Shown: one piece after another, positions 1-54,022 of the stretch
Layout: the number at the start of each line of letters is the position of its first letter
How positions within the stretch are numbered: position 1 is the stretch's first letter
Assembly: GCA_036268155.1 (NCBI GenBank)
Contig: DATAUQ010000042.1
Location: 1 to 54,022, forward strand
Reading direction: 5' to 3'
DNA length: 54,022 nucleotides
Source of the DNA: Verrucomicrobiia bacterium
GTDB lineage: Bacteria; Verrucomicrobiota; Verrucomicrobiia; Limisphaerales; UBA11358
Program-made: the position numbers and the translations under genes
The notes under the pieces: model-generated
Seen by the model: the letters and a program-made list of their open reading frames with translations, nothing else
Told to the model about the DNA's origin: nothing
Database searches by the model: none

Positions 1-623
1 GGAAATCTTCCGGCGAAAAACCAAACACGCTTTTTCCATCCGCGCCGGACAACCAAACTTCCGTCACGCACGTTCCTGACGCCAGCCGCGTCCAGGACAA
101 AATCACTTTGGCGGAAACGCTCGCGCTCACGCGGACGAATTTTGATTATTACGCGTTGCAACTCGGCAACCACGTTCTTGGCGGCGGATTTTACGCAACG
201 TGGTTGTATCGCGATTTGCGCGAGAAAAGTGGGCTGGTTTATTTTGTGGACTCGTCGTTCAACATCGGCCAGACGCGCGGCGTTTATCAGGTTGAATATG
301 CCTGCGACCCGCAGAATGTTTTCAAGGCGCGCGCGGTGATCTTGAACGACTTGAAGGAAATCCAGACGCAGCCGGTTTCCGCGCACGAATTGTATCAGGC
401 GAAATTGATGCTGTTGCGTGACATCCCGCTGTTTGAATCGTCCGTGGATTACATCGCGCAAGTCTGGCTCAAATACTCTTCGCTCGACATGCCCTTGGAC
501 GAGCCGATCCACGCAGGGAAAATTTACGCGCAATTGACGACGAACGACGTGCAAAACGCTTTTGCAAAATGGATTCGCCCGAACGACCTCGCGCAAGTGA
601 CGCAAGGGCCGGCACCACAATGA
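1..623 (+). CDS. M16 (pitrilysin/insulinase) family peptidase, C-terminal part; the 5' end lies outside the window
   Basis: The reading frame is open from the window edge, with no stop before the listed TTG at 108. The segment LGGGFYATWLYRDLREKSGLVYFVDSSF fits the conserved M16 C-terminal domain pattern. Confidence 0.6.
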   Translation, partial: KSSGEKPNTLFPSAPDNQTSVTHVPDASRVQDKITLAETLALTRTNFDYYALQLGNHVLGGGFYATWLYRDLREKSGLVYFVDSSFNIGQTRGVYQVEYACDPQNVFKARAVILNDLKEIQTQPVSAHELYQAKLMLLRDIPLFESSVDYIAQVWLKYSSLDMPLDEPIHAGKIYAQLTTNDVQNAFAKWIRPNDLAQVTQGPAPQ

Positions 624-747
624 GACAGCCGGAGAATTTAGCCGCCGGTCTTTCCAGTCGTGGAAAATTTATTTCTGTTCGCGTGGAATTATTTCGAGCG
701 CATTTCTATTGTTGCGTGTCGAACCCCAATGACGGAGACTAAAAATC

Positions 748-1161
748 ATGGACACGAATATGAGCACAAACAACGCGAGCAAGAACGTTCTGAATTCGGA
801 CGTTGAAATCAAGGGCAACATCAAATTCGCCGGCGAACTGACCTTCGAGGGCAAGCTGGACGGTGAAATCAACACGGACGGCATATTGACCCTCGGCGAC
901 GGTGCGGTCGTCAATGGCAACATCAACGCGCAGTCCGTCGTGGTGCGCGGCAAGGTCAACGGCAACATCAACGCCAAGGAAAAAATCGAGATCAAGGCCA
1001 AGGCTGAGGTGTTCGGCGACATTCGCGCCACGAAACTCGCCATCGAGGAAGGCGTGACTTTCGTCGGCAAAACGGAAGTCAACCCGAACAAGGTTGCGCC
1101 CACCGCGCCGCCGGCTCGTCCGGCTGAACCGCCGAAATTTTCCGAACCAATCAAGCGTTGA
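748..1161 (+). CDS. Bactofilin (polymer-forming cytoskeletal protein, DUF583)
   Basis: It shows the repetitive beta-helix pattern VEIKGNIKFAGELTFEGKLDGEINTDG...VVVRGKVNGNINAKEKIEIKAKAEVFGDIRATKLAIEEGVTFVG, followed by a Pro-rich tail. Confidence 0.85.
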   Translation: MDTNMSTNNASKNVLNSDVEIKGNIKFAGELTFEGKLDGEINTDGILTLGDGAVVNGNINAQSVVVRGKVNGNINAKEKIEIKAKAEVFGDIRATKLAIEEGVTFVGKTEVNPNKVAPTAPPARPAEPPKFSEPIKR

Positions 1162-1187
1162 ACCGGCGGGCGAGGAATCCACATTGA

Positions 1188-1901
1188 ATGCCGGCAACGA
1201 AACAGGACAAAGTCCTGGTGGCCTGCCCTCATTGCGGCCACCAGCAGCCTGAACCGCGCGCCGCATTTTCCACCAATTGCAAAAAGTGCGGGCAGCATTT
1301 CCACGTTCAGGAAGCTCTCAATCCGGCGCGGAAAAAATCCGCGCGCGCGCTGGACCTGCGACGCATCGTTTGCTTCGAGTGCGGCGCGGAACTGGATATT
1401 CCCGCCAGCGCCGAGTCCACCATGTGCAAGAAGTGCAGCCGTTATCTGGATTTGCACGATTACCACATCAACAATGCCGTCGCCAAAAATTTCAAGACCA
1501 AGGGCGCGTTCACGGTTGAACCAAAAGGTTATGTTTTCAATACTGAAACCATCGGCGGCGAAGTTGTCATCAAAGGAAAATTTCACGGCAAACTCGCGGC
1601 GGAACAATCACTGACAATTTATTCCACCGCCGAGATCAAAGGCAGCCTGACCGCCGCGCATTTGATCATCCCGGCGGAAAATCATTTCCGCTGGCCGGAC
1701 ATCATCAAGATCGGCTCGGCGGAAATTGCGGGAGAACTGGCGGCCAATTTGCACGCGAGCGGAACCGTCACCTTGAAATCCACCGCGCGATTCTTCGGCA
1801 ATCTGGATGCCGCGAATTTGGTCGTTGAAACGGGCGCGGTGGTCGTCGGGAAAATGAATATCGGTTCACAAGCCCGCAACGAACAGAACCGGCTCCTTTG
1901 A
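1188..1901 (+). CDS. Bactofilin-domain protein with two N-terminal CxxC...CxxC zinc ribbons
   Basis: The N-terminus carries CPHCGH..CKKCGQ and CFECGA..CKKCSR. The C-terminal half (GGEVVIKGKFHGKLAAEQSLTIYSTAEIKGSLTAAHLII...GNLDAANLVVETGAVVVGKMNIG) is bactofilin-like. Confidence 0.75.
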   Translation: MPATKQDKVLVACPHCGHQQPEPRAAFSTNCKKCGQHFHVQEALNPARKKSARALDLRRIVCFECGAELDIPASAESTMCKKCSRYLDLHDYHINNAVAKNFKTKGAFTVEPKGYVFNTETIGGEVVIKGKFHGKLAAEQSLTIYSTAEIKGSLTAAHLIIPAENHFRWPDIIKIGSAEIAGELAANLHASGTVTLKSTARFFGNLDAANLVVETGAVVVGKMNIGSQARNEQNRLL

Positions 1902-1953
1902 CTCCGCGCTTGCAAATTGAACATAATCGGTTTCGATTACCACTGACAATCGC

Positions 1954-2364
1954 ATGAGCGCATTTCCCGTCAGCCTCGAAAAAGCAAGCCAACTCGCCGC
2001 GCGCATGGTCGCGCTCAACGTGCGCGAGGCGGACATCGAGGAATCTTTTGTCCGCTCCGGCGGACACGGCGGACAGAACGTGAACAAGGTTTCCACCTGC
2101 GTCATGCTGCTGCATCGTCCGACCGGCGTGCAGGTGAAATGTCAGGCGACGCGCCAGCAGGGAATGAACCGCTTCATCGCGCGCCGGTTACTGCTCGACA
2201 AAATCGAAGAATGGAAAATTGGCTTCGTCGCCGCGCGCCGCGCCGAGATCGAAAAAATTCGACGCCAGAAACGCAAGCGTTCCCGCCGCGCAAAAAACAA
2301 AATGCTCGCCGACAAATCTCATCACTCGGCCAAAAAGGAATTGCGCCGCTCGACGGCGGATTAG
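1954..2364 (+). CDS. arfB: ArfB-like peptidyl-tRNA hydrolase (class I release-factor GGQ domain with a basic tail)
   Basis: It has the GGQ motif ([14 protein letters not shown]), is short (136 aa), and ends in a Lys/Arg-rich C-terminal tail as in E. coli ArfB/YaeJ. Confidence 0.75.
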
Positions 2365-2409
2365 CGAATCATTGCCGTTAACCTAATGCGCCACTAAACT
2401 CGGCGGCAA

Positions 2410-4002
2410 ATGAATGGAGTGGTTGAAATCTTCGTAGGACTGTTGCTCGCCGTGGCGGTGCTGGCGCTGGTCGCGCGCAAACTGCACATCCCTTATCCGA
2501 TTTTATTCGTCATCGGCGGACTGCTGCTCGGCTCGATTCATGGACTGCCGCAAGTCCGGCTCAATCCAGAACTGGTCTTTTTTTTATTTCTGCCGCCGCT
2601 TTTGTTTCCGGCGGCGCTGTTCACTTCGTGGCGCGATTTTCGCCTGAATCTCCGTCCCATTTCATTGCTCGCCATCGGATTGGTTTTGTTCACCACGGTG
2701 GCCGTCGCGTATCTCGCGCATTATTTTCTGCGCCTGCCGCTCGCCGCGGGATTTGTTTTGGGCGCGATCATTTCACCGCCCGATGCGATCGCGGCGACGG
2801 CGATTGCCGAACGTCTGAAAGTGCCGCGCCGCATCGTGACAATTGTGGAAGGCGAAAGTCTGGTCAATGATGCGACTGCGCTCGTCGCGTATCGTTTTGC
2901 CGTCGCTGCCGTATTGAGCGGTTCATTTTCGTTGGCACAGGCGAGCGGACAATTTTTTATCGTGGGCATCGGCGGAATTCTCATCGGCCTGGCGGTCGGC
3001 TGGCTGGCGCAACAATTTCACAAGCGCGTGGATGATGCGCCGATTGAGATCACCGTCTCGCTGCTGACGCCGTTTGTCGCGTATTTGGCCGCAGAGCGAT
3101 TCCATGTTTCCGGCGTGCTCGCGGTCGTCGTCGCCGGTTTATATCTGGGCCGACGAATGCCTGAACTCCTCACGTTCAAGACGCGGCTACAGGGCGGGCC
3201 GGTCTGGGAAATGGTGGAATTTCTGCTGAACGGCTTTGTCTTCATCCTCATCGGACTGCAACTGCCCGAAGTGCTGCATGCGTTGTCCGGACATGACATT
3301 CCGATTCAACGGCTCGTCTGGTATGCCTTGTTCATCAGTTTCGCGGTGATCCTCATCCGCATCCTGTGGGTTTTTCCGGCAGCGTATCTGCCGCGTCTGT
3401 TGTTCAAAAGCATTCGCAAACGCGATCCTTATCCTTCGTGGCGACACGTCACGCTCATCGGCTGGACGGCGATGCGCGGCGTGGTTTCGCTCGCGGCGGC
3501 GCTGGCGATTCCGCTCACGATCCAAAATGGCGATCCTTTCCCTGACCGCGATTTGATTTTGTTCCTCACCTTCATCGTGATCCTGGCGACGCTTGTCGTG
3601 CAAGGCTTGAGCCTGCCGCTGCTCATCCGCTGGCTCGGCGTCGAGGACGACGGCTCGATGGAAAAAGAAGAACGCGAAGCGCGCCTCAAGGCCAACCAGG
3701 CCGCGCTCGCCCGACTGAATGAAATCGGCGAAAACGAACCCGCAAAAACCGACGTGCTGCAGCGGTTGCGCATCGAATACGAAGACCACATCCGCCAGGT
3801 GGAAGGTGTCGAATTCAAAAACGCCGGCACGCCGATGCGTCTTTTTTCGTCCGAGTTTGAACGCCTTTCGCACGAGGCATTGCAGGTGGAGCGCCGGACA
3901 ATCCTGAAACTTCGGAACGAAGACGCCATCGCCGATGAAGTTTTGCGCCGTATCCAGCGGGACATTGATCTGGCTGAAGCGCGGTTGCAGCACCATCAGT
4001 GA
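2410..4002 (+). CDS. Na+/H+ antiporter, CPA1/NhaP type
   Basis: This is a 530-aa polytopic protein with a GESLVNDATALV motif and a cytoplasmic helical C-terminal domain, which is typical of bacterial NhaP-type exchangers. Confidence 0.85.
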   Translation: MNGVVEIFVGLLLAVAVLALVARKLHIPYPILFVIGGLLLGSIHGLPQVRLNPELVFFLFLPPLLFPAALFTSWRDFRLNLRPISLLAIGLVLFTTVAVAYLAHYFLRLPLAAGFVLGAIISPPDAIAATAIAERLKVPRRIVTIVEGESLVNDATALVAYRFAVAAVLSGSFSLAQASGQFFIVGIGGILIGLAVGWLAQQFHKRVDDAPIEITVSLLTPFVAYLAAERFHVSGVLAVVVAGLYLGRRMPELLTFKTRLQGGPVWEMVEFLLNGFVFILIGLQLPEVLHALSGHDIPIQRLVWYALFISFAVILIRILWVFPAAYLPRLLFKSIRKRDPYPSWRHVTLIGWTAMRGVVSLAAALAIPLTIQNGDPFPDRDLILFLTFIVILATLVVQGLSLPLLIRWLGVEDDGSMEKEEREARLKANQAALARLNEIGENEPAKTDVLQRLRIEYEDHIRQVEGVEFKNAGTPMRLFSSEFERLSHEALQVERRTILKLRNEDAIADEVLRRIQRDIDLAEARLQHHQ

Positions 4003-4042
4003 CGGCGGCGGCAAATTAATTTCAAGTCAGGTAACTGAAAAT

Positions 4043-4078
4043 AAAAAAGCGCGCCATCTCTGACGCGCTGGAATTTTG
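4043..4078. terminator. Candidate bidirectional terminator hairpin between convergent genes
   Basis: AAAAAAGCGCG-ccatctctga-CGCGCTggaATTTT forms a 6-bp GC stem (4048-4053 / 4064-4069), with an A-run upstream and a T-run downstream. Confidence 0.45.
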
Positions 4079-4092
4079 AAGACGTAAATAAT

Positions 4093-5544
4093 TTACGCCG
4101 GAACCGCCCGCGCCGCGCGGTCGGCCTTGCGCTGACTCAAGTTTTTGAAAAACTCAAAACCTTCGCGGCTGCGGCGCACGAGCACGTCCTTGTCTTCCAA
4201 CATCGTCTTGATGATGCGCAGAATGGGTTTCGGACGCATATAATAACCGTGGTAAAAGCGGTCCACTTCCTCGGCGATCTTGTCCTTGCTCAAGCCGGGA
4301 TATTCCAGCGAGCTGGCCTGCATGCCGCCAGTTTCAACGAGGTCGGTCTTGTCCTTGTTCGTGAACCAGCCGTTCTGCTTGGCCATCTCATAAAGCTCCG
4401 TGCCGGGATACGGCGCGGCGAGCGAGACCTGGATGCTGAACACGTCAAGTTCCTTCGCAAAGTCCATCGTGTTCTGGATGCTCTGTTGCGTCTCGACCGG
4501 CAGGCCGAGGATGAACGTGCCGTGGATAAGAACATCGGCCTTGTGACAATCCTTGGTGAACTGGCGCATCTCCGCCATGGTCACGCCCTTCTTGATGCGC
4601 GTCAGGATGTCGTCGTTGCCGCTTTCGTAGCCGACGAGGAACAGGCGAAGCCCGTTGTCCTTGAATTGCTTGATCGTGTCGTAATCAATGTTCGCACGGC
4701 TGTTGCAGGACCAGCAAAGGCCGAGCGGCGCAATTTTTTTGGCGATCTCCCGTGCGCGCGGCAAATTCGCGGTGAAGGTGTCGTCGTCGAAAAAGAATTC
4801 CTTCACTTCGGGGAAAACTTTTTTCGCGTAGGCCATTTCGTCAGCTACATTTTGCGCGGAACGGACGCGATACTTATGCCCGCCGATCGTCTGCGGCCAG
4901 AGACAGAACGTGCATTGGGCCGGACAACCGCGTCCGGTATACATGCTCATGTAGGGATGCTGCAGGTAACCGTTGAAATATTTCTGGATGTCCAGGTCGC
5001 GGCGGTAAACGTCCGCCACCCACGGCAGCACGTCCATGTCATGGATCAATTCGCGCTCGGCGTTGTGCTTGATCTTGCCGTCCTTGTCCTTGTAGGAAAG
5101 TCCGTTGATTCCGGAGAAATCGCGACCTTCGGAAACCTCCTTGCAAGTGTAATCAAATTCCTTTCGGCCGACCCAGTCAATCGCGGACGACGCCTTGAGC
5201 GTTTCCGTGGGCAGCACGGCGGCATGTGCGCCGACAAAGCCGATCTTCGTGTCGGGCTTCTGCGCCTTGATCGCCTCGGCCACCTTGCAATCGTTGCGCA
5301 ACGACGGCGTGCTGGTGTGGATGATGACGTGATCGTATTCCTTCGCGATGCGCAGGCATTCGTCCTTCTTGATGCCATGCGGCGGGCAGTCGAGCAACTT
5401 GCTGCCGGGCACAAGTGCGGCAGGTTGCGCGAGCCAGGTCGGATACCAGTAGCTGGTAACTTCGCGTTTCGTCTGGTAGCGCGCACCGGCGCCGCCGTCA
5501 TAACCGTCAAAACTAGGGGGTGAAAGGAATAGTGTTTTGCTCAT
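4093..5544 (-). CDS. hpnJ: Hopanoid-biosynthesis-associated B12-binding radical SAM protein HpnJ
   Basis: From the internal ATG at 5544 the product reads MSKTLFLSPPSFDGYDGGAGARYQTKREVTSYWYPTWLAQPAAL...YTGRGCPAQCTFCLWPQT. This is near-collinear with HpnJ (TIGR03471) as I remember it. The listed 774-aa ORF is an upstream read-through artefact. Confidence 0.9.
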   Translation of the reverse strand: MSKTLFLSPPSFDGYDGGAGARYQTKREVTSYWYPTWLAQPAALVPGSKLLDCPPHGIKKDECLRIAKEYDHVIIHTSTPSLRNDCKVAEAIKAQKPDTKIGFVGAHAAVLPTETLKASSAIDWVGRKEFDYTCKEVSEGRDFSGINGLSYKDKDGKIKHNAERELIHDMDVLPWVADVYRRDLDIQKYFNGYLQHPYMSMYTGRGCPAQCTFCLWPQTIGGHKYRVRSAQNVADEMAYAKKVFPEVKEFFFDDDTFTANLPRAREIAKKIAPLGLCWSCNSRANIDYDTIKQFKDNGLRLFLVGYESGNDDILTRIKKGVTMAEMRQFTKDCHKADVLIHGTFILGLPVETQQSIQNTMDFAKELDVFSIQVSLAAPYPGTELYEMAKQNGWFTNKDKTDLVETGGMQASSLEYPGLSKDKIAEEVDRFYHGYYMRPKPILRIIKTMLEDKDVLVRRSREGFEFFKNLSQRKADRAARAVPA

Positions 5545-5573
5545 TCGTGTTCTAAGTAATCGTTGGTGAAAAT

Positions 5574-6995
5574 TTATTCGGACTTCTTCGCGTCTTTGAT
5601 CTTCGCCAGCAAGTCGTCGCGTTCGCTGGTGTCGGTCGTGCCGCAGGAACTGCCGACGTGTGTATGGTGATCGTGATGAACTTCGTTCGCGAATGCGCCG
5701 CGCGCGCCGGCGGCCGGTGAATTGATCGCCGCCTTCGCCTCGGCCAGATGGCCCTTGCCGATGGTCACGCCGTTGAACGCGCGTTTCGCCAGTTCCGGCG
5801 AGGACGGAAACGGCTTTGGTTTCGCGCCGAAATTGTATTTGATGTTTTTCCAGTTGTCGCCGCTCTGGTAATTCGTGCCGAGCGCGCCGCTGGGATCGTA
5901 ACCGCAGTGAACCATGCAATGTTCGCAGCGCGGGTCGCGCGCGACGCCGTTGACGACGCCGTATTTTTCCCACTGAACTTTCGCGAGCATTTCCTGATAG
6001 CCGCCATAATGGCCGTCGGTCATCAAATAGCACGGCGCTTTCCAGCCCTTGACGTTGAACGTCGGAATCGCCCAAGCGGTGCAGGTGAGTTCGCGTTTGC
6101 CAGCGAGAAATTCTTGATAAACCGGCGTGCCGAAAATGGTGAACGCCTTGCCCCAATCCTGAATCTTGGCGAATTTCTGACGCGTCATGTCGCGCGTAAG
6201 GAAAAATTGTTTCGGATCTTTGCCGAGACGCGAAACCATGTCTTTCTTGGCTGCATCGTAATCGTAGCCGGGCGAAATCGTGTGGCCATCCACTTCGAGC
6301 GACGAGAGATACTTGAACATATCCTCGATTTCCGCCACGTCGGTTTCGCGATAAACAGTGGTGTTCGTCGCGACTTGATAGCCGCAAATTTTCGCCATCT
6401 TGATCGCCTCGACGCATTCTTTGAAAACGCCTTCGCGTTCGACAATCAAATCGTGCGTGAATTCCAGACCGTCAACGTGGACGTTCCAATACATCCATTT
6501 CGTTGGACGAATGACGATTTTTTTCTTCGCCGCGTCGTCGGATTTACGAATGACTTCGGCTTCTTTTTCAGAAATTAATTTTCCGTCGAGCAATTTTTTC
6601 AGCTTCGGTTCAAGTTCAGGCGAATAAATGGCCGCGAGATAATCGCGCATTTTTTTGCGCATGAACATTCCATTAGTGCAGATGTAAAGCACGCGGCCTT
6701 GTTCGAGCAGACCGGCGATGAGTTCCTCGATCTTGGGATAAATCAGCGGTTCGCCGCCGCAAATCGAAACCATCGGCGCTTCACATTCTACGGCGGCTTG
6801 CAAACATTGCTCCAGCGGCACCATGTCCTTGAGCGACGTGGAATATTCGCGGATGCGTCCGCAGCCGGTGCAGGTGAGATTGCAGGTGTGCAGCGGTTCG
6901 AGCTGCAGCACCATCGCAAATTTCGGCGTCTTGCGCAGTTTGTGCTTGATGATGTGGCTGGCGATTTTTTTGGTCAGCGCGAATGGAAAACGCAT
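5574..6995 (-). CDS. hpnH: Adenosyl-hopene transferase HpnH (radical SAM), with an internal insertion and a C-terminal extension
   Basis: The product MRFPFALTKKIASHIIKHKLRKTPKFAMVLQLEPLHTCNLTCTGCGRI...ICGGEPL...CMVHCGY matches HpnH. At 473 aa it is longer than the ~380-390 aa I recall for canonical HpnH. Confidence 0.85.
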   Translation of the reverse strand: MRFPFALTKKIASHIIKHKLRKTPKFAMVLQLEPLHTCNLTCTGCGRIREYSTSLKDMVPLEQCLQAAVECEAPMVSICGGEPLIYPKIEELIAGLLEQGRVLYICTNGMFMRKKMRDYLAAIYSPELEPKLKKLLDGKLISEKEAEVIRKSDDAAKKKIVIRPTKWMYWNVHVDGLEFTHDLIVEREGVFKECVEAIKMAKICGYQVATNTTVYRETDVAEIEDMFKYLSSLEVDGHTISPGYDYDAAKKDMVSRLGKDPKQFFLTRDMTRQKFAKIQDWGKAFTIFGTPVYQEFLAGKRELTCTAWAIPTFNVKGWKAPCYLMTDGHYGGYQEMLAKVQWEKYGVVNGVARDPRCEHCMVHCGYDPSGALGTNYQSGDNWKNIKYNFGAKPKPFPSSPELAKRAFNGVTIGKGHLAEAKAAINSPAAGARGAFANEVHHDHHTHVGSSCGTTDTSERDDLLAKIKDAKKSE

Positions 6996-6999
6996 AATT

Positions 7000-7212
7000 T
7001 TATTTTATGGAAGCAACCTCGGTCGAAATTTGCGGGAATGAAACCGGCGCATTCGTTGGCGCCGGGTCAGCCTTGATAAGATGCCCCGCGCCCGGCAACA
7101 AAAAATCCATGGGCGAAACGCTCGTGCCGGTGTTGATGCCGCTGCAACCGGCGCCAGCCAGCGCGAACCACGAGAGTATTGCCAGCAGAAGTAATTTGCG
7201 GTCTAATCTCAC
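7000..7212 (-). CDS. Small secreted or lipoprotein-like protein (70 aa), translationally coupled to hpnH
   Basis: A GTG at 7212 gives VRLDRKLLLLAILSWFALAGAGCSG..., a signal peptide with a Cys at the cleavage region (imperfect lipobox). Its stop lies 4 nt before the hpnH ATG. Only the distal 70 codons of the listed 187-aa ORF look real. Confidence 0.4.
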   Translation of the reverse strand: MRLDRKLLLLAILSWFALAGAGCSGINTGTSVSPMDFLLPGAGHLIKADPAPTNAPVSFPQISTEVASIK

Positions 7213-7236
7213 CTGCCCAGTATAAAACAGCCCGGC

Positions 7237-8013
7237 ATGATGGCAACTTTTTATTCCGAACCGAGCCGCGCAACGAAATGGAAATCTATAGCCGCCATTT
7301 TGATCCTTGCCGGCGGAATTCTGCTGGCCGGGGAGGAGCAAACGAAAATTTCCGCCGCTTTCGCCAGAAAGGAATTCGAGCGCGCCCAAATCCAGTTCCA
7401 GTCGGACAAAAATAATCCGACCAATGCGTGGCAGTTCGCCCGCGCCGCCTTTAACTTCGCCGAGTTTTCGACCAACGATACCCAGCGCGCCGCGCTCGCC
7501 AGCCTGGGCATCGCCGCGTGCCGCTCGCTCGTCGCACGCGAGCCGAAGCTGGCCGCCGGACATTATTATCTGGCGATGAACCTCGGCCAGCTCGCGCGCA
7601 CGGAATATCTCGGCGCGCTGGCGCTCGTCAAGGAGATGGAGCCGGAATTCATGACGGCGGGAAAGTTAGACCCGCTGCTTGACCATGCCGGCCCGGAACG
7701 CAATCTGGGTTTGCTTTACCGCGATGCGCCGGGCTGGCCCGTCAGCCTAGGCAATCCGTCCAAGGCGCAGTCGCTTTTGAAAGAGGCGGTCAAATTCGCG
7801 CCGGATTTTCCCGAAAATTATCTGCACCTCATCGAATCCTATTTGAAATGGAACGAACCCGACGACGCGAAAAAAGAATTGCACGCGCTCGACGCCATCT
7901 GGCCGGCAGCGCGGACGAACCTCATCGGCGATAAATGGGTGCAAAGCTGGGACAATTGGTCCACGCGTCGCGACGCCGCGCGCAAACAACTCGACGCGAT
8001 CCCGGCACCGTAG
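7237..8013 (+). CDS. Membrane-anchored helical-repeat (TPR-like) protein, function unknown
   Basis: It has an N-terminal TM segment (IAAILILAGGILLAG) followed by helical-repeat-like sequence (AWQFARAAFNFAEF..., GHYYLAMNLGQLA..., YLHLIESYLKW). I recognise no specific family. Confidence 0.6.
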   Translation: MMATFYSEPSRATKWKSIAAILILAGGILLAGEEQTKISAAFARKEFERAQIQFQSDKNNPTNAWQFARAAFNFAEFSTNDTQRAALASLGIAACRSLVAREPKLAAGHYYLAMNLGQLARTEYLGALALVKEMEPEFMTAGKLDPLLDHAGPERNLGLLYRDAPGWPVSLGNPSKAQSLLKEAVKFAPDFPENYLHLIESYLKWNEPDDAKKELHALDAIWPAARTNLIGDKWVQSWDNWSTRRDAARKQLDAIPAP

Positions 8014-8020
8014 AAATAAG

Positions 8021-8162
8021 TGGGATTATCCACATGACAAACAAACGGGATAAAACTGGTAGGGCGGGCAGTCCTCTGCCCGCCGAACGCGTGGATTGGC
8101 AAGAAGCGGCGCGCACGGAGTGACGCGCCCTACCCGGATTGTTTGTGAACAAGATAATCCCA
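8021..8162. mobile_element. MITE-like non-autonomous element (142 bp) with terminal inverted repeats and a flanking direct duplication
   Basis: TGGGATTATC (8021-8030) and GATAATCCCA (8153-8162) are perfect 10-bp TIRs, extending imperfectly to ~30 bp. GAAATAAG occurs directly on both outer sides (8013-8020, 8163-8170). An internal 9-bp hairpin GGCGGGCAG-tcct-CTGCCCGCC is present. Confidence 0.7.
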
Positions 8163-8251
8163 GAAATAAGCTGAAATTTTCTGTGGCTGTTAGCGGCCGG
8201 TTGATTTAACTTGCCGACTGACAATTGGAGTTGGAAAAAGTTTTCAGCCTC

Positions 8252-8836
8252 ATGGCAAAAAAACTCATAGCGGCATTGACCGATACGACCTTGTTTTTGC
8301 AGGAATGGTTCGCCAACCCGCAGCGGACAGGCTCGCTCGCGCCAAGTTCGCCGCAGCTCGCGGCGGCCATGGCCCACTGGCTGCCGTCCAATCCCGAAAG
8401 TTTCGTCCTTGAACTCGGCCCCGGCACCGGCGCGGTCACTGAAATGCTCATCAAACGCGGCCTGCGCGAAGACCGGCTCGTCGCCATCGAACGCAATCCG
8501 AAAATGGCGCGGCTGCTGCGCGAAAAATTTCCGCGCGCCCAGATCATCATCGGCGACGCCTGGAATCTGGATCATTTGCTTCGCAGCCGGCGCGAACCCA
8601 TTGAAAGCGTCGGCGCGGTCATCTCCAGCCTGCCGCTCCTGAATTTTCCGCACGCGGAAGCCGAAGCCCTCACGCAAAAAATCCGCGCCGTGCTGGAACC
8701 GCATGGCAACTGGGTCCAATACAGCTATCACCTCGGCAAAAAGCAGGTGCGCGGCGCGGCCAGCTTTCAACTGCGCGCCTCGAAAATCGTCTGGCTGAAT
8801 TTCCCGCCCGCCCGCGTCAGCGTTTTCCAAAAATAA
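8252..8836 (+). CDS. Class I SAM-dependent methyltransferase (COG3963 phospholipid N-methyltransferase-like)
   Basis: It carries the SAM-binding motif VLELGPGTGAVTE and the downstream IERNP...IIIGDA pattern. I prefer the ATG at 8252 to the listed TTG at 8225. Confidence 0.7.
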   Translation: MAKKLIAALTDTTLFLQEWFANPQRTGSLAPSSPQLAAAMAHWLPSNPESFVLELGPGTGAVTEMLIKRGLREDRLVAIERNPKMARLLREKFPRAQIIIGDAWNLDHLLRSRREPIESVGAVISSLPLLNFPHAEAEALTQKIRAVLEPHGNWVQYSYHLGKKQVRGAASFQLRASKIVWLNFPPARVSVFQK

Positions 8837-8852
8837 ATGTCACCGCGCTCCA

Positions 8853-8900
8853 ATTTAGAACTATTCTAAATCTTGACGCGCGGCCTTCGCCGGTTAAACT
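8853..8900 (+). promoter_or_regulatory. Candidate operator palindrome plus sigma-70-like promoter of the Fur-family gene
   Basis: A perfect 8-3-8 palindrome ATTTAGAA-cta-TTCTAAAT (8853-8871) abuts TTGACG (8873-8878), a 16-nt spacer and TAAACT (8895-8900). The ATG follows at 8912. Confidence 0.4.
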
Positions 8901-8911
8901 TGTTCTTCGTA

Positions 8912-9352
8912 ATGAGCGCAATCGCCCAAAGCAAAACGGAGCATCATTTGACTGAAAAGTTGACTACGAGCGGCTTTCGTTTCACGCCGCAGCGCCAGCA
9001 CGTCTATGACGTGATCATGCATAAGCGCGATCATCCGACAGCGGAGGAAATTTTCATCCGCACGAAGAAGGCGATGCCGGAGATTTCCCACGCGACGGTT
9101 TATAACTGCCTTGATGCGCTCGTCAAATGCGGCCTCGTCCGGCAGGTCCAACTCGAACGCGGCGCGACGCGGTTTTGTCCGAACATGGAGGAGCATTGCC
9201 ATTATTACTGCGATTCGTGCGGCGAAGTTTTTGATGTCGCGTTGCCGACGGATTCCACGGTCATGCCGCGCCCGAAAGGTTTCAAAGTGGATCATTACGA
9301 CATCGCGGTTCACGGCCTTTGCGCAGAGTGCGCGAAAAAGGCGAAACTATGA
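8912..9352 (+). CDS. Fur-family metalloregulator (Fur/PerR/Zur type)
   Basis: It has the winged-helix pattern FRFTPQRQHVYDVI...HPTAEEIF...ISHATVYNCLDALVKCGLV and C-terminal CxxC pairs (CDSCGE, CAECAK). I prefer the ATG at 8912. Confidence 0.85.
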   Translation: MSAIAQSKTEHHLTEKLTTSGFRFTPQRQHVYDVIMHKRDHPTAEEIFIRTKKAMPEISHATVYNCLDALVKCGLVRQVQLERGATRFCPNMEEHCHYYCDSCGEVFDVALPTDSTVMPRPKGFKVDHYDIAVHGLCAECAKKAKL

Positions 9353-9427
9353 AATTAAAATTAACATCGAATGATAAGAAAGGAATTTTGCTGGCAGCAA
9401 TCATTCTGACTGTTTTTTGCATAGTTA

Positions 9428-9468
9428 TGAAAATCATTTTACTCAACGCTCCAGTAATCACAGTGATT
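9428..9468. promoter_or_regulatory. Two Fur-box-like palindromes upstream of sufB
   Basis: TGAAAATCATTTTAC (9428-9442) resembles the 7-1-7 box TGATAATnATTATCA. AATCAC-a-GTGATT (9456-9468) is a perfect 6-1-6 palindrome. Both lie in an AT-rich stretch 20-60 nt before the sufB ATG. Confidence 0.4.
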
Positions 9469-9486
9469 CCGAAGTGACATAAATTT

Positions 9487-10935
9487 ATGCCCACCGCCAC
9501 CGAGACAATCGAAGATTTGGTCAAGACGGAATACAAATACGGCTTCGTCACCGATGTCGAAACCGAGTCCACGCCGCCGGGTTTGAGCGAGGACACCATC
9601 CGCCTGATTTCGCGCAAGAAAAACGAACCCGAATGGCTGCTCGACTGGCGGCTCAAGGCGTTTCGCCATTGGCTCACGATGCCTGAACCGACGTGGCAGT
9701 TCGTGAAATATCCGAAAATAAATTTTCAGGACATCACTTATTTTTCCCAGCCCAAGCCAAACAAAAATGCGCCGAAAAGTTTGGACGAAGTTGATCCAAA
9801 ACTTTTGGAGACTTACGAAAAGCTCGGCATTCCGTTGCGCGAACACGCCAAGCTCGCCGGCGTGGCGGTGGACGCGATTTTTGATTCCGTCTCGGTCGGC
9901 ACGACGTTCCGCAAACAGCTTGCGGAAAAAGGCGTCATTTTTTGTTCGTTCACCGAGGCGGTGCATGACCATCCCGAACTCGTCAAAAAATATCTCGGCT
10001 CGGTCGTGCCGCACACGGACAATTATTATGCCGCGCTGAATTCCGCAGTTTTCACCGACGGTTCGTTCTGCTACATCCCGAAAGGCGTGCGTTGTCCGAT
10101 GGAGCTTTCGACTTATTTCCGCATCAACGCCGCGAAGTCCGGCCAGTTCGAGCGCACACTCATCATCGCGGACGAAGGCGCGCACGTCAGCTATCTCGAA
10201 GGTTGCACCGCGCCGATGCGCGATGAAAATCAATTGCACGCCGCCGTCGTCGAACTCGTCGCGCTGGACAATGGCGAAATAAAATACTCAACCGTGCAGA
10301 ATTGGTATCCCGGTGACGAAAATGGCAAGGGCGGCATTTACAATTTCGTGACGAAGCGCGGCTTGTGCAAAGGCAAAAATTCAAAAATCTGCTGGACGCA
10401 AGTTGAGACCGGGTCGGCGATCACATGGAAATATCCGAGCTGCATTTTGCTCGGCGACAATTCCGTGGGCGAATTTTATTCCGTCGCCGTGACGAACACT
10501 TATCAGCAGGCCGACACCGGCACGAAGATGATCCACATCGGCAAAAACACGAGCAGCACGATCATTTCCAAGGGCATTTCCGCCGGTCACGGACAGAACA
10601 GTTATCGCGGCCTCGTGAAGATCCAGAAAAGCGCGACGAACGCGCGCAATTTTTCGCAATGCGATTCCATGCTCATCGGCAACAAATGCGGCGCGCACAC
10701 GTTCCCCTATATCGAAGTGAAAAACACGTCGGCGAGCGTCGAGCACGAAGCTTCGACCTCGAAGATCGGCGAGGACCAGATTTTCTATTGCAACGCGCGC
10801 GGCATCGCGACGCAGGACGCGGTCAACATGATTGTGAACGGCTTCTGCAAGGAAGTGTTCAAGGAACTGCCGATGGAATTCGCCGTCGAAGCACAGAAAC
10901 TTCTGGGCGTGAGTTTGGAAGGAAGTGTGGGTTGA
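9487..10935 (+). CDS. sufB: Fe-S cluster assembly scaffold SufB
   Basis: The full-length match includes [23 protein letters not shown]...YSTVQNWY...[21 protein letters not shown]...[15 protein letters not shown]. Confidence 0.95.
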
Positions 10936-10939
10936 TTTT

Positions 10940-11379
10940 AGCCACAGATGGACTCAGATGAAACACAGATAAAAGCGGCGAAGGATTATTCGCTACAGCC
11001 AATCACCGAACAATTAATTGGTGCGGCGTTTGAAGTTCATAATGTGCTTGGCTACGGATTTTTGGAAAAAGTTTATCAGCGGGCAATGCAGGTTGAATTG
11101 CAATCGCGTGGCGTCAAAGTTGAATTGGAACCGTTGATAAAAGTTCAGTTCAAAGGCGTGATTGTCGGCGATTACGCGGCGGACTTGCTTGTTGCCGATA
11201 AAATAATTGTGGAATTAAAAACTGACGCAACGTATCAGCCGGTTCACGAAGCGCAACTATTGAATGAGCTTCGCGGCACTGGAATTCGGCTTGGTTATCT
11301 CATTAACTTTGGACGAGAACGCGTCGAATACAAACGTATGGTTTTTTAATCTGTGTTTCATCTGTGAAAATCTGTGGCT
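10940..11379 (+). mobile_element. Palindromic 'CACAGAT' element carrying a GxxExxY gene
   Basis: The 31-nt arms AGCCACAGATGGACTCAGATGAAACACAGAT (10940-10970) and ATCTGTGTTTCATCTGTGAAAATCTGTGGCT (11349-11379) are inverted copies, about 26/31 identical. The same arms recur at 30511-30615. Confidence 0.65.
10948..11349 (+). CDS. GxxExxY protein (PD-(D/E)XK nuclease superfamily, PDDEXK_3-like)
   Basis: It contains the signature GFLEKVY and a nuclease-like D...E-x-K (DYAADLLVADKIIVELK), and is ~130 aa long. The start codon and first ~8 codons lie inside the left repeat arm. Confidence 0.8.
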   Translation: MDSDETQIKAAKDYSLQPITEQLIGAAFEVHNVLGYGFLEKVYQRAMQVELQSRGVKVELEPLIKVQFKGVIVGDYAADLLVADKIIVELKTDATYQPVHEAQLLNELRGTGIRLGYLINFGRERVEYKRMVF

Positions 11380-11394
11380 AAAAATTTTAGAAAA

Positions 11395-12159
11395 ATGAGC
11401 AAAACGATATTAGAAATCAAAAACCTCTCGGCGGGCGTCGAGGGCAAACAAATCCTCAAGGGCGTCAGCCTCACCATCAACGCCGGCGAAGTCCACGCCG
11501 TCATGGGCCCGAACGGCTCCGGCAAAAGCACGCTGGCCGCCGTGCTGGCCGGCCGCGACGGTTACAACGTGACCGGCGGCGAGGTGCTTTATTGCGGCAA
11601 GAACCTGCTCGACCTCGACCCCGAGGAACGCGCGCGCGAAGGTCTGTTCCTCGCGTTCCAATATCCGGTCGAGATTCCCGGCGTGAACAGCACTTATTTT
11701 CTCAAGGCCGCGTTCAACGAAATCCGCAAGCATCGCGGCGAGCCGGAACTCGACGCAATTGATTTTCTCGCGCTCGTGAAGGACAAGATGAAGCTGCTCG
11801 AACTCAAGGAAGATTTGCTCAAGCGCTCGGTCAACGAAGGTTTTTCCGGCGGCGAAAAAAAGCGCGCGGAAATTTTCCAGATGGCCGTGCTCGAACCCAA
11901 GCTCGCCATCCTCGACGAAACGGATTCCGGCCTGGACATTGATGCGCTCAAAGTCGTCTCGCACGGCGTCAACGCCCTGAAGCGCGCCGACAACGCGCAG
12001 CTTGTCATCACGCATTATCAGCGGCTGCTGAATTTCATCGTGCCGGATTTTGTGCACGTCCTGGTGGACGGCCACATCGTGAAAACCGGCGGCAAGGAAC
12101 TCGCGCTCGAACTCGAGGCGAAAGGTTACGATTGGATTTTGAAAACGGTCAATGCGTAA
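11395..12159 (+). CDS. sufC: Fe-S cluster assembly ATPase SufC
   Basis: It has the Walker A motif GPNGSGKST, the ABC signature FSGGEKKR and the Walker B motif LAILDETDSGLD. I prefer the ATG at 11395, because the listed GTG at 11374 lies inside the repeat arm. Confidence 0.95.
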   Translation: MSKTILEIKNLSAGVEGKQILKGVSLTINAGEVHAVMGPNGSGKSTLAAVLAGRDGYNVTGGEVLYCGKNLLDLDPEERAREGLFLAFQYPVEIPGVNSTYFLKAAFNEIRKHRGEPELDAIDFLALVKDKMKLLELKEDLLKRSVNEGFSGGEKKRAEIFQMAVLEPKLAILDETDSGLDIDALKVVSHGVNALKRADNAQLVITHYQRLLNFIVPDFVHVLVDGHIVKTGGKELALELEAKGYDWILKTVNA

Positions 12160-12473
12160 GATGTTGTGACGGAGACGTTCCCAATTCCAACAAAATCCAG
12201 AACACCGGCGCAGTTGCCAGCGTGAACAATCCTCCATCAAACCAAAATGCACCAGCAACGCCAAAGCTCCGGCGCGCAATCCAATTTGCAGGGAATCAGT
12301 AACTGCAACACGTCTCGCGCCAGCGGGACATTCTAAAAAAACGCCGGGCATCCTGTCAGCCGACGGGAACACTTCGAGCGCATAAAAGCCATGAACAACC
12401 ATTATTCGATCAGCGAGCTGTGCTGAAGCCTTTGACGTTTCGCGCAGCGGCTACCCCACGCAGTCCCTTTGTT

Positions 12474-13157
12474 TTATGGAAAAGTATTCCAGACCAATTC
12501 TGGATTGTCTGTGATTCCCACGGAAGTGCCGTTCCAGTATTCAGATTTTTTGAACCGCTTTGCGTGGCCGTCAAGGAAAGAAAAGTTCGCGCCATTATTA
12601 TGAATGTTGGTCACCGAACCGCCGTCACCAAGCGCCGGTTTTTGTCCATTGTCAAATAGCCAGACGACGGTCACAGGAGCCGCTGGAATGGCGTTGAGTT
12701 TGATATTCGGATGGTCGGTGCCGCCCGTGCCGTTGAATCCCTCGTTGAGCGCGTAATGAAAAAGATTGATGCTGGGTGCAACTACACGACGCGGATTTGC
12801 CGGACATAACCAGATTGTGCCTCTGACTTCAGCATCAGCATTGGTTCGCCATGGCATTTCGACATAAGGGAGTAGCCCTAGTGCCTGGGGGATTTGGATA
12901 TACCAAGCCTGATATGCGGGATTATTGAGATCAGTCGCAAGGGGCGTTGCCTTGCCTTCTGGCGGCAGATGGTCGTCATTGTCCGACACATAAACCTGCG
13001 TTGCCAATCCCCATTGCTTGAGGTTGTTAAGACATTGAGATGTCAGCGCCGTCGCCTTGGCCTTGCTCAACGCGGACAACAGCATCGCCGCCAGGATCGC
13101 GATGATGGCGATGACCACCAGCAATTCGATCAACGTGAATGCGCGCAAAATCTTCAT
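12474..13157 (-). CDS. Prepilin-type N-terminal cleavage/methylation protein with an H-X9-DG motif (DUF1559-like)
   Basis: The N-terminus [22 protein letters not shown] is a prepilin-type signal. The C-terminal [13 protein letters not shown] fits H-X9-DG, an architecture abundant in Verrucomicrobia and Planctomycetes. Confidence 0.85.
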
Positions 13158-13255
13158 CTGATTTTTTGAGCCTGAAGCGAATTATCCCAATGGCGGAATG
13201 ATTGGCAAAACAATTTCTGCCGGACTTCTGAACGATCGCCTGCTAATCTCCCGCC

Positions 13256-14302
13256 GTGCTTACACAAGACAACATCAAAAACGCGCTCGCAGCAGTCAAA
13301 TATCCCGGTTATTCGCGCGACATCGTTTCGTTCGACCTCGTCAAGGAGATTTCCGTCGCCAACGACTCGATCAGCGTGACGATGCAACTGACCTCGCCGA
13401 ATCCCGAAGCCGCGCAGCAGATCAAGGCCGAAAGCGAGCGCGTCCTGAAAAATCTTCCTGGCGTGAATCACGTTCACGTCGAGGTGCGTCAACCCGCCGC
13501 CGGATCAGCCGCGCCGACAAGTCCATTTGCAAACCAAAATAAAGTTTCCGGCGTAAAAAAAATTATCGCGATTGCCAGCGGCAAAGGCGGCGTGGGCAAA
13601 TCCACTTGCTCGGTGAATCTCGCGTGCGCGCTGACGCATCTAGGCGCAAAAGTCGGTTTGCTCGATTGCGACATTTACGGGCCGAGCATTCCATTGATGA
13701 TGGGCGTCCACGAAAAGCCGACCGTCAACGAAGCTGAGCGCCTCGTGCCGCCGTCCAATCACGGCGTGAAAGTGATGAGCATCGGGCTGCTGGTCACGGA
13801 CGACCAGCCGGTGATCTGGCGCGGGCCGATGATCACGAAGACCATCCAGCAATTTCTCCTCGCCGTCGAATGGGGCGAACTGGATTTTCTGCTCGTGGAT
13901 CTGCCGCCGGGCACGGGCGACGCGCAGCTTTCGCTCTGCCAGACCGTGCCGCTCGACGGCGGCGTCATCATCAGCACGCCGCAGGAGGCGTCGCTCGGCG
14001 TCGTGCGCAAAGGCATCGCGATGTTTCGGAAAGTGAACGTGCCGATCCTCGGCATAGTGGAAAACATGAGTTACTTCACCGCGCCAAACGGCGAGCGCGT
14101 GGAAATTTTCGGCCACGGCGGCGGCAAAGAGGAAGCCGCGCGGCAAAATGTTCCGTTCCTCGGCGAAGTCCCGATCTTCACCGAAATCCGAGAAGGCGGC
14201 GACTGCGGAATGCCGATTGTCGTTTCCACGCCGAACCACGCGGCGGGCAAGGCGTTCATTCAAATCGCGGAAACGCTGCGGAAAAAATTTAGTGCGGATT
14301 AA
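13256..14302 (+). CDS. apbC: Mrp/NBP35/ApbC-family Fe-S cluster carrier ATPase with an N-terminal DUF59 domain
   Basis: It has the deviant Walker A motif ASGKGGVGKST, the CxxC-equivalent region, and a DUF59-like N-terminus (NIKNALAAVKYPGYSRDIVSFDLVKEI). Confidence 0.9.
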   Translation: MLTQDNIKNALAAVKYPGYSRDIVSFDLVKEISVANDSISVTMQLTSPNPEAAQQIKAESERVLKNLPGVNHVHVEVRQPAAGSAAPTSPFANQNKVSGVKKIIAIASGKGGVGKSTCSVNLACALTHLGAKVGLLDCDIYGPSIPLMMGVHEKPTVNEAERLVPPSNHGVKVMSIGLLVTDDQPVIWRGPMITKTIQQFLLAVEWGELDFLLVDLPPGTGDAQLSLCQTVPLDGGVIISTPQEASLGVVRKGIAMFRKVNVPILGIVENMSYFTAPNGERVEIFGHGGGKEEAARQNVPFLGEVPIFTEIREGGDCGMPIVVSTPNHAAGKAFIQIAETLRKKFSAD

Positions 14303-14344
14303 ATTGCATGACGGAGCGGCTTAAAATTGATAAGTAGAATCAAT

Positions 14345-15232
14345 ATGGAACAAATGCGGAAACTCTTGGAGGAGGCTATACAGTTAGCTTTTAAGCAACT
14401 GCTGTCTGAAAAACACCTCTATCAATATGTGGAAGTTGACATCGGTTTTATTTCCACGGTTGCCGAGACGGTTCAAAAAGGCATGGGTGCTGCCATTCTA
14501 TCATCAGACCGCACGGTCAAACGCACGACGCTTGACGATGCAAAAAAATATTGCGTGGAGCAAACTGCGGTGATTTGGTGTCCGAGCAGGGCAATAACGA
14601 ACACAATAAATTTTCAATCCGGATTAGCTCCGATTTTATTTGAACTGCCTACGATAAATACGTTTTGTAACCATTGCGATGGAAGCCCGCCATTTAATCC
14701 AGTGGCTGAAAATTCTTTTTTGGCGCATGAGGCTAGACAAGACAAGATTTATCTCTTGGGATACCAGTGTCAGCAATGCAAAGGGCAACCAATTTATTTT
14801 CTAGTGTGCCGAGAAGGTTTGAAACTTCGTTTAGCTGGCCGATACCCGCTTGAAGTTTTACCAACTCCAAAAGTGCTACCGAAGTCAGTCAGCAAATACT
14901 ACGGCAATGCAATGATTGCTCACCATGCCGGCCAAACACTTGCCGGATTGTTTCTTTTGCGCGTATTCATAGAACAATTTTGGCGAATAGTTCCCGCAGT
15001 CAAAGAACTCGTTGCACTTCAACCAAAGGCAACCGGAGACGAACAAGGTGACGCATACCAAAGCAAATTGCCGCAGGATTTCAATTCACGTTTCCCGTCG
15101 CTCAAAGATATTTATGGAAAATTGAGCGCTGCCATTCATTCCGCCGATGAGAACGCTGCGCTGTTTGATGATTCGTGCGTTAAGATTGAAAAGCATTTTG
15201 AAGCGCGGCGGTTATTTGAAATTGGAAATTAA
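14345..15232 (+). CDS. AT-rich orphan: N-terminal unknown domain, a CxxC...CxxC zinc ribbon and a DUF4145-like C-terminal helical domain
   Basis: The segment CNHCDG-(~40 aa)-CQQCKG, then YPLEVLPTPKVLPKSVSKYYGNAMIAHHAGQTLAGLFLLRVFIEQF...IYGKLSAAIHS, follows the Zn-ribbon/DUF4145 layout as I remember it. The gene is visibly lower in GC than its neighbours. Confidence 0.5.
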   Translation: MEQMRKLLEEAIQLAFKQLLSEKHLYQYVEVDIGFISTVAETVQKGMGAAILSSDRTVKRTTLDDAKKYCVEQTAVIWCPSRAITNTINFQSGLAPILFELPTINTFCNHCDGSPPFNPVAENSFLAHEARQDKIYLLGYQCQQCKGQPIYFLVCREGLKLRLAGRYPLEVLPTPKVLPKSVSKYYGNAMIAHHAGQTLAGLFLLRVFIEQFWRIVPAVKELVALQPKATGDEQGDAYQSKLPQDFNSRFPSLKDIYGKLSAAIHSADENAALFDDSCVKIEKHFEARRLFEIGN

Positions 15233-15610
15233 CCTTCTGTTTTCGGGCATTTTCTGCGGTTCATTTTTCCATTGCGCGTCGTCAAGGCAAAGCCAACGTG
15301 GTATTTTGCGACGGCCACGTCGAATCGCCGACGTTGCAATTTCTTTTTGAAGACACCAGCGACGACGCCTTGTCCCGCTGGAACCGCGACCATCTGCCGC
15401 ACCGCGAAAAACTTTCACCGTGATTCTTCGTCCGCCAAAAAGCTGCGGAGCAGCGCGAGATAGTAGCCCACAGCCCGATCTGTGGGTAAAAGCGCCCAAC
15501 AGAAAAAGCTCCGGCAGGAGCGACAGAAAAACCACATCGCGCAAAGCATTTCTTCCGCCCCATCCGGGGCTTGATTCATTTGGCAACTAAACCCACGGTT
15601 TCACCTTGGG
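15233..15610. repeat. Non-coding cluster of degenerate REP-like repeats
   Basis: It contains GATAGTAGCCCACAGCCCGATCTGTGGGTAAAAGC...AGGAGCGACAG (15458-15526), a diverged copy of the 27831-27922 block. CCTTGGGCTATTTTC (about 15604-15618) resembles GCCCTGGGCTATTTTC at 29222-29237. No credible ORF is present. Confidence 0.6.
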
Positions 15611-16312
15611 CTATTTTCGTTCGCGCCATCCGGTGCTTGAACAAATTTCACGCGCACTGATGTGCGTCAAATCCGCCACCGCCCAATCCGGCTGGCATTT
15701 TTTCAATTCATCCAGCTTTGCGCCGCCAGTCGCCACGGCCAGAACTTTGGCGCCAATCGCTTTTCCGCAGCGAATGTCGAACGGCGTATCGCCGACCACG
15801 ACCATTTCTTCGCCGCGCAATCTTCTTCCCAGCACGCGATGGCTCCGGTCGTGCGCGGCAGCGGCGATCAAATCACGTTCCTCGTGGTCGTCGGCGAAAC
15901 CCCCGAACTCAAATTCTCCCCACAATCCAAAATGACGCAGCTTGATTTCCGCGCCGAGCCGGATGTTGCCGGTGAGCAGGCCGATGATCGGCGGATTCGG
16001 CAACGCACGCAGGTCACGCAGCATTTCCCAGACGCCGGGACAAATCTCGGTCTTGCTGCGCGCGAGAATCTGGTCAAGCCAGAAAATATAACGCTCGAAG
16101 AAGCGCGAGAAATTTTCCGGCGTGGCGGGAATGTCGTTATGTTTGAAAAATTCGCGGACAAGGCTGACATCCGTGCGCCCGGCGAACTTCATTTTTTCCA
16201 GGCCGTTGTGGGCGTTGAACTCGGTGGCAAAAGTTTTGGCGAAAGCCTGCGTGCCGGCGTGGCCCGTGTGGACGAGCGTGCCGTCAATGTCGAACAAAAC
16301 CAGTTTTACCAT
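15611..16312 (-). CDS. HAD-superfamily hydrolase (phosphoglycolate phosphatase-like)
   Basis: It has the HAD motif I LFDIDGTL, and the later GDTPFDI motif is present. Confidence 0.85.
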   Translation of the reverse strand: MVKLVLFDIDGTLVHTGHAGTQAFAKTFATEFNAHNGLEKMKFAGRTDVSLVREFFKHNDIPATPENFSRFFERYIFWLDQILARSKTEICPGVWEMLRDLRALPNPPIIGLLTGNIRLGAEIKLRHFGLWGEFEFGGFADDHEERDLIAAAAHDRSHRVLGRRLRGEEMVVVGDTPFDIRCGKAIGAKVLAVATGGAKLDELKKCQPDWAVADLTHISAREICSSTGWRERK

Positions 16313-16467
16313 GCGCGGAAAATATCAGAGCGGCGGAATCCGGCGAGATTTTAAGGACAAATTGCCCGTAGAAATTTTGCGGCAGCCGTTTTTGCCGACA
16401 GTTTTCAATTGCGCAAAGGCGGATTGCATGAAAAATTGGTGTCCGATTTGGAAGATTGAAATTTACC

Positions 16468-17823
16468 ATGACACAAACGCTAGAAAAAAAAAACGGTGAC
16501 CTGACCGTGACCGAACCGTTCCTCGAAAAATTCCGCCACTTCGAGTCCGGCGCGAAATCGTCGCTGCTGTCGTTCCGCAAAGCCGGCCTTGCGCTATTTG
16601 CTGAACTTGGTTTCCCGACGTTGCAGAATGAAGATTGGCGTTTCACAAACGTCGCGCCGCTCGCGAAGCTGCCGTTTGCGCCGCTGTTTGAAGCGCCCGC
16701 CGTCAACGGCGCGGAAACCAAAGCGTTGAATGAATTTGCTTTTTCAAAACTTTCGGGCACGCGACTGGTTTTTGTGAACGGCCATTATTCGCCAAAGATT
16801 TCGACCGTCGAAAAACTTCCGGCGGGCGTGAAGGTCGGCAATCTGGCGGCGGCTTTGACTTCCGATGCCGTGTTGGTGGAAAAATATCTGGGCCGTTGCA
16901 CGCTTGCGCAGGACAATGCGTTCGCTGCGTTGAACCAGGCGTTTTTTCTCGACGGCGCGTTTGTCCATGTGCCAAAAGGCGTGGATGTCGCCACACCGAT
17001 CCAGTTGGTTTACATCTGTTCGGCCAACGAAACCGGCGCGACGGTGCAGCCGCGCAACTTGATCGTCGTCGAGGCGAACAGCCGCGTGACGATTGTGGAA
17101 AGTTACATCACGACCACGGACAATGCGTATTTTACGAACGCGGTGACGGAAATTTTCGCGGGCGACAATGCGTTCGTCGAGCATCTGAAATTTCAGGACG
17201 AGGCGCAGGCGGCATTTCACATTGCGGCGATCCACGGCGAATTTGGGCGGGCGAGCAATGTGAACATCCATTCGTTCGCGCTCGGCGCGAAATTGTCGCG
17301 CAACAGCATCCGCACGAAGCTCGCGGGCGAAGGTCTTGAGTGCATCCTCAACGGACTTTACCTCACGCGCGGCGAGCAATTGGCCGACCATCACATGATT
17401 GTCGAGCACGCGCAGCCGAATTGCGCGAGCCACGAGTATTTCAATGGCATCCTTGACGACAAATCAAAGGGCGTCTTTCACGGACGAATTCTGGTTCAGC
17501 AAATCGCGCAGAAAACCGATGCGAAGCAGACGAATAAAAATCTGCTGCTCTCCGATGACGCGACCGCCGACACGAAGCCGCAACTGGAGATTTACGCCGA
17601 CGATGTGAAATGCACGCACGGCGCGACCATCGGGCAATTAAATGACGAGAGCATTTTTTATCTGCGCACGCGCGGCATCGGCACGGACATGGCGCGGCAG
17701 ATGTTGATCCACGCCTTCGCCGGCGAGATCATCGAGCGCATCAAGTGCGAACCGGCGCGCGAAGCCGTTGACAAGCTCGTGTGGGATCGCCTCGAAGCGA
17801 ATCCGCATTTGGCCGCAAAATAA
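16468..17823 (+). CDS. sufD: Fe-S cluster assembly protein SufD
   Basis: The C-terminal beta-helix region ...HMIVEHAQPNCASHEYFNGILDDKSKGVFHGRILV...KPQLEIYADDVKCTHGATIGQLNDESIFYLRTRGI is characteristic of SufD. Confidence 0.9.
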   Translation: MTQTLEKKNGDLTVTEPFLEKFRHFESGAKSSLLSFRKAGLALFAELGFPTLQNEDWRFTNVAPLAKLPFAPLFEAPAVNGAETKALNEFAFSKLSGTRLVFVNGHYSPKISTVEKLPAGVKVGNLAAALTSDAVLVEKYLGRCTLAQDNAFAALNQAFFLDGAFVHVPKGVDVATPIQLVYICSANETGATVQPRNLIVVEANSRVTIVESYITTTDNAYFTNAVTEIFAGDNAFVEHLKFQDEAQAAFHIAAIHGEFGRASNVNIHSFALGAKLSRNSIRTKLAGEGLECILNGLYLTRGEQLADHHMIVEHAQPNCASHEYFNGILDDKSKGVFHGRILVQQIAQKTDAKQTNKNLLLSDDATADTKPQLEIYADDVKCTHGATIGQLNDESIFYLRTRGIGTDMARQMLIHAFAGEIIERIKCEPAREAVDKLVWDRLEANPHLAAK

Positions 17824-17905
17824 TTTGCCACAGAGTCACAGAGACGCCGAGAAAAACTGAGAAATTAAATTTTTAACTCTGTGCCTCTGCGTCTCTGTGG
17901 CAAAT
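17823..17905. repeat. REP-like 'CACAGAG' palindromic hairpin filling the sufD-sufU spacer
   Basis: ATTTGCCACAGAG (17823-17835) pairs with CTCTGTGGCAAAT (17893-17905). Both arms continue with CACAGAGACGC/GCGTCTCTGTG-type units. Confidence 0.7.
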
Positions 17906-17911
17906 TGAATC

Positions 17912-18367
17912 ATGTTCGACGACATCAACGACCTTTATCAGCAGGTCATCCTTGACCACTGCAAGCAGCCGCGCAATTTCCACGAACTGCCCGCTGCCAC
18001 CTGCTCCGCGCAAGGGCGCAATCCGATCTGCGGCGACCAGTTGAAACTGTTTCTCACGCTCGACGGCGACACGATCAAGGACATCAGCTTCACCGGTTCG
18101 GGCTGCTGCATCTCCAAGGCGTCGGCGTCGCTGCTCACGGAATTTGCGAAGGGCAAAACGAAAACGGACGTGGAAAAAATATTCGGCCAGGTCCACGAAA
18201 TGGTCACGACGGGCAAAGTGAACGGCGACGTAGGCAAACTGACGGTGTTCGCGGGCGTCCACAAATATCCAGCGCGCGTGAAGTGCGCGATTCTCGCCTG
18301 GCACGCTGCAATGGCCGCGTTGAAAGGCGAGGCCGAGCCGGTAACGACGGAGTCGGAGCAGAATTGA
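17912..18367 (+). CDS. sufU: SUF-system NifU-family Fe-S scaffold SufU
   Basis: The sequence LYQQVILDHCKQPRNF...NPICGDQLKLFL...GSGCCISKASASLL...KYPARVKCAILAW contains the three conserved Cys positions of SufU/IscU-like proteins. Confidence 0.9.
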   Translation: MFDDINDLYQQVILDHCKQPRNFHELPAATCSAQGRNPICGDQLKLFLTLDGDTIKDISFTGSGCCISKASASLLTEFAKGKTKTDVEKIFGQVHEMVTTGKVNGDVGKLTVFAGVHKYPARVKCAILAWHAAMAALKGEAEPVTTESEQN

Positions 18368-18370
18368 CGT

Positions 18371-19495
18371 GTGAATCTTTCAATTCCTCGATTGGTTGTC
18401 CTTGATACAGCCACGATAAATTATTTGGCTGACAAACCAAATGATCCCGGCTCAAAAGAATTAATCAGCATCTTATCTAGCGGTGATTGGATTCCTTTTC
18501 TTACTTTAAATGTATTGGAAGAGATTGCCTGCCACGAAAACGATGCTGTGTTTCAAAGAAGATTTAACTCACTTTGCAGGTTCCCATTTGTTGCCTGTCT
18601 TCAAAATTCTCAACATGAAGCATTGGTTGGAAGTTCTCGCGACCTTCGTGTCTGCGAAGTGGATTTTCTGGCTGAAAATCCAAATGCTACGCATGACGAA
18701 ATTATTAGAACCTTGCGTCCCAAAGTGAATAGCGGATTTTATTCTGGCACAAAAATCGTGACTGAAAATAGAGAATGGTGGCAATTCTTCCGAAAAAATC
18801 TTGCTGAAATATCGAGGCGGAATAAATCAGAAGCAGCAAACCTGTCTCATTTTACAATTGCCGACATGGACGAGCCAATTCCGGCTAAAGGTGAACCTTT
18901 TCCAAAGCGATCCAGACAAGATGCTGCCGTGTTTATGAGTCAAAAGGCAAAATGGCTCGAACGCAAAGTGCGTGAAGATGGAGACCCACGCCACATTGAT
19001 CGAGTTACGATCACGGAATTTGTGAAGGATATTTGGGAAGGAGCGCAAAAATTCTTAACCGCCGAAGGGGACGTTGTTGAAGAATGGTTGAAGCAAGGAC
19101 GTGTAGATCGCTCTCGCCTACCAGCGAAAGCAACGACAGAAGATTTCGTATATGAAGGTGCGTTCGCTATGTGGATGGATTCTCACACTAAATTTCTCGT
19201 AGGCGATAAAAAAGAAAGAATGCGCTCAATTCGGAAAGAACAATTACCGTCGCTTGTAATATGGCAAGAATTGGATCGCCGAATAAGGCGGATGCCGAAG
19301 GCAGAACTTGGAAACGTCGCAGACAGACATATCGCAAGCTTTGTTCCCTACATCGATTTAATAAACGTGGATAAGCGCATAGCTGAAATTTTTCGGCAGC
19401 TAAACAAACAAAATAAATTATTTTTTGAAGCATACAAACGAGTGCCGAAAAAGCCAGGTTTGCCGGGGTTGATTGAAGCACTGAAGAAAAATTGA
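18371..19495 (+). CDS. AT-rich orphan, possible split PIN-like nuclease (function unknown)
   Basis: The N-terminus RLVVLDTATINYL...LNVLEEI and the C-terminus VADRHIASFVPYIDLINVDKRI reproduce the four acidic positions of a PIN fold, separated by a ~230-aa insert. GC is markedly lower than the flanks, and the gene has a GTG start. Confidence 0.4.
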   Translation: MNLSIPRLVVLDTATINYLADKPNDPGSKELISILSSGDWIPFLTLNVLEEIACHENDAVFQRRFNSLCRFPFVACLQNSQHEALVGSSRDLRVCEVDFLAENPNATHDEIIRTLRPKVNSGFYSGTKIVTENREWWQFFRKNLAEISRRNKSEAANLSHFTIADMDEPIPAKGEPFPKRSRQDAAVFMSQKAKWLERKVREDGDPRHIDRVTITEFVKDIWEGAQKFLTAEGDVVEEWLKQGRVDRSRLPAKATTEDFVYEGAFAMWMDSHTKFLVGDKKERMRSIRKEQLPSLVIWQELDRRIRRMPKAELGNVADRHIASFVPYIDLINVDKRIAEIFRQLNKQNKLFFEAYKRVPKKPGLPGLIEALKKN

Positions 19496-19518
19496 TTTCG
19501 CCTGCGTTTGCACTTGGG

Positions 19519-20961
19519 TCACTTCACATTCAATTCGCGCTGGATGCCGAATTTATCAATGCGTTTGCGCAGCGTCGCGCGCGTGATGCCGAGCAGTTTC
19601 GCGGCGTGAACCTGGTTGTCATTCGTTTCCTTCAACGCCTGGATCACGAGTTCGCGCTCGACGGCGGGAATCACCTTCAATTTCGGATCGCGCTTGGCCC
19701 ATTGAAACAGTTGTCGCGCGAGCGCGGCGGCGTCCGTCGCGGCGGCTTCGCCTGCGACTCCGGCGATTGGCGAAATCGCGCCGCCATTTTGACCGGAAAT
19801 TTCCGGCGGCAGGTCGCTCAACAGAATCGCGTCGCTCTTGGCCATGACGTGCGCGCGGCGGATGGCGTTCTCCAGTTCGCGCACATTGCCGGGCCAGTGA
19901 TATTTTTCCAAGGTCTTGATGACGCTGGCGGCGACGGATTTCGGCGGGCGTTTGAGTTCGCGCGCATTTTTTTCGAGAAAATAATTCACGAGCAGCGGGA
20001 TGTCGTCTGGCCGTTCGCGCAGCGGCGGAATGGGAATGCGCACGACGTTGAGGCGGTAAAACAAATCCTCGCGGAATTGTTTGGCGGCGACGGCGGCTTC
20101 GAGCGGCTTGTTCGTCGCAGCAATGACTCGCACGTCCACTTGGATCGGTTGATTTCCGCCGACGCGCTCGAACGTGCCGCTTTGCAAAACGCGCAGGATT
20201 TTCGTCTGCGTGGCGGGCGTCATGTCGCCGATTTCGTCGAGGAAAATCGTGCCTTTGTTGCATTGCTCGAATTTTCCGACGCGCTGGTTTGTCGCGCCTG
20301 TGAACGAGCCTTTTTCGTGGCCGAACAATTCGCTTTCCAAAAGTTGCTCGGGAATCGCGGCGCAATTGACCGCGAGGAACGGCTGCTGGCTGCGATTGCT
20401 GTGATGATAAATCGCGCGCGCCACCAATTCTTTTCCTGTGCCACTTTCGCCGGTGATGAGCGCGGTCGCGTCGCTGACGGCAACTTGTCCAATCAATTTG
20501 AAAACCTGTTGCATCGCTTGACTGCGCCCGACGATGCCTTGCTCGTAATCCTCGGATTCAAGCAACGGCTGATACGACACGACTTGTTTCATGTCGCGCG
20601 CGGCCTTGAGCGCGTTGCCGACAAGTTCCTTGATCTTCACCGCGTCGAACGGCTTGAGCAGGTAATCATACGCGCCGAGTTTCATCGCCTCAATGGCCGT
20701 CTGCGTCGTGCCGTAAGCGGTCATTAAAATGACGAGCTGCTTCGGATGGTTCGCGCGGATTTTGCGGAGCGTTTCGAGGCCGTTCATTCCGCCCATGCGC
20801 ACGTCCATCAGCACGAGGTCGGGCTTGAACTTGGGAATGACTTTGATTCCTTCTTCACCGGACGACGCGGTGGCCATTTCGATTTCCGGCGAATCAAAAA
20901 TCCGCTGGAACGAATACCGCACGTCTTCTTCGTCATCAATCAACAGGAGTTTGTTGCGCAT
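19519..20961 (-). CDS. Sigma-54-dependent response regulator (NtrC family: REC + AAA+ + Fis-type HTH)
   Basis: It has a REC domain (LLLIDDEEDVR...DLVLMDVRMGGMNG), Walker A GESGTGKE, the sigma-54 contact loop GSFTGA, and a C-terminal HTH (AAKLLGITRATLRKRI). No kinase gene is adjacent. Confidence 0.9.
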   Translation of the reverse strand: MRNKLLLIDDEEDVRYSFQRIFDSPEIEMATASSGEEGIKVIPKFKPDLVLMDVRMGGMNGLETLRKIRANHPKQLVILMTAYGTTQTAIEAMKLGAYDYLLKPFDAVKIKELVGNALKAARDMKQVVSYQPLLESEDYEQGIVGRSQAMQQVFKLIGQVAVSDATALITGESGTGKELVARAIYHHSNRSQQPFLAVNCAAIPEQLLESELFGHEKGSFTGATNQRVGKFEQCNKGTIFLDEIGDMTPATQTKILRVLQSGTFERVGGNQPIQVDVRVIAATNKPLEAAVAAKQFREDLFYRLNVVRIPIPPLRERPDDIPLLVNYFLEKNARELKRPPKSVAASVIKTLEKYHWPGNVRELENAIRRAHVMAKSDAILLSDLPPEISGQNGGAISPIAGVAGEAAATDAAALARQLFQWAKRDPKLKVIPAVERELVIQALKETNDNQVHAAKLLGITRATLRKRIDKFGIQRELNVK

Positions 20962-21058
20962 TTTGCGAAAGAATAGCGGATTTTCGGCACGCGCACAGCG
21001 AATTTTCATTATTTGACCTTGCCCGCTTCAACGCCTACACTCGCCGTCCTTTTTGAAC

Positions 21059-22657
21059 ATGAAAATTGTCGTTTGTGATCCGATTTCGCCGAGGGGAATT
21101 GCGCTGTTGCAGCAACGTCCTGAATTCAACGTCGTCGTCCTGCCAAAAAAATTACCGGAGGCGGAACTGATTCCGCTCGTGGCCGACGCCGTCGCGCTGG
21201 TCGTGCGTTCCGAAACCAAGGTGACCGCCAAAATCATCGCCGCCGCGCCGAAATTGCGCGTCGTCGGGCGCGCGGGCGTCGGCGTGGACAACGTGGACAT
21301 CGAGGCCGCCACGCAGCACGGCACGGTCGTGATGAACACGCCCGGCGGCAACACGGTGACGACGGCGGAGTTGAGTTTCGCGATGCTGCTTTCGCTCGCG
21401 CGCAAAGTGCCGCAGGCGCACGCGACGATGGTCGCCGGAAAATGGGACCGCAAATTGTTTCAAGGTGTTGAACTCGCGGGAAAAACTTTGGGCGTTTTGG
21501 GAATGGGCCGGATTGGAACGGAAGTCGCCAAGCGCGCCATCGCGTTTGGAATGAAAGTTGTCGCTTACGATCCTTATTTGACCGAAGAACGCGCGAAAGC
21601 CATCGGCGCGGAATTTGCCTCGAGCCTTGATGACGTTTATCTCAATTCAGATTTCATCACCGTCCATATGCCGGTGACAAAAGAGACGAGGGAAATGTTG
21701 AATGCGGCGGCGTTTGCGAAAATGAAGCCCGGCGTGAAGATTGTGAACTGCGCGCGCGGCGAAATCATTTCGGAAACGGATTTGATCGCCGCGCTCGAAT
21801 CCGGCAAAGTCGCCGGAGCCGCGCTGGACGTTTTTGCGGTCGAGCCGCTGCCCGCCGACCATCCGTATCGCAAGCAGCCGAATTTGATTCTCACGCCGCA
21901 CCTCGGCGCGAGCACCGAAGAAGCGCAGGAAAAATGCGGCATCGAAGTCGCGGAAGTCATCGCGGGCTATTTATTGACGGGCGAAGTCCGCAACGCTGTC
22001 AACTTGCCATATCTCGACGCGAAAACTTACGAGCAGGTGAAGCCGTATCTGCCGCTCGGCGAGGCGCTGGGCAAATTGCTCGCGCAACTTTCGCCGGAAA
22101 ATGCAGACCGCATTTACATCACTTACGGCGGCAATGCGCGATTGTTGCCGAATACCGATCCAGTGACGCGCGCTGTGCTGCAAGGATTTTTGGCCAATAA
22201 AAATTTGAAGGATTTGAACAACGTCAATGTCCGTTCCGCCGCCGCGAGCATCGGCATCACGGTCGAGGAAAAAAAATCGGACGAGCCGGTCACTTTCAAC
22301 GAATGGGTTCACGTCCAACTTTTCAGCGGCGCGAAAAAATTGGTTTCGGCGGGCGGAACATTTTTTGGTTCGCCGAACAATCCGCGCATCGTGCGTTTGT
22401 TCAGCCAGCCTGTGGAATTGCCGGTCACCGGCACGTTGCTGTTTTTGAACAATACGGACAAACCGGGCATTGTCGGACACCTCGGCACGTTGCTCGGAAA
22501 ACACAAAGTCAATATTGCGAGCATGAGCCTTTCGCGCGATACGGTGGGCGGACTGGCGTTGACGGTTTTGAGCCTGGACAGTGTGCCGTCGTCGGCGGTG
22601 CTCGAAGAACTGCAGAAAGACGCTGACATCAGCAATGTAAAAGTGGTAAAGTTGTAA
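21059..22657 (+). CDS. serA: D-3-phosphoglycerate dehydrogenase, long form with a C-terminal ACT domain
   Basis: It has the NAD-binding motif GVLGMGRIGTEVA, the catalytic region NCARGEII...HLGAST, and a ~200-aa regulatory extension. Confidence 0.9.
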   Translation: MKIVVCDPISPRGIALLQQRPEFNVVVLPKKLPEAELIPLVADAVALVVRSETKVTAKIIAAAPKLRVVGRAGVGVDNVDIEAATQHGTVVMNTPGGNTVTTAELSFAMLLSLARKVPQAHATMVAGKWDRKLFQGVELAGKTLGVLGMGRIGTEVAKRAIAFGMKVVAYDPYLTEERAKAIGAEFASSLDDVYLNSDFITVHMPVTKETREMLNAAAFAKMKPGVKIVNCARGEIISETDLIAALESGKVAGAALDVFAVEPLPADHPYRKQPNLILTPHLGASTEEAQEKCGIEVAEVIAGYLLTGEVRNAVNLPYLDAKTYEQVKPYLPLGEALGKLLAQLSPENADRIYITYGGNARLLPNTDPVTRAVLQGFLANKNLKDLNNVNVRSAAASIGITVEEKKSDEPVTFNEWVHVQLFSGAKKLVSAGGTFFGSPNNPRIVRLFSQPVELPVTGTLLFLNNTDKPGIVGHLGTLLGKHKVNIASMSLSRDTVGGLALTVLSLDSVPSSAVLEELQKDADISNVKVVKL

Positions 22658-22700
22658 AAATTATTGAACTGAATTGAACCCAAACCAATCGAACGACACC

Positions 22701-23825
22701 ATGAACAAAATGAAACTGATTTTTCCCGCCGCGCTCGCCGCGATTATTTTCGGAACAGTCTCCGCTCAAGCGGCGGCTAATCCCGCCAATGACGCGCCGG
22801 CCATCGCTGACACAAACGCGACGCCGTCGGCAACGATGGCTTCATTGTTTGGCGACCCGGTCATCGCCAAGGGCAAGGGCTTTGAGATCAAGCAAAGCGA
22901 ATTGGACGAGGTCGTTCTGGGCATCAAGTCCGCCGCTGCCGCGCACAACGAAACAATTCCGCAGGAACAAATGACGGCCATTGAGGCGCAGATGCTCAAC
23001 CGTTTGATCCAGATCCAAATTTTATTGCAACAAGCCACTGACGCGGACAAGGCCGAGGGCAAAATGAAAGCCGACCTGCAAATCAGTAATTTGCTGGAAC
23101 ACGCCGGTTCGCAAGAGACCTTTGACCGCCAGTTGAAAGCGGTGGGCATGACGCCGGTGGAACTTCGCAGCAAAATCACGCAGGAAGCGACGGCGACGGC
23201 GACCTTGACGCGCGCATTGGGAATTTCCGTGACCGATGCCGAGGCAAAACAGTATTACGCCGATCATCCGGCGGAATTTGAACAGCCGGAAACCGTGCAT
23301 ATCCGGCACATTTTACTTTTGACCATGGATCCCGTGACCCACGCGCCATTGCCCGCCGATCAAACGCAGGCCAAGCGCAAACAGATTGACGACATCCTCA
23401 AGCGCGCGAAAGCCGGCGAAGATTTTGCGACGCTGGCCACGCAGTATTCCGAGGACACCAGCTCAAAGGAAAAAGGCGGTGAACTGCCGGAATTGCCGCG
23501 CGACGCCCAAGGCATCCCGCCGGAACTTTTAGCGGCGGCATTTTCATTGAACACGAATCAGATCAGTGATGTTGTCACAATGGATATGGGTTATGACATC
23601 ATCAAACTGCTCGACAAAACCCCGGCGCAAAAAGTGGATTACGCGAAAATCGCCGACAGGATCAAAGATTACCTCGTGCAGCAAAAAACCCAAAAACTCG
23701 CACCGGCTTACCTGAATGATCTGAAAAAAAACTCAGGATCTGAAATTCTTGATCCTGATTTGAAGGCGGCTGCGGATGCGGCGGCGCTCGCCGCCGCCAC
23801 CAACGCGCCCGCCGCGACGCCATGA
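22701..23825 (+). CDS. Periplasmic parvulin-type peptidyl-prolyl isomerase (SurA/PrsA-like)
   Basis: It has a signal peptide, a SurA-like N-terminal chaperone region and a PpiC rotamase core (VHIRHILL...AKAGEDFATLATQYSED...GGELPE...GYDIIKLL). Confidence 0.8.
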   Translation: MNKMKLIFPAALAAIIFGTVSAQAAANPANDAPAIADTNATPSATMASLFGDPVIAKGKGFEIKQSELDEVVLGIKSAAAAHNETIPQEQMTAIEAQMLNRLIQIQILLQQATDADKAEGKMKADLQISNLLEHAGSQETFDRQLKAVGMTPVELRSKITQEATATATLTRALGISVTDAEAKQYYADHPAEFEQPETVHIRHILLLTMDPVTHAPLPADQTQAKRKQIDDILKRAKAGEDFATLATQYSEDTSSKEKGGELPELPRDAQGIPPELLAAAFSLNTNQISDVVTMDMGYDIIKLLDKTPAQKVDYAKIADRIKDYLVQQKTQKLAPAYLNDLKKNSGSEILDPDLKAAADAAALAAATNAPAATP

Positions 23826-23873
23826 TTGCGCGGGCTTGCCAAATCTGTTTGGGTGCGTCATGCTGAAAACGTT

Positions 23874-24632
23874 ATGAAGACAAAGATTGGAATTGTCATT
23901 CTCGCCGCGGTCTGCGTCGGCTTGCTTATCGCCTTGATCGCCACCAAAAAGGCGGCAGACGACCAGCGCAAAAGTGATGAGGACCACATCCTTGATTTCT
24001 CCAACCAGTTGGTCACCGCCCATACCAGTCTTGACGATTTGAACCAGGTCAACCTCATGTTGACGAACGACCTCGATTCCACCCGCCAGTCGCTCGTGGA
24101 TGTTTCCAACAATCTTGCGGAAACCTCCAGCGCGCTGACGGACACGAAAGCCTCGTTGCAAGGCGCTCAGGACCAGATCACCAACCTGAACAGCCGCATC
24201 ACCGACCTGGAAGCGCAAAACAAATCACTCGATGACCGCGCCACCGCGCTCGCCAGCACCATTCAGGCGCTGGATTCCCAGATCGCCGCCACGCAGGCGC
24301 AACTCGCCACGTCCGAGACCAACAACACCTTCCTCACCGCCGAGCTGCAAAAGCAGATGGCGCAAAGAGCCGAGCTGGAACACAAGTTCAATGACATTGA
24401 CCAAGTCCGCACGCAGGTCAAAAAATTACGCGACGAAGCGTTCGTCGCCCGCCGCCTGCAGTGGATGAGCAGTGGAAACAACCCTGCCCAGCCGCAAAAG
24501 GGCGCTCAACTTTTGATGCAACACACAGCGACCTCGACGAACACTGCCTCGCAATATGACCTGAACGTCGAAGTCGGCTCCGACGGCTCGATCCACGTCA
24601 TTCCGCCGGCCACCAATTCACCGGCGCACTGA
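23874..24632 (+). CDS. Membrane-anchored coiled-coil protein, function unknown
   Basis: It has an N-terminal TM segment (IGIVILAAVCVGLLIALIA) followed by ~180 aa of heptad-like Q/L/T-rich sequence. Confidence 0.6.
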   Translation: MKTKIGIVILAAVCVGLLIALIATKKAADDQRKSDEDHILDFSNQLVTAHTSLDDLNQVNLMLTNDLDSTRQSLVDVSNNLAETSSALTDTKASLQGAQDQITNLNSRITDLEAQNKSLDDRATALASTIQALDSQIAATQAQLATSETNNTFLTAELQKQMAQRAELEHKFNDIDQVRTQVKKLRDEAFVARRLQWMSSGNNPAQPQKGAQLLMQHTATSTNTASQYDLNVEVGSDGSIHVIPPATNSPAH

Positions 24633-24669
24633 ACCCGGTTTCGCGGAAAAAATTCCGCCGTAAATTTTC

Positions 24670-24987
24670 ATGCCGACCTACGAATACGCCTGCGAAAAAT
24701 GCGGCCACGAATTTGAAATCCTCCAGTCCATGTCCGCCCGGTCATTGAGCACCTGTCCCAAGGAACTTTGCGGCCAAAAAAAATGGGGACGCGGCAACGT
24801 GAAAAGAAAAATCAGCACCGGCGGCGGATTGCTTTTCAAAGGCAGCGGTTTTTACATCACCGACTATCGCAGCGAAAAATACAAGGACGCGGCCAAAAAA
24901 GATTCCGCGCCCGCCAAGGCTCCCGCTGGCGACGCCAAACCCGCCCCGGCACCGGCCAAACCGGCGACCAAGGCAGATAAAAAATGA
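24670..24987 (+). CDS. FmdB-family zinc-ribbon protein (CxxC_CxxC_SSSS)
   Basis: It begins MPTYEYACEKCGHEFEILQSM...CPKELCG and has an Ala/Pro/Lys-rich tail. Confidence 0.8.
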   Translation: MPTYEYACEKCGHEFEILQSMSARSLSTCPKELCGQKKWGRGNVKRKISTGGGLLFKGSGFYITDYRSEKYKDAAKKDSAPAKAPAGDAKPAPAPAKPATKADKK

Positions 24988-26432
24988 AAACGCCGCTGTA
25001 TCGTTGCACCGTTGCATCGTTGCATCGGTTTCACGATTCAACGATCCAACGATTCAACGGTTTCGCGATCCGGCCCGCTTTTATTCTTTGCGTCCTGTTT
25101 TTTTCACTGCACGCCTGCGCGCAATTTTCCCCGCCGGGACAAAATTCAGCCCGCAGCATTTCCGGCCAGTTCATCGTCAACGGCACGGCGCAATTTTCCC
25201 CGCTGGCCAGCTCACCGCGCATCGCCGCCGATACAAATCTGGTCCGGCTTGAACCCGCCCTGCTCGCTGTTTCCGCCGAACGTGTCAAACAATTGCTCTG
25301 GCACCGGCTCGAGATCAAGACCGACATCCCGTGGCGCGGCCAGGTTTTTTTTGCGCTGCATCCGGCCAGGTCAACGGACGAGGACATCACCATTTTTTCC
25401 CGGCATTCCGCCGATGGCTGGAATTATCAAGTCCAGTTGCCCGACGTCTTGTCACGCACACGCCTCGCGCAGGCGCTGACCGGCGTGCTGTTGCTGGAAT
25501 TCGCCAACCGCAATGCGTCGGCGCATTCCGCCGAAATTCCCGCGTGGCTCACCGACGGCCTCTCGCAGCAACTGCTCGCCGCCGGTTCGCCCGAGTTTAT
25601 TTTGTCCTCGCCGGACAAAGTCGTGAACGGCCTGCCGGCCACGCGGATTGATTTGACTGAACGCAGCGTGGATTCGCTGGCTGCCGCCCGGCGAGTGCTG
25701 AAAAATTCCGCCATGCTGACGTTCGAGGAATTAAGCTGGCCCACCGACGCGCAATTGAACGGCGGCGACGGCGGTATATATCCCGCCAGCGCACAGGTTT
25801 TTACGGACGCGCTTTTGGATTTGAAGAACGGCCCCGCGAATTTGCGCGCGATGCTGGAAACGCTGCCGCAATTTTACAACTGGCAGCTCGCCTTTCAGTC
25901 GGCGTTCCGCGCGGCCTTTCCAAGGCCGCTGGACTTGGAAAAATGGTGGGCGTTGCAGGTCGTCAGCTTCGCCGCCCATGATCCGGGTCCGGGCTGGACA
26001 CCGATGGTGAGCCGCGAAAAACTCGACGAGATTTTGAGCGTGCCGGTGGAGCTGCGCACCGCATCAAACAGCCTGCCCGCGCACGCGGAAATTTCCCTGC
26101 AAGCCGTCATCCGCAATCTGGATGCCGCGCGGCAGGCGGAAATTCTCCAGACCAAATTGCGCGACCTCGGGCTGGCGCAACTCCGCGTGGCCCCGCAATT
26201 CGCCGCCTTGACCGATGGCTACCGGCGCGCGATTGGCGGTTATCTGGGCGAACTTCACGTCACCACGTCTGCGTCGGGCCGGAACGGACACGCGTCGGCC
26301 ATGCTGAAGAGAACCAGCACGCGCGACACGCTGAAAAAACTCGACGCGCTTGACGCCCAGCGGCGAACGATTGAATCCACAGTCAAACCCGACATATTCG
26401 TCCCGCCAAGCCTTGCGACCGTGAAATTTTAA
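24984..26432 (+). CDS. Secreted hypothetical protein (482 aa)
   Basis: The ATG overlaps the preceding stop (ATGA). It has a hydrophobic signal-like segment AFILCVLFFSLHACAQ. Codons ~6-29 are encoded by a REP-like repeat. I recognise no family. Confidence 0.6.
   Translation: MKTPLYRCTVASLHRFHDSTIQRFNGFAIRPAFILCVLFFSLHACAQFSPPGQNSARSISGQFIVNGTAQFSPLASSPRIAADTNLVRLEPALLAVSAERVKQLLWHRLEIKTDIPWRGQVFFALHPARSTDEDITIFSRHSADGWNYQVQLPDVLSRTRLAQALTGVLLLEFANRNASAHSAEIPAWLTDGLSQQLLAAGSPEFILSSPDKVVNGLPATRIDLTERSVDSLAAARRVLKNSAMLTFEELSWPTDAQLNGGDGGIYPASAQVFTDALLDLKNGPANLRAMLETLPQFYNWQLAFQSAFRAAFPRPLDLEKWWALQVVSFAAHDPGPGWTPMVSREKLDEILSVPVELRTASNSLPAHAEISLQAVIRNLDAARQAEILQTKLRDLGLAQLRVAPQFAALTDGYRRAIGGYLGELHVTTSASGRNGHASAMLKRTSTRDTLKKLDALDAQRRTIESTVKPDIFVPPSLATVKF
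25001..25070. repeat. REP-like 'TCGTTGCA / TCAACGAT' imperfect palindrome lying inside a coding N-terminus
   Basis: TCGTTGCACCGTTGCATCGTTGCATCGG...CGATTCAACGATCCAACGATTCAACGG forms the palindrome. Related units occur at 37376-37437 and 48309-48330. Confidence 0.65.
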
Positions 26433-26463
26433 CTTGAACGCGCTTGGATTGAAATCGGCCAAC

Positions 26464-26491
26464 TTGACAGACGACAATTCGATTTTATAGT
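26464..26491 (+). promoter_or_regulatory. Near-consensus sigma-70-type promoter candidate for kamA
   Basis: TTGACA (26464-26469), a 16-nt spacer and TATAGT (26486-26491) are present. The first ATG at 26506 would leave only a very short leader. Confidence 0.35.
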
Positions 26492-26505
26492 GAATCCACT
26501 TGAAC

Positions 26506-27750
26506 ATGGAGACTGAAAATTCATCCACCAACGGCGACGAGCCGCCTTCGCGCAGTTCGTTACAAACGCTCAAAGAATTCAAATCTGCGGGACGCGGCTT
26601 TTGGAGCGACGTTCCTGATTCGGATTGGAACGACTGGAAATGGCAGTTGAAACACCGCATCACGACGGCGGAGCAATTGCAAAAATTTCTGCCCACTCTT
26701 ACGCCCGAAGAATTTGCGGGCGCGAAACTCGCGAATACAAAACTCGCGCTTGCCATCACGCCGTATTTTTTCAACCTGATTGATCCGGCGGATGAAAATT
26801 GTCCGGTCCGGCTGCAAGTCATTCCCAAGCTCGCCGAATCCCACACCGCGCCGTGGGAGATGAGCGATCCCGTCGGCGAAGATTCGCACTCGCCCGTGCC
26901 GGGACTTGTGCATCGTTATCCCGACCGCGTTTTGTTTTTGGTGACGGATCGCTGCGCCTCTTATTGCCGTTATTGCACGCGCTCGCGGCTCGTGAGCAAT
27001 GCGAGCGGCTACGATTTTCATCCCGAATTCGACAAGCAGATCGCCTACATCGCCGCGCATCCCGAAATCCGCGACGTGCTTTTGAGCGGCGGCGACCCGC
27101 TTTTGTTGAGCGACGACAAGCTGGAAAATCTCTTGAGCCGCCTGCGCGCGATTCCGCACGTTGAATTTCTGCGCATCGGTTCGCGAATCCCGACCTTTTT
27201 GCCGCAACGCATCACGCCCGAACTTTGCGCGATGCTGAAAAAATTTCATCCGCTGTTCATGAGCGTCCACTCGAACCATCCGCGCGAACTCACGACGGAA
27301 GTGCGCGACGCGCTGGGCCGCCTCGCCGATGCCGGCATTCCGCTCGGCAACCAGAGCGTTTTGCTCAAGCACGTCAACGACGACGCGACCGTAATGAAGG
27401 CGCTCGTCCAGAAACTTTTGATGTGCCGCGTGAAGCCGTATTATCTTTACCAGTGCGATTTGATTTCCGGCTCGGCCCATCTGCGCGCGAGCGTGCGCCA
27501 GGGCATCGAGATCATGCAGCAATTGCGCGGACACACGACCGGCTACGCCGTGCCGCAATACGTCATTGACGCGCCCGGCGGCGGCGGCAAAGTGCCAGTC
27601 AATCCAGAATACGTCTTGAGCCACAACGCCGACCGCGTGGTGCTGCGCAACTACGAGGGAAAAATTTTCGAATATCCCGAAGCCGCCGATGGCACGCCGC
27701 TCTCCAAACCGCCGAAAGAAATTGAAGAGCCGGAGCTTTGCAAGTGTTGA
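26506..27750 (+). CDS. kamA: KamA-family radical SAM aminomutase (lysine 2,3-aminomutase-like)
   Basis: It has the radical SAM cluster CASYCRYCTRS, GGDPLLL, and a PLP-binding-region pattern. The ~415-aa length is typical of KamA rather than the shorter EpmB. Confidence 0.85.
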   Translation: METENSSTNGDEPPSRSSLQTLKEFKSAGRGFWSDVPDSDWNDWKWQLKHRITTAEQLQKFLPTLTPEEFAGAKLANTKLALAITPYFFNLIDPADENCPVRLQVIPKLAESHTAPWEMSDPVGEDSHSPVPGLVHRYPDRVLFLVTDRCASYCRYCTRSRLVSNASGYDFHPEFDKQIAYIAAHPEIRDVLLSGGDPLLLSDDKLENLLSRLRAIPHVEFLRIGSRIPTFLPQRITPELCAMLKKFHPLFMSVHSNHPRELTTEVRDALGRLADAGIPLGNQSVLLKHVNDDATVMKALVQKLLMCRVKPYYLYQCDLISGSAHLRASVRQGIEIMQQLRGHTTGYAVPQYVIDAPGGGGKVPVNPEYVLSHNADRVVLRNYEGKIFEYPEAADGTPLSKPPKEIEEPELCKC

Positions 27751-27922
27751 ACCGCGAACCACGCGAAATACGCGAACGGTTTTCAACGTAAAACTTCTGA
27801 CACGAATTCCACGAATTCACGCAAATTAAAAGCCTGTAAGGCTGACAGATAATAGCCCAGGGCAAACGCAGTGCCGCCCTGGGTTAAACGTCAAAAATTT
27901 CCAAGCCCTGTAAGAGCGGCAG
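27750..27922. repeat. Left composite inverted repeat flanking the Mrr-like orphan
   Basis: It has three sub-motifs: A at 27750-27778, B at 27799-27822, and C at 27831-27922 (containing the CCCAGGGC...GCCCTGGG hairpin). All three recur inverted at 29164-29328. Confidence 0.7.
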
Positions 27923-27967
27923 AAGTCTCGACAATGAATCGCGGAAGACGTAAAAGATTGTCCGACT

Positions 27968-29152
27968 ATGGCACTCACGGAACTTTGGAAAACCGCGCAT
28001 AAAGAAATTCAAGACAAGCACGTCCAGCAAGTCATTGGATTTGCTGGCGACGGTAAACTTCGCGACGGCGGGGCTGCTTCAAAAGAATTCCGTGATTTCC
28101 TCGCGCTTGTTCCATCCAATTTTCTTTCTCGATACGCAAATGACTGTTTGACGGATAAATTCGATAACAGCGGATTGGCATTGCAAGATGTCATCAATGA
28201 GGTTGGAACACGTCTTGGATTTCGCGTCGAGCAAGGCCGTTATCGTGGGACGCAGGGCGAGATTGGTTTCGATGGCCTCTGGATTTCGCCAGATGAAAAT
28301 GGACTCGTTGTTGAAGTTAAAACGACCGATGCTTACCGGATAGATTTGGAAACGGTTGCGACCTACCGGCGCAATCTGATTGCCGATGGGCGGATTAAGC
28401 AAACCAATTGCTCCATCCTGATTATCGTTGGGCGCACTGACACGGGTGATCTTGAAGCTCAAGTTCGCGGTTCTCGTCACGCGTGGGATATTCGGCTTAT
28501 CAGTATTGATGGGCTGCTTCGTCTCATGCACCTCAAAGAAGAATTGGACGACCCGAAAATCATGGGTAAAATTCGTCAAGTCCTGACGCCTCAAGAATTC
28601 ACAAAAGTAGACGGAATCATTGACCTTGTCTTTTCAACCACGGCAGACGTTAAGAAAGAGCAAGAACTTACGGAAGTAGCTGACGAAGAAGAAGACGAAC
28701 AGCACAAGACGAAGTTCACTCCACTCAATTTTCGCGATGCGTGCGCAATCAGAGTTCAAAAGCATCTTGGCCAGCCGTTGGTCAAACGATCTTCTGCCGT
28801 TTACTCATCGCCAGATGAAAATCTGGCTGTCGTTTGTATTAACTCACGAGAGTATAAAAACGCCAAGCGTTCAGGTCATTCGGGGTTTTGGTTTGCCTTT
28901 CATCCTCATCAGCGAGATTTGCTTCAGAATCATAAGCAGACATTTGTTGCTCTTGGATGCGGTTCGGCAGATACCATTCTTCTAATTCCTGGAAAGATAT
29001 TTATCAAATGGTTGGACCGATTCCATAAAACCGAACGTGACGACAGATATTATTGGCATATCCGAATTCACAAAGACAAAGAAGGCTATTTGTTGCGAGT
29101 TAAAAAAGGCGCGGATGCTGTTCGGCTTAACGAGTATTTGCTAAAAAACTGA
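27968..29152 (+). CDS. Two-domain orphan: N-terminal Mrr-like PD-(D/E)XK nuclease core plus an unassigned C-terminal module
   Basis: GEIGFDGLWISPDENGLVVEVKTTD gives D...E-x-K, followed by CSILIIVGRTD as in Mrr_cat. An acidic linker (EVADEEEDEQ) follows, then a C-terminal ~150 aa (HSGFWFAFHPHQ...YYWHIRIHKD) that I cannot place. The gene is AT-richer than its neighbours. Confidence 0.55.
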   Translation: MALTELWKTAHKEIQDKHVQQVIGFAGDGKLRDGGAASKEFRDFLALVPSNFLSRYANDCLTDKFDNSGLALQDVINEVGTRLGFRVEQGRYRGTQGEIGFDGLWISPDENGLVVEVKTTDAYRIDLETVATYRRNLIADGRIKQTNCSILIIVGRTDTGDLEAQVRGSRHAWDIRLISIDGLLRLMHLKEELDDPKIMGKIRQVLTPQEFTKVDGIIDLVFSTTADVKKEQELTEVADEEEDEQHKTKFTPLNFRDACAIRVQKHLGQPLVKRSSAVYSSPDENLAVVCINSREYKNAKRSGHSGFWFAFHPHQRDLLQNHKQTFVALGCGSADTILLIPGKIFIKWLDRFHKTERDDRYYWHIRIHKDKEGYLLRVKKGADAVRLNEYLLKN

Positions 29153-29163
29153 AAAGATAATTT

Positions 29164-29328
29164 CTGTCGCCCTTACAGGCTTAAATTTTTTGGACGATTA
29201 ACCCAGGGCGGCGCGCTGCTTGCCCTGGGCTATTTTCTTTCGGGCTTACAGCCCTGTTTAATTCGCGTTCGCGTGTTTGGCGTGGTTCGCGGTTGAAATT
29301 CTCCGCGTTAATCCGTGTAATTCGTGTC
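29164..29328. repeat. Right composite inverted repeat flanking the Mrr-like orphan
   Basis: It holds reverse-complement copies of block C (29164-29254), motif A (29266-29294) and motif B (29305-29328). Confidence 0.7.
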
Positions 29329-29403
29329 AAAAACTTTGTGCCTTTGTGTCTTGGTGGTTAAATTGAAATTTACTTCCGCGCATTTTTCTGCCAGATTGTT
29401 TCC

Positions 29404-29589
29404 ATGAGCGGAATCACTTTCATGGTGGATGAACGCGGTCAGAAAACGGCAGCCGTCATTGACCTGCGGAAGCATGAACAGCTTTGGGAAGATTTCCACG
29501 ACGCGCTACTAGCCAAGTCGCGCGCCCGCGAGCCGCGTGAGAGTCTCGCCTCCGTCCGGCAACGGCTAAAATCCCGTCGGAATGGCTGA
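29404..29589 (+). CDS. Type II antitoxin (small, precedes and overlaps a RelE/ParE toxin gene)
   Basis: This is a 61-aa protein whose 3' end overlaps the toxin start by 8 nt. Its ...AAVIDLRKHEQLWEDFHDALLA... pattern resembles antitoxins I recall paired with RelE/ParE. A TAAATT-ga-AATTTA palindrome lies upstream at 29359-29372. Confidence 0.6.
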   Translation: MSGITFMVDERGQKTAAVIDLRKHEQLWEDFHDALLAKSRAREPRESLASVRQRLKSRRNG

Positions 29590-29848
29590 TTACTCCATCA
29601 GCTTCGCCCGCTCCGCGCGCAAGGAATTGGAACATCTTTCTGGCGATGTCGCTGAACGGATTCTGGCGAAGATTGAATTGTTGGCTGGAAATCCTCGGCC
29701 TGTCGGCGTCATCAAACTTCACGGGCAGAAAAATCTCTGGCGAATGCGCGTCGGCGATTATCGCGTAGTTTATTCGATTGATGATTTTTCCAAGGCGGTT
29801 GACGTTTCCGTGATTCGTCATCGGCGCGATGTTTATCGGGATTTGTAA
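29582..29848 (+). CDS. relE: RelE/ParE-family type II toxin (mRNA interferase)
   Basis: This 88-aa protein reads YSISFARSARKELEHL...IELLAGNPRP...KLHGQKNLWRMRVGDYRVVYSIDD...VDVSVIRHRRDVY, which fits the RelE/StbE pattern. Confidence 0.8.
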   Translation: MADYSISFARSARKELEHLSGDVAERILAKIELLAGNPRPVGVIKLHGQKNLWRMRVGDYRVVYSIDDFSKAVDVSVIRHRRDVYRDL

Positions 29849-29851
29849 GTT

Positions 29852-30532
29852 ATGTTCCGTGAATCGCTCCAGACCAAAACCGCGCGGCTGAAAAAAATCA
29901 TCGCCGGTTTCCAAAAGACTTATCCCGATGCGCACTGCGAGCTGACTTACGCGAACCCGCTCCAATTGCTCGTCGCCGTGATCCTTTCCGCGCAATGCAC
30001 GGACAAGCGCGTCAACCTCATCACACCGGAATTGTTCAAAAAATATCACACCGCAAAAGATTTCGCGGACGCGCCGCGCGCGGAACTGGAGCAGTTCATC
30101 AAGTCCGCCGGATTTTTCCGCAGCAAGGCGAAGAACATCCAGAATTGCTGCCACAAACTCGTCGAGCTTCACGCCGACGAAGTGCCGCGCACGATGGAGG
30201 AATTGATCCAGCTCGACGGCGTCGGGCGCAAGACGGCAAACGTCGTCCTGGGCAACGCGTTCGATGTGGTGGTCGGCGTCGTCGTGGACACGCACATGAT
30301 GCGATTGTCGCACCGGCTCGGTTTGGTCACGGAACGGACGCCGGAAAAAATCGAACTCGCGCTGATGAAGTTGCTGCCGCAGAAATATTGGCTGGATTTC
30401 AGCCACTGGCTCGTCTGGCACGGACGCCGTCGCTGCTTCGCGCGCAAGCCAGATTGCGCGAATTGTGAAGTGCTGAAATGGTGTCCGCGAATCGGGGTGA
30501 AAGAAGTTTTAGCCACAGATGGGCACAGATGA
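29852..30532 (+). CDS. nth: Endonuclease III (DNA glycosylase/AP lyase)
   Basis: It has the HhH-GPD motif (LDGVGRKTANVVL), catalytic VDTH, and the 4Fe-4S cluster loop CFARKPDCANCEVLKWC. The last ~7 codons and the stop lie within a repeat arm. Confidence 0.92.
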   Translation: MFRESLQTKTARLKKIIAGFQKTYPDAHCELTYANPLQLLVAVILSAQCTDKRVNLITPELFKKYHTAKDFADAPRAELEQFIKSAGFFRSKAKNIQNCCHKLVELHADEVPRTMEELIQLDGVGRKTANVVLGNAFDVVVGVVVDTHMMRLSHRLGLVTERTPEKIELALMKLLPQKYWLDFSHWLVWHGRRRCFARKPDCANCEVLKWCPRIGVKEVLATDGHR

Positions 30533-30615
30533 AACACAGATAAGGTATCCGCAGATTTCGCTGATTGGCGCAGATAAATTTTCCATCTGTGTTTCATCTG
30601 TGTAAATCTGTGGCT
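30511..30615. mobile_element. Cargo-less (MITE-like) 105-bp copy of the 'CACAGAT' palindromic element
   Basis: The arms AGCCACAGATGGGCACAGATGAAACACAGAT (30511-30541) and ATCTGTGTTTCATCTGTGTAAATCTGTGGCT (30585-30615) are almost identical to the arms around the GxxExxY gene. Only 43 nt lie between them. Confidence 0.7.
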
Positions 30616-30617
30616 GA

Positions 30618-31298
30618 ATGAATTGGCTTCTTCTCAATTCCGGCAAATGCGACGCGGCGTTCAACATGGCGCTGGACGAAGCGTTGCTCGAAAATGTTTC
30701 GTTGCTCGGCAAACCGGTTTTGCGTTTTTATGGCTGGACTGAACCAGCAGCAACATTCGGCTACTTCCAAAAATTTTCTGAAGTCGAGCGCGCGACACAT
30801 TTGCGTCCGCTGATTCGCCGTCCGACGGGCGGCGGTATCGTGCCGCATGACGCGGACTGGACTTACAGTTTTGTCGTTCCGCCAAATTACGAATGGTATT
30901 CGCTGAAGGCGATAGAAAGTTACCGTCGCATCCACGAATGGATTCAAAGCGCGTTCACAAAATTAAAAATCGAAACCGAACTTGCGCCATGCTGCAAAAA
31001 AACTTTGCCCGGCCAGTGTTTCGCCGGCCACGAAAAATTTGATTTGCTCTGGCACGGGAAAAAAATTGCGGGCGCAGCGCAGCGGCGGAATAAATCCGGT
31101 TTATTGATTCAAGGCTCGGTTCAGCCACCGCCGATAAAAATTGTTCGCGATGATTTGGAAAATGCGATGCGCGAAGTCGCGTGTGAAAAATTTAAGGTTG
31201 AGTGGCGTGAATTTTCGCCGGACGAAAAGCTGCTTTCGCGCGCGGAGAAATTCGCATTGGAAAAATATGTGCTGACGAGTTACAATCAAAAGCGTTGA
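30618..31298 (+). CDS. Biotin/lipoate A/B protein ligase family protein (lipoate-protein ligase / octanoyltransferase-like)
   Basis: AFNMALDEALLE...LRFYGW...TFGYFQ...RRPTGGGIVPHD...GKKIAGAAQRR matches the BPL_LplA_LipB catalytic domain. Confidence 0.8.
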   Translation: MNWLLLNSGKCDAAFNMALDEALLENVSLLGKPVLRFYGWTEPAATFGYFQKFSEVERATHLRPLIRRPTGGGIVPHDADWTYSFVVPPNYEWYSLKAIESYRRIHEWIQSAFTKLKIETELAPCCKKTLPGQCFAGHEKFDLLWHGKKIAGAAQRRNKSGLLIQGSVQPPPIKIVRDDLENAMREVACEKFKVEWREFSPDEKLLSRAEKFALEKYVLTSYNQKR

Positions 31299-31321
31299 AA
31301 CATCATCCATTTTATTAAGTT

Positions 31322-33442
31322 GTGAAAAATTCCCGGCCGTTTTTGGGAGGGTTGAGAAAAGGAGTTGTTGTTGGAATCATTTCCGCGATTTTCCCGGCGC
31401 AATTTTTGTGTGCACAGATTTTGATGAGCGGCGGAACGTATTCGCAGAATTTTGATTCGCTGGCGAATTCCGGCAGCGCGAACACTTGGACGGACGATTC
31501 CACTTTGCCGGGCTGGTATGCGTCCAGACAAGTTTCGCCGAACGAGATTGCCGCTTATCGCGCGGCCAACGGCGGTGGAACCACCGGCGCGCTTTATAGT
31601 TTTGGCGCTTCGGCTTCTGCCAATCGCGCGCTGGGCTGTCTGGTTTCCGGGACGCCGGGCAGCATCGCCTTTGGATTGCGTTTCACCAACGACACGGCAT
31701 TTGCTCAAAGTAACATTCTGATTTCGTTCACGGGCGAGCAATGGAGGAATGCCAACACACTGGCGCAAACGCTCGCGTTTTCTTATCAGGTTGGAATTTT
31801 ACTGACCAATTCCGACGGCGCAAATCTTTTGACGTGGACGCCTTTTCATTCTTTGGATTTCACAACGCCGATCACCGGCGGAACCAGCGGCGCGCTGGAC
31901 GGCACGGCGGCGGCGGATCAAATTGTTTTCACGAACATTCTTGTCGCCGGCGTCGCGGTTCAACCCGCTCAGGAATTATTTTTGCGCTGGTTTTTGGCGC
32001 GGCCATCCTCGGGCAGCAGCCACGGCGTGGCGATTGATGATTTGACGGTCAGTTTTCAAACCGCCGTTCCGTCAACCAATCCGCCGGTCATCACGTTGCA
32101 GCCGCAAAGTCAGGCGGCGGCCGAAGGCGGATTCGCCATTTTTTCCGCCAGCGCGACGGGAAATCCCGCGCCAACTTATCAATGGCAATTCAACGAAACT
32201 AATCTGCCCGGCGCCACGAGTCCAACGCTCGCGTTGGACAATTTGACAACGAACCAGGCCGGAAATTATTCCGCGATGATCACGAACATCGCAGGCGTGA
32301 CGAACAGCGTGGCCGCGACGCTTTTCCTCATGCCCGCTTCGATTGCCGCCACAAACGGCGCGATTCGGATTTTGCAATACAACGTCGAAGGCAATGGCGC
32401 GACGGATTGGAGCACAAACGCGACGCAAGTTCGGGCCATCGGGCGCGAGTTGATGTATTTCAACCCGGACATCATCACGTTCAACGAAATTCCCGCGACG
32501 AATGTCTGGCAGATGACGAACTGGGTGAAGGCGTTTTTGCCCGGCTATTTTCTGGCGACCAATTCGACGAGCGACGGCTTCATCCAAAATTGCATCGCCA
32601 GCCGTTTTCCAATCACGCGTTCAGCGAGCCATCTGCAATTTTCGAGCCTCGCTCCTTACGGCTACATCGGCACCGGTTTCACGCGAGATTTGTTCGAGGC
32701 GCAAATCGCCGTGCCGAACTGGCCGCTGCCGCTGCATGTTTTTGTCGCGCACCTGAAATCCACCAGCAACAGCACGGCGCAGGACGACGCAGACAAGCGC
32801 GCGGCGATGGCTTCGGCGGTTTCAAATTATTTTGCGGTGACTTTTTTGACGTCCACCAACGGCTCGCATCCCTACATTTTGGATGGCGACATGAATGAAG
32901 ACGCTTTTTTTCCCGAAACGCAAAATTATTCCAGCGGCCATCCGATCCAACGCATGACCGCGACGCCGACCGGATTGCAGATGACCATTCCGATCAATCC
33001 CGTCACGCGCACCGATTTGACCGAATCCATCCAAGGATCACTGGATACGCGTTTCGATTACATTTTGCCGTGCGGGTTTTTATTTTCCAACATCGCTGGC
33101 AGCGACGTTTTCCGCACCGATTTGCTCACCCCATTGCCGCCGAATTTGAACGGCAACGACGATAAAGTTGCGTCCGACCATCTTCCCGTGCTGATGGTTT
33201 TTAATAATCCGTTCGACACGCCATTTAAACTCCTGTCCATCGCGCGAACCAATCAAAATGTCACGCTGCAATGGGAATCACAAAACAACCGCGTCTTCAA
33301 CATCGAAGCCTCGCCGGATTTATTTTCGTGGCTGCCGTTCGCCACGAACATTCTGACCGCGACCACCAATTCGCCTTTTGTTTTCACGACGAACAACATT
33401 GGCGACCCGGTAAAATTTTTCCGCATCCGCCGCGCGCCGTAA
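31322..33442 (+). CDS. Secreted multidomain endonuclease/exonuclease/phosphatase (EEP) protein with an Ig-like domain (ExeM/NucH-like layout)
   Basis: It has a signal peptide and an N-terminal YSQNFDSLANSG...LPGWY...GALYSFG...NRALG module. An I-set Ig-like repeat (PVITLQPQSQ...PTYQWQFN...AGNYSAMITN) follows. The EEP core runs IRILQYNVEG...ITFNEI...SDHLPVLMVF. Confidence 0.75.
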   Translation: MKNSRPFLGGLRKGVVVGIISAIFPAQFLCAQILMSGGTYSQNFDSLANSGSANTWTDDSTLPGWYASRQVSPNEIAAYRAANGGGTTGALYSFGASASANRALGCLVSGTPGSIAFGLRFTNDTAFAQSNILISFTGEQWRNANTLAQTLAFSYQVGILLTNSDGANLLTWTPFHSLDFTTPITGGTSGALDGTAAADQIVFTNILVAGVAVQPAQELFLRWFLARPSSGSSHGVAIDDLTVSFQTAVPSTNPPVITLQPQSQAAAEGGFAIFSASATGNPAPTYQWQFNETNLPGATSPTLALDNLTTNQAGNYSAMITNIAGVTNSVAATLFLMPASIAATNGAIRILQYNVEGNGATDWSTNATQVRAIGRELMYFNPDIITFNEIPATNVWQMTNWVKAFLPGYFLATNSTSDGFIQNCIASRFPITRSASHLQFSSLAPYGYIGTGFTRDLFEAQIAVPNWPLPLHVFVAHLKSTSNSTAQDDADKRAAMASAVSNYFAVTFLTSTNGSHPYILDGDMNEDAFFPETQNYSSGHPIQRMTATPTGLQMTIPINPVTRTDLTESIQGSLDTRFDYILPCGFLFSNIAGSDVFRTDLLTPLPPNLNGNDDKVASDHLPVLMVFNNPFDTPFKLLSIARTNQNVTLQWESQNNRVFNIEASPDLFSWLPFATNILTATTNSPFVFTTNNIGDPVKFFRIRRAP

Positions 33443-33532
33443 AGACATTGCGAAATCACGTTATTCTGCCAAATCAAAACAGCGCCACTAAAATGAATTG
33501 GAAATTTTGGCGGAATCCGGCATTTTGAAAAT

Positions 33533-34003
33533 ATGAATTTGACTGAAGAACAACGCCAGCGCGTCAGCGCATGGATTTTGGAAGGCGCGAAACTTTCGGA
33601 AATCCAAAACCGTCTGCTGTCGGAATTCAAATTGAAATTCACCTACATGGAAGTCCGCTTCCTCGTGGATGATTTGAAACTCACGCCGAAAGATCCCGAG
33701 CCGCCCAAAGTCGTCACGCCGCCCGCCGCCGATCCGGCAAAACTCACCGTAGAAAAAAATCCCGCGCCGGAAGGGACATTGCCAGCTTCGGGCGTTTCCG
33801 TCAGCGTTGATCAAATCACCAAGCCCGGCGCGATGATCAGCGGCACGGTCAAATTCAGCGACGGTCAAATTGCCGATTGGTATCTGGATCAAACCGGACG
33901 GCTCGGCGTCGTGCCGAAGCAAGCCGGTTACAAACCATCCGCCGCCGACGTGCAGGATTTTCAACTGGCCTTGCAACAGGAAGTCGCCAAGCTCGGCTAC
34001 TGA
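33533..34003 (+). CDS. Hypothetical protein (156 aa)
   Basis: It has a clean ORF with backbone-like composition and a Pro-rich linker between two small domains. I recognise no family. Confidence 0.5.
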   Translation: MNLTEEQRQRVSAWILEGAKLSEIQNRLLSEFKLKFTYMEVRFLVDDLKLTPKDPEPPKVVTPPAADPAKLTVEKNPAPEGTLPASGVSVSVDQITKPGAMISGTVKFSDGQIADWYLDQTGRLGVVPKQAGYKPSAADVQDFQLALQQEVAKLGY

Positions 34004-34009
34004 AACAAA

Positions 34010-34091
34010 TTTTGAGTTTTAAGTTTTTAATTTTTAGTTGAAGCGCGTGGCATCAGCTTCAACTAAAAACTTAAAATTAAAAATTCAAAAC
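34010..34091. repeat. AT-rich long hairpin (REP-like / terminator-like)
   Basis: A perfect 14-bp stem TTTTTAGTTGAAGC (34031-34044) / GCTTCAACTAAAAA (34056-34069) is present. The flanking arms extend imperfectly with TTTAAG/TTAAAA units. Confidence 0.6.
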
Positions 34092-34120
34092 TTCCTGCGC
34101 ATTTGGCACATTGAACCGCG

Positions 34121-35296
34121 ATGCGCGAAAAATTCCGGGTCTGGGCTGAAACGCTCGAAACCTTCTTCCTCGAAGTGGTCATCTTCGAGGAACGCCATGA
34201 CTTTCGTGCGAAACTCACGCGCTCGATTTTGTTCGGCGGCTCGAAAGTTTTCCAGGTCGCCGTCAAAGTCCGCCGCTGGCTTTACAACATCCGCATCCTC
34301 CGCGACAAGACGCTCGGCGTCCAGGTCATTGCGATTGGAAATCTCACCGTCGGCGGCACAGGCAAAACTCCCGTCGTGGAAAAATTTGCGCGCGAACTCC
34401 GTGACGCCGGACGCAACGTCGCCATCCTTTCGCGCGGCTACCGTTCCAAGCCGGTGCCGATTCACATCTGGCTGGCGAATAAAATTCTTTTGCGCGGCGA
34501 CCAGACGCCACCGCGCGTCGTGTCCGACGGCAAATCGCTGTTGCTCGATTCGGATTCCGCCGGCGACGAGCCTTACATGCTCGCGTCAAACTTGCGCGAC
34601 GTCATCGTCCTCGTGGACAAAGACCGCGTGAAAAGCGGGCGTTACGCGATTGAAAAATTCGGCTGCGACACTTTGCTGCTTGATGACGGCTTTCAATACT
34701 GGCATTTGCGCGGACGCCGGCATGACGTCGTTTTGATTGACCGCCAGCAGCCTTTCGGCAACGAGCATCTGCTGCCGCGCGGCACCTTGCGCGAACCGCC
34801 GTCGCACCTCGCGCGCGCCCACACGATTTTCATCACCAAAAGCGACGGCAACACGGCGGAATTGCGCGAACGCATCGCCAAATTAAATCCCAGCGCGCCG
34901 ATCATCGAATGCATTCACCGTCCACTTTATTTTGAAGATGTTTTTACCGGCGACCGGAAAGGCCTTGAATTGCTCGCGGGCAAAAAAGTCGCGTCGTTGA
35001 GCGGCATCGCGCAGCCGGAAAGTTTCGAGCAAAGCCTTGTGAGGCTCGGCAGCGAACTCGTTTATTCCAAACGCTTCGCCGACCATCACCGTTTCACGCA
35101 GCAGGAAATTCTCAACGCCATCAACCGCGCCAAAAAACGCCAGGCCGAAATAATTGTCACCACGCAAAAGGACGCCGTGCGCTTTCCAAAAATTGACCGG
35201 CGCGACCTGCCGTTTTATTTCATGCGCGTGGAAATCCAGATCGTCAGCGGCGCGAACGATTTTCAGGATTGCGTCCGTAAAATCTGTTTCCGCTGA
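34121..35296 (+). CDS. lpxK: Tetraacyldisaccharide 4'-kinase
   Basis: It has the P-loop [12 protein letters not shown] followed by ILSRGY, and its length and layout match LpxK. Confidence 0.9.
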
Positions 35297-35297
35297 A

Positions 35298-36224
35298 ATG
35301 GACGCGCTGATCTATCTTTTCGGGCGGTGCGTAGTCGCAATTTTGCAGGCGCTGCCACTGGTCTGGGTCGCGCGGCTGGGCCGCGCGCTGGGCGCGCTGG
35401 CATATCGGCTCGACGGACGGCGACGGCGCATTGCGCTGGATAATTTGACCATGTGCTTCGGCGGCGAAAAATCAGCGGAAGAAATCCACGCCACCGCGAA
35501 GGAAAATTTCCGGCGCATCGGTGAAAATTTTGCCAGTGCCGTGAAAACCGCCGCAATGACTCCATGGCAGATGCTTCCGCATTTTGATCTCACGCTCGCC
35601 GGAAACATTCTGCCGCATGAGGCCGACGCCGGCCCGCAAAGCCGCATCGTCGCCATCGGACATTTTGGCAACTTCGAGCTTTATGCGCGGTTCGGCCAGT
35701 TCGTGCCCATCTTCAAATGCGCCGCGACGTATCGCGCGTTGAAACAGCACGCGCTCAACCGCATCATGGTTTCCCTGCGCAAAAACGACAGTTGCCGTTT
35801 TTTTGAACGGCGCACCGAAGCCGCCGCGCTCAAGGCGGCGATGAGCGACACCGGCCTGTTGCTCGGCCTGCTGGCGGACCAGCACGCGGGCAGCAACGGA
35901 TTGCGGCTGCCGTTCCTCGGCCACGAATGTTCCACTTCCGCCGCGCCGGCAATTTTTGCGCTGCGCTACAATTGTCCCTTGCACACCGCCATTTGCTATC
36001 GCATCGGCTTGGCAAAATGGCGGATTGATGTCGGCGATGAAATTCCCACGCGCGAAAACGGCGTCGCCCGGCCGGTCGAAGCAATTATGCGCGATGTGAA
36101 CCGCGCCTTTGAAATCGCCGTGCGCCACGATCCGGCAAACTGGTTCTGGGTTCATAATCGTTGGAAAATGCAGAAGTCAGAATCCAGAATCCAGAATCCA
36201 GAAATTGAAAGCGCGAAAACATGA
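35298..36224 (+). CDS. Lipid A biosynthesis (Kdo2-lipid IVA) acyltransferase, LpxL/HtrB family
   Basis: From the ATG at 35298 it reads ...NLTMCFGGEKS...IVAIGHFGNFEL (HX4-type acyltransferase motif) ...LLADQ... . The listed 35154 start overlaps lpxK in another frame. Confidence 0.75.
   Translation: MDALIYLFGRCVVAILQALPLVWVARLGRALGALAYRLDGRRRRIALDNLTMCFGGEKSAEEIHATAKENFRRIGENFASAVKTAAMTPWQMLPHFDLTLAGNILPHEADAGPQSRIVAIGHFGNFELYARFGQFVPIFKCAATYRALKQHALNRIMVSLRKNDSCRFFERRTEAAALKAAMSDTGLLLGLLADQHAGSNGLRLPFLGHECSTSAAPAIFALRYNCPLHTAICYRIGLAKWRIDVGDEIPTRENGVARPVEAIMRDVNRAFEIAVRHDPANWFWVHNRWKMQKSESRIQNPEIESAKT
36179..36199 (+). repeat. Tandem heptamer (AGAATCC)x3 in the last codons of the lpxL-like gene
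   Basis: Three exact tandem 7-mers plus a partial fourth encode ...SESRIQNPEIES..., 22 nt before the waaF ATG. Confidence 0.8.
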
Positions 36225-37381
36225 GTTCCTTGACTCTCGATTTCCAATTTCCGCCTGCCCCGCGAATTCTGGTTCGCGGAACCAACTGGCTCGGCGACGC
36301 CGTGATGACCACGCCCGCGCTGTTGCGTCTGCGCGAAAAATTTCCTGGAGCGCACATCACGATTCTCACGCCGGAAAAATTAAAGGACTTGTGGAAAAAT
36401 CATCCGGCGATTGACGAAATAATTTCTTTTGCATCGGGCAAAAACCTTTTTTTCATCGCCAAAAAATTGCGTAAATCGGCTCGCGGGGACGCTCGCCCCA
36501 CCAAATTTGATTTGGCGCTCGTGCTGCCGAATTCGCCGCGCTCGGCGATTGAAGTTTTTTTAGCGGGGATTCCACAACGTATCGGTCATGCGCGCCCGTG
36601 GCGGAATTTTTTCCTCACTCAAATCGTCGCGCCGCGCGCGGATGCCGTGAAAATGCGGAAACGCTCAATCGCTGAAATCCGCGCACTTGTAGCCGCCGAT
36701 GTGAATCGGCGGACGGACCGCGCTTTCACAAGCGCGGCTACGAGTGCGCATCAAATCCATGAGTATTTGCATCTGGCCGCCGCGCTTGGGGCGAATCCTG
36801 AACCGCTGCCGCCAAAATTATTTGTCACGCCGGAAGAAATTGAAGCCGTGAATAAAAAATTTGGCTTGGACAAAATTTCAGATCTGATTTTCGGTTTGAA
36901 TCCCGGCGCGGAATACGGCCCGGCCAAACGCTGGCCGGTTGAAAAATTTATTTCCGCCGCGAAGGAAATTCAGCGGCAGACAAACTGCGCCTGGATTTTG
37001 TTCGGCGGCAAAAATGATTTGCCAATCACAAATCAAATCGAATCCGCAATCTGCAATCCGCAATCCGCAGTTTTTAATCTCGCTGGCAAAACTTCTTTGC
37101 GCGAGTTGATGGCGCTCTTAAAACATTGTCGCGTGCTTCTGACGAACGACACCGGCCCGATGCACGTGGCTGCGGCGCTCGGCGTTCGGGTCGTCGCGAT
37201 TTTCGGCAGCACGTCGCCGGAATTGACCGGCCCGATTTTTTCCAGCAACGCAACCATTTTGAAATCCGACGCGCCATGTTCGCCGTGCTTTTTGCGCGAA
37301 TGCCCGATTGATTTTCGCTGTATGAACGGCATCGGCGTTGAAAAAGTTGTTGAAGCAGCCGTTAAATTGTTAAATGGTTGA
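36221..37381 (+). CDS. waaF: LPS heptosyltransferase (GT9, WaaF/RfaF-like)
   Basis: ILVRGTNWLGDAVMTTPAL...NLAGKTSLRELMALLKHCRVLLTNDTGPMHVAAALGVRVVAIFGSTSP is the GT9 signature. The ATG overlaps the upstream stop (ATGA). Confidence 0.85.
   Translation: MSSLTLDFQFPPAPRILVRGTNWLGDAVMTTPALLRLREKFPGAHITILTPEKLKDLWKNHPAIDEIISFASGKNLFFIAKKLRKSARGDARPTKFDLALVLPNSPRSAIEVFLAGIPQRIGHARPWRNFFLTQIVAPRADAVKMRKRSIAEIRALVAADVNRRTDRAFTSAATSAHQIHEYLHLAAALGANPEPLPPKLFVTPEEIEAVNKKFGLDKISDLIFGLNPGAEYGPAKRWPVEKFISAAKEIQRQTNCAWILFGGKNDLPITNQIESAICNPQSAVFNLAGKTSLRELMALLKHCRVLLTNDTGPMHVAAALGVRVVAIFGSTSPELTGPIFSSNATILKSDAPCSPCFLRECPIDFRCMNGIGVEKVVEAAVKLLNG
37041..37068 (+). repeat. Tandem heptamer (AATCCGC/AATCTGC)x4 inside waaF
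   Basis: AATCCGC AATCTGC AATCCGC AATCCGC encodes ...ESAICNPQSAV... immediately before the conserved NLAGKTSL motif. Confidence 0.8.
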
Positions 37382-37437
37382 ATCGTCGAATCGTTGAATT
37401 GGCAGCTACGATTTAACGATTCCACAATTCAACGAAT
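37376..37437. repeat. REP-like 'TCGTTGAATTG' hairpin after waaF
   Basis: TCGTTGAATTG (37391-37401) pairs perfectly with CAATTCAACGA (37425-37435). It belongs to the same unit family as 25001-25070 and 48309-48330. Confidence 0.65.
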
Positions 37438-37477
37438 TACGCTTTTGGTCTTTGCGACTTTGTGGTAAATCCGTTTT

Positions 37478-38392
37478 GTGGAAACCGTCATCAAACTCAC
37501 GAACGAACTCGTCGCGTCTTATGCGCGGCTGGGCGGCATCAATCATCTGGACGGCAAAAATCTGCCGTCCAAGCGCGCCGTCACGGACATCACCTGCGAT
37601 CTGCTGCGGCTGCTGTTCCCCGGATTTTTCGATGAAAAATTGGTTCACTCGTCGGAAGTGAAAACGGAAACGGCGGCATTGCTGGATTCCGTCCTTGGAA
37701 AACTGGAGGACGAAATCCGCAAGAGCCTTTCATATCAAACGCCAAAAGATTTGCCGAAAAATGAAATCCCGAAAGCGGCTCACGATTTGACCGTGGAATT
37801 TCTCGGCAAACTGCCGGACATCCGCGAGATTTTGAAAACGGACGTAACCGCCGCGTTCGACGGCGATCCCGCCGCGTCGAGCCGCGAGGAAATTTTGGTT
37901 TCGTATCCGTTCGTCGAGGCGATTGCCGTTCAACGGCTGGCGCATGAATTGTATTTGAAAAATGTCGCGCTGATTCCGCGCATCATGACGGAATGGGCGC
38001 ATTGGCGTTCGGGCATGGAGATTCATCCGGGCGCGAAAATCGGCACGCATTTTTTTGTGGATCATTGCACCGGCACGGTCGTCGGCGAGACGGCCGTCAT
38101 CGGCAACCATGTGAAGATGTATCACGGCGTGACGCTCGGCGCGAAGTCCACGGCGGGCGGACAGGCGTTGCGCGGCAAGAAACGGCATCCGACCATCGAG
38201 GACAACGTGACGATTTATCCGGGCGCGACGATTCTCGGCGGCGAGACGGTCATCGGCGCGGGCAGCACGATTGGCGGCAATGTGTTCATAATGGACAGCG
38301 TCAAGCCGAACTCGCTGGTCATTTACGACGGCCTCGATATGCGCGTGCTGAACAAGTCGGACAAGAAAACCATCTTGGATTTTCAGATTTAA
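37478..38392 (+). CDS. cysE: Serine O-acetyltransferase (hexapeptide-repeat family, long form)
   Basis: DGDPAASSREEILVSYP...AIAVQRLAHEL...IHPGAKIGTHFFVDHCTGTVVGETAVIG...GVTLG...KRHPTIEDNV matches the CysE core. The gene has a GTG start. Confidence 0.8.
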   Translation: METVIKLTNELVASYARLGGINHLDGKNLPSKRAVTDITCDLLRLLFPGFFDEKLVHSSEVKTETAALLDSVLGKLEDEIRKSLSYQTPKDLPKNEIPKAAHDLTVEFLGKLPDIREILKTDVTAAFDGDPAASSREEILVSYPFVEAIAVQRLAHELYLKNVALIPRIMTEWAHWRSGMEIHPGAKIGTHFFVDHCTGTVVGETAVIGNHVKMYHGVTLGAKSTAGGQALRGKKRHPTIEDNVTIYPGATILGGETVIGAGSTIGGNVFIMDSVKPNSLVIYDGLDMRVLNKSDKKTILDFQI

Positions 38393-38401
38393 TTTCAACC
38401 C

Positions 38402-40288
38402 ATGTCATTCGTCCGGCTGTGGCTCTGGATTTCCGCGTTCGCAAGTGCGGCGGGCTGGATGCTCTCGGCGTTTGGACAATTGAACCGCACCGGCTACGGA
38501 ATTTTCTTCGCAGCGTTTGCGATTTTTATTTTTGGCGGACGCAAGGAATTGGGTCTGGTTCCAGCCAGAAAATTATTTTACCTTAAAAAATTCCTGCGCC
38601 GGTTCCGCCGTCCGCTGCCGCTGTGTTTCTCGGCGCTGGCGGTCTTGATTTTTCTGGGCGGCGCGCTTTATCCGCCGAGCAATTACACCGGGCTGAATTA
38701 TCGCGAGGCGCGCGTGCTGCAATGGCTGGCGCACGGCCACTGGTTCTGGGTCCACACGGCCAATTACCGGATGAACGACCGCGCCTGCGGCATCGAATGG
38801 CTGACCGCGCCGCTGCTGCTCTTCACGAAATCCGACCGCGCGCTGTTTCTTGTCAACTTCATCCCGTTCCTGCTGCTGCCCGGACTGGTCTTCAACGTCT
38901 TCACGCGGCTGGGCGTCCGCGCGCGCGTGGCGTGGCAATGGATGTGGTTGCTGCCGACTGGCTACGATTTTTTACTGCAAGCGGGCAGCATCGCCAACGA
39001 CACGTTTCCCACGGTCTATGCGCTGGCGGCGATTGATTTTGCCGCGCGGGCGTGGAGTTCGCGGCGGACGGCGGACTTGTGGCATTCGATTTTGGCCGCC
39101 GCGCTGTTGACGGGAGCGAAGGCCAGCAACCTGCCGCTGCTGCTGCCGTGGGCGATTTTGATTTTTCCAATGCTTCCGTTGCTGCGAAAAAAACTTACCG
39201 CCACCGCGCTCGTCATTTTGCTGGCAGCGTTAATTTCGTTTCTGCCCACGGCCATTTTGAACATTCATTACTTGGGCGACTGGTCGGGCTTGTCCATCGA
39301 ACATGAGGGCATGAACATGAAAAATCCTGCGGGCGGCGTTTGGGGCAATGCGCTGCTGATTGGATTCAATAATTTTATTCCGCCGCTCTGCCCGTTCGCC
39401 GGCTGGTGGAATCAAAACGCACTGACAATTTTGCCGCACTTCATCGTCGCGCCCATGCAGGCAAACTTTGAAAACGGTTTTCACATAATCGGCGAACTCC
39501 CGATTGAAGACTCTGCGGGCGTCGGATTGGGCTTAAGCGCGCTGCTGCTGGTCTCTTTCGTCGCCGCGCGTTTTGTGAAAAACCGCGCGATCGAAAATGA
39601 AATTCCAGTTCACATGTTGATTCCGCGTGAATTTTCCCGGTTAGTGCTGGCCGCGCCGTGGATTGCGCTGCTCGCCTACGGCATGAAATCCGGCATGGTC
39701 ACGCCGCAACGGCTCATCGCGCCTTATTATTTTTTGCTGGTCCCCCTGTTGCTGGTCGGCAGCGGCCAGTCGCAAATCATCCGCCGCTGCTGGTGGCGCG
39801 CGCTGGCCGGCGGAGTTTTGATTCTGGCGCTTGTCGTTTTGATCCTGTCACCCGATCGTCCGTTGTGGCCGGCCAAAACTCTTTTGTCCAAGTTTCATTT
39901 GCAACATCCCGACAACCATTTGATCAACCGCGCGCTGAAAGTTTATACGGTTTATTCGCAACGCTGGGATTCGCTCGCCGGCGTCCGCGCGTTGCTGCCG
40001 CCGGGAATCAAAATTGTTGGCTTTCTCGGCAGCGAGGATGATTGCGACATCTCGTTATGGCGTCCGTTCGGCGAACGGCGCGTAGAACATTTTGTATTGA
40101 CGGATTCACCGGAAGAAATCAGGGATCGTGCCGAATATGTCGTCGTGAGCGGATCTTATCTGGCAGAACGGGGCATTTCTTTCGATGACTGGCTGCAAAA
40201 ATCCGGGGCGGAATTTATTGCCTCGACCAACGCCATGCTGAAAATCACCAGTGGGACGCAGTCGTGGCAGATTGTGCGCTTCAAGTAA
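38402..40288 (+). CDS. Polytopic membrane protein, candidate GT-C-type (ArnT/PMT-like) glycosyltransferase
   Basis: It has about 12 predicted hydrophobic helices followed by a ~150-aa soluble C-terminal domain, and sits next to LPS core genes. The family assignment is a guess. Confidence 0.35.
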   Translation: MSFVRLWLWISAFASAAGWMLSAFGQLNRTGYGIFFAAFAIFIFGGRKELGLVPARKLFYLKKFLRRFRRPLPLCFSALAVLIFLGGALYPPSNYTGLNYREARVLQWLAHGHWFWVHTANYRMNDRACGIEWLTAPLLLFTKSDRALFLVNFIPFLLLPGLVFNVFTRLGVRARVAWQWMWLLPTGYDFLLQAGSIANDTFPTVYALAAIDFAARAWSSRRTADLWHSILAAALLTGAKASNLPLLLPWAILIFPMLPLLRKKLTATALVILLAALISFLPTAILNIHYLGDWSGLSIEHEGMNMKNPAGGVWGNALLIGFNNFIPPLCPFAGWWNQNALTILPHFIVAPMQANFENGFHIIGELPIEDSAGVGLGLSALLLVSFVAARFVKNRAIENEIPVHMLIPREFSRLVLAAPWIALLAYGMKSGMVTPQRLIAPYYFLLVPLLLVGSGQSQIIRRCWWRALAGGVLILALVVLILSPDRPLWPAKTLLSKFHLQHPDNHLINRALKVYTVYSQRWDSLAGVRALLPPGIKIVGFLGSEDDCDISLWRPFGERRVEHFVLTDSPEEIRDRAEYVVVSGSYLAERGISFDDWLQKSGAEFIASTNAMLKITSGTQSWQIVRFK

Positions 40289-40310
40289 TTGGCGCTTTCC
40301 GTCAATCTTG

Positions 40311-41585
40311 TCATGGCACGGCGATGGAATAAATCTGGCCGTCCTGCGTGAGGACGTAAAGTTCGCCGTCCAAATCCTCGGCGAAACTGAAGATGTTTTT
40401 CTTTTGGTTCAGCAGCGTGCCGTGCGCGGTGACTTTGTGCGCATCACGGTCATAGCGCAGCCCCCAAATCGTGCCGAGATTGTAATCGCCATAAACATAA
40501 ACGCCTTCGAGCGCGGGAAATTTTTTGCCGCGATAAACGTAGCCGCCAATCACGCACAGGCCGATGCTGTGGTCGGGAAACAACGCCTCCGGTTGAAGAT
40601 TTGGCTTGTGCGGATATTCCATGACGGGTTCGATGTATTGCGCGCCGGGCGGGCCGGGTTTGAAATGATGCGCGCCTTCGCGGACACTCCAGCCGTAATT
40701 GCCGCCGTTCGTGATCACATCCACTTCCTCCCACAAATCCTGCCCGACATCGCCGACCCACAAGTCGCCGGTTTTTTTGTCCCAACTGTAACGCCACGGG
40801 TTGCGCAGGCCGTAGGCGAAAATCTCCTTGCGCGCACCGCTGTTGATGTCCGGTTCATGCACGAACGGATTGTCGGACGGAATGCCATAGTTTAATTCAT
40901 GCGCGCGCTTGCCGCTGCCGATTGTCGTCCGTGAATTCACGTCGATGCGCAGCATTTTGGCGAGCAAAGTGGAAGTGCTCTGGCCGCTGCCGAATGGATC
41001 ACCGCCATTTCCACCATCTCCAAGACCGAGATAAAGGTATCCGTCAGGGCCAAACGCAAGTTCGCCACCCTTATGGTTTGAAAAGGGCTGCGGCACTTCA
41101 AAAAGAATCCGCTCGGAACTCATGTCGGCCTTGTCCGGGTCGGTGGTGGAGACTTTGAATTCGCTGATGACGCTGCGGAAGGGATAATTTTGCGGCTGTG
41201 AATGCTGGTCGGCGGGATTTTTCTGGTTGTAGTAAATGTAAAACAGGCCGTTGGTCTTGAAGCCGGGATGGAATGCGATGCTCATGAGGCCGTCTTCGTT
41301 GTCGAAATACGGATGACGATCCTCGATGTTCAGAAATTCCTTCGCGTCGCCACCGTCTGAGCCTTTTTTCACGATGAGAATTTTCCCGGCCTGCGCGACG
41401 AAAAATAAACGGCCTGAACCGTCCGGCGCTTCACTCATCCAAACCGGGCGGTCAATTTGCAGATTTGGAAAAACCTGTTTGAGCGCGATTTGAGGCAACG
41501 GCGGCAACGGCTGCGCTGCGCTGGCGGTGAAAACGGCGGTGAGAATGCAGCAGGCGACGGCGGGCAGAAATTTTATTTTATTCAT
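40311..41585 (-). CDS. PQQ-dependent soluble sugar (glucose/sorbosone) dehydrogenase, YliI-like beta-propeller
   Basis: It has a signal peptide from the ATG at 41585, plus HKGGELAFGPDGYLYLGLGDGG and NYGWSVREG motifs. Confidence 0.85.
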   Translation of the reverse strand: MNKIKFLPAVACCILTAVFTASAAQPLPPLPQIALKQVFPNLQIDRPVWMSEAPDGSGRLFFVAQAGKILIVKKGSDGGDAKEFLNIEDRHPYFDNEDGLMSIAFHPGFKTNGLFYIYYNQKNPADQHSQPQNYPFRSVISEFKVSTTDPDKADMSSERILFEVPQPFSNHKGGELAFGPDGYLYLGLGDGGNGGDPFGSGQSTSTLLAKMLRIDVNSRTTIGSGKRAHELNYGIPSDNPFVHEPDINSGARKEIFAYGLRNPWRYSWDKKTGDLWVGDVGQDLWEEVDVITNGGNYGWSVREGAHHFKPGPPGAQYIEPVMEYPHKPNLQPEALFPDHSIGLCVIGGYVYRGKKFPALEGVYVYGDYNLGTIWGLRYDRDAHKVTAHGTLLNQKKNIFSFAEDLDGELYVLTQDGQIYSIAVP

Positions 41586-41703
41586 TTGTGTGAAATCAAA
41601 AACCATCAGACGGCGGATGTAAAGTGCTGGTTACGCGTTCCGCGCGAATTTTCAACGACGCCATCTTGAAAATGAAATCGCGCGCGGCGCGGTTTGTGTT
41701 ATT

Positions 41704-43008
41704 GTGCGGGCGCATCAATTGAAATCGCTCGTCAATCTCACTCGCAAACGCTCCGAACGCGTTTTTCTCGTCGGCGTCGAACTCAAATCGCGCGCCGACG
41801 TGGACACACACGAGTCGCTCGCCGAACTTGGCGAACTTGCGGCCACTGCCGGCGGCGAAGTGATCGAGCAAGGCACGCAAAAAATGGTTTCACTCAACGC
41901 CGCCACGTTCATCGGCAAGGGCAAGGCCGGCGAATGGGGTGATTTCTGCCGGCGCAGCGAAGTGGACACCGTGATTTTCGACGATGAACTTTCGCCCGCG
42001 CAAAGCCGCAACCTTGAAAAAATTTTCGAGTGCAAAATTCTGGATCGCACGTCACTGATTCTCGACATTTTCGCGCAACGCGCCCGCACACGCGAAGGCA
42101 AGATGCAAATTGAACTCGCGCAGTTGCAGCATCTGCTCCCGCGCCTGACAAAATATTGGGGCCATTTGTCGCGGCAAAAAGGAGGCATCGGGATGCGCGG
42201 CGACGGTGAAACACAATTGGAAACCGACCGACGACGCGTATTGGACCGCATCTCTAAAATTTCCCGCGAACTTCAAGGCGTCCGCCAGCAGCGCGAAACC
42301 CAGCGCGTCGGACGCCAGCGCAGCGAGTGGCCGCTGGCTTCGATTGTCGGTTACACGAACGCGGGCAAATCCACCTTGCTTAACCAGCTCACCGACGCAA
42401 AAGTTTTGGTCGAGGACAAACTGTTCGCCACGCTCGACCCGACGACGCGGCGCTTGAAATTGCCGACAAACCAGAATGTTTTGCTCACGGACACCGTCGG
42501 TTTCATCAAAAAATTGCCGCACGGACTCGTCGAGGCGTTCAAGGCGACTTTGGAAGAAGTCGTTCAAGCCGACTTGCTGCTGCACGTCGTGGACATCAGC
42601 CATCCGCAGGCCGAGGAACAGATCGAGGCGGTCAATTCTGTGCTCGCCGAAATCGGCGCAGGCGAAAAACCGACGCTCATGGTTTTCAATAAAACTGACA
42701 AATTGAAATTGAACGGCAACGGCGCGCTGAATCGTTGGCTGGAAAAATTTCCGCACGCGGTTGGAATTTCCGCCGCGACCGGCGAAGGCGTTTCAAATCT
42801 GCTTGCCGAATTGGGAACGCAATTGCGCCCGACACGGGAATTTCTGGAATTGAAAATTCCGCATGAGCAATCCGCTGTCATCGCGCGCCTGCACAAAGTC
42901 GGCCAAGTTGTTGAACGGCGTTACAACGGCAAAGCCGCGAAATTCAAGGTCCGCATCCCGCCGCATCACCACGCGGAATTTGCGCCTTACGTCGTAAACC
43001 AGCCATAG
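41704..43008 (+). CDS. hflX: GTPase HflX
   Basis: It has an HflX N-terminal domain (VIFDDELSPAQSRNLE...DRTSLILDIFAQRA, LAQLQHLLPRL). The G-domain motifs are GYTNAGKST (G1), DTVGF (G3) and NKTD (G4). Confidence 0.9.
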   Translation: MRAHQLKSLVNLTRKRSERVFLVGVELKSRADVDTHESLAELGELAATAGGEVIEQGTQKMVSLNAATFIGKGKAGEWGDFCRRSEVDTVIFDDELSPAQSRNLEKIFECKILDRTSLILDIFAQRARTREGKMQIELAQLQHLLPRLTKYWGHLSRQKGGIGMRGDGETQLETDRRRVLDRISKISRELQGVRQQRETQRVGRQRSEWPLASIVGYTNAGKSTLLNQLTDAKVLVEDKLFATLDPTTRRLKLPTNQNVLLTDTVGFIKKLPHGLVEAFKATLEEVVQADLLLHVVDISHPQAEEQIEAVNSVLAEIGAGEKPTLMVFNKTDKLKLNGNGALNRWLEKFPHAVGISAATGEGVSNLLAELGTQLRPTREFLELKIPHEQSAVIARLHKVGQVVERRYNGKAAKFKVRIPPHHHAEFAPYVVNQP

Positions 43009-43161
43009 CGGTTTTCGGCAGAAAGCCGGACAATCCATTTTCCAGAAAAAATGCGGCACTCTGCCGAGATGCCATTACCATCAAACCGAAAATTCAATCT
43101 CCGGCTTGCATCGCGGCGGCAATCGGCGTTTAATCTTTTTTAGTAACTCAACGAGAAATTT

Positions 43162-44469
43162 ATGTCAGTCACCGGACGGCAAACTCACAACACCAGCAAA
43201 GTCCTCTGCGTCATCATGGGCGGCGGCCAGGGCACGCGCCTGTTTCCGCTCACCAAAGACCGCGCCAAGCCCGCCGTGCCGCTCGCCGGAAAATACCGCC
43301 TCGTGGACATCCCGATTTCAAATTGCATCAACTCCGGCTACCGGCGCATTTATATTTTGACGCAGTTCAATTCCACCTCGCTGCACGGACATATTTCGCG
43401 GACGTATAAATTCGACCAGTTCACGAGCGGCTTCGTGGAGATTCTCGCGGCACAACAGACGCTCACCAACACCTCGTGGTATGAAGGCACGGCGGACGCG
43501 GTGCGGAAAAATCTCGTTCACTTCCTGAACCACGATTTTGATTACCTCGTCATCTTGAGCGGCGACCAGTTGTATCGCATGGATTTTCGTCCCGTCATCG
43601 CGCAACACATCGAGACCGGCGCGGGCATCACCGTCGCAACGATTCCCGTCGGGCGCACGGAGGCAAAGGCGTGCGGCATCATGCAGACGGACGAAGGCCA
43701 TCGCATCACGCGCTTTGTGGAAAAACCGAAGGAGGACGCCCTGCTCGATTCGCTCAAGCTCACGCCGGAATTGAAAACCAAGCTTGAGGTCGAGGCCAAG
43801 GGCGATTCCTTTCTCGCCTCGATGGGCATTTACGTCTTCAACCGCGACCTCATTCGCGAACTGCTCGACAATCCGCTCTCCGATTTCGGCAAGCACATCA
43901 TCCCAAACGCCATCACCAACCACGCCGTCTATTCCTACGTCTATCAAGGCTACTGGGAAGACATCGGCACAATCCGCTCGTTTTTTGAAGCGAACCTTGA
44001 TCTTGTCACCGAACTCCCGCGCTTCAATTTCTTCGACATGAGCGCACCGATTTTTTCGCGCCCGCGCTACCTGCCCGGCTCCAAGATCAACGGCGCGCAG
44101 ATTGATCACGCGCTCGTCACCGACGGCTGCATCATCAACGGCGCGAAAATTTCCAACAGCATCATCGGGCTGCGGACGTTTGTCGGCGGCGGGACGGAAT
44201 TGAACCGCGTCATCAGCCTCGGCAGCGACTATTACGAATCGGAAGAATCCGTCCTGAAAAATGAAAGCGAAGGCAAACCGCGCGTCGGCATCGGCGCGAA
44301 CTGCAAGATCGAGAACGCCATCATTGATAAAAACGCGCGCATCGGGAACAACGTGACGATTTCGCCCGCCGGCAAGCCCGACAAGGTTGACCACGAATTT
44401 TATTTCATCCGCGACGGCATCGTCGTCATTCCGAAAAATGCTGTGATTCCGCATGGCACGGTGATTTGA
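43162..44469 (+). CDS. glgC: Glucose-1-phosphate adenylyltransferase
   Basis: GGGQGTRLFPLTKDRAKPAVPLAGKYRLVDIPISNCINSG and a left-handed beta-helix C-terminal domain are present. Confidence 0.92.
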   Translation: MSVTGRQTHNTSKVLCVIMGGGQGTRLFPLTKDRAKPAVPLAGKYRLVDIPISNCINSGYRRIYILTQFNSTSLHGHISRTYKFDQFTSGFVEILAAQQTLTNTSWYEGTADAVRKNLVHFLNHDFDYLVILSGDQLYRMDFRPVIAQHIETGAGITVATIPVGRTEAKACGIMQTDEGHRITRFVEKPKEDALLDSLKLTPELKTKLEVEAKGDSFLASMGIYVFNRDLIRELLDNPLSDFGKHIIPNAITNHAVYSYVYQGYWEDIGTIRSFFEANLDLVTELPRFNFFDMSAPIFSRPRYLPGSKINGAQIDHALVTDGCIINGAKISNSIIGLRTFVGGGTELNRVISLGSDYYESEESVLKNESEGKPRVGIGANCKIENAIIDKNARIGNNVTISPAGKPDKVDHEFYFIRDGIVVIPKNAVIPHGTVI

Positions 44470-44599
44470 AAATGGTGCGATGATGCGCCGCCTTTGCTAA
44501 AATGAATTTTGAACAAAATTGACAAACAAAATGATGAGACAAAACAAAATTAATAATGAAAAGCGATCAAACGTTGAAAAAGGATAGGCTGCTTCGCAT

Positions 44600-45076
44600 A
44601 TGCGCTACAAATTTTTCACATTTTGTTTTCTGGTCGAGTTAACGGCGGGGGTTACTGGTTGCGCGACTCAAAAATCAACACCACCGACGGTAGGGTATGT
44701 TGCAGTTGCTTGCCCACAAGATAAGTCGCTGGTCTATCTTTATCGCTCGCGATTTTTTATTCTGAACGAGGGCATCAAAATGTATGTGAATGACAAGCCT
44801 GTCGTCACACTCGGTGGCCATGAATACTGTCCTCTAATTTTAGACCCTGGCTACAAAACATTTTCGCACGAAACAGAAAGTGGCCCTTATGGAGTATTCC
44901 ATTCGATTATGGATGGCATGGCACTCGAGCTTCAGCCCAGCAAAACATACTTTGTCGCATATAGATTTTCGATAAATCCCTTCCAGCACCAACACCCTAG
45001 ACCATGGATGGTTTTGGTTGATCCGGCGACCGGCACGAATGAGATGTCAAGCGACGTGCTTAAAAAACCACTATGA
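44600..45076 (+). CDS. DUF2846-like lipoprotein, AT-rich islet
   Basis: It has a lipobox VTGC after a signal peptide. LVYLYRSRFF...IKMYVNDKPVVTLGGHEYCPLILDPGYKTF follows the DUF2846 pattern as I recall it. GC is lower than the flanks. Confidence 0.55.
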   Translation: MRYKFFTFCFLVELTAGVTGCATQKSTPPTVGYVAVACPQDKSLVYLYRSRFFILNEGIKMYVNDKPVVTLGGHEYCPLILDPGYKTFSHETESGPYGVFHSIMDGMALELQPSKTYFVAYRFSINPFQHQHPRPWMVLVDPATGTNEMSSDVLKKPL

Positions 45077-45173
45077 TGCAGCCTAATATGAAGATAGGCT
45101 GCAAAGATAATTTTGCCTGAATCCGTTTTCACGAGTCATTTACTTTCCGCCGGTTCGCCGCTAAAATTTTCGC

Positions 45174-45986
45174 GTGCTCAATTCCGCCGCCATCTGGAAA
45201 AAGCTCAATTCGCCGCGCCGGTTGTTTCTCATCGCCGGGCCGTGCGTGATTGAAAACGAAAAATTGTGCCGCACCGTCGCCGCGTCGCTCGTCAAGACGT
45301 GCCGGCAGCTTGGAATTTTCTACGTCTTCAAAGCCAGCTTCGACAAGGCCAACCGCACGTCGGGAAAATCATTTCGCGGACCGGGAATTGAAAACGGCTT
45401 GAAAACACTTGCGAAAATTCGTGATGAATTTGAAATTCCAGTTTTGACCGATGTTCATACCGAGTCGCAGGCCACCGCTGCGGGCGAAGTCGTGGACATT
45501 CTGCAAATCCCCGCGTTCCTCTGCCGCCAGACGGATTTGATCGAAGCCGCCGTCGCCACCGGCAAAATCGTTAATCTCAAAAAGGGCCAGTTCCTTTCGC
45601 CGAACGAAATGGGGCGCGTCGCGGAAAAGGCACGGCTCGCGGGCGCGAAAAAAATCCTCCTCACCGAGCGCGGCACGACCTTCGGCTACAACAATCTCGT
45701 CGCCGACATGCGTTCGATCCCGATCATGAAATCGTTCGGCTTCCCCGTGATTTTCGACGCGACACATTCCGTGCAACTGCCCGGCGGCGGCGGCGACAAA
45801 TCATCCGGCCAACGAGAATTCGCACCCGTGCTCGCTCGCGCGGCGCTCGCGTCGGGCGCGAACGGAATTTTTCTCGAGACGCACCCGCAGCCGGACAAGG
45901 CGTTGAGTGACGGGCCGAACATGATTCCGCTGGCGGAGATGCCTGCGCTGCTGAAAAGCCTGCTCAAAATTTTCAACGCTTGCTGA
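45174..45986 (+). CDS. kdsA: 3-deoxy-8-phosphooctulonate (KDO-8-P) synthase
   Basis: LIAGPCVIE...FKASFDKANRTS...LQIPAFLCRQTDL...FDATHSVQLPGG matches KdsA. The gene has a GTG start. Confidence 0.92.
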   Translation: MLNSAAIWKKLNSPRRLFLIAGPCVIENEKLCRTVAASLVKTCRQLGIFYVFKASFDKANRTSGKSFRGPGIENGLKTLAKIRDEFEIPVLTDVHTESQATAAGEVVDILQIPAFLCRQTDLIEAAVATGKIVNLKKGQFLSPNEMGRVAEKARLAGAKKILLTERGTTFGYNNLVADMRSIPIMKSFGFPVIFDATHSVQLPGGGGDKSSGQREFAPVLARAALASGANGIFLETHPQPDKALSDGPNMIPLAEMPALLKSLLKIFNAC

Positions 45987-45987
45987 A

Positions 45988-46530
45988 ATGCCAAAACCAA
46001 TCTCAACCGCGCTCAAAAAGAAACTGGCGCGCATCAAATTATTTTTGTGCGACGTGGACGGCGTGCTGACCGACGGCTCGGTCTTCATCGGCGGCGAGCG
46101 CGAGTGCAAGCGTTTCAATATTCGCGACGGTCTCGGCCTCGTCTTGTTGCGGCGCGCGGGCTTGAAAATTGGCTGGGTCTCGGCGCGGCCTTCACCGGCG
46201 ACAAAATTGCGCGCGGCGGAATTGAAAATCCATTTTCTCGTCGAGCAAAACGACAAGCAGAGCAAGACCGGCGCGATTGAAAAATTTCTCGCGCAGGAAA
46301 AATTAGGCTGGGACGAAGTTTGCTTCGTCGGCGACGACATCGTGGACTTGGGGCCGCTGAAGCGCGCCGGATTTTCCGTTGCTGTCGCGGACGGCGTGGA
46401 CGAGGCGAAGGCGGTGGCGGATTTTGTCACGCTCGCACGCGGCGGTCACGGCGCGATCCGCGAAGTCACCGAGATGATTTTGCAGGCGCAGGGAATCTGG
46501 GCGCCGTTCGTCGCACATTACTCGGAATGA
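45988..46530 (+). CDS. kdsC: KDO-8-phosphate phosphatase (HAD-IIIA)
   Basis: It has the motifs LFLCDVDGVLTDG and GDDIVDL, is ~180 aa long, and follows kdsA directly. Confidence 0.88.
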   Translation: MPKPISTALKKKLARIKLFLCDVDGVLTDGSVFIGGERECKRFNIRDGLGLVLLRRAGLKIGWVSARPSPATKLRAAELKIHFLVEQNDKQSKTGAIEKFLAQEKLGWDEVCFVGDDIVDLGPLKRAGFSVAVADGVDEAKAVADFVTLARGGHGAIREVTEMILQAQGIWAPFVAHYSE

Positions 46531-46991
46531 AAATCAAATTGAACAGCGCCATTGCGGTCTTGTCTGCTTTAATGGCGCTGGGAATTTTCGCCGTCGCGAC
46601 TCGCGCGCAGCAAAACACGGCGGGACACGCGAGCGATTTTTCTTCCGTCGAATATTTTGAGCCGCCGCACCAGCAGTTGATGAAATCGCGGCTGTCAGGC
46701 GCGGAGGCGCAGCCGCTGGCGGGTGGGCTGCTCGCGATTAAACAACTCAAGCTCGAAATGTTTGACACAAATGGCGTTCTGGAAATGGTCGTGAAAGCGC
46801 CGGACTGCGTTTATGACACGCTGCACGGCGTGGCGAGTTCGCCGGGGCATTTACGGCTGGAGACGGGCGATGGAAAATCCCACGTCGAGGGCGACGGTTT
46901 TTTGTGGCGGCAAACGAATTCGTTCCTCACCATTTCAAACAATGTCCACACGGTGATTGAAAATACGGCGGAAAAGAAAACCGGGTTGTGA
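46527..46991 (+). CDS. lptC: LptC-like LPS export protein (membrane-anchored OstA-fold)
   Basis: The internal ATG at 46527 overlaps the kdsC stop (ATGA). It has an N-terminal anchor (AIAVLSALMALGIF) and a beta-rich body, and occupies the canonical position between kdsC and lptA. Sequence evidence alone is weak. Confidence 0.5.
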   Translation: MKIKLNSAIAVLSALMALGIFAVATRAQQNTAGHASDFSSVEYFEPPHQQLMKSRLSGAEAQPLAGGLLAIKQLKLEMFDTNGVLEMVVKAPDCVYDTLHGVASSPGHLRLETGDGKSHVEGDGFLWRQTNSFLTISNNVHTVIENTAEKKTGL

Positions 46992-47560
46992 AAAAATTTT
47001 ATTTCATTACGTTGATGATCATGCTGGGCGGCGAAATATTGCGCACGCAGACGAATGCCGCCGATGCGCCCAAGCCGGCGCGTGCGCCGACGATCATCAA
47101 TTCGGACCGCGCGGATTTTGACATCGCGGCGCGCAAGGCGTTTTATTACGGCAACGTGCGTGTGGATGATCCGCAGATGAAATTGACCTGCGCGCAGATG
47201 GTCGCCGATCTGCCGCAAACGGGCGGCCACATCAATCGTATCGTGGCCGAGACAAATGTCGTCATTGATTCCGTGGACGAAAAAGGGCAGACGAACCACG
47301 CGACCAGTGACAAGGCGGTTTACATTTACAATGTGCAGAATGGCGTGACGAACGAAACGGTCACGCTCACCGGCCATGCGAAGGTGGAAAATGAGCAGGG
47401 CTGGCTCACGGGCGAACCGATTGTATGGGATCGCGCTAACAATTCCTTGCACGCGGAGAACCAGAAAATGCTTTTCCGCCAGAATATCAGCGACGTGATG
47501 ACAAATACTAATTCGGCGGCTGGAAAAACCAACAAGCCGGCTGCGTCAAAAATATTTTAA
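46988..47560 (+). CDS. lptA: LptA-like periplasmic LPS transport protein (OstA N-terminal domain)
   Basis: It has a signal peptide and an OstA_N-type pattern (SDRADFDIAARKAFYYGNVRVDDPQMKLTCAQM...ATSDKAVY...TLTGHAKV). Confidence 0.7.
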   Translation: MKKFYFITLMIMLGGEILRTQTNAADAPKPARAPTIINSDRADFDIAARKAFYYGNVRVDDPQMKLTCAQMVADLPQTGGHINRIVAETNVVIDSVDEKGQTNHATSDKAVYIYNVQNGVTNETVTLTGHAKVENEQGWLTGEPIVWDRANNSLHAENQKMLFRQNISDVMTNTNSAAGKTNKPAASKIF

Positions 47561-48309
47561 TGGAAAATTCTGCGTCACAACCGGACAATCTTTTGCTCAC
47601 CACGGAAAAACTGGTGAAGGAATATCGTGGACGCCGCGTGGTCAACGGCGTTTCGGTCAGCGTGAGCGCGGGCGAAATTGTCGGCTTGCTTGGACCGAAC
47701 GGCGCGGGCAAGACGACGACGTTCAACATGGTCGTCGGCGTGGTGAAACCGGACGAGGGCTTTGTAAAATTTCAAGACCGCAAAATCACCACGCTGCCGA
47801 TGCACAAGCGCGCGCGGCTGGGCATCGGTTATCTGACGCAGGAGCCGTCAGTGTTCCGCAAACTTTCCGTCGAGGAAAATATTCTGGCGATTTTGGAAAC
47901 GTGCAAGCTGTCTGGCGAAGAGCGTGCTGTGCGTTTGAAATATTTGCTCGATGAACTGGATTTGACGCCAATTGGGAAGAGCAAGGCGTATCAATTGAGC
48001 GGCGGCGAGAAGCGGCGGCTGGAAATCACCCGCGCGCTCGTGACCAGTCCGAAACTGCTTTTGCTCGACGAGCCGTTCAGCGGCATTGATCCAATTGCGG
48101 TTTATGAAGTGCAGAAAATAGTGCGCCGTTTGAAGGAACGCGGGCTGGGCATTTTGATCACCGACCACAATGTGCGCGAAACCTTGAAGTTGATTGACCG
48201 CGGCTACATCATCCACAAAGGACAGGTGCTGGTGGAAGGTTCGGCGGAATTTCTGGCGAACGACCCGAAGGCCCGGGAAATTTATCTGGGGCCGGAATTT
48301 AATTTGTGA
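47560..48309 (+). CDS. lptB: LPS export ABC transporter ATPase
   Basis: It has Walker A GPNGAGKTT, the signature LSGGEKRRLEI, Walker B LLLDEPFSGIDP, and an LptB-type C-terminus (EIYLG). Confidence 0.92.
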   Translation: MENSASQPDNLLLTTEKLVKEYRGRRVVNGVSVSVSAGEIVGLLGPNGAGKTTTFNMVVGVVKPDEGFVKFQDRKITTLPMHKRARLGIGYLTQEPSVFRKLSVEENILAILETCKLSGEERAVRLKYLLDELDLTPIGKSKAYQLSGGEKRRLEITRALVTSPKLLLLDEPFSGIDPIAVYEVQKIVRRLKERGLGILITDHNVRETLKLIDRGYIIHKGQVLVEGSAEFLANDPKAREIYLGPEFNL

Positions 48310-48382
48310 TTCGTTGCATCGTTGAATTGCCGCCTCGAATAAAATATATTTTGTTTTAACGACGCACTGGTTCAACAATTTT

Positions 48383-49351
48383 GTGAAACCCATGGCACAT
48401 TTATCCATCACGGTTGAGCAGTTTTTCAAGGAACACGGCGCCGCGCTGCAAATGCGGCTCGTCGCGGACGGGTCGGATTTGAAGCGCATCATCCGCGAAC
48501 CGACGGTCAACCGGCCCGGCCTGGCGTTGAGCGGGTTCACGCAGTATTTCGCCTACAAGCGCATCCAGGTCTTCGGCCACGCGGAATTTTTTTACCTGCG
48601 GTCGCTGACCCGCGAACAGCGCGAGTCGCGTTACGCCTATCTGTTCGCCTACAAAATCCCGTGCATCGTCTTCAGCCGCGGATTGAAGCCGGACAAGGAA
48701 TTCATCGCCGCCGCCGAAAAAGCGGGCGTGCCAGTTTTTCAAAGTCCGCTTGTGACGATGAATTTCATCAACGCCGCGACGCTCGAACTGGAAACCATGT
48801 TTGCGCCGCGCGGCACGGAAATCGGCAGCATGGTGGACATCCTCGGCGTCGGCGTCGTCATCAAGGGCGATAGCGGCATCGGCAAAAGCGAGGCCGTGCT
48901 CGCGCTCATCGAGCGCGGCTACAGCCTCGTGTCCGACGACGTGACAAAAGTTTCGCTCGTCGGCGGCCACGAAGTCCTCGGCACCAGCGGCGAGTTGACG
49001 CGCAACCACATGGAGATTCGCGGCATCGGCATCATCAATGTCGCCGCCATGTTCGGCATCAAAAGCGTCCGCCGCGACAAGACGCTCAATCTCATCGTCA
49101 CTCTCAAGCAGTGGGACGAAGTCGCCGACGTGGAACGCCTCGGCATGGAGCAGGAATTCCTCAAAGTTCTTGGCGTGGACATTCCGCACATCACGATTCC
49201 CGTGCGCCCGGGACGCGACCTCGCGCGGTTGATCGAAGTCGCCGCCTACCAGACGAAGTTGAAAAATTCCGGCTACAACGCCGCGCAGGAATTGAACGAA
49301 CGCCTGATCGCGCACATGACGGCGGCCAGTCCGCCGCCGGACGCAAAATAA
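48383..49351 (+). CDS. hprK: HPr kinase/phosphorylase
   Basis: It has the P-loop GDSGIGKSE and LVSDDV...EIRGIGIINV motifs. The start could instead be the ATG at 48392. Confidence 0.9.
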   Translation: MKPMAHLSITVEQFFKEHGAALQMRLVADGSDLKRIIREPTVNRPGLALSGFTQYFAYKRIQVFGHAEFFYLRSLTREQRESRYAYLFAYKIPCIVFSRGLKPDKEFIAAAEKAGVPVFQSPLVTMNFINAATLELETMFAPRGTEIGSMVDILGVGVVIKGDSGIGKSEAVLALIERGYSLVSDDVTKVSLVGGHEVLGTSGELTRNHMEIRGIGIINVAAMFGIKSVRRDKTLNLIVTLKQWDEVADVERLGMEQEFLKVLGVDIPHITIPVRPGRDLARLIEVAAYQTKLKNSGYNAAQELNERLIAHMTAASPPPDAK

Positions 49352-49391
49352 AATTCAATGGCGCGACGCCCTGACATGGTTTAACCTTGGC

Positions 49392-49700
49392 ATGAGCAAA
49401 ACGATGAGTGCAAAAAAACTGGCGGACGCCGACTTCTTCACCAAGGAAATCACCGTCTCGAACAAGCTGGGCATCCACGCCCGGCCCGCCGCGCTCTTCG
49501 TCAAGACCGCCAACCGGTTCGCCTGCGACATCTTCGTGGAAAAGGACGGCGAGAAAATCAACGGCAAGAGCATCATGGGCCTGATGATGCTCGCCGCCGG
49601 TCCGGGCAGCAAACTCACCATCCACGCCACCGGTGCCGACGCGCCGCAGGCCATCGCCGAGATTGAAGCGTTGGTGAAGCGAAAGTTTGATGAGGAATAA
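49392..49700 (+). CDS. ptsH: Phosphocarrier protein HPr
   Basis: It has the His-15 region NKLGIHARPA and the Ser-46 region NGKSIMGLMML. Confidence 0.9.
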   Translation: MSKTMSAKKLADADFFTKEITVSNKLGIHARPAALFVKTANRFACDIFVEKDGEKINGKSIMGLMMLAAGPGSKLTIHATGADAPQAIAEIEALVKRKFDEE

Positions 49701-49738
49701 AAATTGTCGCTGGGCATTTTTTGGTTTTCAATGAGCGC

Positions 49739-50026
49739 ATGGCTGAAGCTCAATTCGACATCAAATACGTCGCGCATCTCGCGCGCATCGCGCTCACGCC
49801 CGATGAGGAAAAAAAACTCGCCGCACAACTCGGCGGCATTCTCGGCTACATCGAAAAATTGAAGGAACCCGACGTGACGAACGTCGAGCCGACCGCGCAC
49901 GCTGTCCCGATGGTCAACGTCACCCGCGCCGACGAACTCCGCCCGTCGCTCCCGCACGAAGAAGCATTACGCAATGCGCCGAGGCAGGCTAACGGACTTT
50001 TCATCGTCCCAAAAATCGTGGAGTGA
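49739..50026 (+). CDS. gatC: Asp/Glu-tRNA amidotransferase subunit C
   Basis: YVAHLARIALTPDEEKKLAAQLGGILGYIEKLKEPDVTNVEPTAH matches GatC, and the length is ~95 aa from the ATG at 49739. Confidence 0.88.
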   Translation: MAEAQFDIKYVAHLARIALTPDEEKKLAAQLGGILGYIEKLKEPDVTNVEPTAHAVPMVNVTRADELRPSLPHEEALRNAPRQANGLFIVPKIVE

Positions 50027-50029
50027 ACC

Positions 50030-50806
50030 ATGCCTGACATCGGCAACTATACGCACACCACAGAATTGGTTCTTGGCGAGGCAGGCAAGTATTTTGCCCT
50101 GCTGCTGTTTTCCGTCCTGGCCATCCGGCTTTGGCGGCGGTGGGCAAAAACTTCCGCCGCTGACAAGCTGAACAGCCTGCTCGTTGCCTTCGCGGCAACT
50201 TTGATCGCGGTTGCCATTGGATGTTTTTCCATGTGCCAGAGCCTTGGCAAACTTTACTCGCATTACGGCATGGAAGCTTTTCATGCCGGACGGCTTTTGC
50301 AGGCGCAATCCCTTTTTGAAAGTTCTGCAAAATTCTGGAACAGTCCTGACGCATTGGGACAGAAAGGCGTCTGCTTGCTGATGTCAGGCAATACCGAACA
50401 GGGACTGCCATTGATCGAAGAAGCCAAAGCCCGGCGCAAAGGCACCGGCACTTCATTCGAGGAATTTTACGAAGGCCTGTATTATTTCACGCGCGGCCAA
50501 CGGACCAATGGCGTCCCGCTGCTGGAGGCCGCTTCCGCCGACCAGACCTACCGCTGGAGCGTGGTCAAACTTTTTGCGGTCATGGAACTGGATGGAAACT
50601 ATCCCGACGACGCGGCGAAATTGATGAAGCCTTTTATGGCCACTGAAATCACCGAAAGCGATCAAGCCTATGTCATTGCCTCGCTCAAACTGGCCGAAGG
50701 AAAGACAAATGAAGCGCAGGCCATCTTGGATAAATTTTCCACCCGAGAACTTTCACCGGCATGGAAAACCCGATATGAAAAACTCCAGGCCCAAATTCAC
50801 AACTGA
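50030..50806 (+). CDS. Two-TM membrane protein with a helical-repeat (TPR-like) soluble domain, function unknown
   Basis: It has two hydrophobic helices (YFALLLFSVLAIRLW; LLVAFAATLIAVAIGCF) and then helical-repeat-like sequence. It is inserted between gatC and gatA. Confidence 0.55.
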   Translation: MPDIGNYTHTTELVLGEAGKYFALLLFSVLAIRLWRRWAKTSAADKLNSLLVAFAATLIAVAIGCFSMCQSLGKLYSHYGMEAFHAGRLLQAQSLFESSAKFWNSPDALGQKGVCLLMSGNTEQGLPLIEEAKARRKGTGTSFEEFYEGLYYFTRGQRTNGVPLLEAASADQTYRWSVVKLFAVMELDGNYPDDAAKLMKPFMATEITESDQAYVIASLKLAEGKTNEAQAILDKFSTRELSPAWKTRYEKLQAQIHN

Positions 50807-50809
50807 TTT

Positions 50810-51799
50810 ATGGCGCGAAAAATCATCTCCTTCGTCCTGCATTGCCGGCTGGAAGACGTCATCGCGGCGGGATTTTCCGCCACGCTTTTGGTGTTTTTTT
50901 CCACCACCAGCTTTTTCCATTCGTTTCAACTCAACGGCCACGACATTATTTTCATCCTGCTGCCCGTCGGCATCCTGGGCGTAAAATGCCTGCTGGAAAT
51001 GCTTTTTTCACCGGAAGCCGACGGCGAAAAACTGGACACGGGAAAATACCTCGCCAATTTTTTCAAACCCCTGCTGAAAATCTTCCGCGACTGGTTTCCG
51101 TTCCTGCTGTTGAGCGCCTGTTATTATGCGCTTTATACAAACCTGTTGCTGCGTGTGAATCCACACACGGCGGACGGTTTTTTATCGCGCATTGACGCCG
51201 CGCTGCTCGGCAACCAGGCGTCCATACTGCTCCAGCCTTGGATCAATCCCTGGCTCACAGATTTTTTCTATCTCATTTATTTCTCCTATGTTTTTTCTCT
51301 GCCGGCCGTCGCCTTATATCTCTATCTAACAAAAAAGGAAAAAATTTTCCGGCGCGTGATGATGGGTTATCTCACTTTGATGTTGATGGGCATCACCAGC
51401 TATCTGCTCGTTCCCGCCACCGGCCCGGAAAAATTCTTCGCCGACCAGTTCACCAGTGATTTGCAAGGCCACACCGTCAGCCGGGGCGTGGACTATGTCA
51501 TCAACGTCGGACGGGTGGGATACGATTGTTTTCCATCGCTTCATGTGGGGATTCCGCTCTTGCTGTCATTTTATCTGCGCGATTATCGCAGAAAATTATT
51601 TGTTCCGGCTTTGATTTATGTCGGGCTGATGTGCGGTGCCACGATTTATCTGCGTTATCACTACGTCACGGATGTCATCGCCGCTTTTGCCTACGCGCCG
51701 GTGGCGTATTGGCTGAATGATTTTTTGTTGTCACGCTGGCCGGGCGAACGAATCTCAATCGCCTCAGTTAAAAATCCGGCGCCAAAACAGACCGGCTGA
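50810..51799 (+). CDS. PAP2-superfamily membrane protein (PAP2_3 / AUR1-inositolphosphotransferase-like)
   Basis: It is polytopic, with the C-terminal motifs CFPSLHVG and RYHYVTDV that define the PAP2_3 branch. Confidence 0.65.
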
Positions 51800-51801
51800 A
51801 T

Positions 51802-53262
51802 ATGCTGAACCAGCTCACCATTTCCGAACTCGCCACGAAGCTCGCCAAACGCGAGGTTTCCGCGCGCGAAGTCACGCAGTCATGCCTTGACCAAATCGCG
51901 CGGGTGGACGGAAAAATCCACGCCTTCATCAGTTGTAATGAACAAGACGCGCTCGCACAGGCGGATTTGGCTGACGAAGAAATTTTTTCCGGCGCGACTC
52001 ACGCGCAAAAACCGCTGCTCGGAATTCCAATTGGAATCAAAGACGTTCTCGCCGTCAAAAACCAGCCGCTCAACTGCGGCTCGAAAATCCTCGGAAAATT
52101 CGTTTCGCCTTACGACGCGACGGCGATTGAAAAACTGAAAGCCGCCGGCGCTATCGTTTTTGGCCGCTTGAACATGGACGAATTTGCGATGGGCAGCTCG
52201 ACGGAAAATTCCGCGTTCGGCGTCACCAAAAATCCGTGGGACACGACGCGGATTCCCGGCGGCTCGTCCGGCGGCTCGGCGGCGGCGGTAGCGGCGGATG
52301 AATGCATCGCGTCGCTCGGCACGGATACGGGCGGCTCAATCCGTCAACCGGCGGCATTATGCGGAGTGGTCGGCTTGAAACCGACTTACGGTCGCATTTC
52401 GCGCTATGGCCTCGTCGCGTTCGCCAGTTCGCTCGACCAGATCGGTCCGTTCACTAAAGACGTGCGCGACGCGGCGACGCTGCTTGGCGTTTTGAGCGGC
52501 GTTGATCCGCGCGATTCGACGAGCGTGCCGCAGCCTGTTCCAAATTACGTCGCCGCGCTCGACGGAAAAATCAAGGGACTGAAACTTGGTCTGCCGAAGG
52601 AATACATGATTGGTGGCCTCAACGCGGAAGTAAAAGCCGCCGTAGATACCGCCGTGAAAAAATTTCAGGAACTCGGCGCGGAGATCGTGGAGATTTCTTT
52701 GCCGCACACGGATTATGCCGTGGCGACTTATTACATCATCGCGACCGCCGAGGCGTCGGCAAATCTCGCGCGCTTCGACGGCATTCGTTACGGCGCGCGC
52801 GTTGATGGAAATGATTTGCTCGAACTTTATAGCAAGACGCGCGGCGCGGGTTTCGGCGACGAGGTGAAACGCCGGATTATTTTGGGCACTTACGTTTTGA
52901 GCAGCGGTTATTACGACGCATATTATTTACGCGCGCAAAAAGTCCGCACACTGATCCGCAATGATTTTCTCAAGGCGTTTGAAAAAGTGGACGCCATCGT
53001 CACTCCCACCGCGCCGACGGCGGCGTTCAAGATCGGCGAGAAGTCCGACGATCCCCTGCAAATGTATTTGTCCGACATCTTCACAATCTCCTGCAATCTC
53101 GCGGGTATTTGCGGCGTGAGCATTCCATGCGGTTTCACGAAGACACCGAAACTGCCCATCGGTTTGCAGTTGCTCGGAAAACCGTTTGGCGAAGAAACGC
53201 TTTTGAAAATCGCGCACGCCTATGAGCAGAACACTGCGTGGCACAAAGAGAAACCCTTTTGA
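51802..53262 (+). CDS. gatA: Asp/Glu-tRNA amidotransferase subunit A
   Basis: It has the amidase signature [13 protein letters not shown]...[16 protein letters not shown] and full-length GatA collinearity. Confidence 0.95.
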
Positions 53263-53293
53263 CCTGAAGTGATTTCAGAAACGGAGAAGAAAC

Positions 53294-54022
53294 TTACGCC
53301 ACTTCCTGCGGACCTTTTCCGCCGTTCAGCAAAAACAAAACCGCCATGCGAACGGCGAGGCCGTTCGTTACCTGCTCCAAAATCAGCGAACGCGCGCAGT
53401 CGGCAATCTCGCTGTCAATCTCCACGCCGCGGTTGACGGGGCCAGGATGCATGATGAGCGCGTCGGATTTTGTTTTGGCGAGCCGCGCCTTGTTCAGGCC
53501 GAACAAGCTCGTGTATTCACCAATGCCGGGGAACATCGTCTTGCGCTGGCGTTCGTGCTGGATGCGCAAGAGATGAATGATGTCCGCGTCGCGAATCGCC
53601 TCGTCCACATTGTGCGTTACGCGACAACCCATTTGTTCAAAAGTCTTCGGCACAAGCGTGGACGGCCCGCAAAGTGTCACCTTCGCGCCGAGTTTCGTCA
53701 GCGCCCAGATGTTTGAGCGCGCGACGCGGCTGTAAAGGATGTCGCCGAGAATTGTCACGTTCAGCCCGGCGATTTTTTCTTTGTGTTCGCGGATTGTGAA
53801 CGCGTCGAGCAGCGCCTGCGTCGGATGTTCGTGCGCGCCGTCGCCGGCGTTGATGATGCTGGCATTGACGACGCGTGACAGAAAATGCGGTGCGCCGCTC
53901 GCGCTGTGGCGGATGATGATGAAATCGGCGTTGAGCGCCTCGAGATTTCTGGCCGTGTCCTTGAGTGTCTCGCCCTTTTTGAACGACGACGCGTCGGCGG
54001 AAAAATTCACGATGTCGGCGGT
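53294..54022 (-). CDS. pyrB: Aspartate carbamoyltransferase catalytic subunit; the N-terminus lies outside the window
   Basis: [22 protein letters not shown]...[10 protein letters not shown]...[11 protein letters not shown]...[11 protein letters not shown] matches PyrB. The frame stays open to the window edge. Confidence 0.9.

Follow-up and report, generated by a model that had tools for sequence, protein, structure and literature searches.

A GxxExxY-family gene with heptamer-built inverted arms lies between sufB and sufC in a Verrucomicrobiia bacterium and recurs, arms included, at other operon junctions

Results

Organisation of the sufB-sufC junction

We analysed a stretch of 54,022 nucleotides from a Verrucomicrobiia bacterium, which is referred to here as the window. 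In this stretch the sufB and sufC genes are held apart by a small gene lying between the two arms of an inverted repeat, as follows.

9487..10935, + strand: sufB, the upstream host gene (NF008773, E 1e-277; PF01458)
10936..10974, + strand: left arm of the inverted repeat (repeat finder; 39 nt, 87% complementary)
10948..11349, + strand: 133-aa GxxExxY / PD-(D/E)XK nuclease gene, the sole ORF between the arms
11345..11383, + strand: right arm of the inverted repeat, partner of the left arm (repeat finder)
11395..12159, + strand: sufC, the downstream host gene (TIGR01978, E 9e-107)

A sequence-only reading of this DNA had placed the start of a 31-nt arm four nucleotides after the sufB stop and the end of its inverted partner 15 nt before the sufC ATG, and the coordinates bear this out. 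The sufB stop (TGA, 10933-10935) is followed by four T's and then by the left-arm core, AGCCACAGATGGACTCAGATGAAACACAGAT, at 10940-10970, while the right-arm core, ATCTGTGTTTCATCTGTGAAAATCTGTGGCT, occupies 11349-11379 and ends 15 nt short of the sufC ATG at 11395. The two 39-nt arms are 370 nt apart according to the repeat finder. Each arm consists of three heptamers (CACAGAT, CTCAGAT, CACAGAT) whose starts are spaced by 10 and 11 nt; they lie at 10943-10949 (CACAGAT), 10953-10959 (CTCAGAT) and 10964-10970 (CACAGAT) on the left, and appear on the right as three ATCTGTG heptamers at 11349, 11360 and 11370. The ATG of the cassette gene (10948-10950) lies inside the left arm, 12 nt 3' of the sufB stop, and its TAA (11347-11349) overlaps the inner end of the right arm. 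The earlier statement that the left arm itself supplies the ATG and about the first eight codons was thus borne out, residues 1-9 of the protein being arm-encoded, and so was the statement that a 133-aa GxxExxY protein is all that lies between the arms (ORF 10948-11349, with matches to PF13366 and TIGR04256).

The cassette leaves the sufC leader, AAATTTTAGAAAA, intact, and this leader is conserved in relatives both with and without insertions. By GC3 the composition of the cassette gene is foreign (0.43, as against 0.71 in sufB and a range of 0.71-0.76 for sufB and sufC together). No promoter-like or terminator-like site was detected in the cassette on the + strand, and no target-site duplication was found at any junction examined; instead of forming direct repeats, the cassette flanks, TTTT...AAAA or TTAG...CTAA, continue the inverted repeat. 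In the fold predicted for the 476-nt stretch that includes the cassette, the two arms are paired (z = -6.4). Allowing up to three mismatches, the arm pattern had three matches in the window, where 100 shuffles gave an expectation of 0.00, and no second GxxExxY gene was present in the 54-kb window.

Family and predicted fold of the GxxExxY protein

The protein matched TIGR04256 (GxxExxY; E 3e-38, 130.9 bits against a cut-off of 35) and PF13366 (PDDEXK_3; E 6e-37, 127 bits against a cut-off of 22), and no other Pfam or NCBIfam domain. Its family motif reads G37-F-L-E40-K-V-Y43. Residues E40, Y43, D79, E89, K91 and Q103 were invariant across 61 diverse homologues, and the family consensus after the ExK motif is QLLNY, a QxxxY motif. 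An AlphaFold2 model built on an alignment of 61 diverse representatives reached a pLDDT of 91.9, in which residues 1-10 were of low confidence, the arm-encoded N-terminus being the sole disordered part. An alignment of 29 near-identical sequences gave a pLDDT of 46, which was unusable. No PDB chain was matched by sequence. Among solved structures, Foldseek ranked Cas4 SSO0001 (4ic1) best (E 5e-5), followed by 3syy and 3slp, all three with a probability of 1.0 and query-normalised TM-scores of 0.46-0.52; the top matches included LHK-Exo, lambda exonuclease and MGME1, with Hjc and the tRNA-splicing endonucleases far lower. In the model, an alpha-beta-beta-beta-alpha-beta PD-(D/E)XK core superposes on solved members. 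The fold model thus agrees with the PD-(D/E)XK type proposed from the sequence, and places the protein nearest to the Cas4/RecB/lambda-exonuclease branch of that superfamily. Conservation of the predicted catalytic residues and a dN/dS of about 0.03-0.08 are what argue for an active enzyme.

The family comprises 15,479 representatives at 50% identity (E <= 1e-3). More than 5,000 clusters at 90% identity are homologous to the window protein, and the top 120 of them are 133-134 aa long and 84-92% identical to it; a six-sequence profile search returned the same close clade and added little. The protein had no match to a PADLOC defence model, to a PHROG or to a phage-genome homologue. A 2012 survey of the PD-(D/E)XK superfamily gives the function of GxxExxY/PDDEXK_3 as "Unknown" (PMC3424549). 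Our full-text search for GxxExxY/PDDEXK_3 (PF13366, TIGR04256) returned incidental mentions only, and the literature searched on REP/RAYT and on intervening-sequence proteins gave no account of these arms.

Recurrence of gene and arms at other operon junctions

Five homologue clusters, picked by protein similarity alone, were examined together with the window copy.

Window copy: sufB-sufC junction, co-oriented with the host genes
P0004: between GFO_IDH oxidoreductase and DegT aminotransferase genes, co-oriented
P0062: between cdsA and dxr, co-oriented
P0151: between cdsA and dxr in a lineage with different neighbours, co-oriented
P0091: between a HIT gene and phoH, co-oriented
P0032: between a prephenate dehydrogenase (PDH) gene and aroA, co-oriented

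Arms with 0-2 mismatches over 27 positions flanked the gene in six of these six protein-selected sets. In all six the cassette ATG follows the upstream stop by 11-15 nt, and about 40-50 nt separate the stop of the cassette gene from the start of the downstream gene. Flanking host ORFs were called by a stop codon near the element and high GC3; by this measure, a same-strand high-GC3 ORF ended 7-36 nt upstream in nine of ten independent non-suf contexts. The fetched loci span 1.1 Mb and contain GxxExxY genes of protein clades 33-100% identical to the window protein; every one of these genes abuts such arms. All copies except the most divergent start inside the arm, with N-termini such as MDTDE or MNTDE, and with the same exception the first nine and last two to three codons are arm-built across clades, down to 33% identity; in L083, the most divergent copy (38% identical), arms of a different periodic motif, AACAAAG, stand on either side of the gene. 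The gene and its arms are therefore one heritable unit, found just after host stop codons in many operons and oriented with the host genes, and its occurrence in these other junctions substantiates the view of a self-contained cassette. The copy between cdsA and dxr appears to have been inherited vertically across lineages.

Protein clade and heptamer type co-vary only loosely, since two proteins that are only 49-57% identical (L050 and L062) retain CACAGAT arms and closer clades have CACGGAT arms. At one locus (L207), CACGGAT arms enclose an unrelated 176-aa ORF, which also starts in the arm.

GxxExxY cassettes in other phyla

Plasmid and chromid records of other phyla yielded eight cross-phylum loci. 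The GxxExxY genes are co-oriented with both neighbours, with tight gaps, and those flanked by inverted periodic-heptamer arms are 34-41% identical to the window protein.

Sphingomonas (fabD-fabG junction): 25-nt arms, 92% complementary, of CGCGAAG heptamers
Bacteroides finegoldii: 30-nt arms, 90% complementary, of CACAGAG, CGCAGAG and CACGGAG heptamers
Bernardetia: 28-nt arms, 86% complementary, CACAGAGA
Treponema: a single CACGGAT on each side of the GxxExxY gene
Gemmatirosa: a complete hairpin of three CGCGGAT heptamers abutting the GxxExxY gene

In two of the eight, from Fusobacteria and Prevotella, the gene is flanked by direct repeats instead, and at one more, from Persicobacter, no flanking repeats were found. 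The heptamers have a common CRCRGA-like core across phyla. By sequence, then, the association of heptamer arms with GxxExxY genes recurs in Bacteroidota, Alphaproteobacteria and Spirochaetota.

Hairpins of the same type without the gene

The window holds a further copy of the hairpin that lacks the gene.

29852-30532: ORF upstream of the gene-less hairpin, endonuclease III-like by eye, with its TGA inside the arm
30508..30618, + strand: gene-less hairpin copy (arms 30508-30541 and 30585-30618)

The 43-nt interior of this hairpin contains a nested CGCAGAT-type half element and is common to at least 10 other loci. Its predicted RNA fold has an energy of -58 kcal/mol (z = -9.3). No Rfam family matched the arms at the gathering threshold, and the 30508-30618 copy gave chance-level matches only.

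A scan with the arm pattern, one genome per species, returned at least 120 loci, nearly all in Verrucomicrobiota bins; among 120 listed, the GxxExxY gene stood at the arm in 11. The strict arm pairs among the matches listed enclosed 9-137 nt in 65 of 71 cases and 378-414 nt in the other six, and gene-less hairpins outnumber gene-bearing ones by about 9:1 among these matches, where many seemingly solo arms have degenerate partners. Longer gene-less forms hold a nested second hairpin of CGCAGAT type, at no fewer than 11 loci including the window copy (30512). For 48 of the 65 gene-less hairpins listed, a long high-GC3 ORF ends within 30 nt of a boundary, and in nine cases the host ORF is terminated by a TGA that lies within the arm. 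Gene-less hairpins show no orientation bias with respect to the host gene (7 vs 6), whereas gene-bearing cassettes are always co-oriented, and the same arms were found between convergent genes as well. The window also has several unrelated hairpin or heptamer families without GxxExxY nearby. Eleven viral contigs carried an arm and none carried the gene.

The tie between arms and GxxExxY genes that was proposed for this locus is thus upheld in one direction. The gene is always armed: all close GxxExxY homologues examined, the copies coming from related genomes, have arms. The converse does not hold, as the arms are mostly gene-less (109 of 120 arm-selected loci listed). Such a one-way association is the pattern of autonomous and derived elements and not of chance.

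Turnover of the sufB-sufC spacer among relatives

We surveyed 80 metagenome loci with close SufC relatives, of which 71 include both gene ends. The sufB-sufC spacer is hypervariable among these relatives. Plain spacers of 0-43 nt were present in 14 of the 71 loci (15 nt in L183, for example), in keeping with the earlier description of an ATG-bearing cassette within a normally contiguous operon that it leaves unbroken. Many of the 71 had gene-less hairpins of CACAGAT, CACGGAT, CGCAGAT, CACGAAT and GAGGACG types. Full GxxExxY cassettes, all co-oriented, occupied eight, and other cargo, including PIN, ParE, Mrr-like and metallophosphoesterase genes, occupied eleven. Four more loci (L209, L147, L151 and L164) had elements of about 190 nt that retain both arms and the last ~100 nt of the ORF with differing breakpoints; their sequences mark them as derivatives that arose from the full cassette by internal deletion at this very site. 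These intermediates show that the arms can outlast the gene as it decays.

In a close relative (L143; sufB 94.8% and sufC 96.5% identical in nucleotides to the window) the hairpin is empty. Its right arm and flank are identical to those of the window and its left arm differs, a pattern that fits a conversion tract and is also explained by deletion. Two genome bins (L043 and L058) have gene-less hairpins at sufB-sufC, one of the two flipped. Filled (window) and empty (L143, L043, L058) alleles thus occur at one site, and their presence in close relatives implies that gain or loss of the gene in a resident hairpin is recent at sufB-sufC. Loss by deletion is documented here by the sequences, and gain in a resident hairpin may also occur; the whole unit may have been inserted at this site, or the gene may have been gained or lost inside a hairpin already there.

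Selection on gene and arms

Six copies from clade 1 were compared. Their dN values were 0.06-0.15, dS was saturated, and dN/dS was about 0.03-0.08 where computable. Identity at fourfold-degenerate sites was near random (0.29-0.51), and the 27+27 specified arm positions were 0.94-1.00 identical. Scrambled fourfold sites together with 94-100% arm identity and low dN/dS mean that gene and arms are each strongly constrained by purifying selection, and the saturation of synonymous sites implies that copies at different sites are old.

In the 71 listed arm pairs, deviations from the consensus were one-sided in 268 cases and compensated in 19, as compared with 9.4 +/- 3.4 compensated ones after shuffling of partners. 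Only eight of the 71 were complementary at the variable triplet that separates the first heptamer from the second. The constraint on the arms, as read from these substitutions, acts on primary sequence more than on pairing. That the heptamers are kept as sequence, and less so as paired bases, suggests that a protein recognises them and speaks against a purely structural stem.

Discussion

A proposed nuclease cassette

The reading that we prefer, with a probability of roughly 45%, is that of a nuclease cassette, with the arms as its cis sites, which spreads by homing-like copying, depends on read-through and coupled expression, and leaves gene-less derivatives. It would be a compact, promoterless cassette in which a minimal Cas4/RecB/lambda-exonuclease-like nuclease gene is bracketed by inverted arms, each arm made up of three CRCRGAK-type heptamers that would lie one helical turn apart. 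The heptamers may be the recognition sites of the cassette's own nuclease, which would cut at or near the hairpin or its cruciform. A filled copy would then serve as the template for repair of the break, the conserved arms providing the homology, in a homing-like process that would leave no target-site duplication. The gene would be expressed by read-through transcription. Its translation would be coupled to translation termination on the upstream host gene, given that the host stop precedes the ATG by 11-15 nt and that a ribosome terminating there would open the stem in which the ATG lies; read-through with termination-coupled initiation also fits a cassette without a promoter-like or terminator-like site on the + strand. 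Gene-less hairpins would be decayed or non-autonomous derivatives. Nuclease-initiated recombination fits the lack of target-site duplications, the filled and empty alleles, the frozen arms and the recombination-type fold.

We infer the mode of movement, be it homing-like or transposition, and the link between nuclease and arms is correlative. Several findings count against this preferred reading. Given the age of the copies and the apparent vertical inheritance at cdsA-dxr, recent mobility is a conjecture, and deletion alone can explain the polymorphism of filled and empty alleles. At 30-39 bp, the arms offer little homology for recombination. The loose covariation of protein and arms, the unrelated ORF of L207, the two of eight cross-phylum loci with direct repeats and the one without repeats also weigh against the reading.

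In a wider form, which we put forward tentatively, GxxExxY proteins would be the enzymes of an unrecognised, phylum-spanning class of elements, in which a minimal Cas4-like nuclease recognises heptamer hairpins and propagates or maintains itself, and a far more numerous population of gene-less hairpins, in the few bases that follow stop codons within operons. Such a class would be a PD-(D/E)XK counterpart of the REPIN-RAYT relationship.

Alternative explanations

The arms could instead act as an RNA stem that insulates the gene, controls its translation or undergoes RNase III processing, with the nuclease acting in trans in a role unconnected with the arms, such as repair, defence or addiction. 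The strong predicted stems of the empty copy (z = -9.3) and the full copy (z = -6.4) would suit this, as would the fact that the cassette always lies sense-strand in operon spacers that are transcribed, its ATG within the stem; so low a dN/dS is in keeping with a cellular role for the protein, and toxin-antitoxin genes occupy the same spacer in other strains. A stem kept for its pairing should show compensatory change, yet the primary sequence is frozen, most mismatches are one-sided and the triplet is usually non-complementary. Gene-less hairpins in both orientations (7 vs 6), and between convergent genes, are also at odds with an RNA stem, RNA pairing leaves the 10-11-nt periodicity of the heptamers unexplained, and neither PADLOC nor Rfam gave a match. 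We regard this explanation as unlikely.

It is likewise improbable, in our estimate, that the hairpins are an independent REP/MITE-like family moved by another enzyme, with GxxExxY genes, and occasionally other ORFs, as passengers that land in the hairpin loops or survive best there. In favour of this, about 90% of the hairpins listed are gene-less, several heptamer families in the window have no GxxExxY gene nearby, at 11 or more loci a hairpin of a second family is nested within the loop of one of the first, and the CACGGAT arms of L207 surround an unrelated 176-aa ORF. A passenger would not be expected to have its first nine and last two to three codons built from the arm across clades, as all but the most divergent copy do, nor to keep its link to the arms across phyla whose other repeats differ; and every GxxExxY gene in the 1.1 Mb of fetched loci abuts arms.

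A domesticated, vertically inherited partnership like that of REPINs and RAYTs, in which the nuclease would maintain hairpins of benefit to the host (by mRNA stabilisation or chromosome organisation, for instance) with no selfish spread, seems to us distinctly unlikely. Saturated dS with dN/dS of 0.03-0.08, the persistence of the cassette at cdsA-dxr in lineages with differing neighbour genes, and the location of 48 of 65 listed gene-less hairpins within 30 nt of a stop codon at gene 3' ends are what such a partnership would look like. Set against it, RAYTs are typically single-copy and the GxxExxY family is known as multi-copy, with many sites across genomes here. Moreover, the sufB-sufC spacer turns over between strains whose flanks are 95-99% identical, and turnover in such near-identical strains fits selfish flux better than a fixed host function.

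Chance juxtaposition of gene and repeat in a repeat-dense genome, which the several unrelated hairpin families of the window might suggest, is effectively ruled out by the shuffles (zero arm matches expected), by arms in all six protein-selected homologue sets, by the constraint on the arms and by the recurrence of the architecture across phyla.

Significance

GxxExxY/PDDEXK_3 is one of the larger bacterial families annotated by motif alone, and the present findings make its function directly testable, namely whether the nuclease binds and cuts its own arms. If true, the preferred reading would explain a class of intergenic hairpin repeats in Verrucomicrobiota. For annotation, it matters that a small gene splitting a conserved operon (sufBC, fabDG or cdsA-dxr, for instance) is readily mistaken for a member of that operon.

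Comparison with known systems

REPIN-RAYT systems also have an enzyme gene flanked by inverted copies of a repeat that forms gene-less hairpin doublets at gene 3' ends, with long-term, largely vertical persistence and purifying selection on the enzyme. However, the RAYT is an HUH Y1 (IS200/IS605-like) transposase and the cassette protein a predicted PD-(D/E)XK nuclease; REP is self-palindromic with a GTAG or CGTC tag, whereas the cassette arm is three direct heptamers. The cassette gene is embedded in its arms, with start and stop codons inside them, and in contrast to the single-copy RAYT it occupies many sites (five junctions across related metagenome bins).

MITEs and TIR transposons (Correia, ERIC) resemble the cassette in their terminal inverted repeats of about 30-40 nt, copies at unrelated sites, short gene-less forms that outnumber long ones, intergenic co-transcribed locations and internal-deletion derivatives. 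The cassette differs from them in having neither a target-site duplication nor a DDE transposase, in a long form of only ~440 nt, and in copies that are old at synonymous sites and yet have frozen arms.

Homing endonuclease genes (T4 seg/mob, I-Ssp6803I) are likewise small nuclease genes wedged co-oriented between conserved genes, with filled and empty alleles in close relatives and no junction duplication, and the cassette protein is of the same size and fold class as the PD-(D/E)XK homing enzyme I-Ssp6803I. Known homing endonucleases target a unique site and are not bracketed by dispersed inverted repeats, whereas the arms would make any genomic hairpin a target of the cassette nuclease, whose cleavage is a prediction.

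The Cas4, RecB and lambda-exonuclease nucleases are the best structural matches, with the motif order E...D...ExK...Q(xxxY) in common. The GxxExxY protein differs from them in having only ~115 structured residues, in a query-normalised TM-score of only ~0.5, in lacking Fe-S cluster cysteines, and in having no CRISPR or recombination partners nearby.

The ORF-bearing intervening sequences of 23S rRNA also place a small ORF in a long inverted-repeat stem within the transcribed region of an essential gene. There the ORFs encode four-helix-bundle proteins, while the cassette host is an mRNA spacer, and excision by RNase III, which is theirs, is for the cassette a proposal only.

We also considered an integron gene cassette and rejected it; the arms stand on both sides of the gene, lack RYYYAAC and GTTRRRY cores, and the unit lies alone between housekeeping genes. 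The architecture of the cassette and its generality appear to be undescribed in the literature searched. Hairpin repeats with an associated enzyme are a known kind of element, among which the cassette may prove to be a class of its own.

Inserts between sufB and sufC

The spacer between sufB and sufC behaved as a strain-level hot spot in the junctions fetched from relatives (L142-L221), with wholly different inserts in loci whose SufC proteins were 95-99% identical. These inserts carried PIN and ParE toxin-antitoxin-like genes, an Mrr-like nuclease gene, a metallophosphoesterase gene and unknown ORFs, and at least five hairpin families were present in the spacers. One junction, L207, held the following ORF between CACGGAT-type arms:

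L207:84-690, 176-aa ORF unrelated to GxxExxY

No family match was obtained for this ORF, which starts inside the arm with MDTD, as do the GxxExxY genes. Among the GxxExxY representatives themselves, some had lengths of about 250-295 aa and were matched in two stretches (e.g. P0178, P0179 and P0181); these are tandem two-domain proteins.

A larger ORF between composite arms

At 27747-29337 of the window, an ORF was bracketed by a composite inverted repeat, with features that included the following:

27747-27778 and 29266-29297, CGCGAA-heptamer arms
27790-27822 and 29305-29337, CACGAAT-type arms
27830-27883 (-) and 29202-29255 (+), two mutually inverted matches to Rfam Acido-Lenti-1
27968-29152, ORF of 394 aa

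The ORF has the look of another cargo gene, a larger one, held between heptamer arms. Searches of Pfam, NCBIfam and PDB gave no match to its product, in which a D...EVK stretch was spotted by eye.

Gene-less hairpins and other palindromes

At 30508-30618, where a gene-less hairpin has the arms of the GxxExxY cassette, a host ORF runs into the left arm:

29852-30532, endonuclease III-like ORF (assigned by eye)

The TGA closing this ORF is provided by the arm, whereby about 7 arm-encoded residues are gained, and host ORFs were terminated by the same in-frame arm stop at 9 of the loci examined. Two further palindromes were found in the window:

17822-17906, gene-less hairpin of a different heptamer family (GCCACAGAGTCACAGAGACGCC...), 35-nt arms, 80% complementary
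34007-34093, near-perfect AT-rich palindrome of TTTTAAG-like repeat units, 38-nt arms, 84% complementary, 11-nt loop

The CACAGAG heptamer of the former also flanks GxxExxY genes in Bacteroides and Bernardetia records.

Taxonomic labels of arm-bearing contigs

Some arm-bearing contigs (L028, L031, L037, L083 and others) came from bins labelled Bifidobacteriaceae, Klebsiella, Dehalococcoidia, Planctomycetia or Acidobacteriota. Such labels could reflect either mis-binning or real horizontal spread. At L050, a locus from a Dehalococcoidia bin, the CACAGAT left arm was perfect, yet the protein was only 49% identical to the GxxExxY protein of the window.

Follow-up and report, generated by a model that had tools for sequence, protein, structure and literature searches.

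The window analysed here is a 54,022-nucleotide contig of a Verrucomicrobiia bacterium (DATAUQ010000042.1). It contains two gene-bearing palindromes, elements A and B, and several gene-less hairpins. Element A lies between two genes that a preliminary description of this DNA named sufB and sufC. In brief, its left arm (10936-10974, plus strand) begins right after the stop codon of the upstream ORF (9487-10935, sufB) and holds about three spaced heptamers, CACAGAT, CTCAGAT and CACAGAT. The right arm (11345-11383, plus strand) is an inverted copy of the left arm and ends approximately 11 nt ahead of the downstream ATG at 11395 (sufC). The arms are 39 nt each and 87% complementary. The sole ORF that they enclose (10948-11349, plus strand) has its ATG inside the left arm and encodes P0001, a GxxExxY protein of 133 aa. 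Profile searches matched P0001 to PF13366 (E 6e-37) and TIGR04256 (E 3e-38), and D79, E89 and K91 are all present. We did not find a solved structure for the GxxExxY family. Element A is a heptamer-armed cassette, with a GxxExxY gene of the PD-(D/E)XK type in the loop between two inverted arms. An Rfam scan gave no rRNA in the window, and the element is located between protein-coding genes, outside any 23S rRNA helix.

Element B spans positions 27747-29337. Several inverted pairs, located between 27747-27924 and 29158-29337, enclose one ORF. On the left side an outer heptamer arm X of CGCGAAC-type units (27747-27778), which contains the stop codon of the upstream gene, is followed by a second arm Y of CACGAAT-type units (27790-27822) and a set of Y1-transposase-type hairpin modules (27823-27924; GCCTGTAAGGC..., AATAGCCCAGGG...CCCTGGGTT and AAGCCCTGTAAGAGCGGCAGAA). 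The cargo gene P0002 (27968-29152) comes next, and then an inverted copy of the module set (29158-29255) and the inverted partners of the heptamer arms, X' (29266-29297) and Y' (29305-29337); all these features are given on the plus strand. The order is X, Y, module, gene, module', X', Y'. As Y' lies outside X', the X and Y pairs are interleaved, and not nested as had been described. The Rfam family RF01687 (Acido-Lenti-1) matches element B at 27830-27883 on the minus strand and at 29202-29255 on the plus strand.

P0002 (394 aa) belongs to a large family without a name and gave no match in Pfam, NCBIfam, PADLOC or PHROGs. Its AlphaFold model (pLDDT 79) matched the restriction endonuclease folds of N.BspD6I, HindIII, FokI and PspGI with E values from 3e-4 to 1e-2 and low TM-scores of about 0.3. 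The model suggests a restriction-endonuclease-like fold in the N-terminal half and a beta-rich domain in the C-terminal half. In 24 homologous sequences D102, E116 and K118 are invariant. Based on the fold matches and these residues, P0002 is predicted with moderate support to be a PD-(D/E)XK protein.

A gene-less hairpin of the CACAGAT family, a copy of the element A type, is located at 30504-30618 on the plus strand and consists of two 34-nt arms and a 43-nt loop that itself holds CGCAGAT-type heptamers. It overlaps the preceding ORF at its stop codon and reaches directly up to the following ATG. The preliminary description had reported both gene-bearing palindromes and this gene-less copy, with PD-(D/E)XK-type cargo and positions at gene ends; all of this is upheld, the fold of the element B cargo with moderate strength. 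Another gene-less hairpin, at 17822-17906, is of the CACAGAG type, a heptamer of the GxxExxY kind. A further one, at 34007-34093, is built of TTTTTAG/TTTTAAG units that also flank a PF05635 four-helix-bundle gene of this genome (G000:C144:330-759). The genome, G000 (2.26 Mb, 76% complete), carries about 90 arms and about 24 hairpins of the CRCRGAT subfamily and only one GxxExxY gene with such arms, a ratio of gene-less hairpins to nuclease gene of approximately 24 to 1. The loops of these hairpins are 4-110 nt long, all different and unrelated. We rejected the possibility that they are MITE derivatives of the full element, as the loops have no internal sequence in common. Hairpin loops are frequent landing sites, and other hairpins, a REP and the whole B cassette were found nested inside them.

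In heptamer-array cassettes each arm has about three spaced 7-base units with the consensus CRCNRAK. CACAGAT arms are common to two GxxExxY clades that are only 43-48% identical.

Flanking inverted repeats are a recurrent feature of GxxExxY genes. In the genus, 33 of 51 genes reach a flanking inverted-repeat score of 18 or more, compared with none of 160 shifted controls, and across the phylum a score of at least 14 was found for 18 of 28 genes and none of 111 controls. It had been considered that the nucleases might be catalytically dead. They are not: D79 is present in 76 of 77 GxxExxY proteins, E89 in 73 (the other four have D) and K91 in all 77, and the corresponding residues of P0002 are invariant, as mentioned above. 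Arms are in common in 98% of the protein pairs that are at least 70% identical and in at most 3% of the pairs below 50% identity. In a maximum-likelihood tree of 48 GxxExxY proteins, heptamers ending in G occupy one side of a branch with support 100/96, and heptamers of one type group into subclades spanning classes of the phylum. The split between G and T heptamers is a single event on the tree, which shows co-inheritance and not independent co-evolution. Arm and GxxExxY gene are inherited as one unit.

The cassette design of element A is also used by PF05635 genes, which encode four-helix-bundle proteins that are not nucleases. Arms were found for 20 of 30 such genes and 1 of 114 controls. 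They are built from repeat units of their own, and no top 7-mer is in common with the GxxExxY arms.

The hairpins could instead have been host structures first, such as terminators or RNA-stability or processing sites, with small selfish genes landing in their loops. The arms would then act on RNA and release or silence the cargo message, for instance as stems for RNase III of the kind present in the intervening sequences (IVS) of 23S rRNA. The positions just after stop codons inside operons, the common use of loops as landing sites and the start codon of P0001 within the left arm agree with this explanation, and RNase III excision of the Coxiella IVS is documented (PMC4990558). However, mismatches between the arms, read on the sense strand, show no bias to G-U-compatible changes (49 vs 54). 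The co-inheritance of arms and protein, the phylum-wide match of heptamer type and protein tree, and the different repeat units of each cargo family are hard to square with independent host hairpins, and we regard a host origin as improbable.

The preliminary description saw no transposase in the window, and whole-genome family scans confirm that the window's contig has no Y1_Tnp, integrase, rve or TnpB match. Other contigs of the genome carry four clear Y1_Tnp genes, which occupy three distinct sites, and one weak match. The Y1 genes on contigs C129/C2 and C104 have modules on both sides in inverted order, and a module-wise alignment matches both of their flanks to both inner arms of element B. 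P0002 and the transposase genes have equal distances between modules and start codon. The Y1 gene on contig C58 is bracketed by direct copies of approximately 45 nt. The inner arms of element B and a Y1-gene flank score above the RF01687 gathering threshold, and RF01687 matches were also found in the cassettes of two relatives. With NCBIfam models the Y1 genes score 66-80 bits for IS200 (cut-off 55) and 25-37 bits for RAYT (cut-off 80); placement in the RAYT subfamily was rejected, and they are filed as IS200-type. We know of no IS200-type transposition with inverted ends.

Stem sequences differ between the modules of element B and those of the Y1 genes, and element B is therefore a sub-type of its own. 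A Y1 gene with the stem of element B, CCCAGGGC, was found neither in this 76% complete genome nor in eight sampled genus loci, a small sample. A transposase with a matching hairpin, which would count against the idea of nucleases in place of a transposase, is thus present as regards the arm type, common to Y1 genes and element B, and was not found as regards the particular stem. The 'ATAGCCCA...TGGGT' module has about 12 true copies in G000, not the tens to hundreds of REP systems, and other genomes of the genus have 0-23 copies of the element B sub-type. One solitary 'ATAGCCCA...TGGGT' module lies in the window at 15591-15614 on the minus strand.

In relatives, the same module pairs enclose a DndB-like gene, REase_MTES_1575 together with DUF3320, a 933-aa ORF that is restriction-modification-like by eye, or a three-gene block resembling a methylase system. 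Some inverted pairs enclose no ORF (loci L158 and L164). Mobilisation of element B by its nuclease, as had been suggested, does not agree with module pairs that also bracket non-nuclease cargo or nothing. In element B an orphan, restriction-endonuclease-like gene stands where the transposase gene would be, and the whole unit lies between heptamer arms. The occurrence of Acido-Lenti-1 in inverted pairs around genes fits the end of a mobile element at the DNA level better than a small RNA. The earlier general rule of nucleases instead of transposases fails, since the two palindromes belong to two different repeat systems and the flanks of Y1 genes elsewhere in the genome align piece for piece with element B.

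We suggest that element B does not mobilise itself and would be a passive passenger, moved by a Y1 transposase in trans or through recombination of dispersed copies. It is also possible, though we doubt it, that element B and similar cassettes move with no dedicated enzyme at all, by homologous recombination between dispersed repeats or by a 'long target duplication' route, the repeats being recombination-prone landing pads. The site of element B is variable, four relatives having four unrelated inserts, and the 3' end of sufB is duplicated beside inserts in three genomes (G003, G006 and G012). The direct copies around the Y1 gene on C58 point the same way, and the gene-less module pairs could be targets. 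Such movement would however leave unexplained why the module architecture of P0002, including the start-codon spacing, is that of the transposase genes. It also fits poorly with a 96% identical copy of P0002 in an unrelated neighbourhood (RelB/YafQ to aconitase), where these modules again border it on either side together with parts of the outer heptamer arms, and with the lack of any direct duplication of flanking sequence seen around element B.

The junction that holds element A differs among relatives. In two other families of the order the sufB-sufC spacer is 13-15 nt, and in the genus it is occupied by a hairpin whose heptamer differs by species, or by arms and a GxxExxY gene. Among relatives we thus found the full cassette, a gene-less hairpin, other hairpins and the 13-15 nt spacer. 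The presence/absence polymorphism looked for in the light of the preliminary description is therefore real for the element A unit at this junction, and the unit is also found at other loci. Units of this family sit at various junctions whose flanks are unrelated. Among the genus genomes that are at least 90% complete, some have no PF13366 match, and one of these, G009, has a heptamer hairpin at sufB-sufC.

The preliminary description explained both palindrome families by homing: the PD-(D/E)XK cargo would cut a hairpin or empty site, and repair would copy the element in. Filled, gene-less and short-spacer states at sufB-sufC are in line with this, as are the positions exactly at gene ends, the nuclease fold with intact catalytic residues in both cargoes, and two PD-(D/E)XK cargoes, P0002 and REase_MTES_1575, between modules of the element B type. 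The site specificity of homing is nevertheless not borne out, as no target sequence is common to the sufB-sufC spacers and the insertion sites have no recognisable target beyond T-rich and A-rich edges. Homing also does not account for the arms of element B being Y1-transposase-type modules that surround DndB-like cargo, methylase-bearing cargo or nothing, or for the same cassette design around the non-nuclease PF05635 genes. The P0002 family, found in only 3 of 61 genus genomes, consists mostly of members without such arms, and one homologue (85%) lies in a tight operon with none. We consider homing very improbable for the two families.

Taken together, the window probably holds two unrelated repeat systems, with element A a heptamer-array cassette and element B a cassette bounded by Y1 modules. 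The arm enclosure, the retained D, E and K residues, the distribution of heptamer types on the tree and the PF05635 parallel make a protein-repeat partnership plausible for element A, as judged from sequence comparisons. The link between nuclease and repeat proposed earlier accordingly survives for element A as a specific and co-inherited enclosure, but is weakened by the non-nuclease genes of the same architecture and by the excess of gene-less hairpins. In such a partnership the cargo protein would bind its own heptamers, and GxxExxY proteins would perhaps cut them; this could keep six short heptamer copies uniform over long times. Heptamer cassettes may insert at gene ends and in hairpin loops, and subsequent loss of the gene would leave the hairpins behind. 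A wider proposal, which we put forward tentatively and with rather low confidence, is that GxxExxY proteins are sequence-specific nucleases or binders of their own 7-base unit and form, with their arms, transposase-free mobile cassettes that seed heptamer hairpins, the four-helix-bundle cassettes, including 23S rRNA IVS, being a parallel branch.

Several known systems resemble these elements. Homing endonuclease genes, including that of the PD-(D/E)XK enzyme I-Ssp6803I, are like element A in that a small insert carries nothing but a nuclease gene and occurs in some relatives and not in others, but here there is no intron or intein and no conserved target at the insertion sites. To our knowledge, homing endonuclease genes do not have long arms made of repeats. 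In the Ssn/NTS system, small GIY-YIG single-strand nucleases are flanked by a dispersed hairpin repeat that they cut (PMC11893778). As in element A, the repeat lies on either side of a small nuclease gene and far outnumbers it, and repeat variants go with protein variants. GxxExxY proteins differ by their PD-(D/E)XK fold and putative cutting, and their arms are heptamer arrays and not one conserved hairpin.

The element B system is like REP/RAYT (REPtron, REPIN) and TIRYT (PMC3733652, PMC3116915) in having a Y1 (HUH) gene flanked by inverted hairpin modules, modules dispersed singly and as inverted pairs just after gene ends, and a GTAG or GTAA motif in the small hairpin of the module. It differs from REP/RAYT by the low number of module copies (about 12), IS200-type transposases and defence-type cargo in the place of the transposase, both in element B and in relatives. 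We found no description of defence-type cargo between such modules in the papers that we read, and the module pairs suggest a simple vehicle for such genes. Weinberg et al. (2010, PMC2864571) proposed Acido-Lenti-1 to be a small RNA in Acidobacteria and Lentisphaerae, whereas here it is found in a verrucomicrobial lineage and in inverted pairs around genes. For annotation, the motif behaves here as an end module of Y1-transposase elements.

The ORF-bearing 23S rRNA IVS of Coxiella and Leptospira, whose S23p protein is PF05635, likewise have inverted arms around a small ORF, and the PF05635 genes of the genus have the same layout. In Coxiella burnetii the IVS, in helix 45, has three tandem GACAGAT heptamers before the S23p ORF (PMC4990558), and this unit resembles the CACAGAT of element A. 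Element A differs from these IVS in its location between protein-coding genes, its GxxExxY cargo with a nuclease fold and its many dispersed gene-less copies. GxxExxY (PF13366) and PF05635 are both very large families, each with its own repeat type, and a partnership between protein and repeat could also explain what the 23S rRNA IVS are.

Two gene-bearing palindromes and a gene-less hairpin are present in the window as the preliminary description had it. Element A has two arms of 39 nt, 87% complementary (10936-10974 and 11345-11383), with a GxxExxY gene as the sole ORF between them (10948-11349; PF13366, E 6e-37; TIGR04256, E 3e-38). Its left arm starts right behind the stop of the upstream ORF (9487-10935; sufB in the naming of the preliminary description) and provides the ATG of the cargo. 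The gene-less hairpin of the same family is located at 30504-30618. In element B, several stretches of 27747-27924 have inverted partners in 29158-29337, around one ORF of 394 aa (27968-29152) that encodes the protein P0002. This protein gave no match in Pfam, NCBIfam, PADLOC or PHROGs, the GxxExxY cargo gave none in PADLOC or PHROGs, and no solved structure was found by sequence search for either. P0002 is a member of a large unnamed family (3768 hits, 1348 clusters at 50% identity) in which D102, E116 and K118 are invariant. Its structure model (pLDDT 79) resembles the restriction endonuclease folds of N.BspD6I, HindIII, FokI and PspGI, at E-values from 3e-4 to 1e-2 and with TM-scores of about 0.3. 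Based on the family matches of the GxxExxY protein, and on the fold matches and invariant residues of P0002, both cargoes are assigned to the PD-(D/E)XK type, P0002 with moderate confidence. The window was also described as free of transposases, and whole-genome family scans bear this out, since the contig is without a match to Y1 transposase, integrase, rve or TnpB.

On the right-hand edge of element B, at 29330-29362, lies a lone half-arm of another heptamer family (CACCAAG/CACAAAG, minus strand), which forms full hairpins on contigs C95 (40465-40532) and C120 (35372-35443). Units of the ATCGTTG/AATCGTTGA type form short arrays at 24996-25027, 37362-37401 and 48298-48329, and these are related to hairpins on contigs C48, C86, C97 and C168.

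The window's own genome (G000) is a draft MAG of 2.26 Mb, 76% complete. A whole-genome family scan for Y1_Tnp gave four clear genes and a fifth, weak match, and every clear gene has inverted hairpin modules on both sides. The two inner arms of element B align with both flanks of the Y1 genes on C129/C2 and C104, with identical module order. In brief, a small GTAA/GTAG hairpin with CGACAGA at its end is followed by a 'AATAGCCCA-stem-TGGGTT' hairpin, a spacer of about 15 nt, and another small hairpin with ...CAGAA at its end, next to the gene. The Rfam family RF01687 (Acido-Lenti-1) is above the gathering threshold on both arms (27830-27883, minus strand, and 29202-29255, plus strand), beside a Y1 gene (locus L165) and in the cassettes of two relatives. 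According to NCBIfam the Y1 transposases of G000 are IS200-type, not RAYT, and the genome holds only about 12 copies of the element B-type module. The system is therefore REPtron-like in layout and not a typical high-copy REP/RAYT system. The search for a transposase with a matching hairpin elsewhere in the genome gave a mixed answer: the module type matches the Y1 flanks, but no Y1 transposase with element B's own stem sequence was found in G000 or in eight loci sampled from the genus. Because of this we only infer that a Y1 transposase acting in trans may have moved element B, and movement by recombination stays a live alternative. A module pair in relative G119 with transposase-like spacing, taken as a candidate Y1 locus with this stem, proved to be a single module.

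Other Y1-related loci were observed in G000. A third Y1 transposase gene (C58:12900-14300, locus L167) has another hairpin type (GTCGCnCCTACGGnGC). A direct repeat of about 45 nt, which holds a right-hand heptamer arm (TTTCATCCGTGTTCAATCCGTGGCTAAAAAATCC), lies on either side of gene and hairpins, and one of its two copies is interrupted by a 29 nt insert. On C74 (L168:1049-5056), an alanyl-tRNA synthetase gene of 1335 aa contains in-frame clusters of palindromic repeats (about 1947-2085, 2620-2757 and 3875-4048 of L168). A Y1_Tnp-like domain lies between the first two (residues 383-471; 22.5 bits, cut-off 23), and the reading frame runs through repeats and domain with no stop. Contigs C129 and C2, as well as C42 and C5, are two versions of the same loci in the assembly. 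A Y1 gene at an apparent oligopeptide-transporter ATPase junction has two highly similar occurrences, and there is a second, 86% identical copy of the 3' part of sufB. As the same loci are present in two versions, the MAG mixes two related strains or species.

A protein with 96% identity to P0002 is encoded on metagenome contigs in another neighbourhood, with RelB/YafQ on one side and aconitase on the other; the same modules are found on both sides of it, with parts of the outer heptamer arms. An 85% homologue is part of a tight operon without arms. The family is present in only 3 of the 61 genomes of the genus, and four relatives have four unrelated inserts at the site of element B. B-type module pairs in relatives enclose a DndB-like protein or a REase_MTES_1575 plus DUF3320 protein (Pfam-checked), a 933 aa ORF that is restriction-modification-like by appearance, or a three-gene block that is methylase-system-like by appearance, and some have no ORF inside. 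These arrangements suggest that the element B unit has moved and that the arms are independent of the cargo. We suggest that the B-type arms serve defence-type genes in general as a vehicle or landing pad, and are probably not maintained by P0002. New here are the match of these arms to Y1-transposase flanks and Acido-Lenti-1, and the observation that defence-type cargo varies from one module pair to the next.

The preliminary description had proposed that nucleases, by a homing logic and instead of a transposase, mobilise or maintain the palindrome families. For element B, nuclease maintenance is not supported, as its arms match Y1 flanks and its cargo varies between module pairs. As a general rule the proposal is refuted as stated, by the Y1-type arms on element B and by non-nuclease cargo elsewhere. 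Listing the inverted pairs of the whole genome led to rejection of the notion that gene-bearing palindromes carry only nucleases. Where long arms enclose a single gene, it is a Y1 transposase or Y1-like gene in five cases (two being the same site in two strains), GxxExxY in three, and PF05635, P0002 or a gene of unknown kind in one each; more distant arm pairs merely span longer runs of ordinary-looking ORFs.

All three PF13366 genes of G000 are located between inverted arms of about three spaced units of 7-9 nt, and the unit differs for each gene. We tested this association within the phylum, using loci of the genus and genomes across the phylum. In the genus, inverted arms at a score of at least 18 flank GxxExxY in 33/51 loci versus 0/160 shifted controls. 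Across the phylum (28 genomes), the count at a score of at least 14 is 18, versus 0/111 shifted controls. The units have the common pattern CRCNRAK. Widespread loss of the catalytic triad is not seen in the P0002 family or in 77 GxxExxY proteins, where D79 is kept in 76, E89 in 73 (D in the other four) and K91 in all 77.

Copies of the element A unit, arms included, are found at other loci in six relatives, and gene and arms travel as a unit. Arms are in common in 98% of GxxExxY pairs at least 70% identical, and in at most 3% of pairs below 50% identity. In a maximum-likelihood tree of 48 GxxExxY proteins, single heptamer types form subclades mixing hosts of different classes. The uniformity of six short copies over such a range speaks for a functional link with the protein. 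A single branch (support 100/96) sets all G-ending heptamers apart, and the pattern is one deep split plus co-inheritance, not repeated independent change. This agreement between heptamer type and protein tree is new here. Covariation of residues and bases was above the permutation null only at heptamer position 7 (residues 41, 125 and 127), and was rejected as independent evidence of co-evolution since the tree shows one deep split. Given the arm enrichment, the conserved D/E/K and the co-inheritance, a protein-repeat partnership is plausible for element A, whereas homing is unsupported. None of the papers found on GxxExxY/PDDEXK_3 deals with repeats, and PF13366 is given as 'function unknown'.

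In two other families of the order, 13-15 nt separate sufB and sufC (gene names of the preliminary description). In the genus this spacer contains hairpins of CACAGAT, CGCGGAT, CACGAAT, CAGGAA or CGTCCTC units, varying by species, arms with GxxExxY (G000 and relatives G011, G002 and G006), or toxin-antitoxin-like and other small cassettes (ORF reading only). The junction is an insertion hotspot in the genus. At loci L018 (G003), L031 (G006) and L021 (G012), the inserts adjoin a duplicate of the 3'-terminal 55-100 nt of sufB. Four genomes of the genus that are at least 90% complete have no PF13366 match, and in one of these four a heptamer hairpin lies between sufB and sufC.

The CRCRGAT subfamily of G000 comprises about 90 arms and about 24 hairpins, with one matching GxxExxY gene. 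Because every hairpin loop is different (4-110 nt), with other hairpins and a REP nested inside, these hairpins do not look like the copies of a single MITE. The excess of hairpins over genes, the differing loops and the heptamer hairpin in a genome with no PF13366 match speak against a simple mobile element driven by the nuclease. The arms also give no sign of RNA-level selection, since G-U-compatible mismatches show no sense-strand bias (49 sense versus 54 antisense). Many heptamer arms genome-wide begin with TTTTARCC and have GGYTAAAA at their end, so a palindromic TA/TTAA target duplication is indistinguishable from a longer inverted repeat.

Genes of PF05635, a four-helix-bundle family named '23S rRNA IVS protein', are commoner in the genus than GxxExxY. 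Inverted arms at a score of at least 14 flank 20/30 of these loci versus 1/114 shifted controls, with GTCGAGA, GTTGAGA, CCAGAAT and other units, and none of the top 7-mers is common to the PF05635 and GxxExxY sets. One such cassette is located at C144:330-759 in G000, and its gene-less form at 34007-34093 in the window. The same cassette design thus houses a non-nuclease protein, and the cargo-specific units would fit recognition of its own repeats by each protein. In the 23S rRNA intervening sequence (IVS) of Coxiella, which is excised by RNase III, three tandem GACAGAT heptamers precede the S23p ORF (PMC4990558); based on this layout we group element A with the 23S rRNA intervening sequences as the same kind of cassette. 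A published precedent for a repeat-framed nuclease is Ssn/NTS, where the nuclease is framed by repeats that it cuts (PMC11893778).

What the first reader, a model, noticed from the sequence alone, without database searches (positions are those of the whole stretch)
27750..29328. Mrr-like PD-(D/E)XK orphan gene enclosed by ~170-bp composite inverted repeats at the kamA/nth junction
The two flanks are inverted copies of the same three sub-motifs:
- Motif A, AACCGCGAACCACGCGAAATACGCGAACG (27750-27778), matches its reverse complement at 29266-29294.
- Motif B, GACACGAATTCCACGAATTCACGC (27799-27822), matches 29305-29328.
- Block C, ~92 nt with the CCCAGGGC...GCCCTGGG hairpin and two CTGTAAG units (27831-27922), matches 29164-29254.

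Identity is roughly 80% by eye, and the A/B order is swapped. The repeat starts on the last base of the kamA stop codon.

The enclosed 394-aa ORF is visibly AT-richer than its neighbours. It has a clear nuclease core (GFDGLW...LVVEVK = D...ExK, then an Mrr-like strand ILIIVGRTD), an acidic linker, and a ~150-aa C-terminal module I cannot assign (HSGFWFAFHPHQ...YYWHIRIHKD).

A nuclease plus an unknown reader-like domain is the classic build of type IV restriction and single-gene defence proteins. Here it sits in the loop of a giant hairpin made of the host's own repeat families, with a RelE TA pair directly downstream. I know of no described mobile-element class with this structure.
Basis: partly seen in the sequence, partly recalled or inferred. 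Interest (0 to 1): 0.75.

Follow-up and report, generated by a model that had tools for sequence, protein, structure and literature searches.

The report
Mobile nuclease gene inside palindromic repeat
A foreign gene for an uncharacterised DNA-cutting enzyme sits exactly between two inverted copies of a ~100-base structured repeat (the long-unexplained Rfam motif Acido-Lenti-1), and because the same repeat-gene-repeat unit turns up at unrelated places in other Verrucomicrobial genomes, it looks like a compact transposon-like element rather than an ordinary gene.

Summary
Inverted arms A, B and C flank a low-GC 394-aa ORF inserted at a kamA–nth junction. That junction is empty (14–126 bp) or holds other genes in all 80 relatives examined.

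- **Block C.** It matches Rfam RF01687 (Acido-Lenti-1) above the gathering score on both sides. It is a ~100-nt three-hairpin module with strong covariation. The family is dispersed in these genomes as solo copies and as empty head-to-head doublets, one of them in this window (15438–15640).
- **Core unit.** Arm, 41-nt promoter leader, ORF, arm (27827–29258). It recurs at two more unrelated loci with intact arms and one with degenerate arms. The arms have co-diverged with the gene. Motifs A and B are local flank, not part of the unit.
- **Protein.** It belongs to a family of more than 3,700 unannotated proteins. It has an invariant E…D…ExK PD-(D/E)XK core, a second weakly nuclease-like domain, dN/dS ≈ 0.05 and no obligate methylase partner. 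There is no Mrr profile match.
- **Family.** Most members lack arms.

Best reading: a restriction/defence-type nuclease carried in a compact transposon-like unit whose ends are Acido-Lenti-1 elements. What moves it is unresolved.

Precedents exist: inverted-repeat-flanked restriction genes (Furuta 2010) and MITE-bracketed cargo. I rate it a new variant of a known kind.

The parts
26500..27750 (+). kamA-like radical-SAM gene (lysine 2,3-aminomutase type); conserved backbone gene on the left of the insertion
   Evidence: ORF. Radical_SAM + LAM_C Pfam on the identical gene in L016. Conserved prev482-kamA-...-nth-lplA synteny in 80 relatives.
27747..27778 (.). Motif A, left copy: oligomer-type hairpin arm (local flank, not part of the core unit)
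   Evidence: Inverted-repeat pair with 29266-29297, 91%. Absent from the L185 copy of the unit and rearranged in L001.
27790..27822 (.). Motif B, left copy (local or extended flank)
   Evidence: Inverted-repeat pair with 29305-29337, 82%. A B-like piece also sits next to arms in L001 and L021 but not in L185.
27827..27926 (+). Left arm (block C): three-hairpin Acido-Lenti-1-type element. hp1 and hp3 are short GC stems with triloops; hp2 is CCCAGGGC...GCCCTGGG.
   Evidence: Own covariance model 112.8 bits. Rfam RF01687 at 27830-27883(-), 41.6 bits against gathering score 37. Covariation. Terminator-like on the minus strand, 27883-27856. RNA fold z = -3.5.
27927..27967 (+). Conserved leader with promoter-like TCGACA (27928-27933), 17 nt, TAAAAG (27951-27956), 11 nt before the ATG. 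The promoter role is inferred.
   Evidence: Read from the sequence. The leader is conserved in L001, L185, L104 and L010, and replaced in the DeoC-operon copies.
27968..29152 (+). 394-aa two-domain protein: N-terminal PD-(D/E)XK nuclease (E40, D102, E116, K118), disordered acidic linker 227-250, C-terminal alpha/beta domain 251-394
   Evidence: dN/dS 0.04-0.07.
29160..29258 (-). Right arm (block C'), inverted copy of the left arm
   Evidence: Own covariance model 114.2 bits. Rfam RF01687 at 29202-29255(+), 44.9 bits. Terminator-like on the plus strand, 29202-29229 followed by CTATTTTCTT. RNA fold z = -4.0 on the minus strand.
29266..29297 (.). Motif A, right copy
29305..29337 (.). Motif B, right copy
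29334..29359 (.). Remnant right arm (CTTTGTGCCTTTGTGTCTTGGTGGTT) of the ancestral kamA-nth spacer hairpin seen in 'empty' relatives
   Evidence: Matches the spacers of L089, L057, L018 and L020. Empty-site sequences.
29404..29848 (+). Antitoxin candidate (29404-29589) and ParE-family toxin (29582-29848); a separate, patchily distributed module
   Evidence: PF05016. Present after kamA in only 5 of 80 relatives, with the antitoxin 93-98% identical. Its own conserved upstream region is 29363-29403.
29852..30532 (+). nth (endonuclease III); conserved backbone gene on the right
   Evidence: HhH-GPD Pfam in L016. Synteny.
15438..15640 (.). Empty head-to-head doublet of the same element family: arm(+) 15438-15530, 17-nt spacer, arm(-) 15548-15640
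   Evidence: Own covariance model 45.1 and 47.5 bits. Rfam RF01687 28 and 19 bits, below the gathering score. Sequence.

Best explanation
Window 27827-29258 is a compact, transposon-like mobile unit. It has two inverted ~100-nt three-hairpin arms of the Acido-Lenti-1 repeat family. These enclose a 41-nt promoter-bearing leader and a single gene for a two-domain PD-(D/E)XK nuclease.

Shown:
- The unit is an insertion at a variable kamA-nth junction.
- Arms, leader and gene recur together at other, unrelated loci and have co-diverged.
- The arm family also exists as solo copies and as empty head-to-head doublets, in which a 0-20-nt spacer stands where the gene cassette stands here.
- The centre has flipped relative to the outer ends between two loci, as expected from recombination between the inverted arms.
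- In each arm, hp2 followed by a T-rich tract looks like an intrinsic terminator. It is oriented to stop transcripts that leave the cassette.

Inferred:
- The nuclease is a stand-alone restriction/defence-type DNase, probably modification-dependent or otherwise self-contained, because about 90% of loci have no adjacent C5 methylase or Vsr.
- The nuclease is passenger cargo. The unit is moved passively, either by whatever trans-acting activity spreads the doublets, or by homologous exchange between its arms and resident copies of the repeat.
- The arms keep a potentially toxic gene transcriptionally insulated.

Motifs A and B are local oligomer-type hairpin arms of the kind this genome has at gene ends. 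They are not part of the unit.
For: Insertion:
- 80 kamA loci at 82-93% KamA identity keep prev482-kamA-...-nth-lplA. The kamA-nth gap ranges from 14 bp to more than 5 kb, and none has the ORF.
- ORF GC3 is 0.435 against a median of 0.65.

Identity of the arms:
- Rfam RF01687 scores 44.9 and 41.6 bits against a gathering score of 37.
- Across 28 copies, 96.2% of cells are paired and 14 of 17 pairs have compensatory changes. The covariation score is 0.52 against 0.18 in shuffles (0 of 500 reach it) and at most 0.11 when slid.

Dispersed family:
- About 33 covariance-model hits in about 1.45 Mb.
- Empty doublets, always + then -: window 15438-15640, L042, L053, L021, L134, L080.
- Solo copies right after kamA in L051, L068 and L022.
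- The original Rfam seed is multi-copy and contains inverted pairs at the same spacing.

Unit mobility:
- Strong arms on both sides of the gene at RelB-YafQ|aconitase (L001-5, L179; 109-113 bits) and at DAGK|GrpE (L185-188; 87-89 bits; ORF only 83% identical).
- Degenerate arms at the GFO-oxidoreductase locus (L098, L182-184).
- Homology between loci stops at or near hp1.
- Window versus L001: synonymous sites differ by 30% but the arms by 2-8%. Outer arm halves cross-match (0.92, 0.97) while inner halves stay collinear (0.93, 0.98).
- All arm-bearing copies fall in one clade with 97% bootstrap and share the leader.

Terminators.

Nuclease:
- Invariant D102, E116, K118 and near-invariant E40.
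- Model pLDDT 84. PDB hits are Nt.BspD6I, NucS/EndoMS, the SPARDA nuclease, McrC and VRR-NUC.
- dN/dS 0.04-0.07 in both arm-bearing and arm-less copies.
- No conserved neighbour. Dcm or Vsr lies within 4 kb in about 8 of 80 loci.

Precedent: inverted-repeat-flanked restriction genes of all types, with trans mobilisation left open (PMC2853133).
Against: - No target-site duplication could be recognised at three well-preserved insertions.
- No transposase with matching ends was found.
- Only about 1.6 Mb of related DNA and no complete genome could be scanned, so copy number per genome, other cargo in doublets, and co-occurrence with any enzyme are unknown.
- MITE-captured cargo is usually short-lived. 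Here arms and gene stayed together over saturated synonymous divergence, which fits an autonomous element at least as well.
- The interleaved A/B order is not explained.
- The promoter in the leader and the terminator role of hp2 are consensus-level inferences.
- A defence role has no direct support: PADLOC has no hit and the neighbourhoods are mixed.
- The covariance-model alignment is fitted to the model, which inflates the pair counts somewhat.
Confidence: 0.55

Rival explanations
1. Autonomous selfish element. The PD-(D/E)XK protein is the unit's own mobility enzyme. It would act either as a 'repeat-homing' endonuclease that cuts the centre of empty palindromic doublets, so that repair copies the gene in through the ~100-nt homologous arms, or as a new kind of transposase. 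The empty doublets and solo copies would be its targets or its non-autonomous derivatives.
For: - A single ORF between long terminal inverted repeats, 1.43 kb, which is IS-like.
- The ORF always sits at the doublet centre, exactly replacing the 0-20-nt spacer.
- Arms, leader and ORF co-diverged over deep time at 3-4 loci.
- No target-site duplication, and either orientation relative to the outer flanks, as homing into a palindrome predicts.
- A palindromic target suits a homodimeric nuclease (inference).
- In an Acidiferrales MAG the ORF with 229 and 96 nt of flank is again the only gene in a 1.5-kb unit duplicated at 97.8% identity.
- A second PD-(D/E)XK gene (GxxExxY) fills another palindrome in the same window, and an empty copy of that palindrome is present too.
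- PD-(D/E)XK homing endonucleases exist; I-Ssp6803I is among the fold hits.
Against: - 0 of about 78 family loci in other phyla have bracketing inverted repeats.
- Copies in fixed operon contexts (DeoC-ORF-Aldedh at 85, 91 and 96% identity) keep dN/dS near 0.05. This argues for a function independent of mobility, because homing endonuclease genes normally decay once fixed.
- There is no similarity to any transposase or homing-endonuclease profile.
- The empty doublet in the same window is only distantly similar to the filled arms: 45-47 against 113 bits.
- One copy per contig wherever it could be seen.
Confidence: 0.25
2. No unit mobility. The doublets are resident bidirectional terminators that act as 'safe harbours'. 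The promoter-ORF cassette arrives by other means, such as transformation with illegitimate or homologous recombination. It survives preferentially when it lands in the middle of such a terminator. The similarity of arms between loci would reflect homogeneity of the repeat family plus co-transferred inner arm halves.
For: - hp2 with its T tract scores as a terminator in the outward orientation on both sides.
- The leader-ORF cassette also exists without arms (L010) or with a solo or doublet only downstream (L104, L134).
- Solo arms occupy the same kamA 3' position in relatives without the ORF.
- The arms are mosaic, with inner halves following the gene and outer halves not.
Against: - Arms at three loci are much closer to each other (87-114 bits) than to random family members (20-65 bits).
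- They have diverged in step with the ORF.
- Independent landings exactly at doublet centres at 3-4 loci would need a targeting mechanism anyway.
Confidence: 0.12
3. Ordinary resident gene whose flanking repeats are coincidental copies of a common intergenic terminator.
For: The arm family is common in intergenic DNA of this lineage, about 1 per 45 kb.
Against: - The gene is absent from this junction in 80 of 80 relatives and has foreign composition.
- The same arms, leader and gene are found at unrelated loci.
- An arm lies within 150 nt of the gene in at least 5 distinct Verrucomicrobial contexts, far above the background density.
Confidence: 0.02

Closest known systems
Acido-Lenti-1 RNA motif (Rfam RF01687; Weinberg et al. 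2010, PMC2864571)
   Same: Both arms match the curated model over its full length and above the gathering score. They share the hp2 hairpin, the CUAnUUU linker and a 5-bp triloop hairpin. The family is multi-copy, and some seed members form inverted pairs at the same spacing.
   Different: - The published motif is 46 nt with two hairpins, called a likely sRNA, reported from Acidobacteria and Lentisphaerae, with only the remark that it is sometimes near group II introns.
- Here it is half of a ~100-nt three-hairpin module in Verrucomicrobia.
- Here it is organised as head-to-head doublets, carries terminator-like features, and forms the ends of a gene-carrying unit.
- The better-folding strand is the one opposite to the Rfam annotation.
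Transposon-like restriction gene units flanked by long imperfect inverted repeats (Furuta, Abe & Kobayashi 2010, PMC2853133)
   Same: A restriction-type nuclease gene with no transposase, bracketed by imperfect long inverted repeats, with empty sites in relatives. The authors likewise could not say whether the gene product or a trans-acting transposase moves the unit.
   Different: - Their best cases have inverted repeats unique to the unit and 8-bp target duplications.
- Here the repeats belong to a dispersed structured family that also exists empty.
- No target duplication was recognised here.
- The gene here has no methylase partner and is not an established restriction enzyme.
MITEs, REPIN doublets and MITE-bracketed composite elements (for example MITE pairs flanking integrons or mer in Acinetobacter, PMC6382973)
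   Same: Short, structured, non-coding palindromic repeats dispersed in intergenic DNA. Inverted pairs can bracket and carry cargo. REPINs are inverted doublets of hairpin repeats (own knowledge).
   Different: - No parental IS or RAYT was identified, and no target duplication.
- Each arm is a conserved three-hairpin module with covariation rather than a simple terminal inverted repeat.
- The association with one particular gene is old (co-divergence), not a recent capture.
Stand-alone two-domain restriction nucleases: type IV enzymes such as Mrr, MspJI and PvuRts1I, and Sau3AI-like enzymes with a degenerate second nuclease-like domain (own knowledge)
   Same: A PD-(D/E)XK catalytic core plus an extra domain in one polypeptide. 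A single gene, patchy distribution, and variable and sometimes RM-rich neighbourhoods such as Dcm+Vsr+HATPase_c_3 and an MmeI-type gene in L010/L014.
   Different: - No profile match to Mrr_cat or to any Pfam, NCBIfam or PADLOC family.
- The C-terminal domain has no SRA, winged-helix or YTH assignment, only weak nuclease-like matches.
- Specificity and activity are untested.
GxxExxY / PDDEXK_3 small nuclease-fold genes (TIGR04256, PF13366)
   Same: In this same window such a gene fills the loop of a split palindrome whose empty copy is also present. This is the same 'PD-(D/E)XK gene inside a palindrome' layout, and it has the same low GC3.
   Different: It is an unrelated family, 133 aa with a single domain. 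The palindrome is of a different type (CACAGAT oligomer arms of about 35 nt). Only one example was available.

Membership tests
Rfam RF01687 Acido-Lenti-1 | Covariance-model score at or above the curated gathering score (37 bits) over the full model | tested here: met
   29202-29255(+) scores 44.9 bits and 27830-27883(-) scores 41.6 bits, model positions 1-46 of 46. The empty doublet at 15.4 kb scores 28 and 19 bits, below the threshold.
Rfam RF01687 Acido-Lenti-1 | Two hairpins supported by compensatory changes | tested here: met
   Helices 1 and 2 are 94-98% paired, and 11 of 13 pairs have changes on both sides across 28 copies. A third helix, outside the Rfam model, is also supported. Caveat: the alignment was fitted to my model.
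PD-(D/E)XK nuclease superfamily | Catalytic signature (E)...D...(D/E)XK on the core beta-strands | tested here: met
   D102, E116 and K118 are invariant and E40 is at least 90% conserved in 60 sequences. D102 lies at the start of strand 103-106, and E116-V-K118 lies in strand 112-118 of the model.
PD-(D/E)XK nuclease superfamily | Restriction-endonuclease-like alpha/beta fold | tested here: met
   Foldseek against PDB finds Nt.BspD6I (E 7.6e-4), NucS/EndoMS, the SPARDA nuclease, McrC, VRR-NUC, EcoO109I and PspGI. The E-values are weak, but the hits are consistently nucleases.
Mrr family (Pfam Mrr_cat PF04471, Mrr_N) | Profile match to the Mrr catalytic domain and/or the N-terminal winged helix | tested here: not met
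   No Pfam hit at E <= 1 for the protein, and none among 60 family members at E <= 0.1. The only Mrr-named hit is one low-probability (0.35) viral structure match.
Type IV (modification-dependent) restriction enzymes | Stand-alone nuclease without a cognate methyltransferase | tested here: inconclusive
   There is no conserved neighbour. A Dcm-type methylase or Vsr lies within 4 kb in about 8 of 80 loci. Only C5 methylases were screened, and methylases elsewhere in the genomes cannot be excluded.
Type IV (modification-dependent) restriction enzymes | Cleavage that depends on modified DNA | not testable with these tools
   This needs biochemistry or in vivo restriction assays.
MITE / non-autonomous TIR element (the empty doublets) | Short non-coding element with terminal inverted repeats, dispersed in several copies | tested here: met
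   Empty doublets of about 200 nt, always + then -, in the window, L042, L053, L021, L134 and L080. About 33 family hits in 1.45 Mb.
MITE / non-autonomous TIR element (the empty doublets) | Target-site duplication and a parental IS with matching ends | tested here: inconclusive
   No direct repeat was recognised at the ends of the three filled units or of the empty doublets. No transposase lies between arms. The ends are not defined to the base.
REPIN/RAYT system | Association with a RAYT (Y1 transposase) flanked by the repeats | tested here: inconclusive
   A Y1_Tnp gene lies 5 kb from the unit in L001 but has no arms next to it. No genome-wide test was possible.
Transposon-like restriction units (Furuta 2010) | Restriction-type gene(s) flanked by long imperfect inverted repeats, with an empty site in a related genome | tested here: met
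   Inverted repeats. Empty junctions in L075, L096, L091, L092, L048, L089, L057 and L027/28. That the gene is a restriction enzyme is itself inferred.
Insertion sequence (autonomous) | The ORF between the inverted repeats is a recognised transposase | tested here: not met
   No match to any Pfam or NCBIfam transposase family. Catalysis by this nuclease cannot be excluded by sequence.
Type II toxin-antitoxin (ParDE-like), neighbouring module | Small antitoxin gene overlapping a ParE/RelE-fold toxin gene | tested here: met
   The 88-aa protein hits PF05016 ParE_toxin at E 5e-12. The 61-aa upstream ORF overlaps it by 8 nt. The antitoxin itself has no Pfam hit.

The most novel reading that the evidence does not exclude
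Acido-Lenti-1 doublets and this nuclease form a previously unrecognised kind of selfish element, a 'palindrome-homing' PD-(D/E)XK nuclease. The nuclease would recognise the two symmetric arms of an empty doublet and cut at its centre. It would then be copied in by repair through the ~100-nt arms, in either orientation and without target duplication. This would explain what the orphan Rfam motif is, why the gene always sits at the doublet centre, and perhaps why a second PD-(D/E)XK gene (GxxExxY) fills another palindrome in the same window.
Probability: 0.22. Interest if true: 0.82.

Novelty: new variant of a known kind. Interest (0 to 1): 0.6.

Why it matters
- It gives the first structural and genomic context for Acido-Lenti-1, a curated RNA motif whose function has been unknown since 2010. 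The motif is half of a three-hairpin module that forms palindromic doublets, looks like an outward-facing terminator, and can serve as the ends of a gene-carrying mobile unit. That is closer to a MITE/REPIN-type element than to an sRNA gene.
- It flags a large nuclease family with no Pfam, NCBIfam or PADLOC model: more than 3,700 clusters at 90% identity, hits in 441 species' genomes, many phyla including archaea. The family is a mobile, strongly constrained, probably restriction/defence-type gene and is worth testing.
- It provides a clean natural system for asking how restriction-type genes move without a transposase, a question left open by Furuta et al. (2010). The system has filled, empty and solo sites, three independent insertions, and a flipped centre.

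Tried and rejected
- Sequence and profile searches of the protein against Pfam, NCBIfam, PADLOC and PDB found nothing. This holds for the single sequence and for the 60-sequence profile.
- 'Mrr-like' is rejected as a membership claim.
- A search for bracketing inverted repeats around about 80 family members from other phyla found none. The bracket is therefore not a family trait. This BLAST test missed the degenerate arms of L098, so it only sees well-preserved repeats.
- A conserved partner gene was sought and none found. Dcm and Vsr are enriched but occur in only about 10% of loci. A classical type II R-M pair is therefore rejected as the general case.
- Phage or plasmid origin is rejected. 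There is no phage hit, one partial plasmid hit, and 3 of 2.9 million viral contigs. The one viral contig matching an hp2 pattern (L197) is not an arm.
- A target-site duplication was sought by eye at the window, L001, L185, the empty doublets and the solo copies. Nothing convincing was found.
- I tried to explain A and B as a nested palindrome split by the insertion. This fails because the order is A-B...A'-B'. L185 shows that neither motif belongs to the unit.
- I tried to generalise 'GxxExxY gene inside a hairpin'. There is only one such gene in 1.45 Mb of fetched DNA.
- A lookup of the exact nth protein returned only the same organism (L016), so it gave no empty site. The metagenome scan with KamA supplied the empty sites instead.
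- The Acidiferrales duplicated unit was checked for terminal inverted repeats or arm-like ends. None were found.

Full report
**1. The observation**

- A: 27747-27778 / 29266-29297, 91% complementary.
- B: 27790-27822 / 29305-29337, 82%.
- C: 27834-27907 / 29178-29251, 80% over 74 nt, with further pieces that extend it.

Each motif occurs exactly twice in the window, and no dinucleotide shuffle produced a match. The A/B order is swapped, and arm A begins inside the kamA stop codon.

The enclosed ORF (27968-29152, 394 aa) has GC 0.46 and GC3 0.435. The median GC3 of the window's long ORFs is 0.65, and kamA and nth are at 0.70-0.74. Downstream lie a 61-aa ORF and an 88-aa ParE-family toxin.

**2. 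The gene is an insertion**

A metagenome scan with KamA returned 80 loci at 82-93% identity. The backbone order prev482-kamA-...-nth-lplA-p706 is conserved across them. The kamA-nth interval varies from 14 bp (L075, L096) through 55-126 bp (L091, L092, L048, L089, L057, L027/28) to more than 5 kb. None of the 80 carries this ORF there.

- The short spacers are hairpins built from tandem 7-10-nt oligomers. The window keeps only the right arm of that hairpin, at 29334-29359, just outside motif B.
- The interval is not purely 'cargo'. Twenty-one relatives hold a conserved ~760-aa Pfam-less gene there.
- The antitoxin/ParE pair is itself patchy (5 of 80). It is more conserved than KamA and brings its own upstream region.

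**3. What block C is**

Both copies match the curated Rfam family RF01687, the Acido-Lenti-1 RNA. They score 44.9 and 41.6 bits against a gathering score of 37, in opposite orientations.

Weinberg et al. (2010) list it as a probable sRNA of Acidobacteria and Lentisphaerae. Their only functional remark is that it sometimes lies near group II introns. The Rfam model covers hp2 plus one small hairpin.

Alignment of the copies shows a third hairpin and conserved single-stranded motifs (GAnAATAGCCC......GnCAGAAA). I built a 100-position covariance model from these.

- On 28 copies the three helices are 96% paired, and 14 of 17 pairs carry compensatory changes. The covariation score is 0.52, against 0.18 for shuffles (0 of 500 reach it) and at most 0.11 for slid controls. 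The alignment is model-fitted, so the counts lean toward the structure.
- As single strands, the strand that reads from the outer end toward the centre folds best (z = -3.5 and -4.0, against about -1.8). That is the strand opposite to the Rfam annotation.

**4. The arm family is dispersed, and it forms empty doublets**

The model finds about 33 copies in about 1.45 Mb of related DNA.

- **Doublets.** Many copies are head-to-head pairs, always + then -, with only 0-20 nt between them. Examples are L042, L053 and L021. One such doublet is in this very window, at 15438-15530 / 15548-15640. L134 and L080 have 74- and 195-nt spacers.
- **Solo copies.** These sit directly after kamA in L051, L068 and L022, which lack the ORF.
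- **Original seed.** The Rfam seed alignment is multi-copy, with dozens of copies in one Lentisphaera genome, often in arrays. It contains inverted pairs at the same spacing. The parts of the paper I read do not mention this.

In the finding, the leader and ORF (1.23 kb) stand exactly where an empty doublet has its short spacer.

**5. Arms, leader and gene travel together**

Homologues of the ORF were placed in their genomic contexts.

Contexts with arms:
- RelB-YafQ | aconitase (L001-5, L179; ORF 94-96% identical): arms of 109-113 bits on both sides.
- DAGK | GrpE (L185-188; ORF only 83% identical): arms of 87-89 bits on both sides.
- GFO-oxidoreductase locus (L098, L182-184; 84%): degenerate arms of 16-20 bits.

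Other points:
- Between loci, homology ends at or just outside hp1. L185 has no A or B motif, so the core unit is window 27827-29258 and A/B are local flank.
- A 41-nt leader carrying TCGACA-17 nt-TAAAAG, 11 nt before the ATG, is conserved in all arm-bearing copies. It is also present in L104 and L010. The promoter role is inferred.
- Window versus L001: synonymous sites differ by 30% but the arms by only 2-8%, so the arms are constrained. The outer arm halves cross-match (left with right, 0.92 and 0.97) while the inner halves stay collinear with the gene (0.93, 0.98). This is the signature of a flip of the centre by recombination between the inverted arms.
- Window versus L185: the arms (78-84%) have diverged about as much as the ORF (77%), which indicates long co-inheritance.
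- In a gene tree, all arm-bearing copies fall in one clade with 97% bootstrap. They are interleaved with arm-less copies: DeoC-ORF-Aldedh at 85, 91 and 96% identity; the conjugative/RM island L010; and ligA-ORF followed by a solo arm in L104. The DeoC-operon copies lack the shared leader. The simplest reading is that arm-leader-ORF-arm is the persisting source form and the arm-less copies are immobilised derivatives.

**6. Possible function of the arms**

The consensus scan flags hp2 plus its T-rich tail as terminator-like. It does so on the plus strand for the right arm (29202-29229) and on the minus strand for the left arm (27883-27856). In both cases the orientation is the one that stops transcripts leaving the cassette. 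An empty doublet would then be a bidirectional terminator. This is a consensus-level inference.

**7. The protein**

- **Size of the family.** The word-indexed search found 3,768 relatives, nearly all about 390 aa, full-length and unnamed. The exhaustive search found 1,348 cluster representatives at 50% identity. The genome scan found 441 hits in many phyla, including Bathyarchaeia.
- **No profile hits.** Pfam, NCBIfam, PADLOC and PDB sequence searches give nothing.
- **Catalytic residues.** D102, E116 and K118 are invariant, and E40 is nearly so.
- **Structure.** The AlphaFold model (pLDDT 84, pTM 0.83) has an N-terminal helical and alpha-beta-beta-beta-alpha-beta domain, a disordered acidic linker, and a C-terminal alpha/beta domain.
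- **Fold matches, whole protein.** Nt.BspD6I, NucS/EndoMS, the SPARDA nuclease, McrC, VRR-NUC and several type II enzymes.
- **Fold matches, C-terminal domain.** Modelled alone (pLDDT 94), it gives only weak matches. These are again nuclease folds (the SPARDA nuclease domain, DpnI, I-Ssp6803I, PvuII, RecU), with YTH readers far behind. Its invariant residues (C259, C290, C331, H364, W308, W363) contain no D...ExK, so it is probably a non-catalytic recognition or dimerisation module (inference).
- **Selection and neighbours.** dN/dS is 0.04-0.07 in arm-bearing and arm-less copies alike. No neighbour is conserved. A C5 methylase or Vsr lies within 4 kb in about 10% of loci, and defence-type neighbours recur (RhuM, YhcG nuclease, Dcm+Vsr+HATPase_c_3, an MmeI-type gene).
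- **Distribution.** The family is essentially absent from phage, plasmid and viral collections.
- **Best guess.** A stand-alone restriction/defence-type DNase. 'Mrr-like' is not supported.

**8. Mechanism and rivals**

- **Best-supported (confidence 0.55).** This is a compact transposon-like unit whose ends are Acido-Lenti-1 elements and whose passenger is a restriction/defence-type nuclease. It is moved in trans by whatever spreads the doublets, or by exchange between its arms and resident copies. The arms double as insulating terminators.
- **Main rival (0.25).** The nuclease moves itself. A 'palindrome-homing' enzyme would explain the central position, the absence of target duplications, both orientations, and the long co-inheritance. 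In favour: a discrete 1.5-kb single-gene unit is duplicated at 97.8% identity in an Acidiferrales MAG. Against: no repeats around about 78 family members elsewhere, and strong constraint on copies fixed in operons.
- **Third reading (0.12).** Independent landings in resident bidirectional terminators. This is disfavoured because filled arms resemble one another far more than they resemble other family members.
- **Resident gene with chance repeats.** Excluded.

**9. Comparison with what is known**

- Furuta et al. (2010) described restriction genes of all types flanked by long imperfect inverted repeats as a transposon-like mobile form. They left open whether the gene product or a trans-acting transposase moves them.
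- MITE pairs bracketing cargo are known.
- New here: the ends belong to a curated, structured and so far unexplained repeat family that also exists as empty doublets. The association with one gene is ancient. No target duplication is seen.

I therefore rate it a new variant of a known kind.

**10. Limits**

- Only about 1.6 Mb of related DNA and no complete genome could be scanned.
- Element ends are not defined to the base.
- The interleaved A/B order is unexplained.
- Promoter, terminator and defence roles are inferences.
- E-values of my covariance model are rough.

Noticed in passing
window 10936-11383: A GxxExxY / PDDEXK_3 gene (10948-11349; TIGR04256 E 2.8e-38, PF13366 E 5.9e-37; GC3 0.425) fills the loop of a split hairpin made of CACAGAT oligomers (arms 10936-10974 / 11345-11383). 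This is a second small PD-(D/E)XK gene inside a palindrome in the same window.
   Followed up: partly
window 30508-30618: An empty copy of the same CACAGAT-type hairpin (arms 30508-30541 / 30585-30618, 43-nt loop) lies between nth and lplA. It is the 'unfilled' counterpart of the GxxExxY-bearing palindrome.
   Followed up: partly
window 15438-15640: An empty head-to-head doublet of the Acido-Lenti-1-type three-hairpin element with a 17-nt spacer. The stems of its two arms differ in a compensatory way.
   Followed up: yes
window 17822-17906, 34007-34093; relatives' kamA-nth spacers (L089, L057, L048, L027): Gene-end hairpins built from tandem 7-10-nt oligomers with T-rich loops are a general feature of this lineage's intergenic DNA. 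Motifs A and B are of this style.
   Followed up: partly
window 29363-29848: The antitoxin/ParE module is itself mobile. It follows kamA in only 5 of 80 relatives. Its antitoxin is 93-98% identical where KamA is 86-88%, and it carries its own conserved ~40-nt upstream region.
   Followed up: partly
L146 3772-5263 and L157 3772-5266 (one Acidiferrales contig, about 500 kb apart): A 1.5-kb unit (ORF homologue plus 229 nt upstream and 96 nt downstream) is duplicated at 97.8% identity with sharp ends. No terminal inverted repeats or target duplication were seen.
   Followed up: partly
L010/L014 7649-10806 and 2529-6020; L117, L119, L175: A Dcm methylase + Vsr + HATPase_c_3 (MORC/MutL-like) module lies next to family members in three distant lineages. 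This hints at a link with 5-methylcytosine systems in a minority of loci.
   Followed up: partly
L182 1301-2398: An IS110-family transposase gene (Transposase_20) sits about 470 nt from the degenerate left arm of the unit.
   Followed up: no
L029 8071-10353 and 20 other kamA loci: A conserved ~750-800-aa protein with no Pfam match lies between kamA and nth in 21 of 80 relatives. It is missing from the window's lineage.
   Followed up: no
L030 7979-8150, L053 6316-6477, L021 11600-11780: A related doublet variant has two hairpins and no hp2 (GCGCC-GTA-GGCGC ... GCCCC-GTC-GGGGC). In L030 it lies just upstream of the TA module.
   Followed up: no
L177/L178 1776-3994; L100, L101: A RhuM-family gene directly follows the ORF homologue in several Verrucomicrobial loci, with 2-13-nt gaps.
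   Followed up: no
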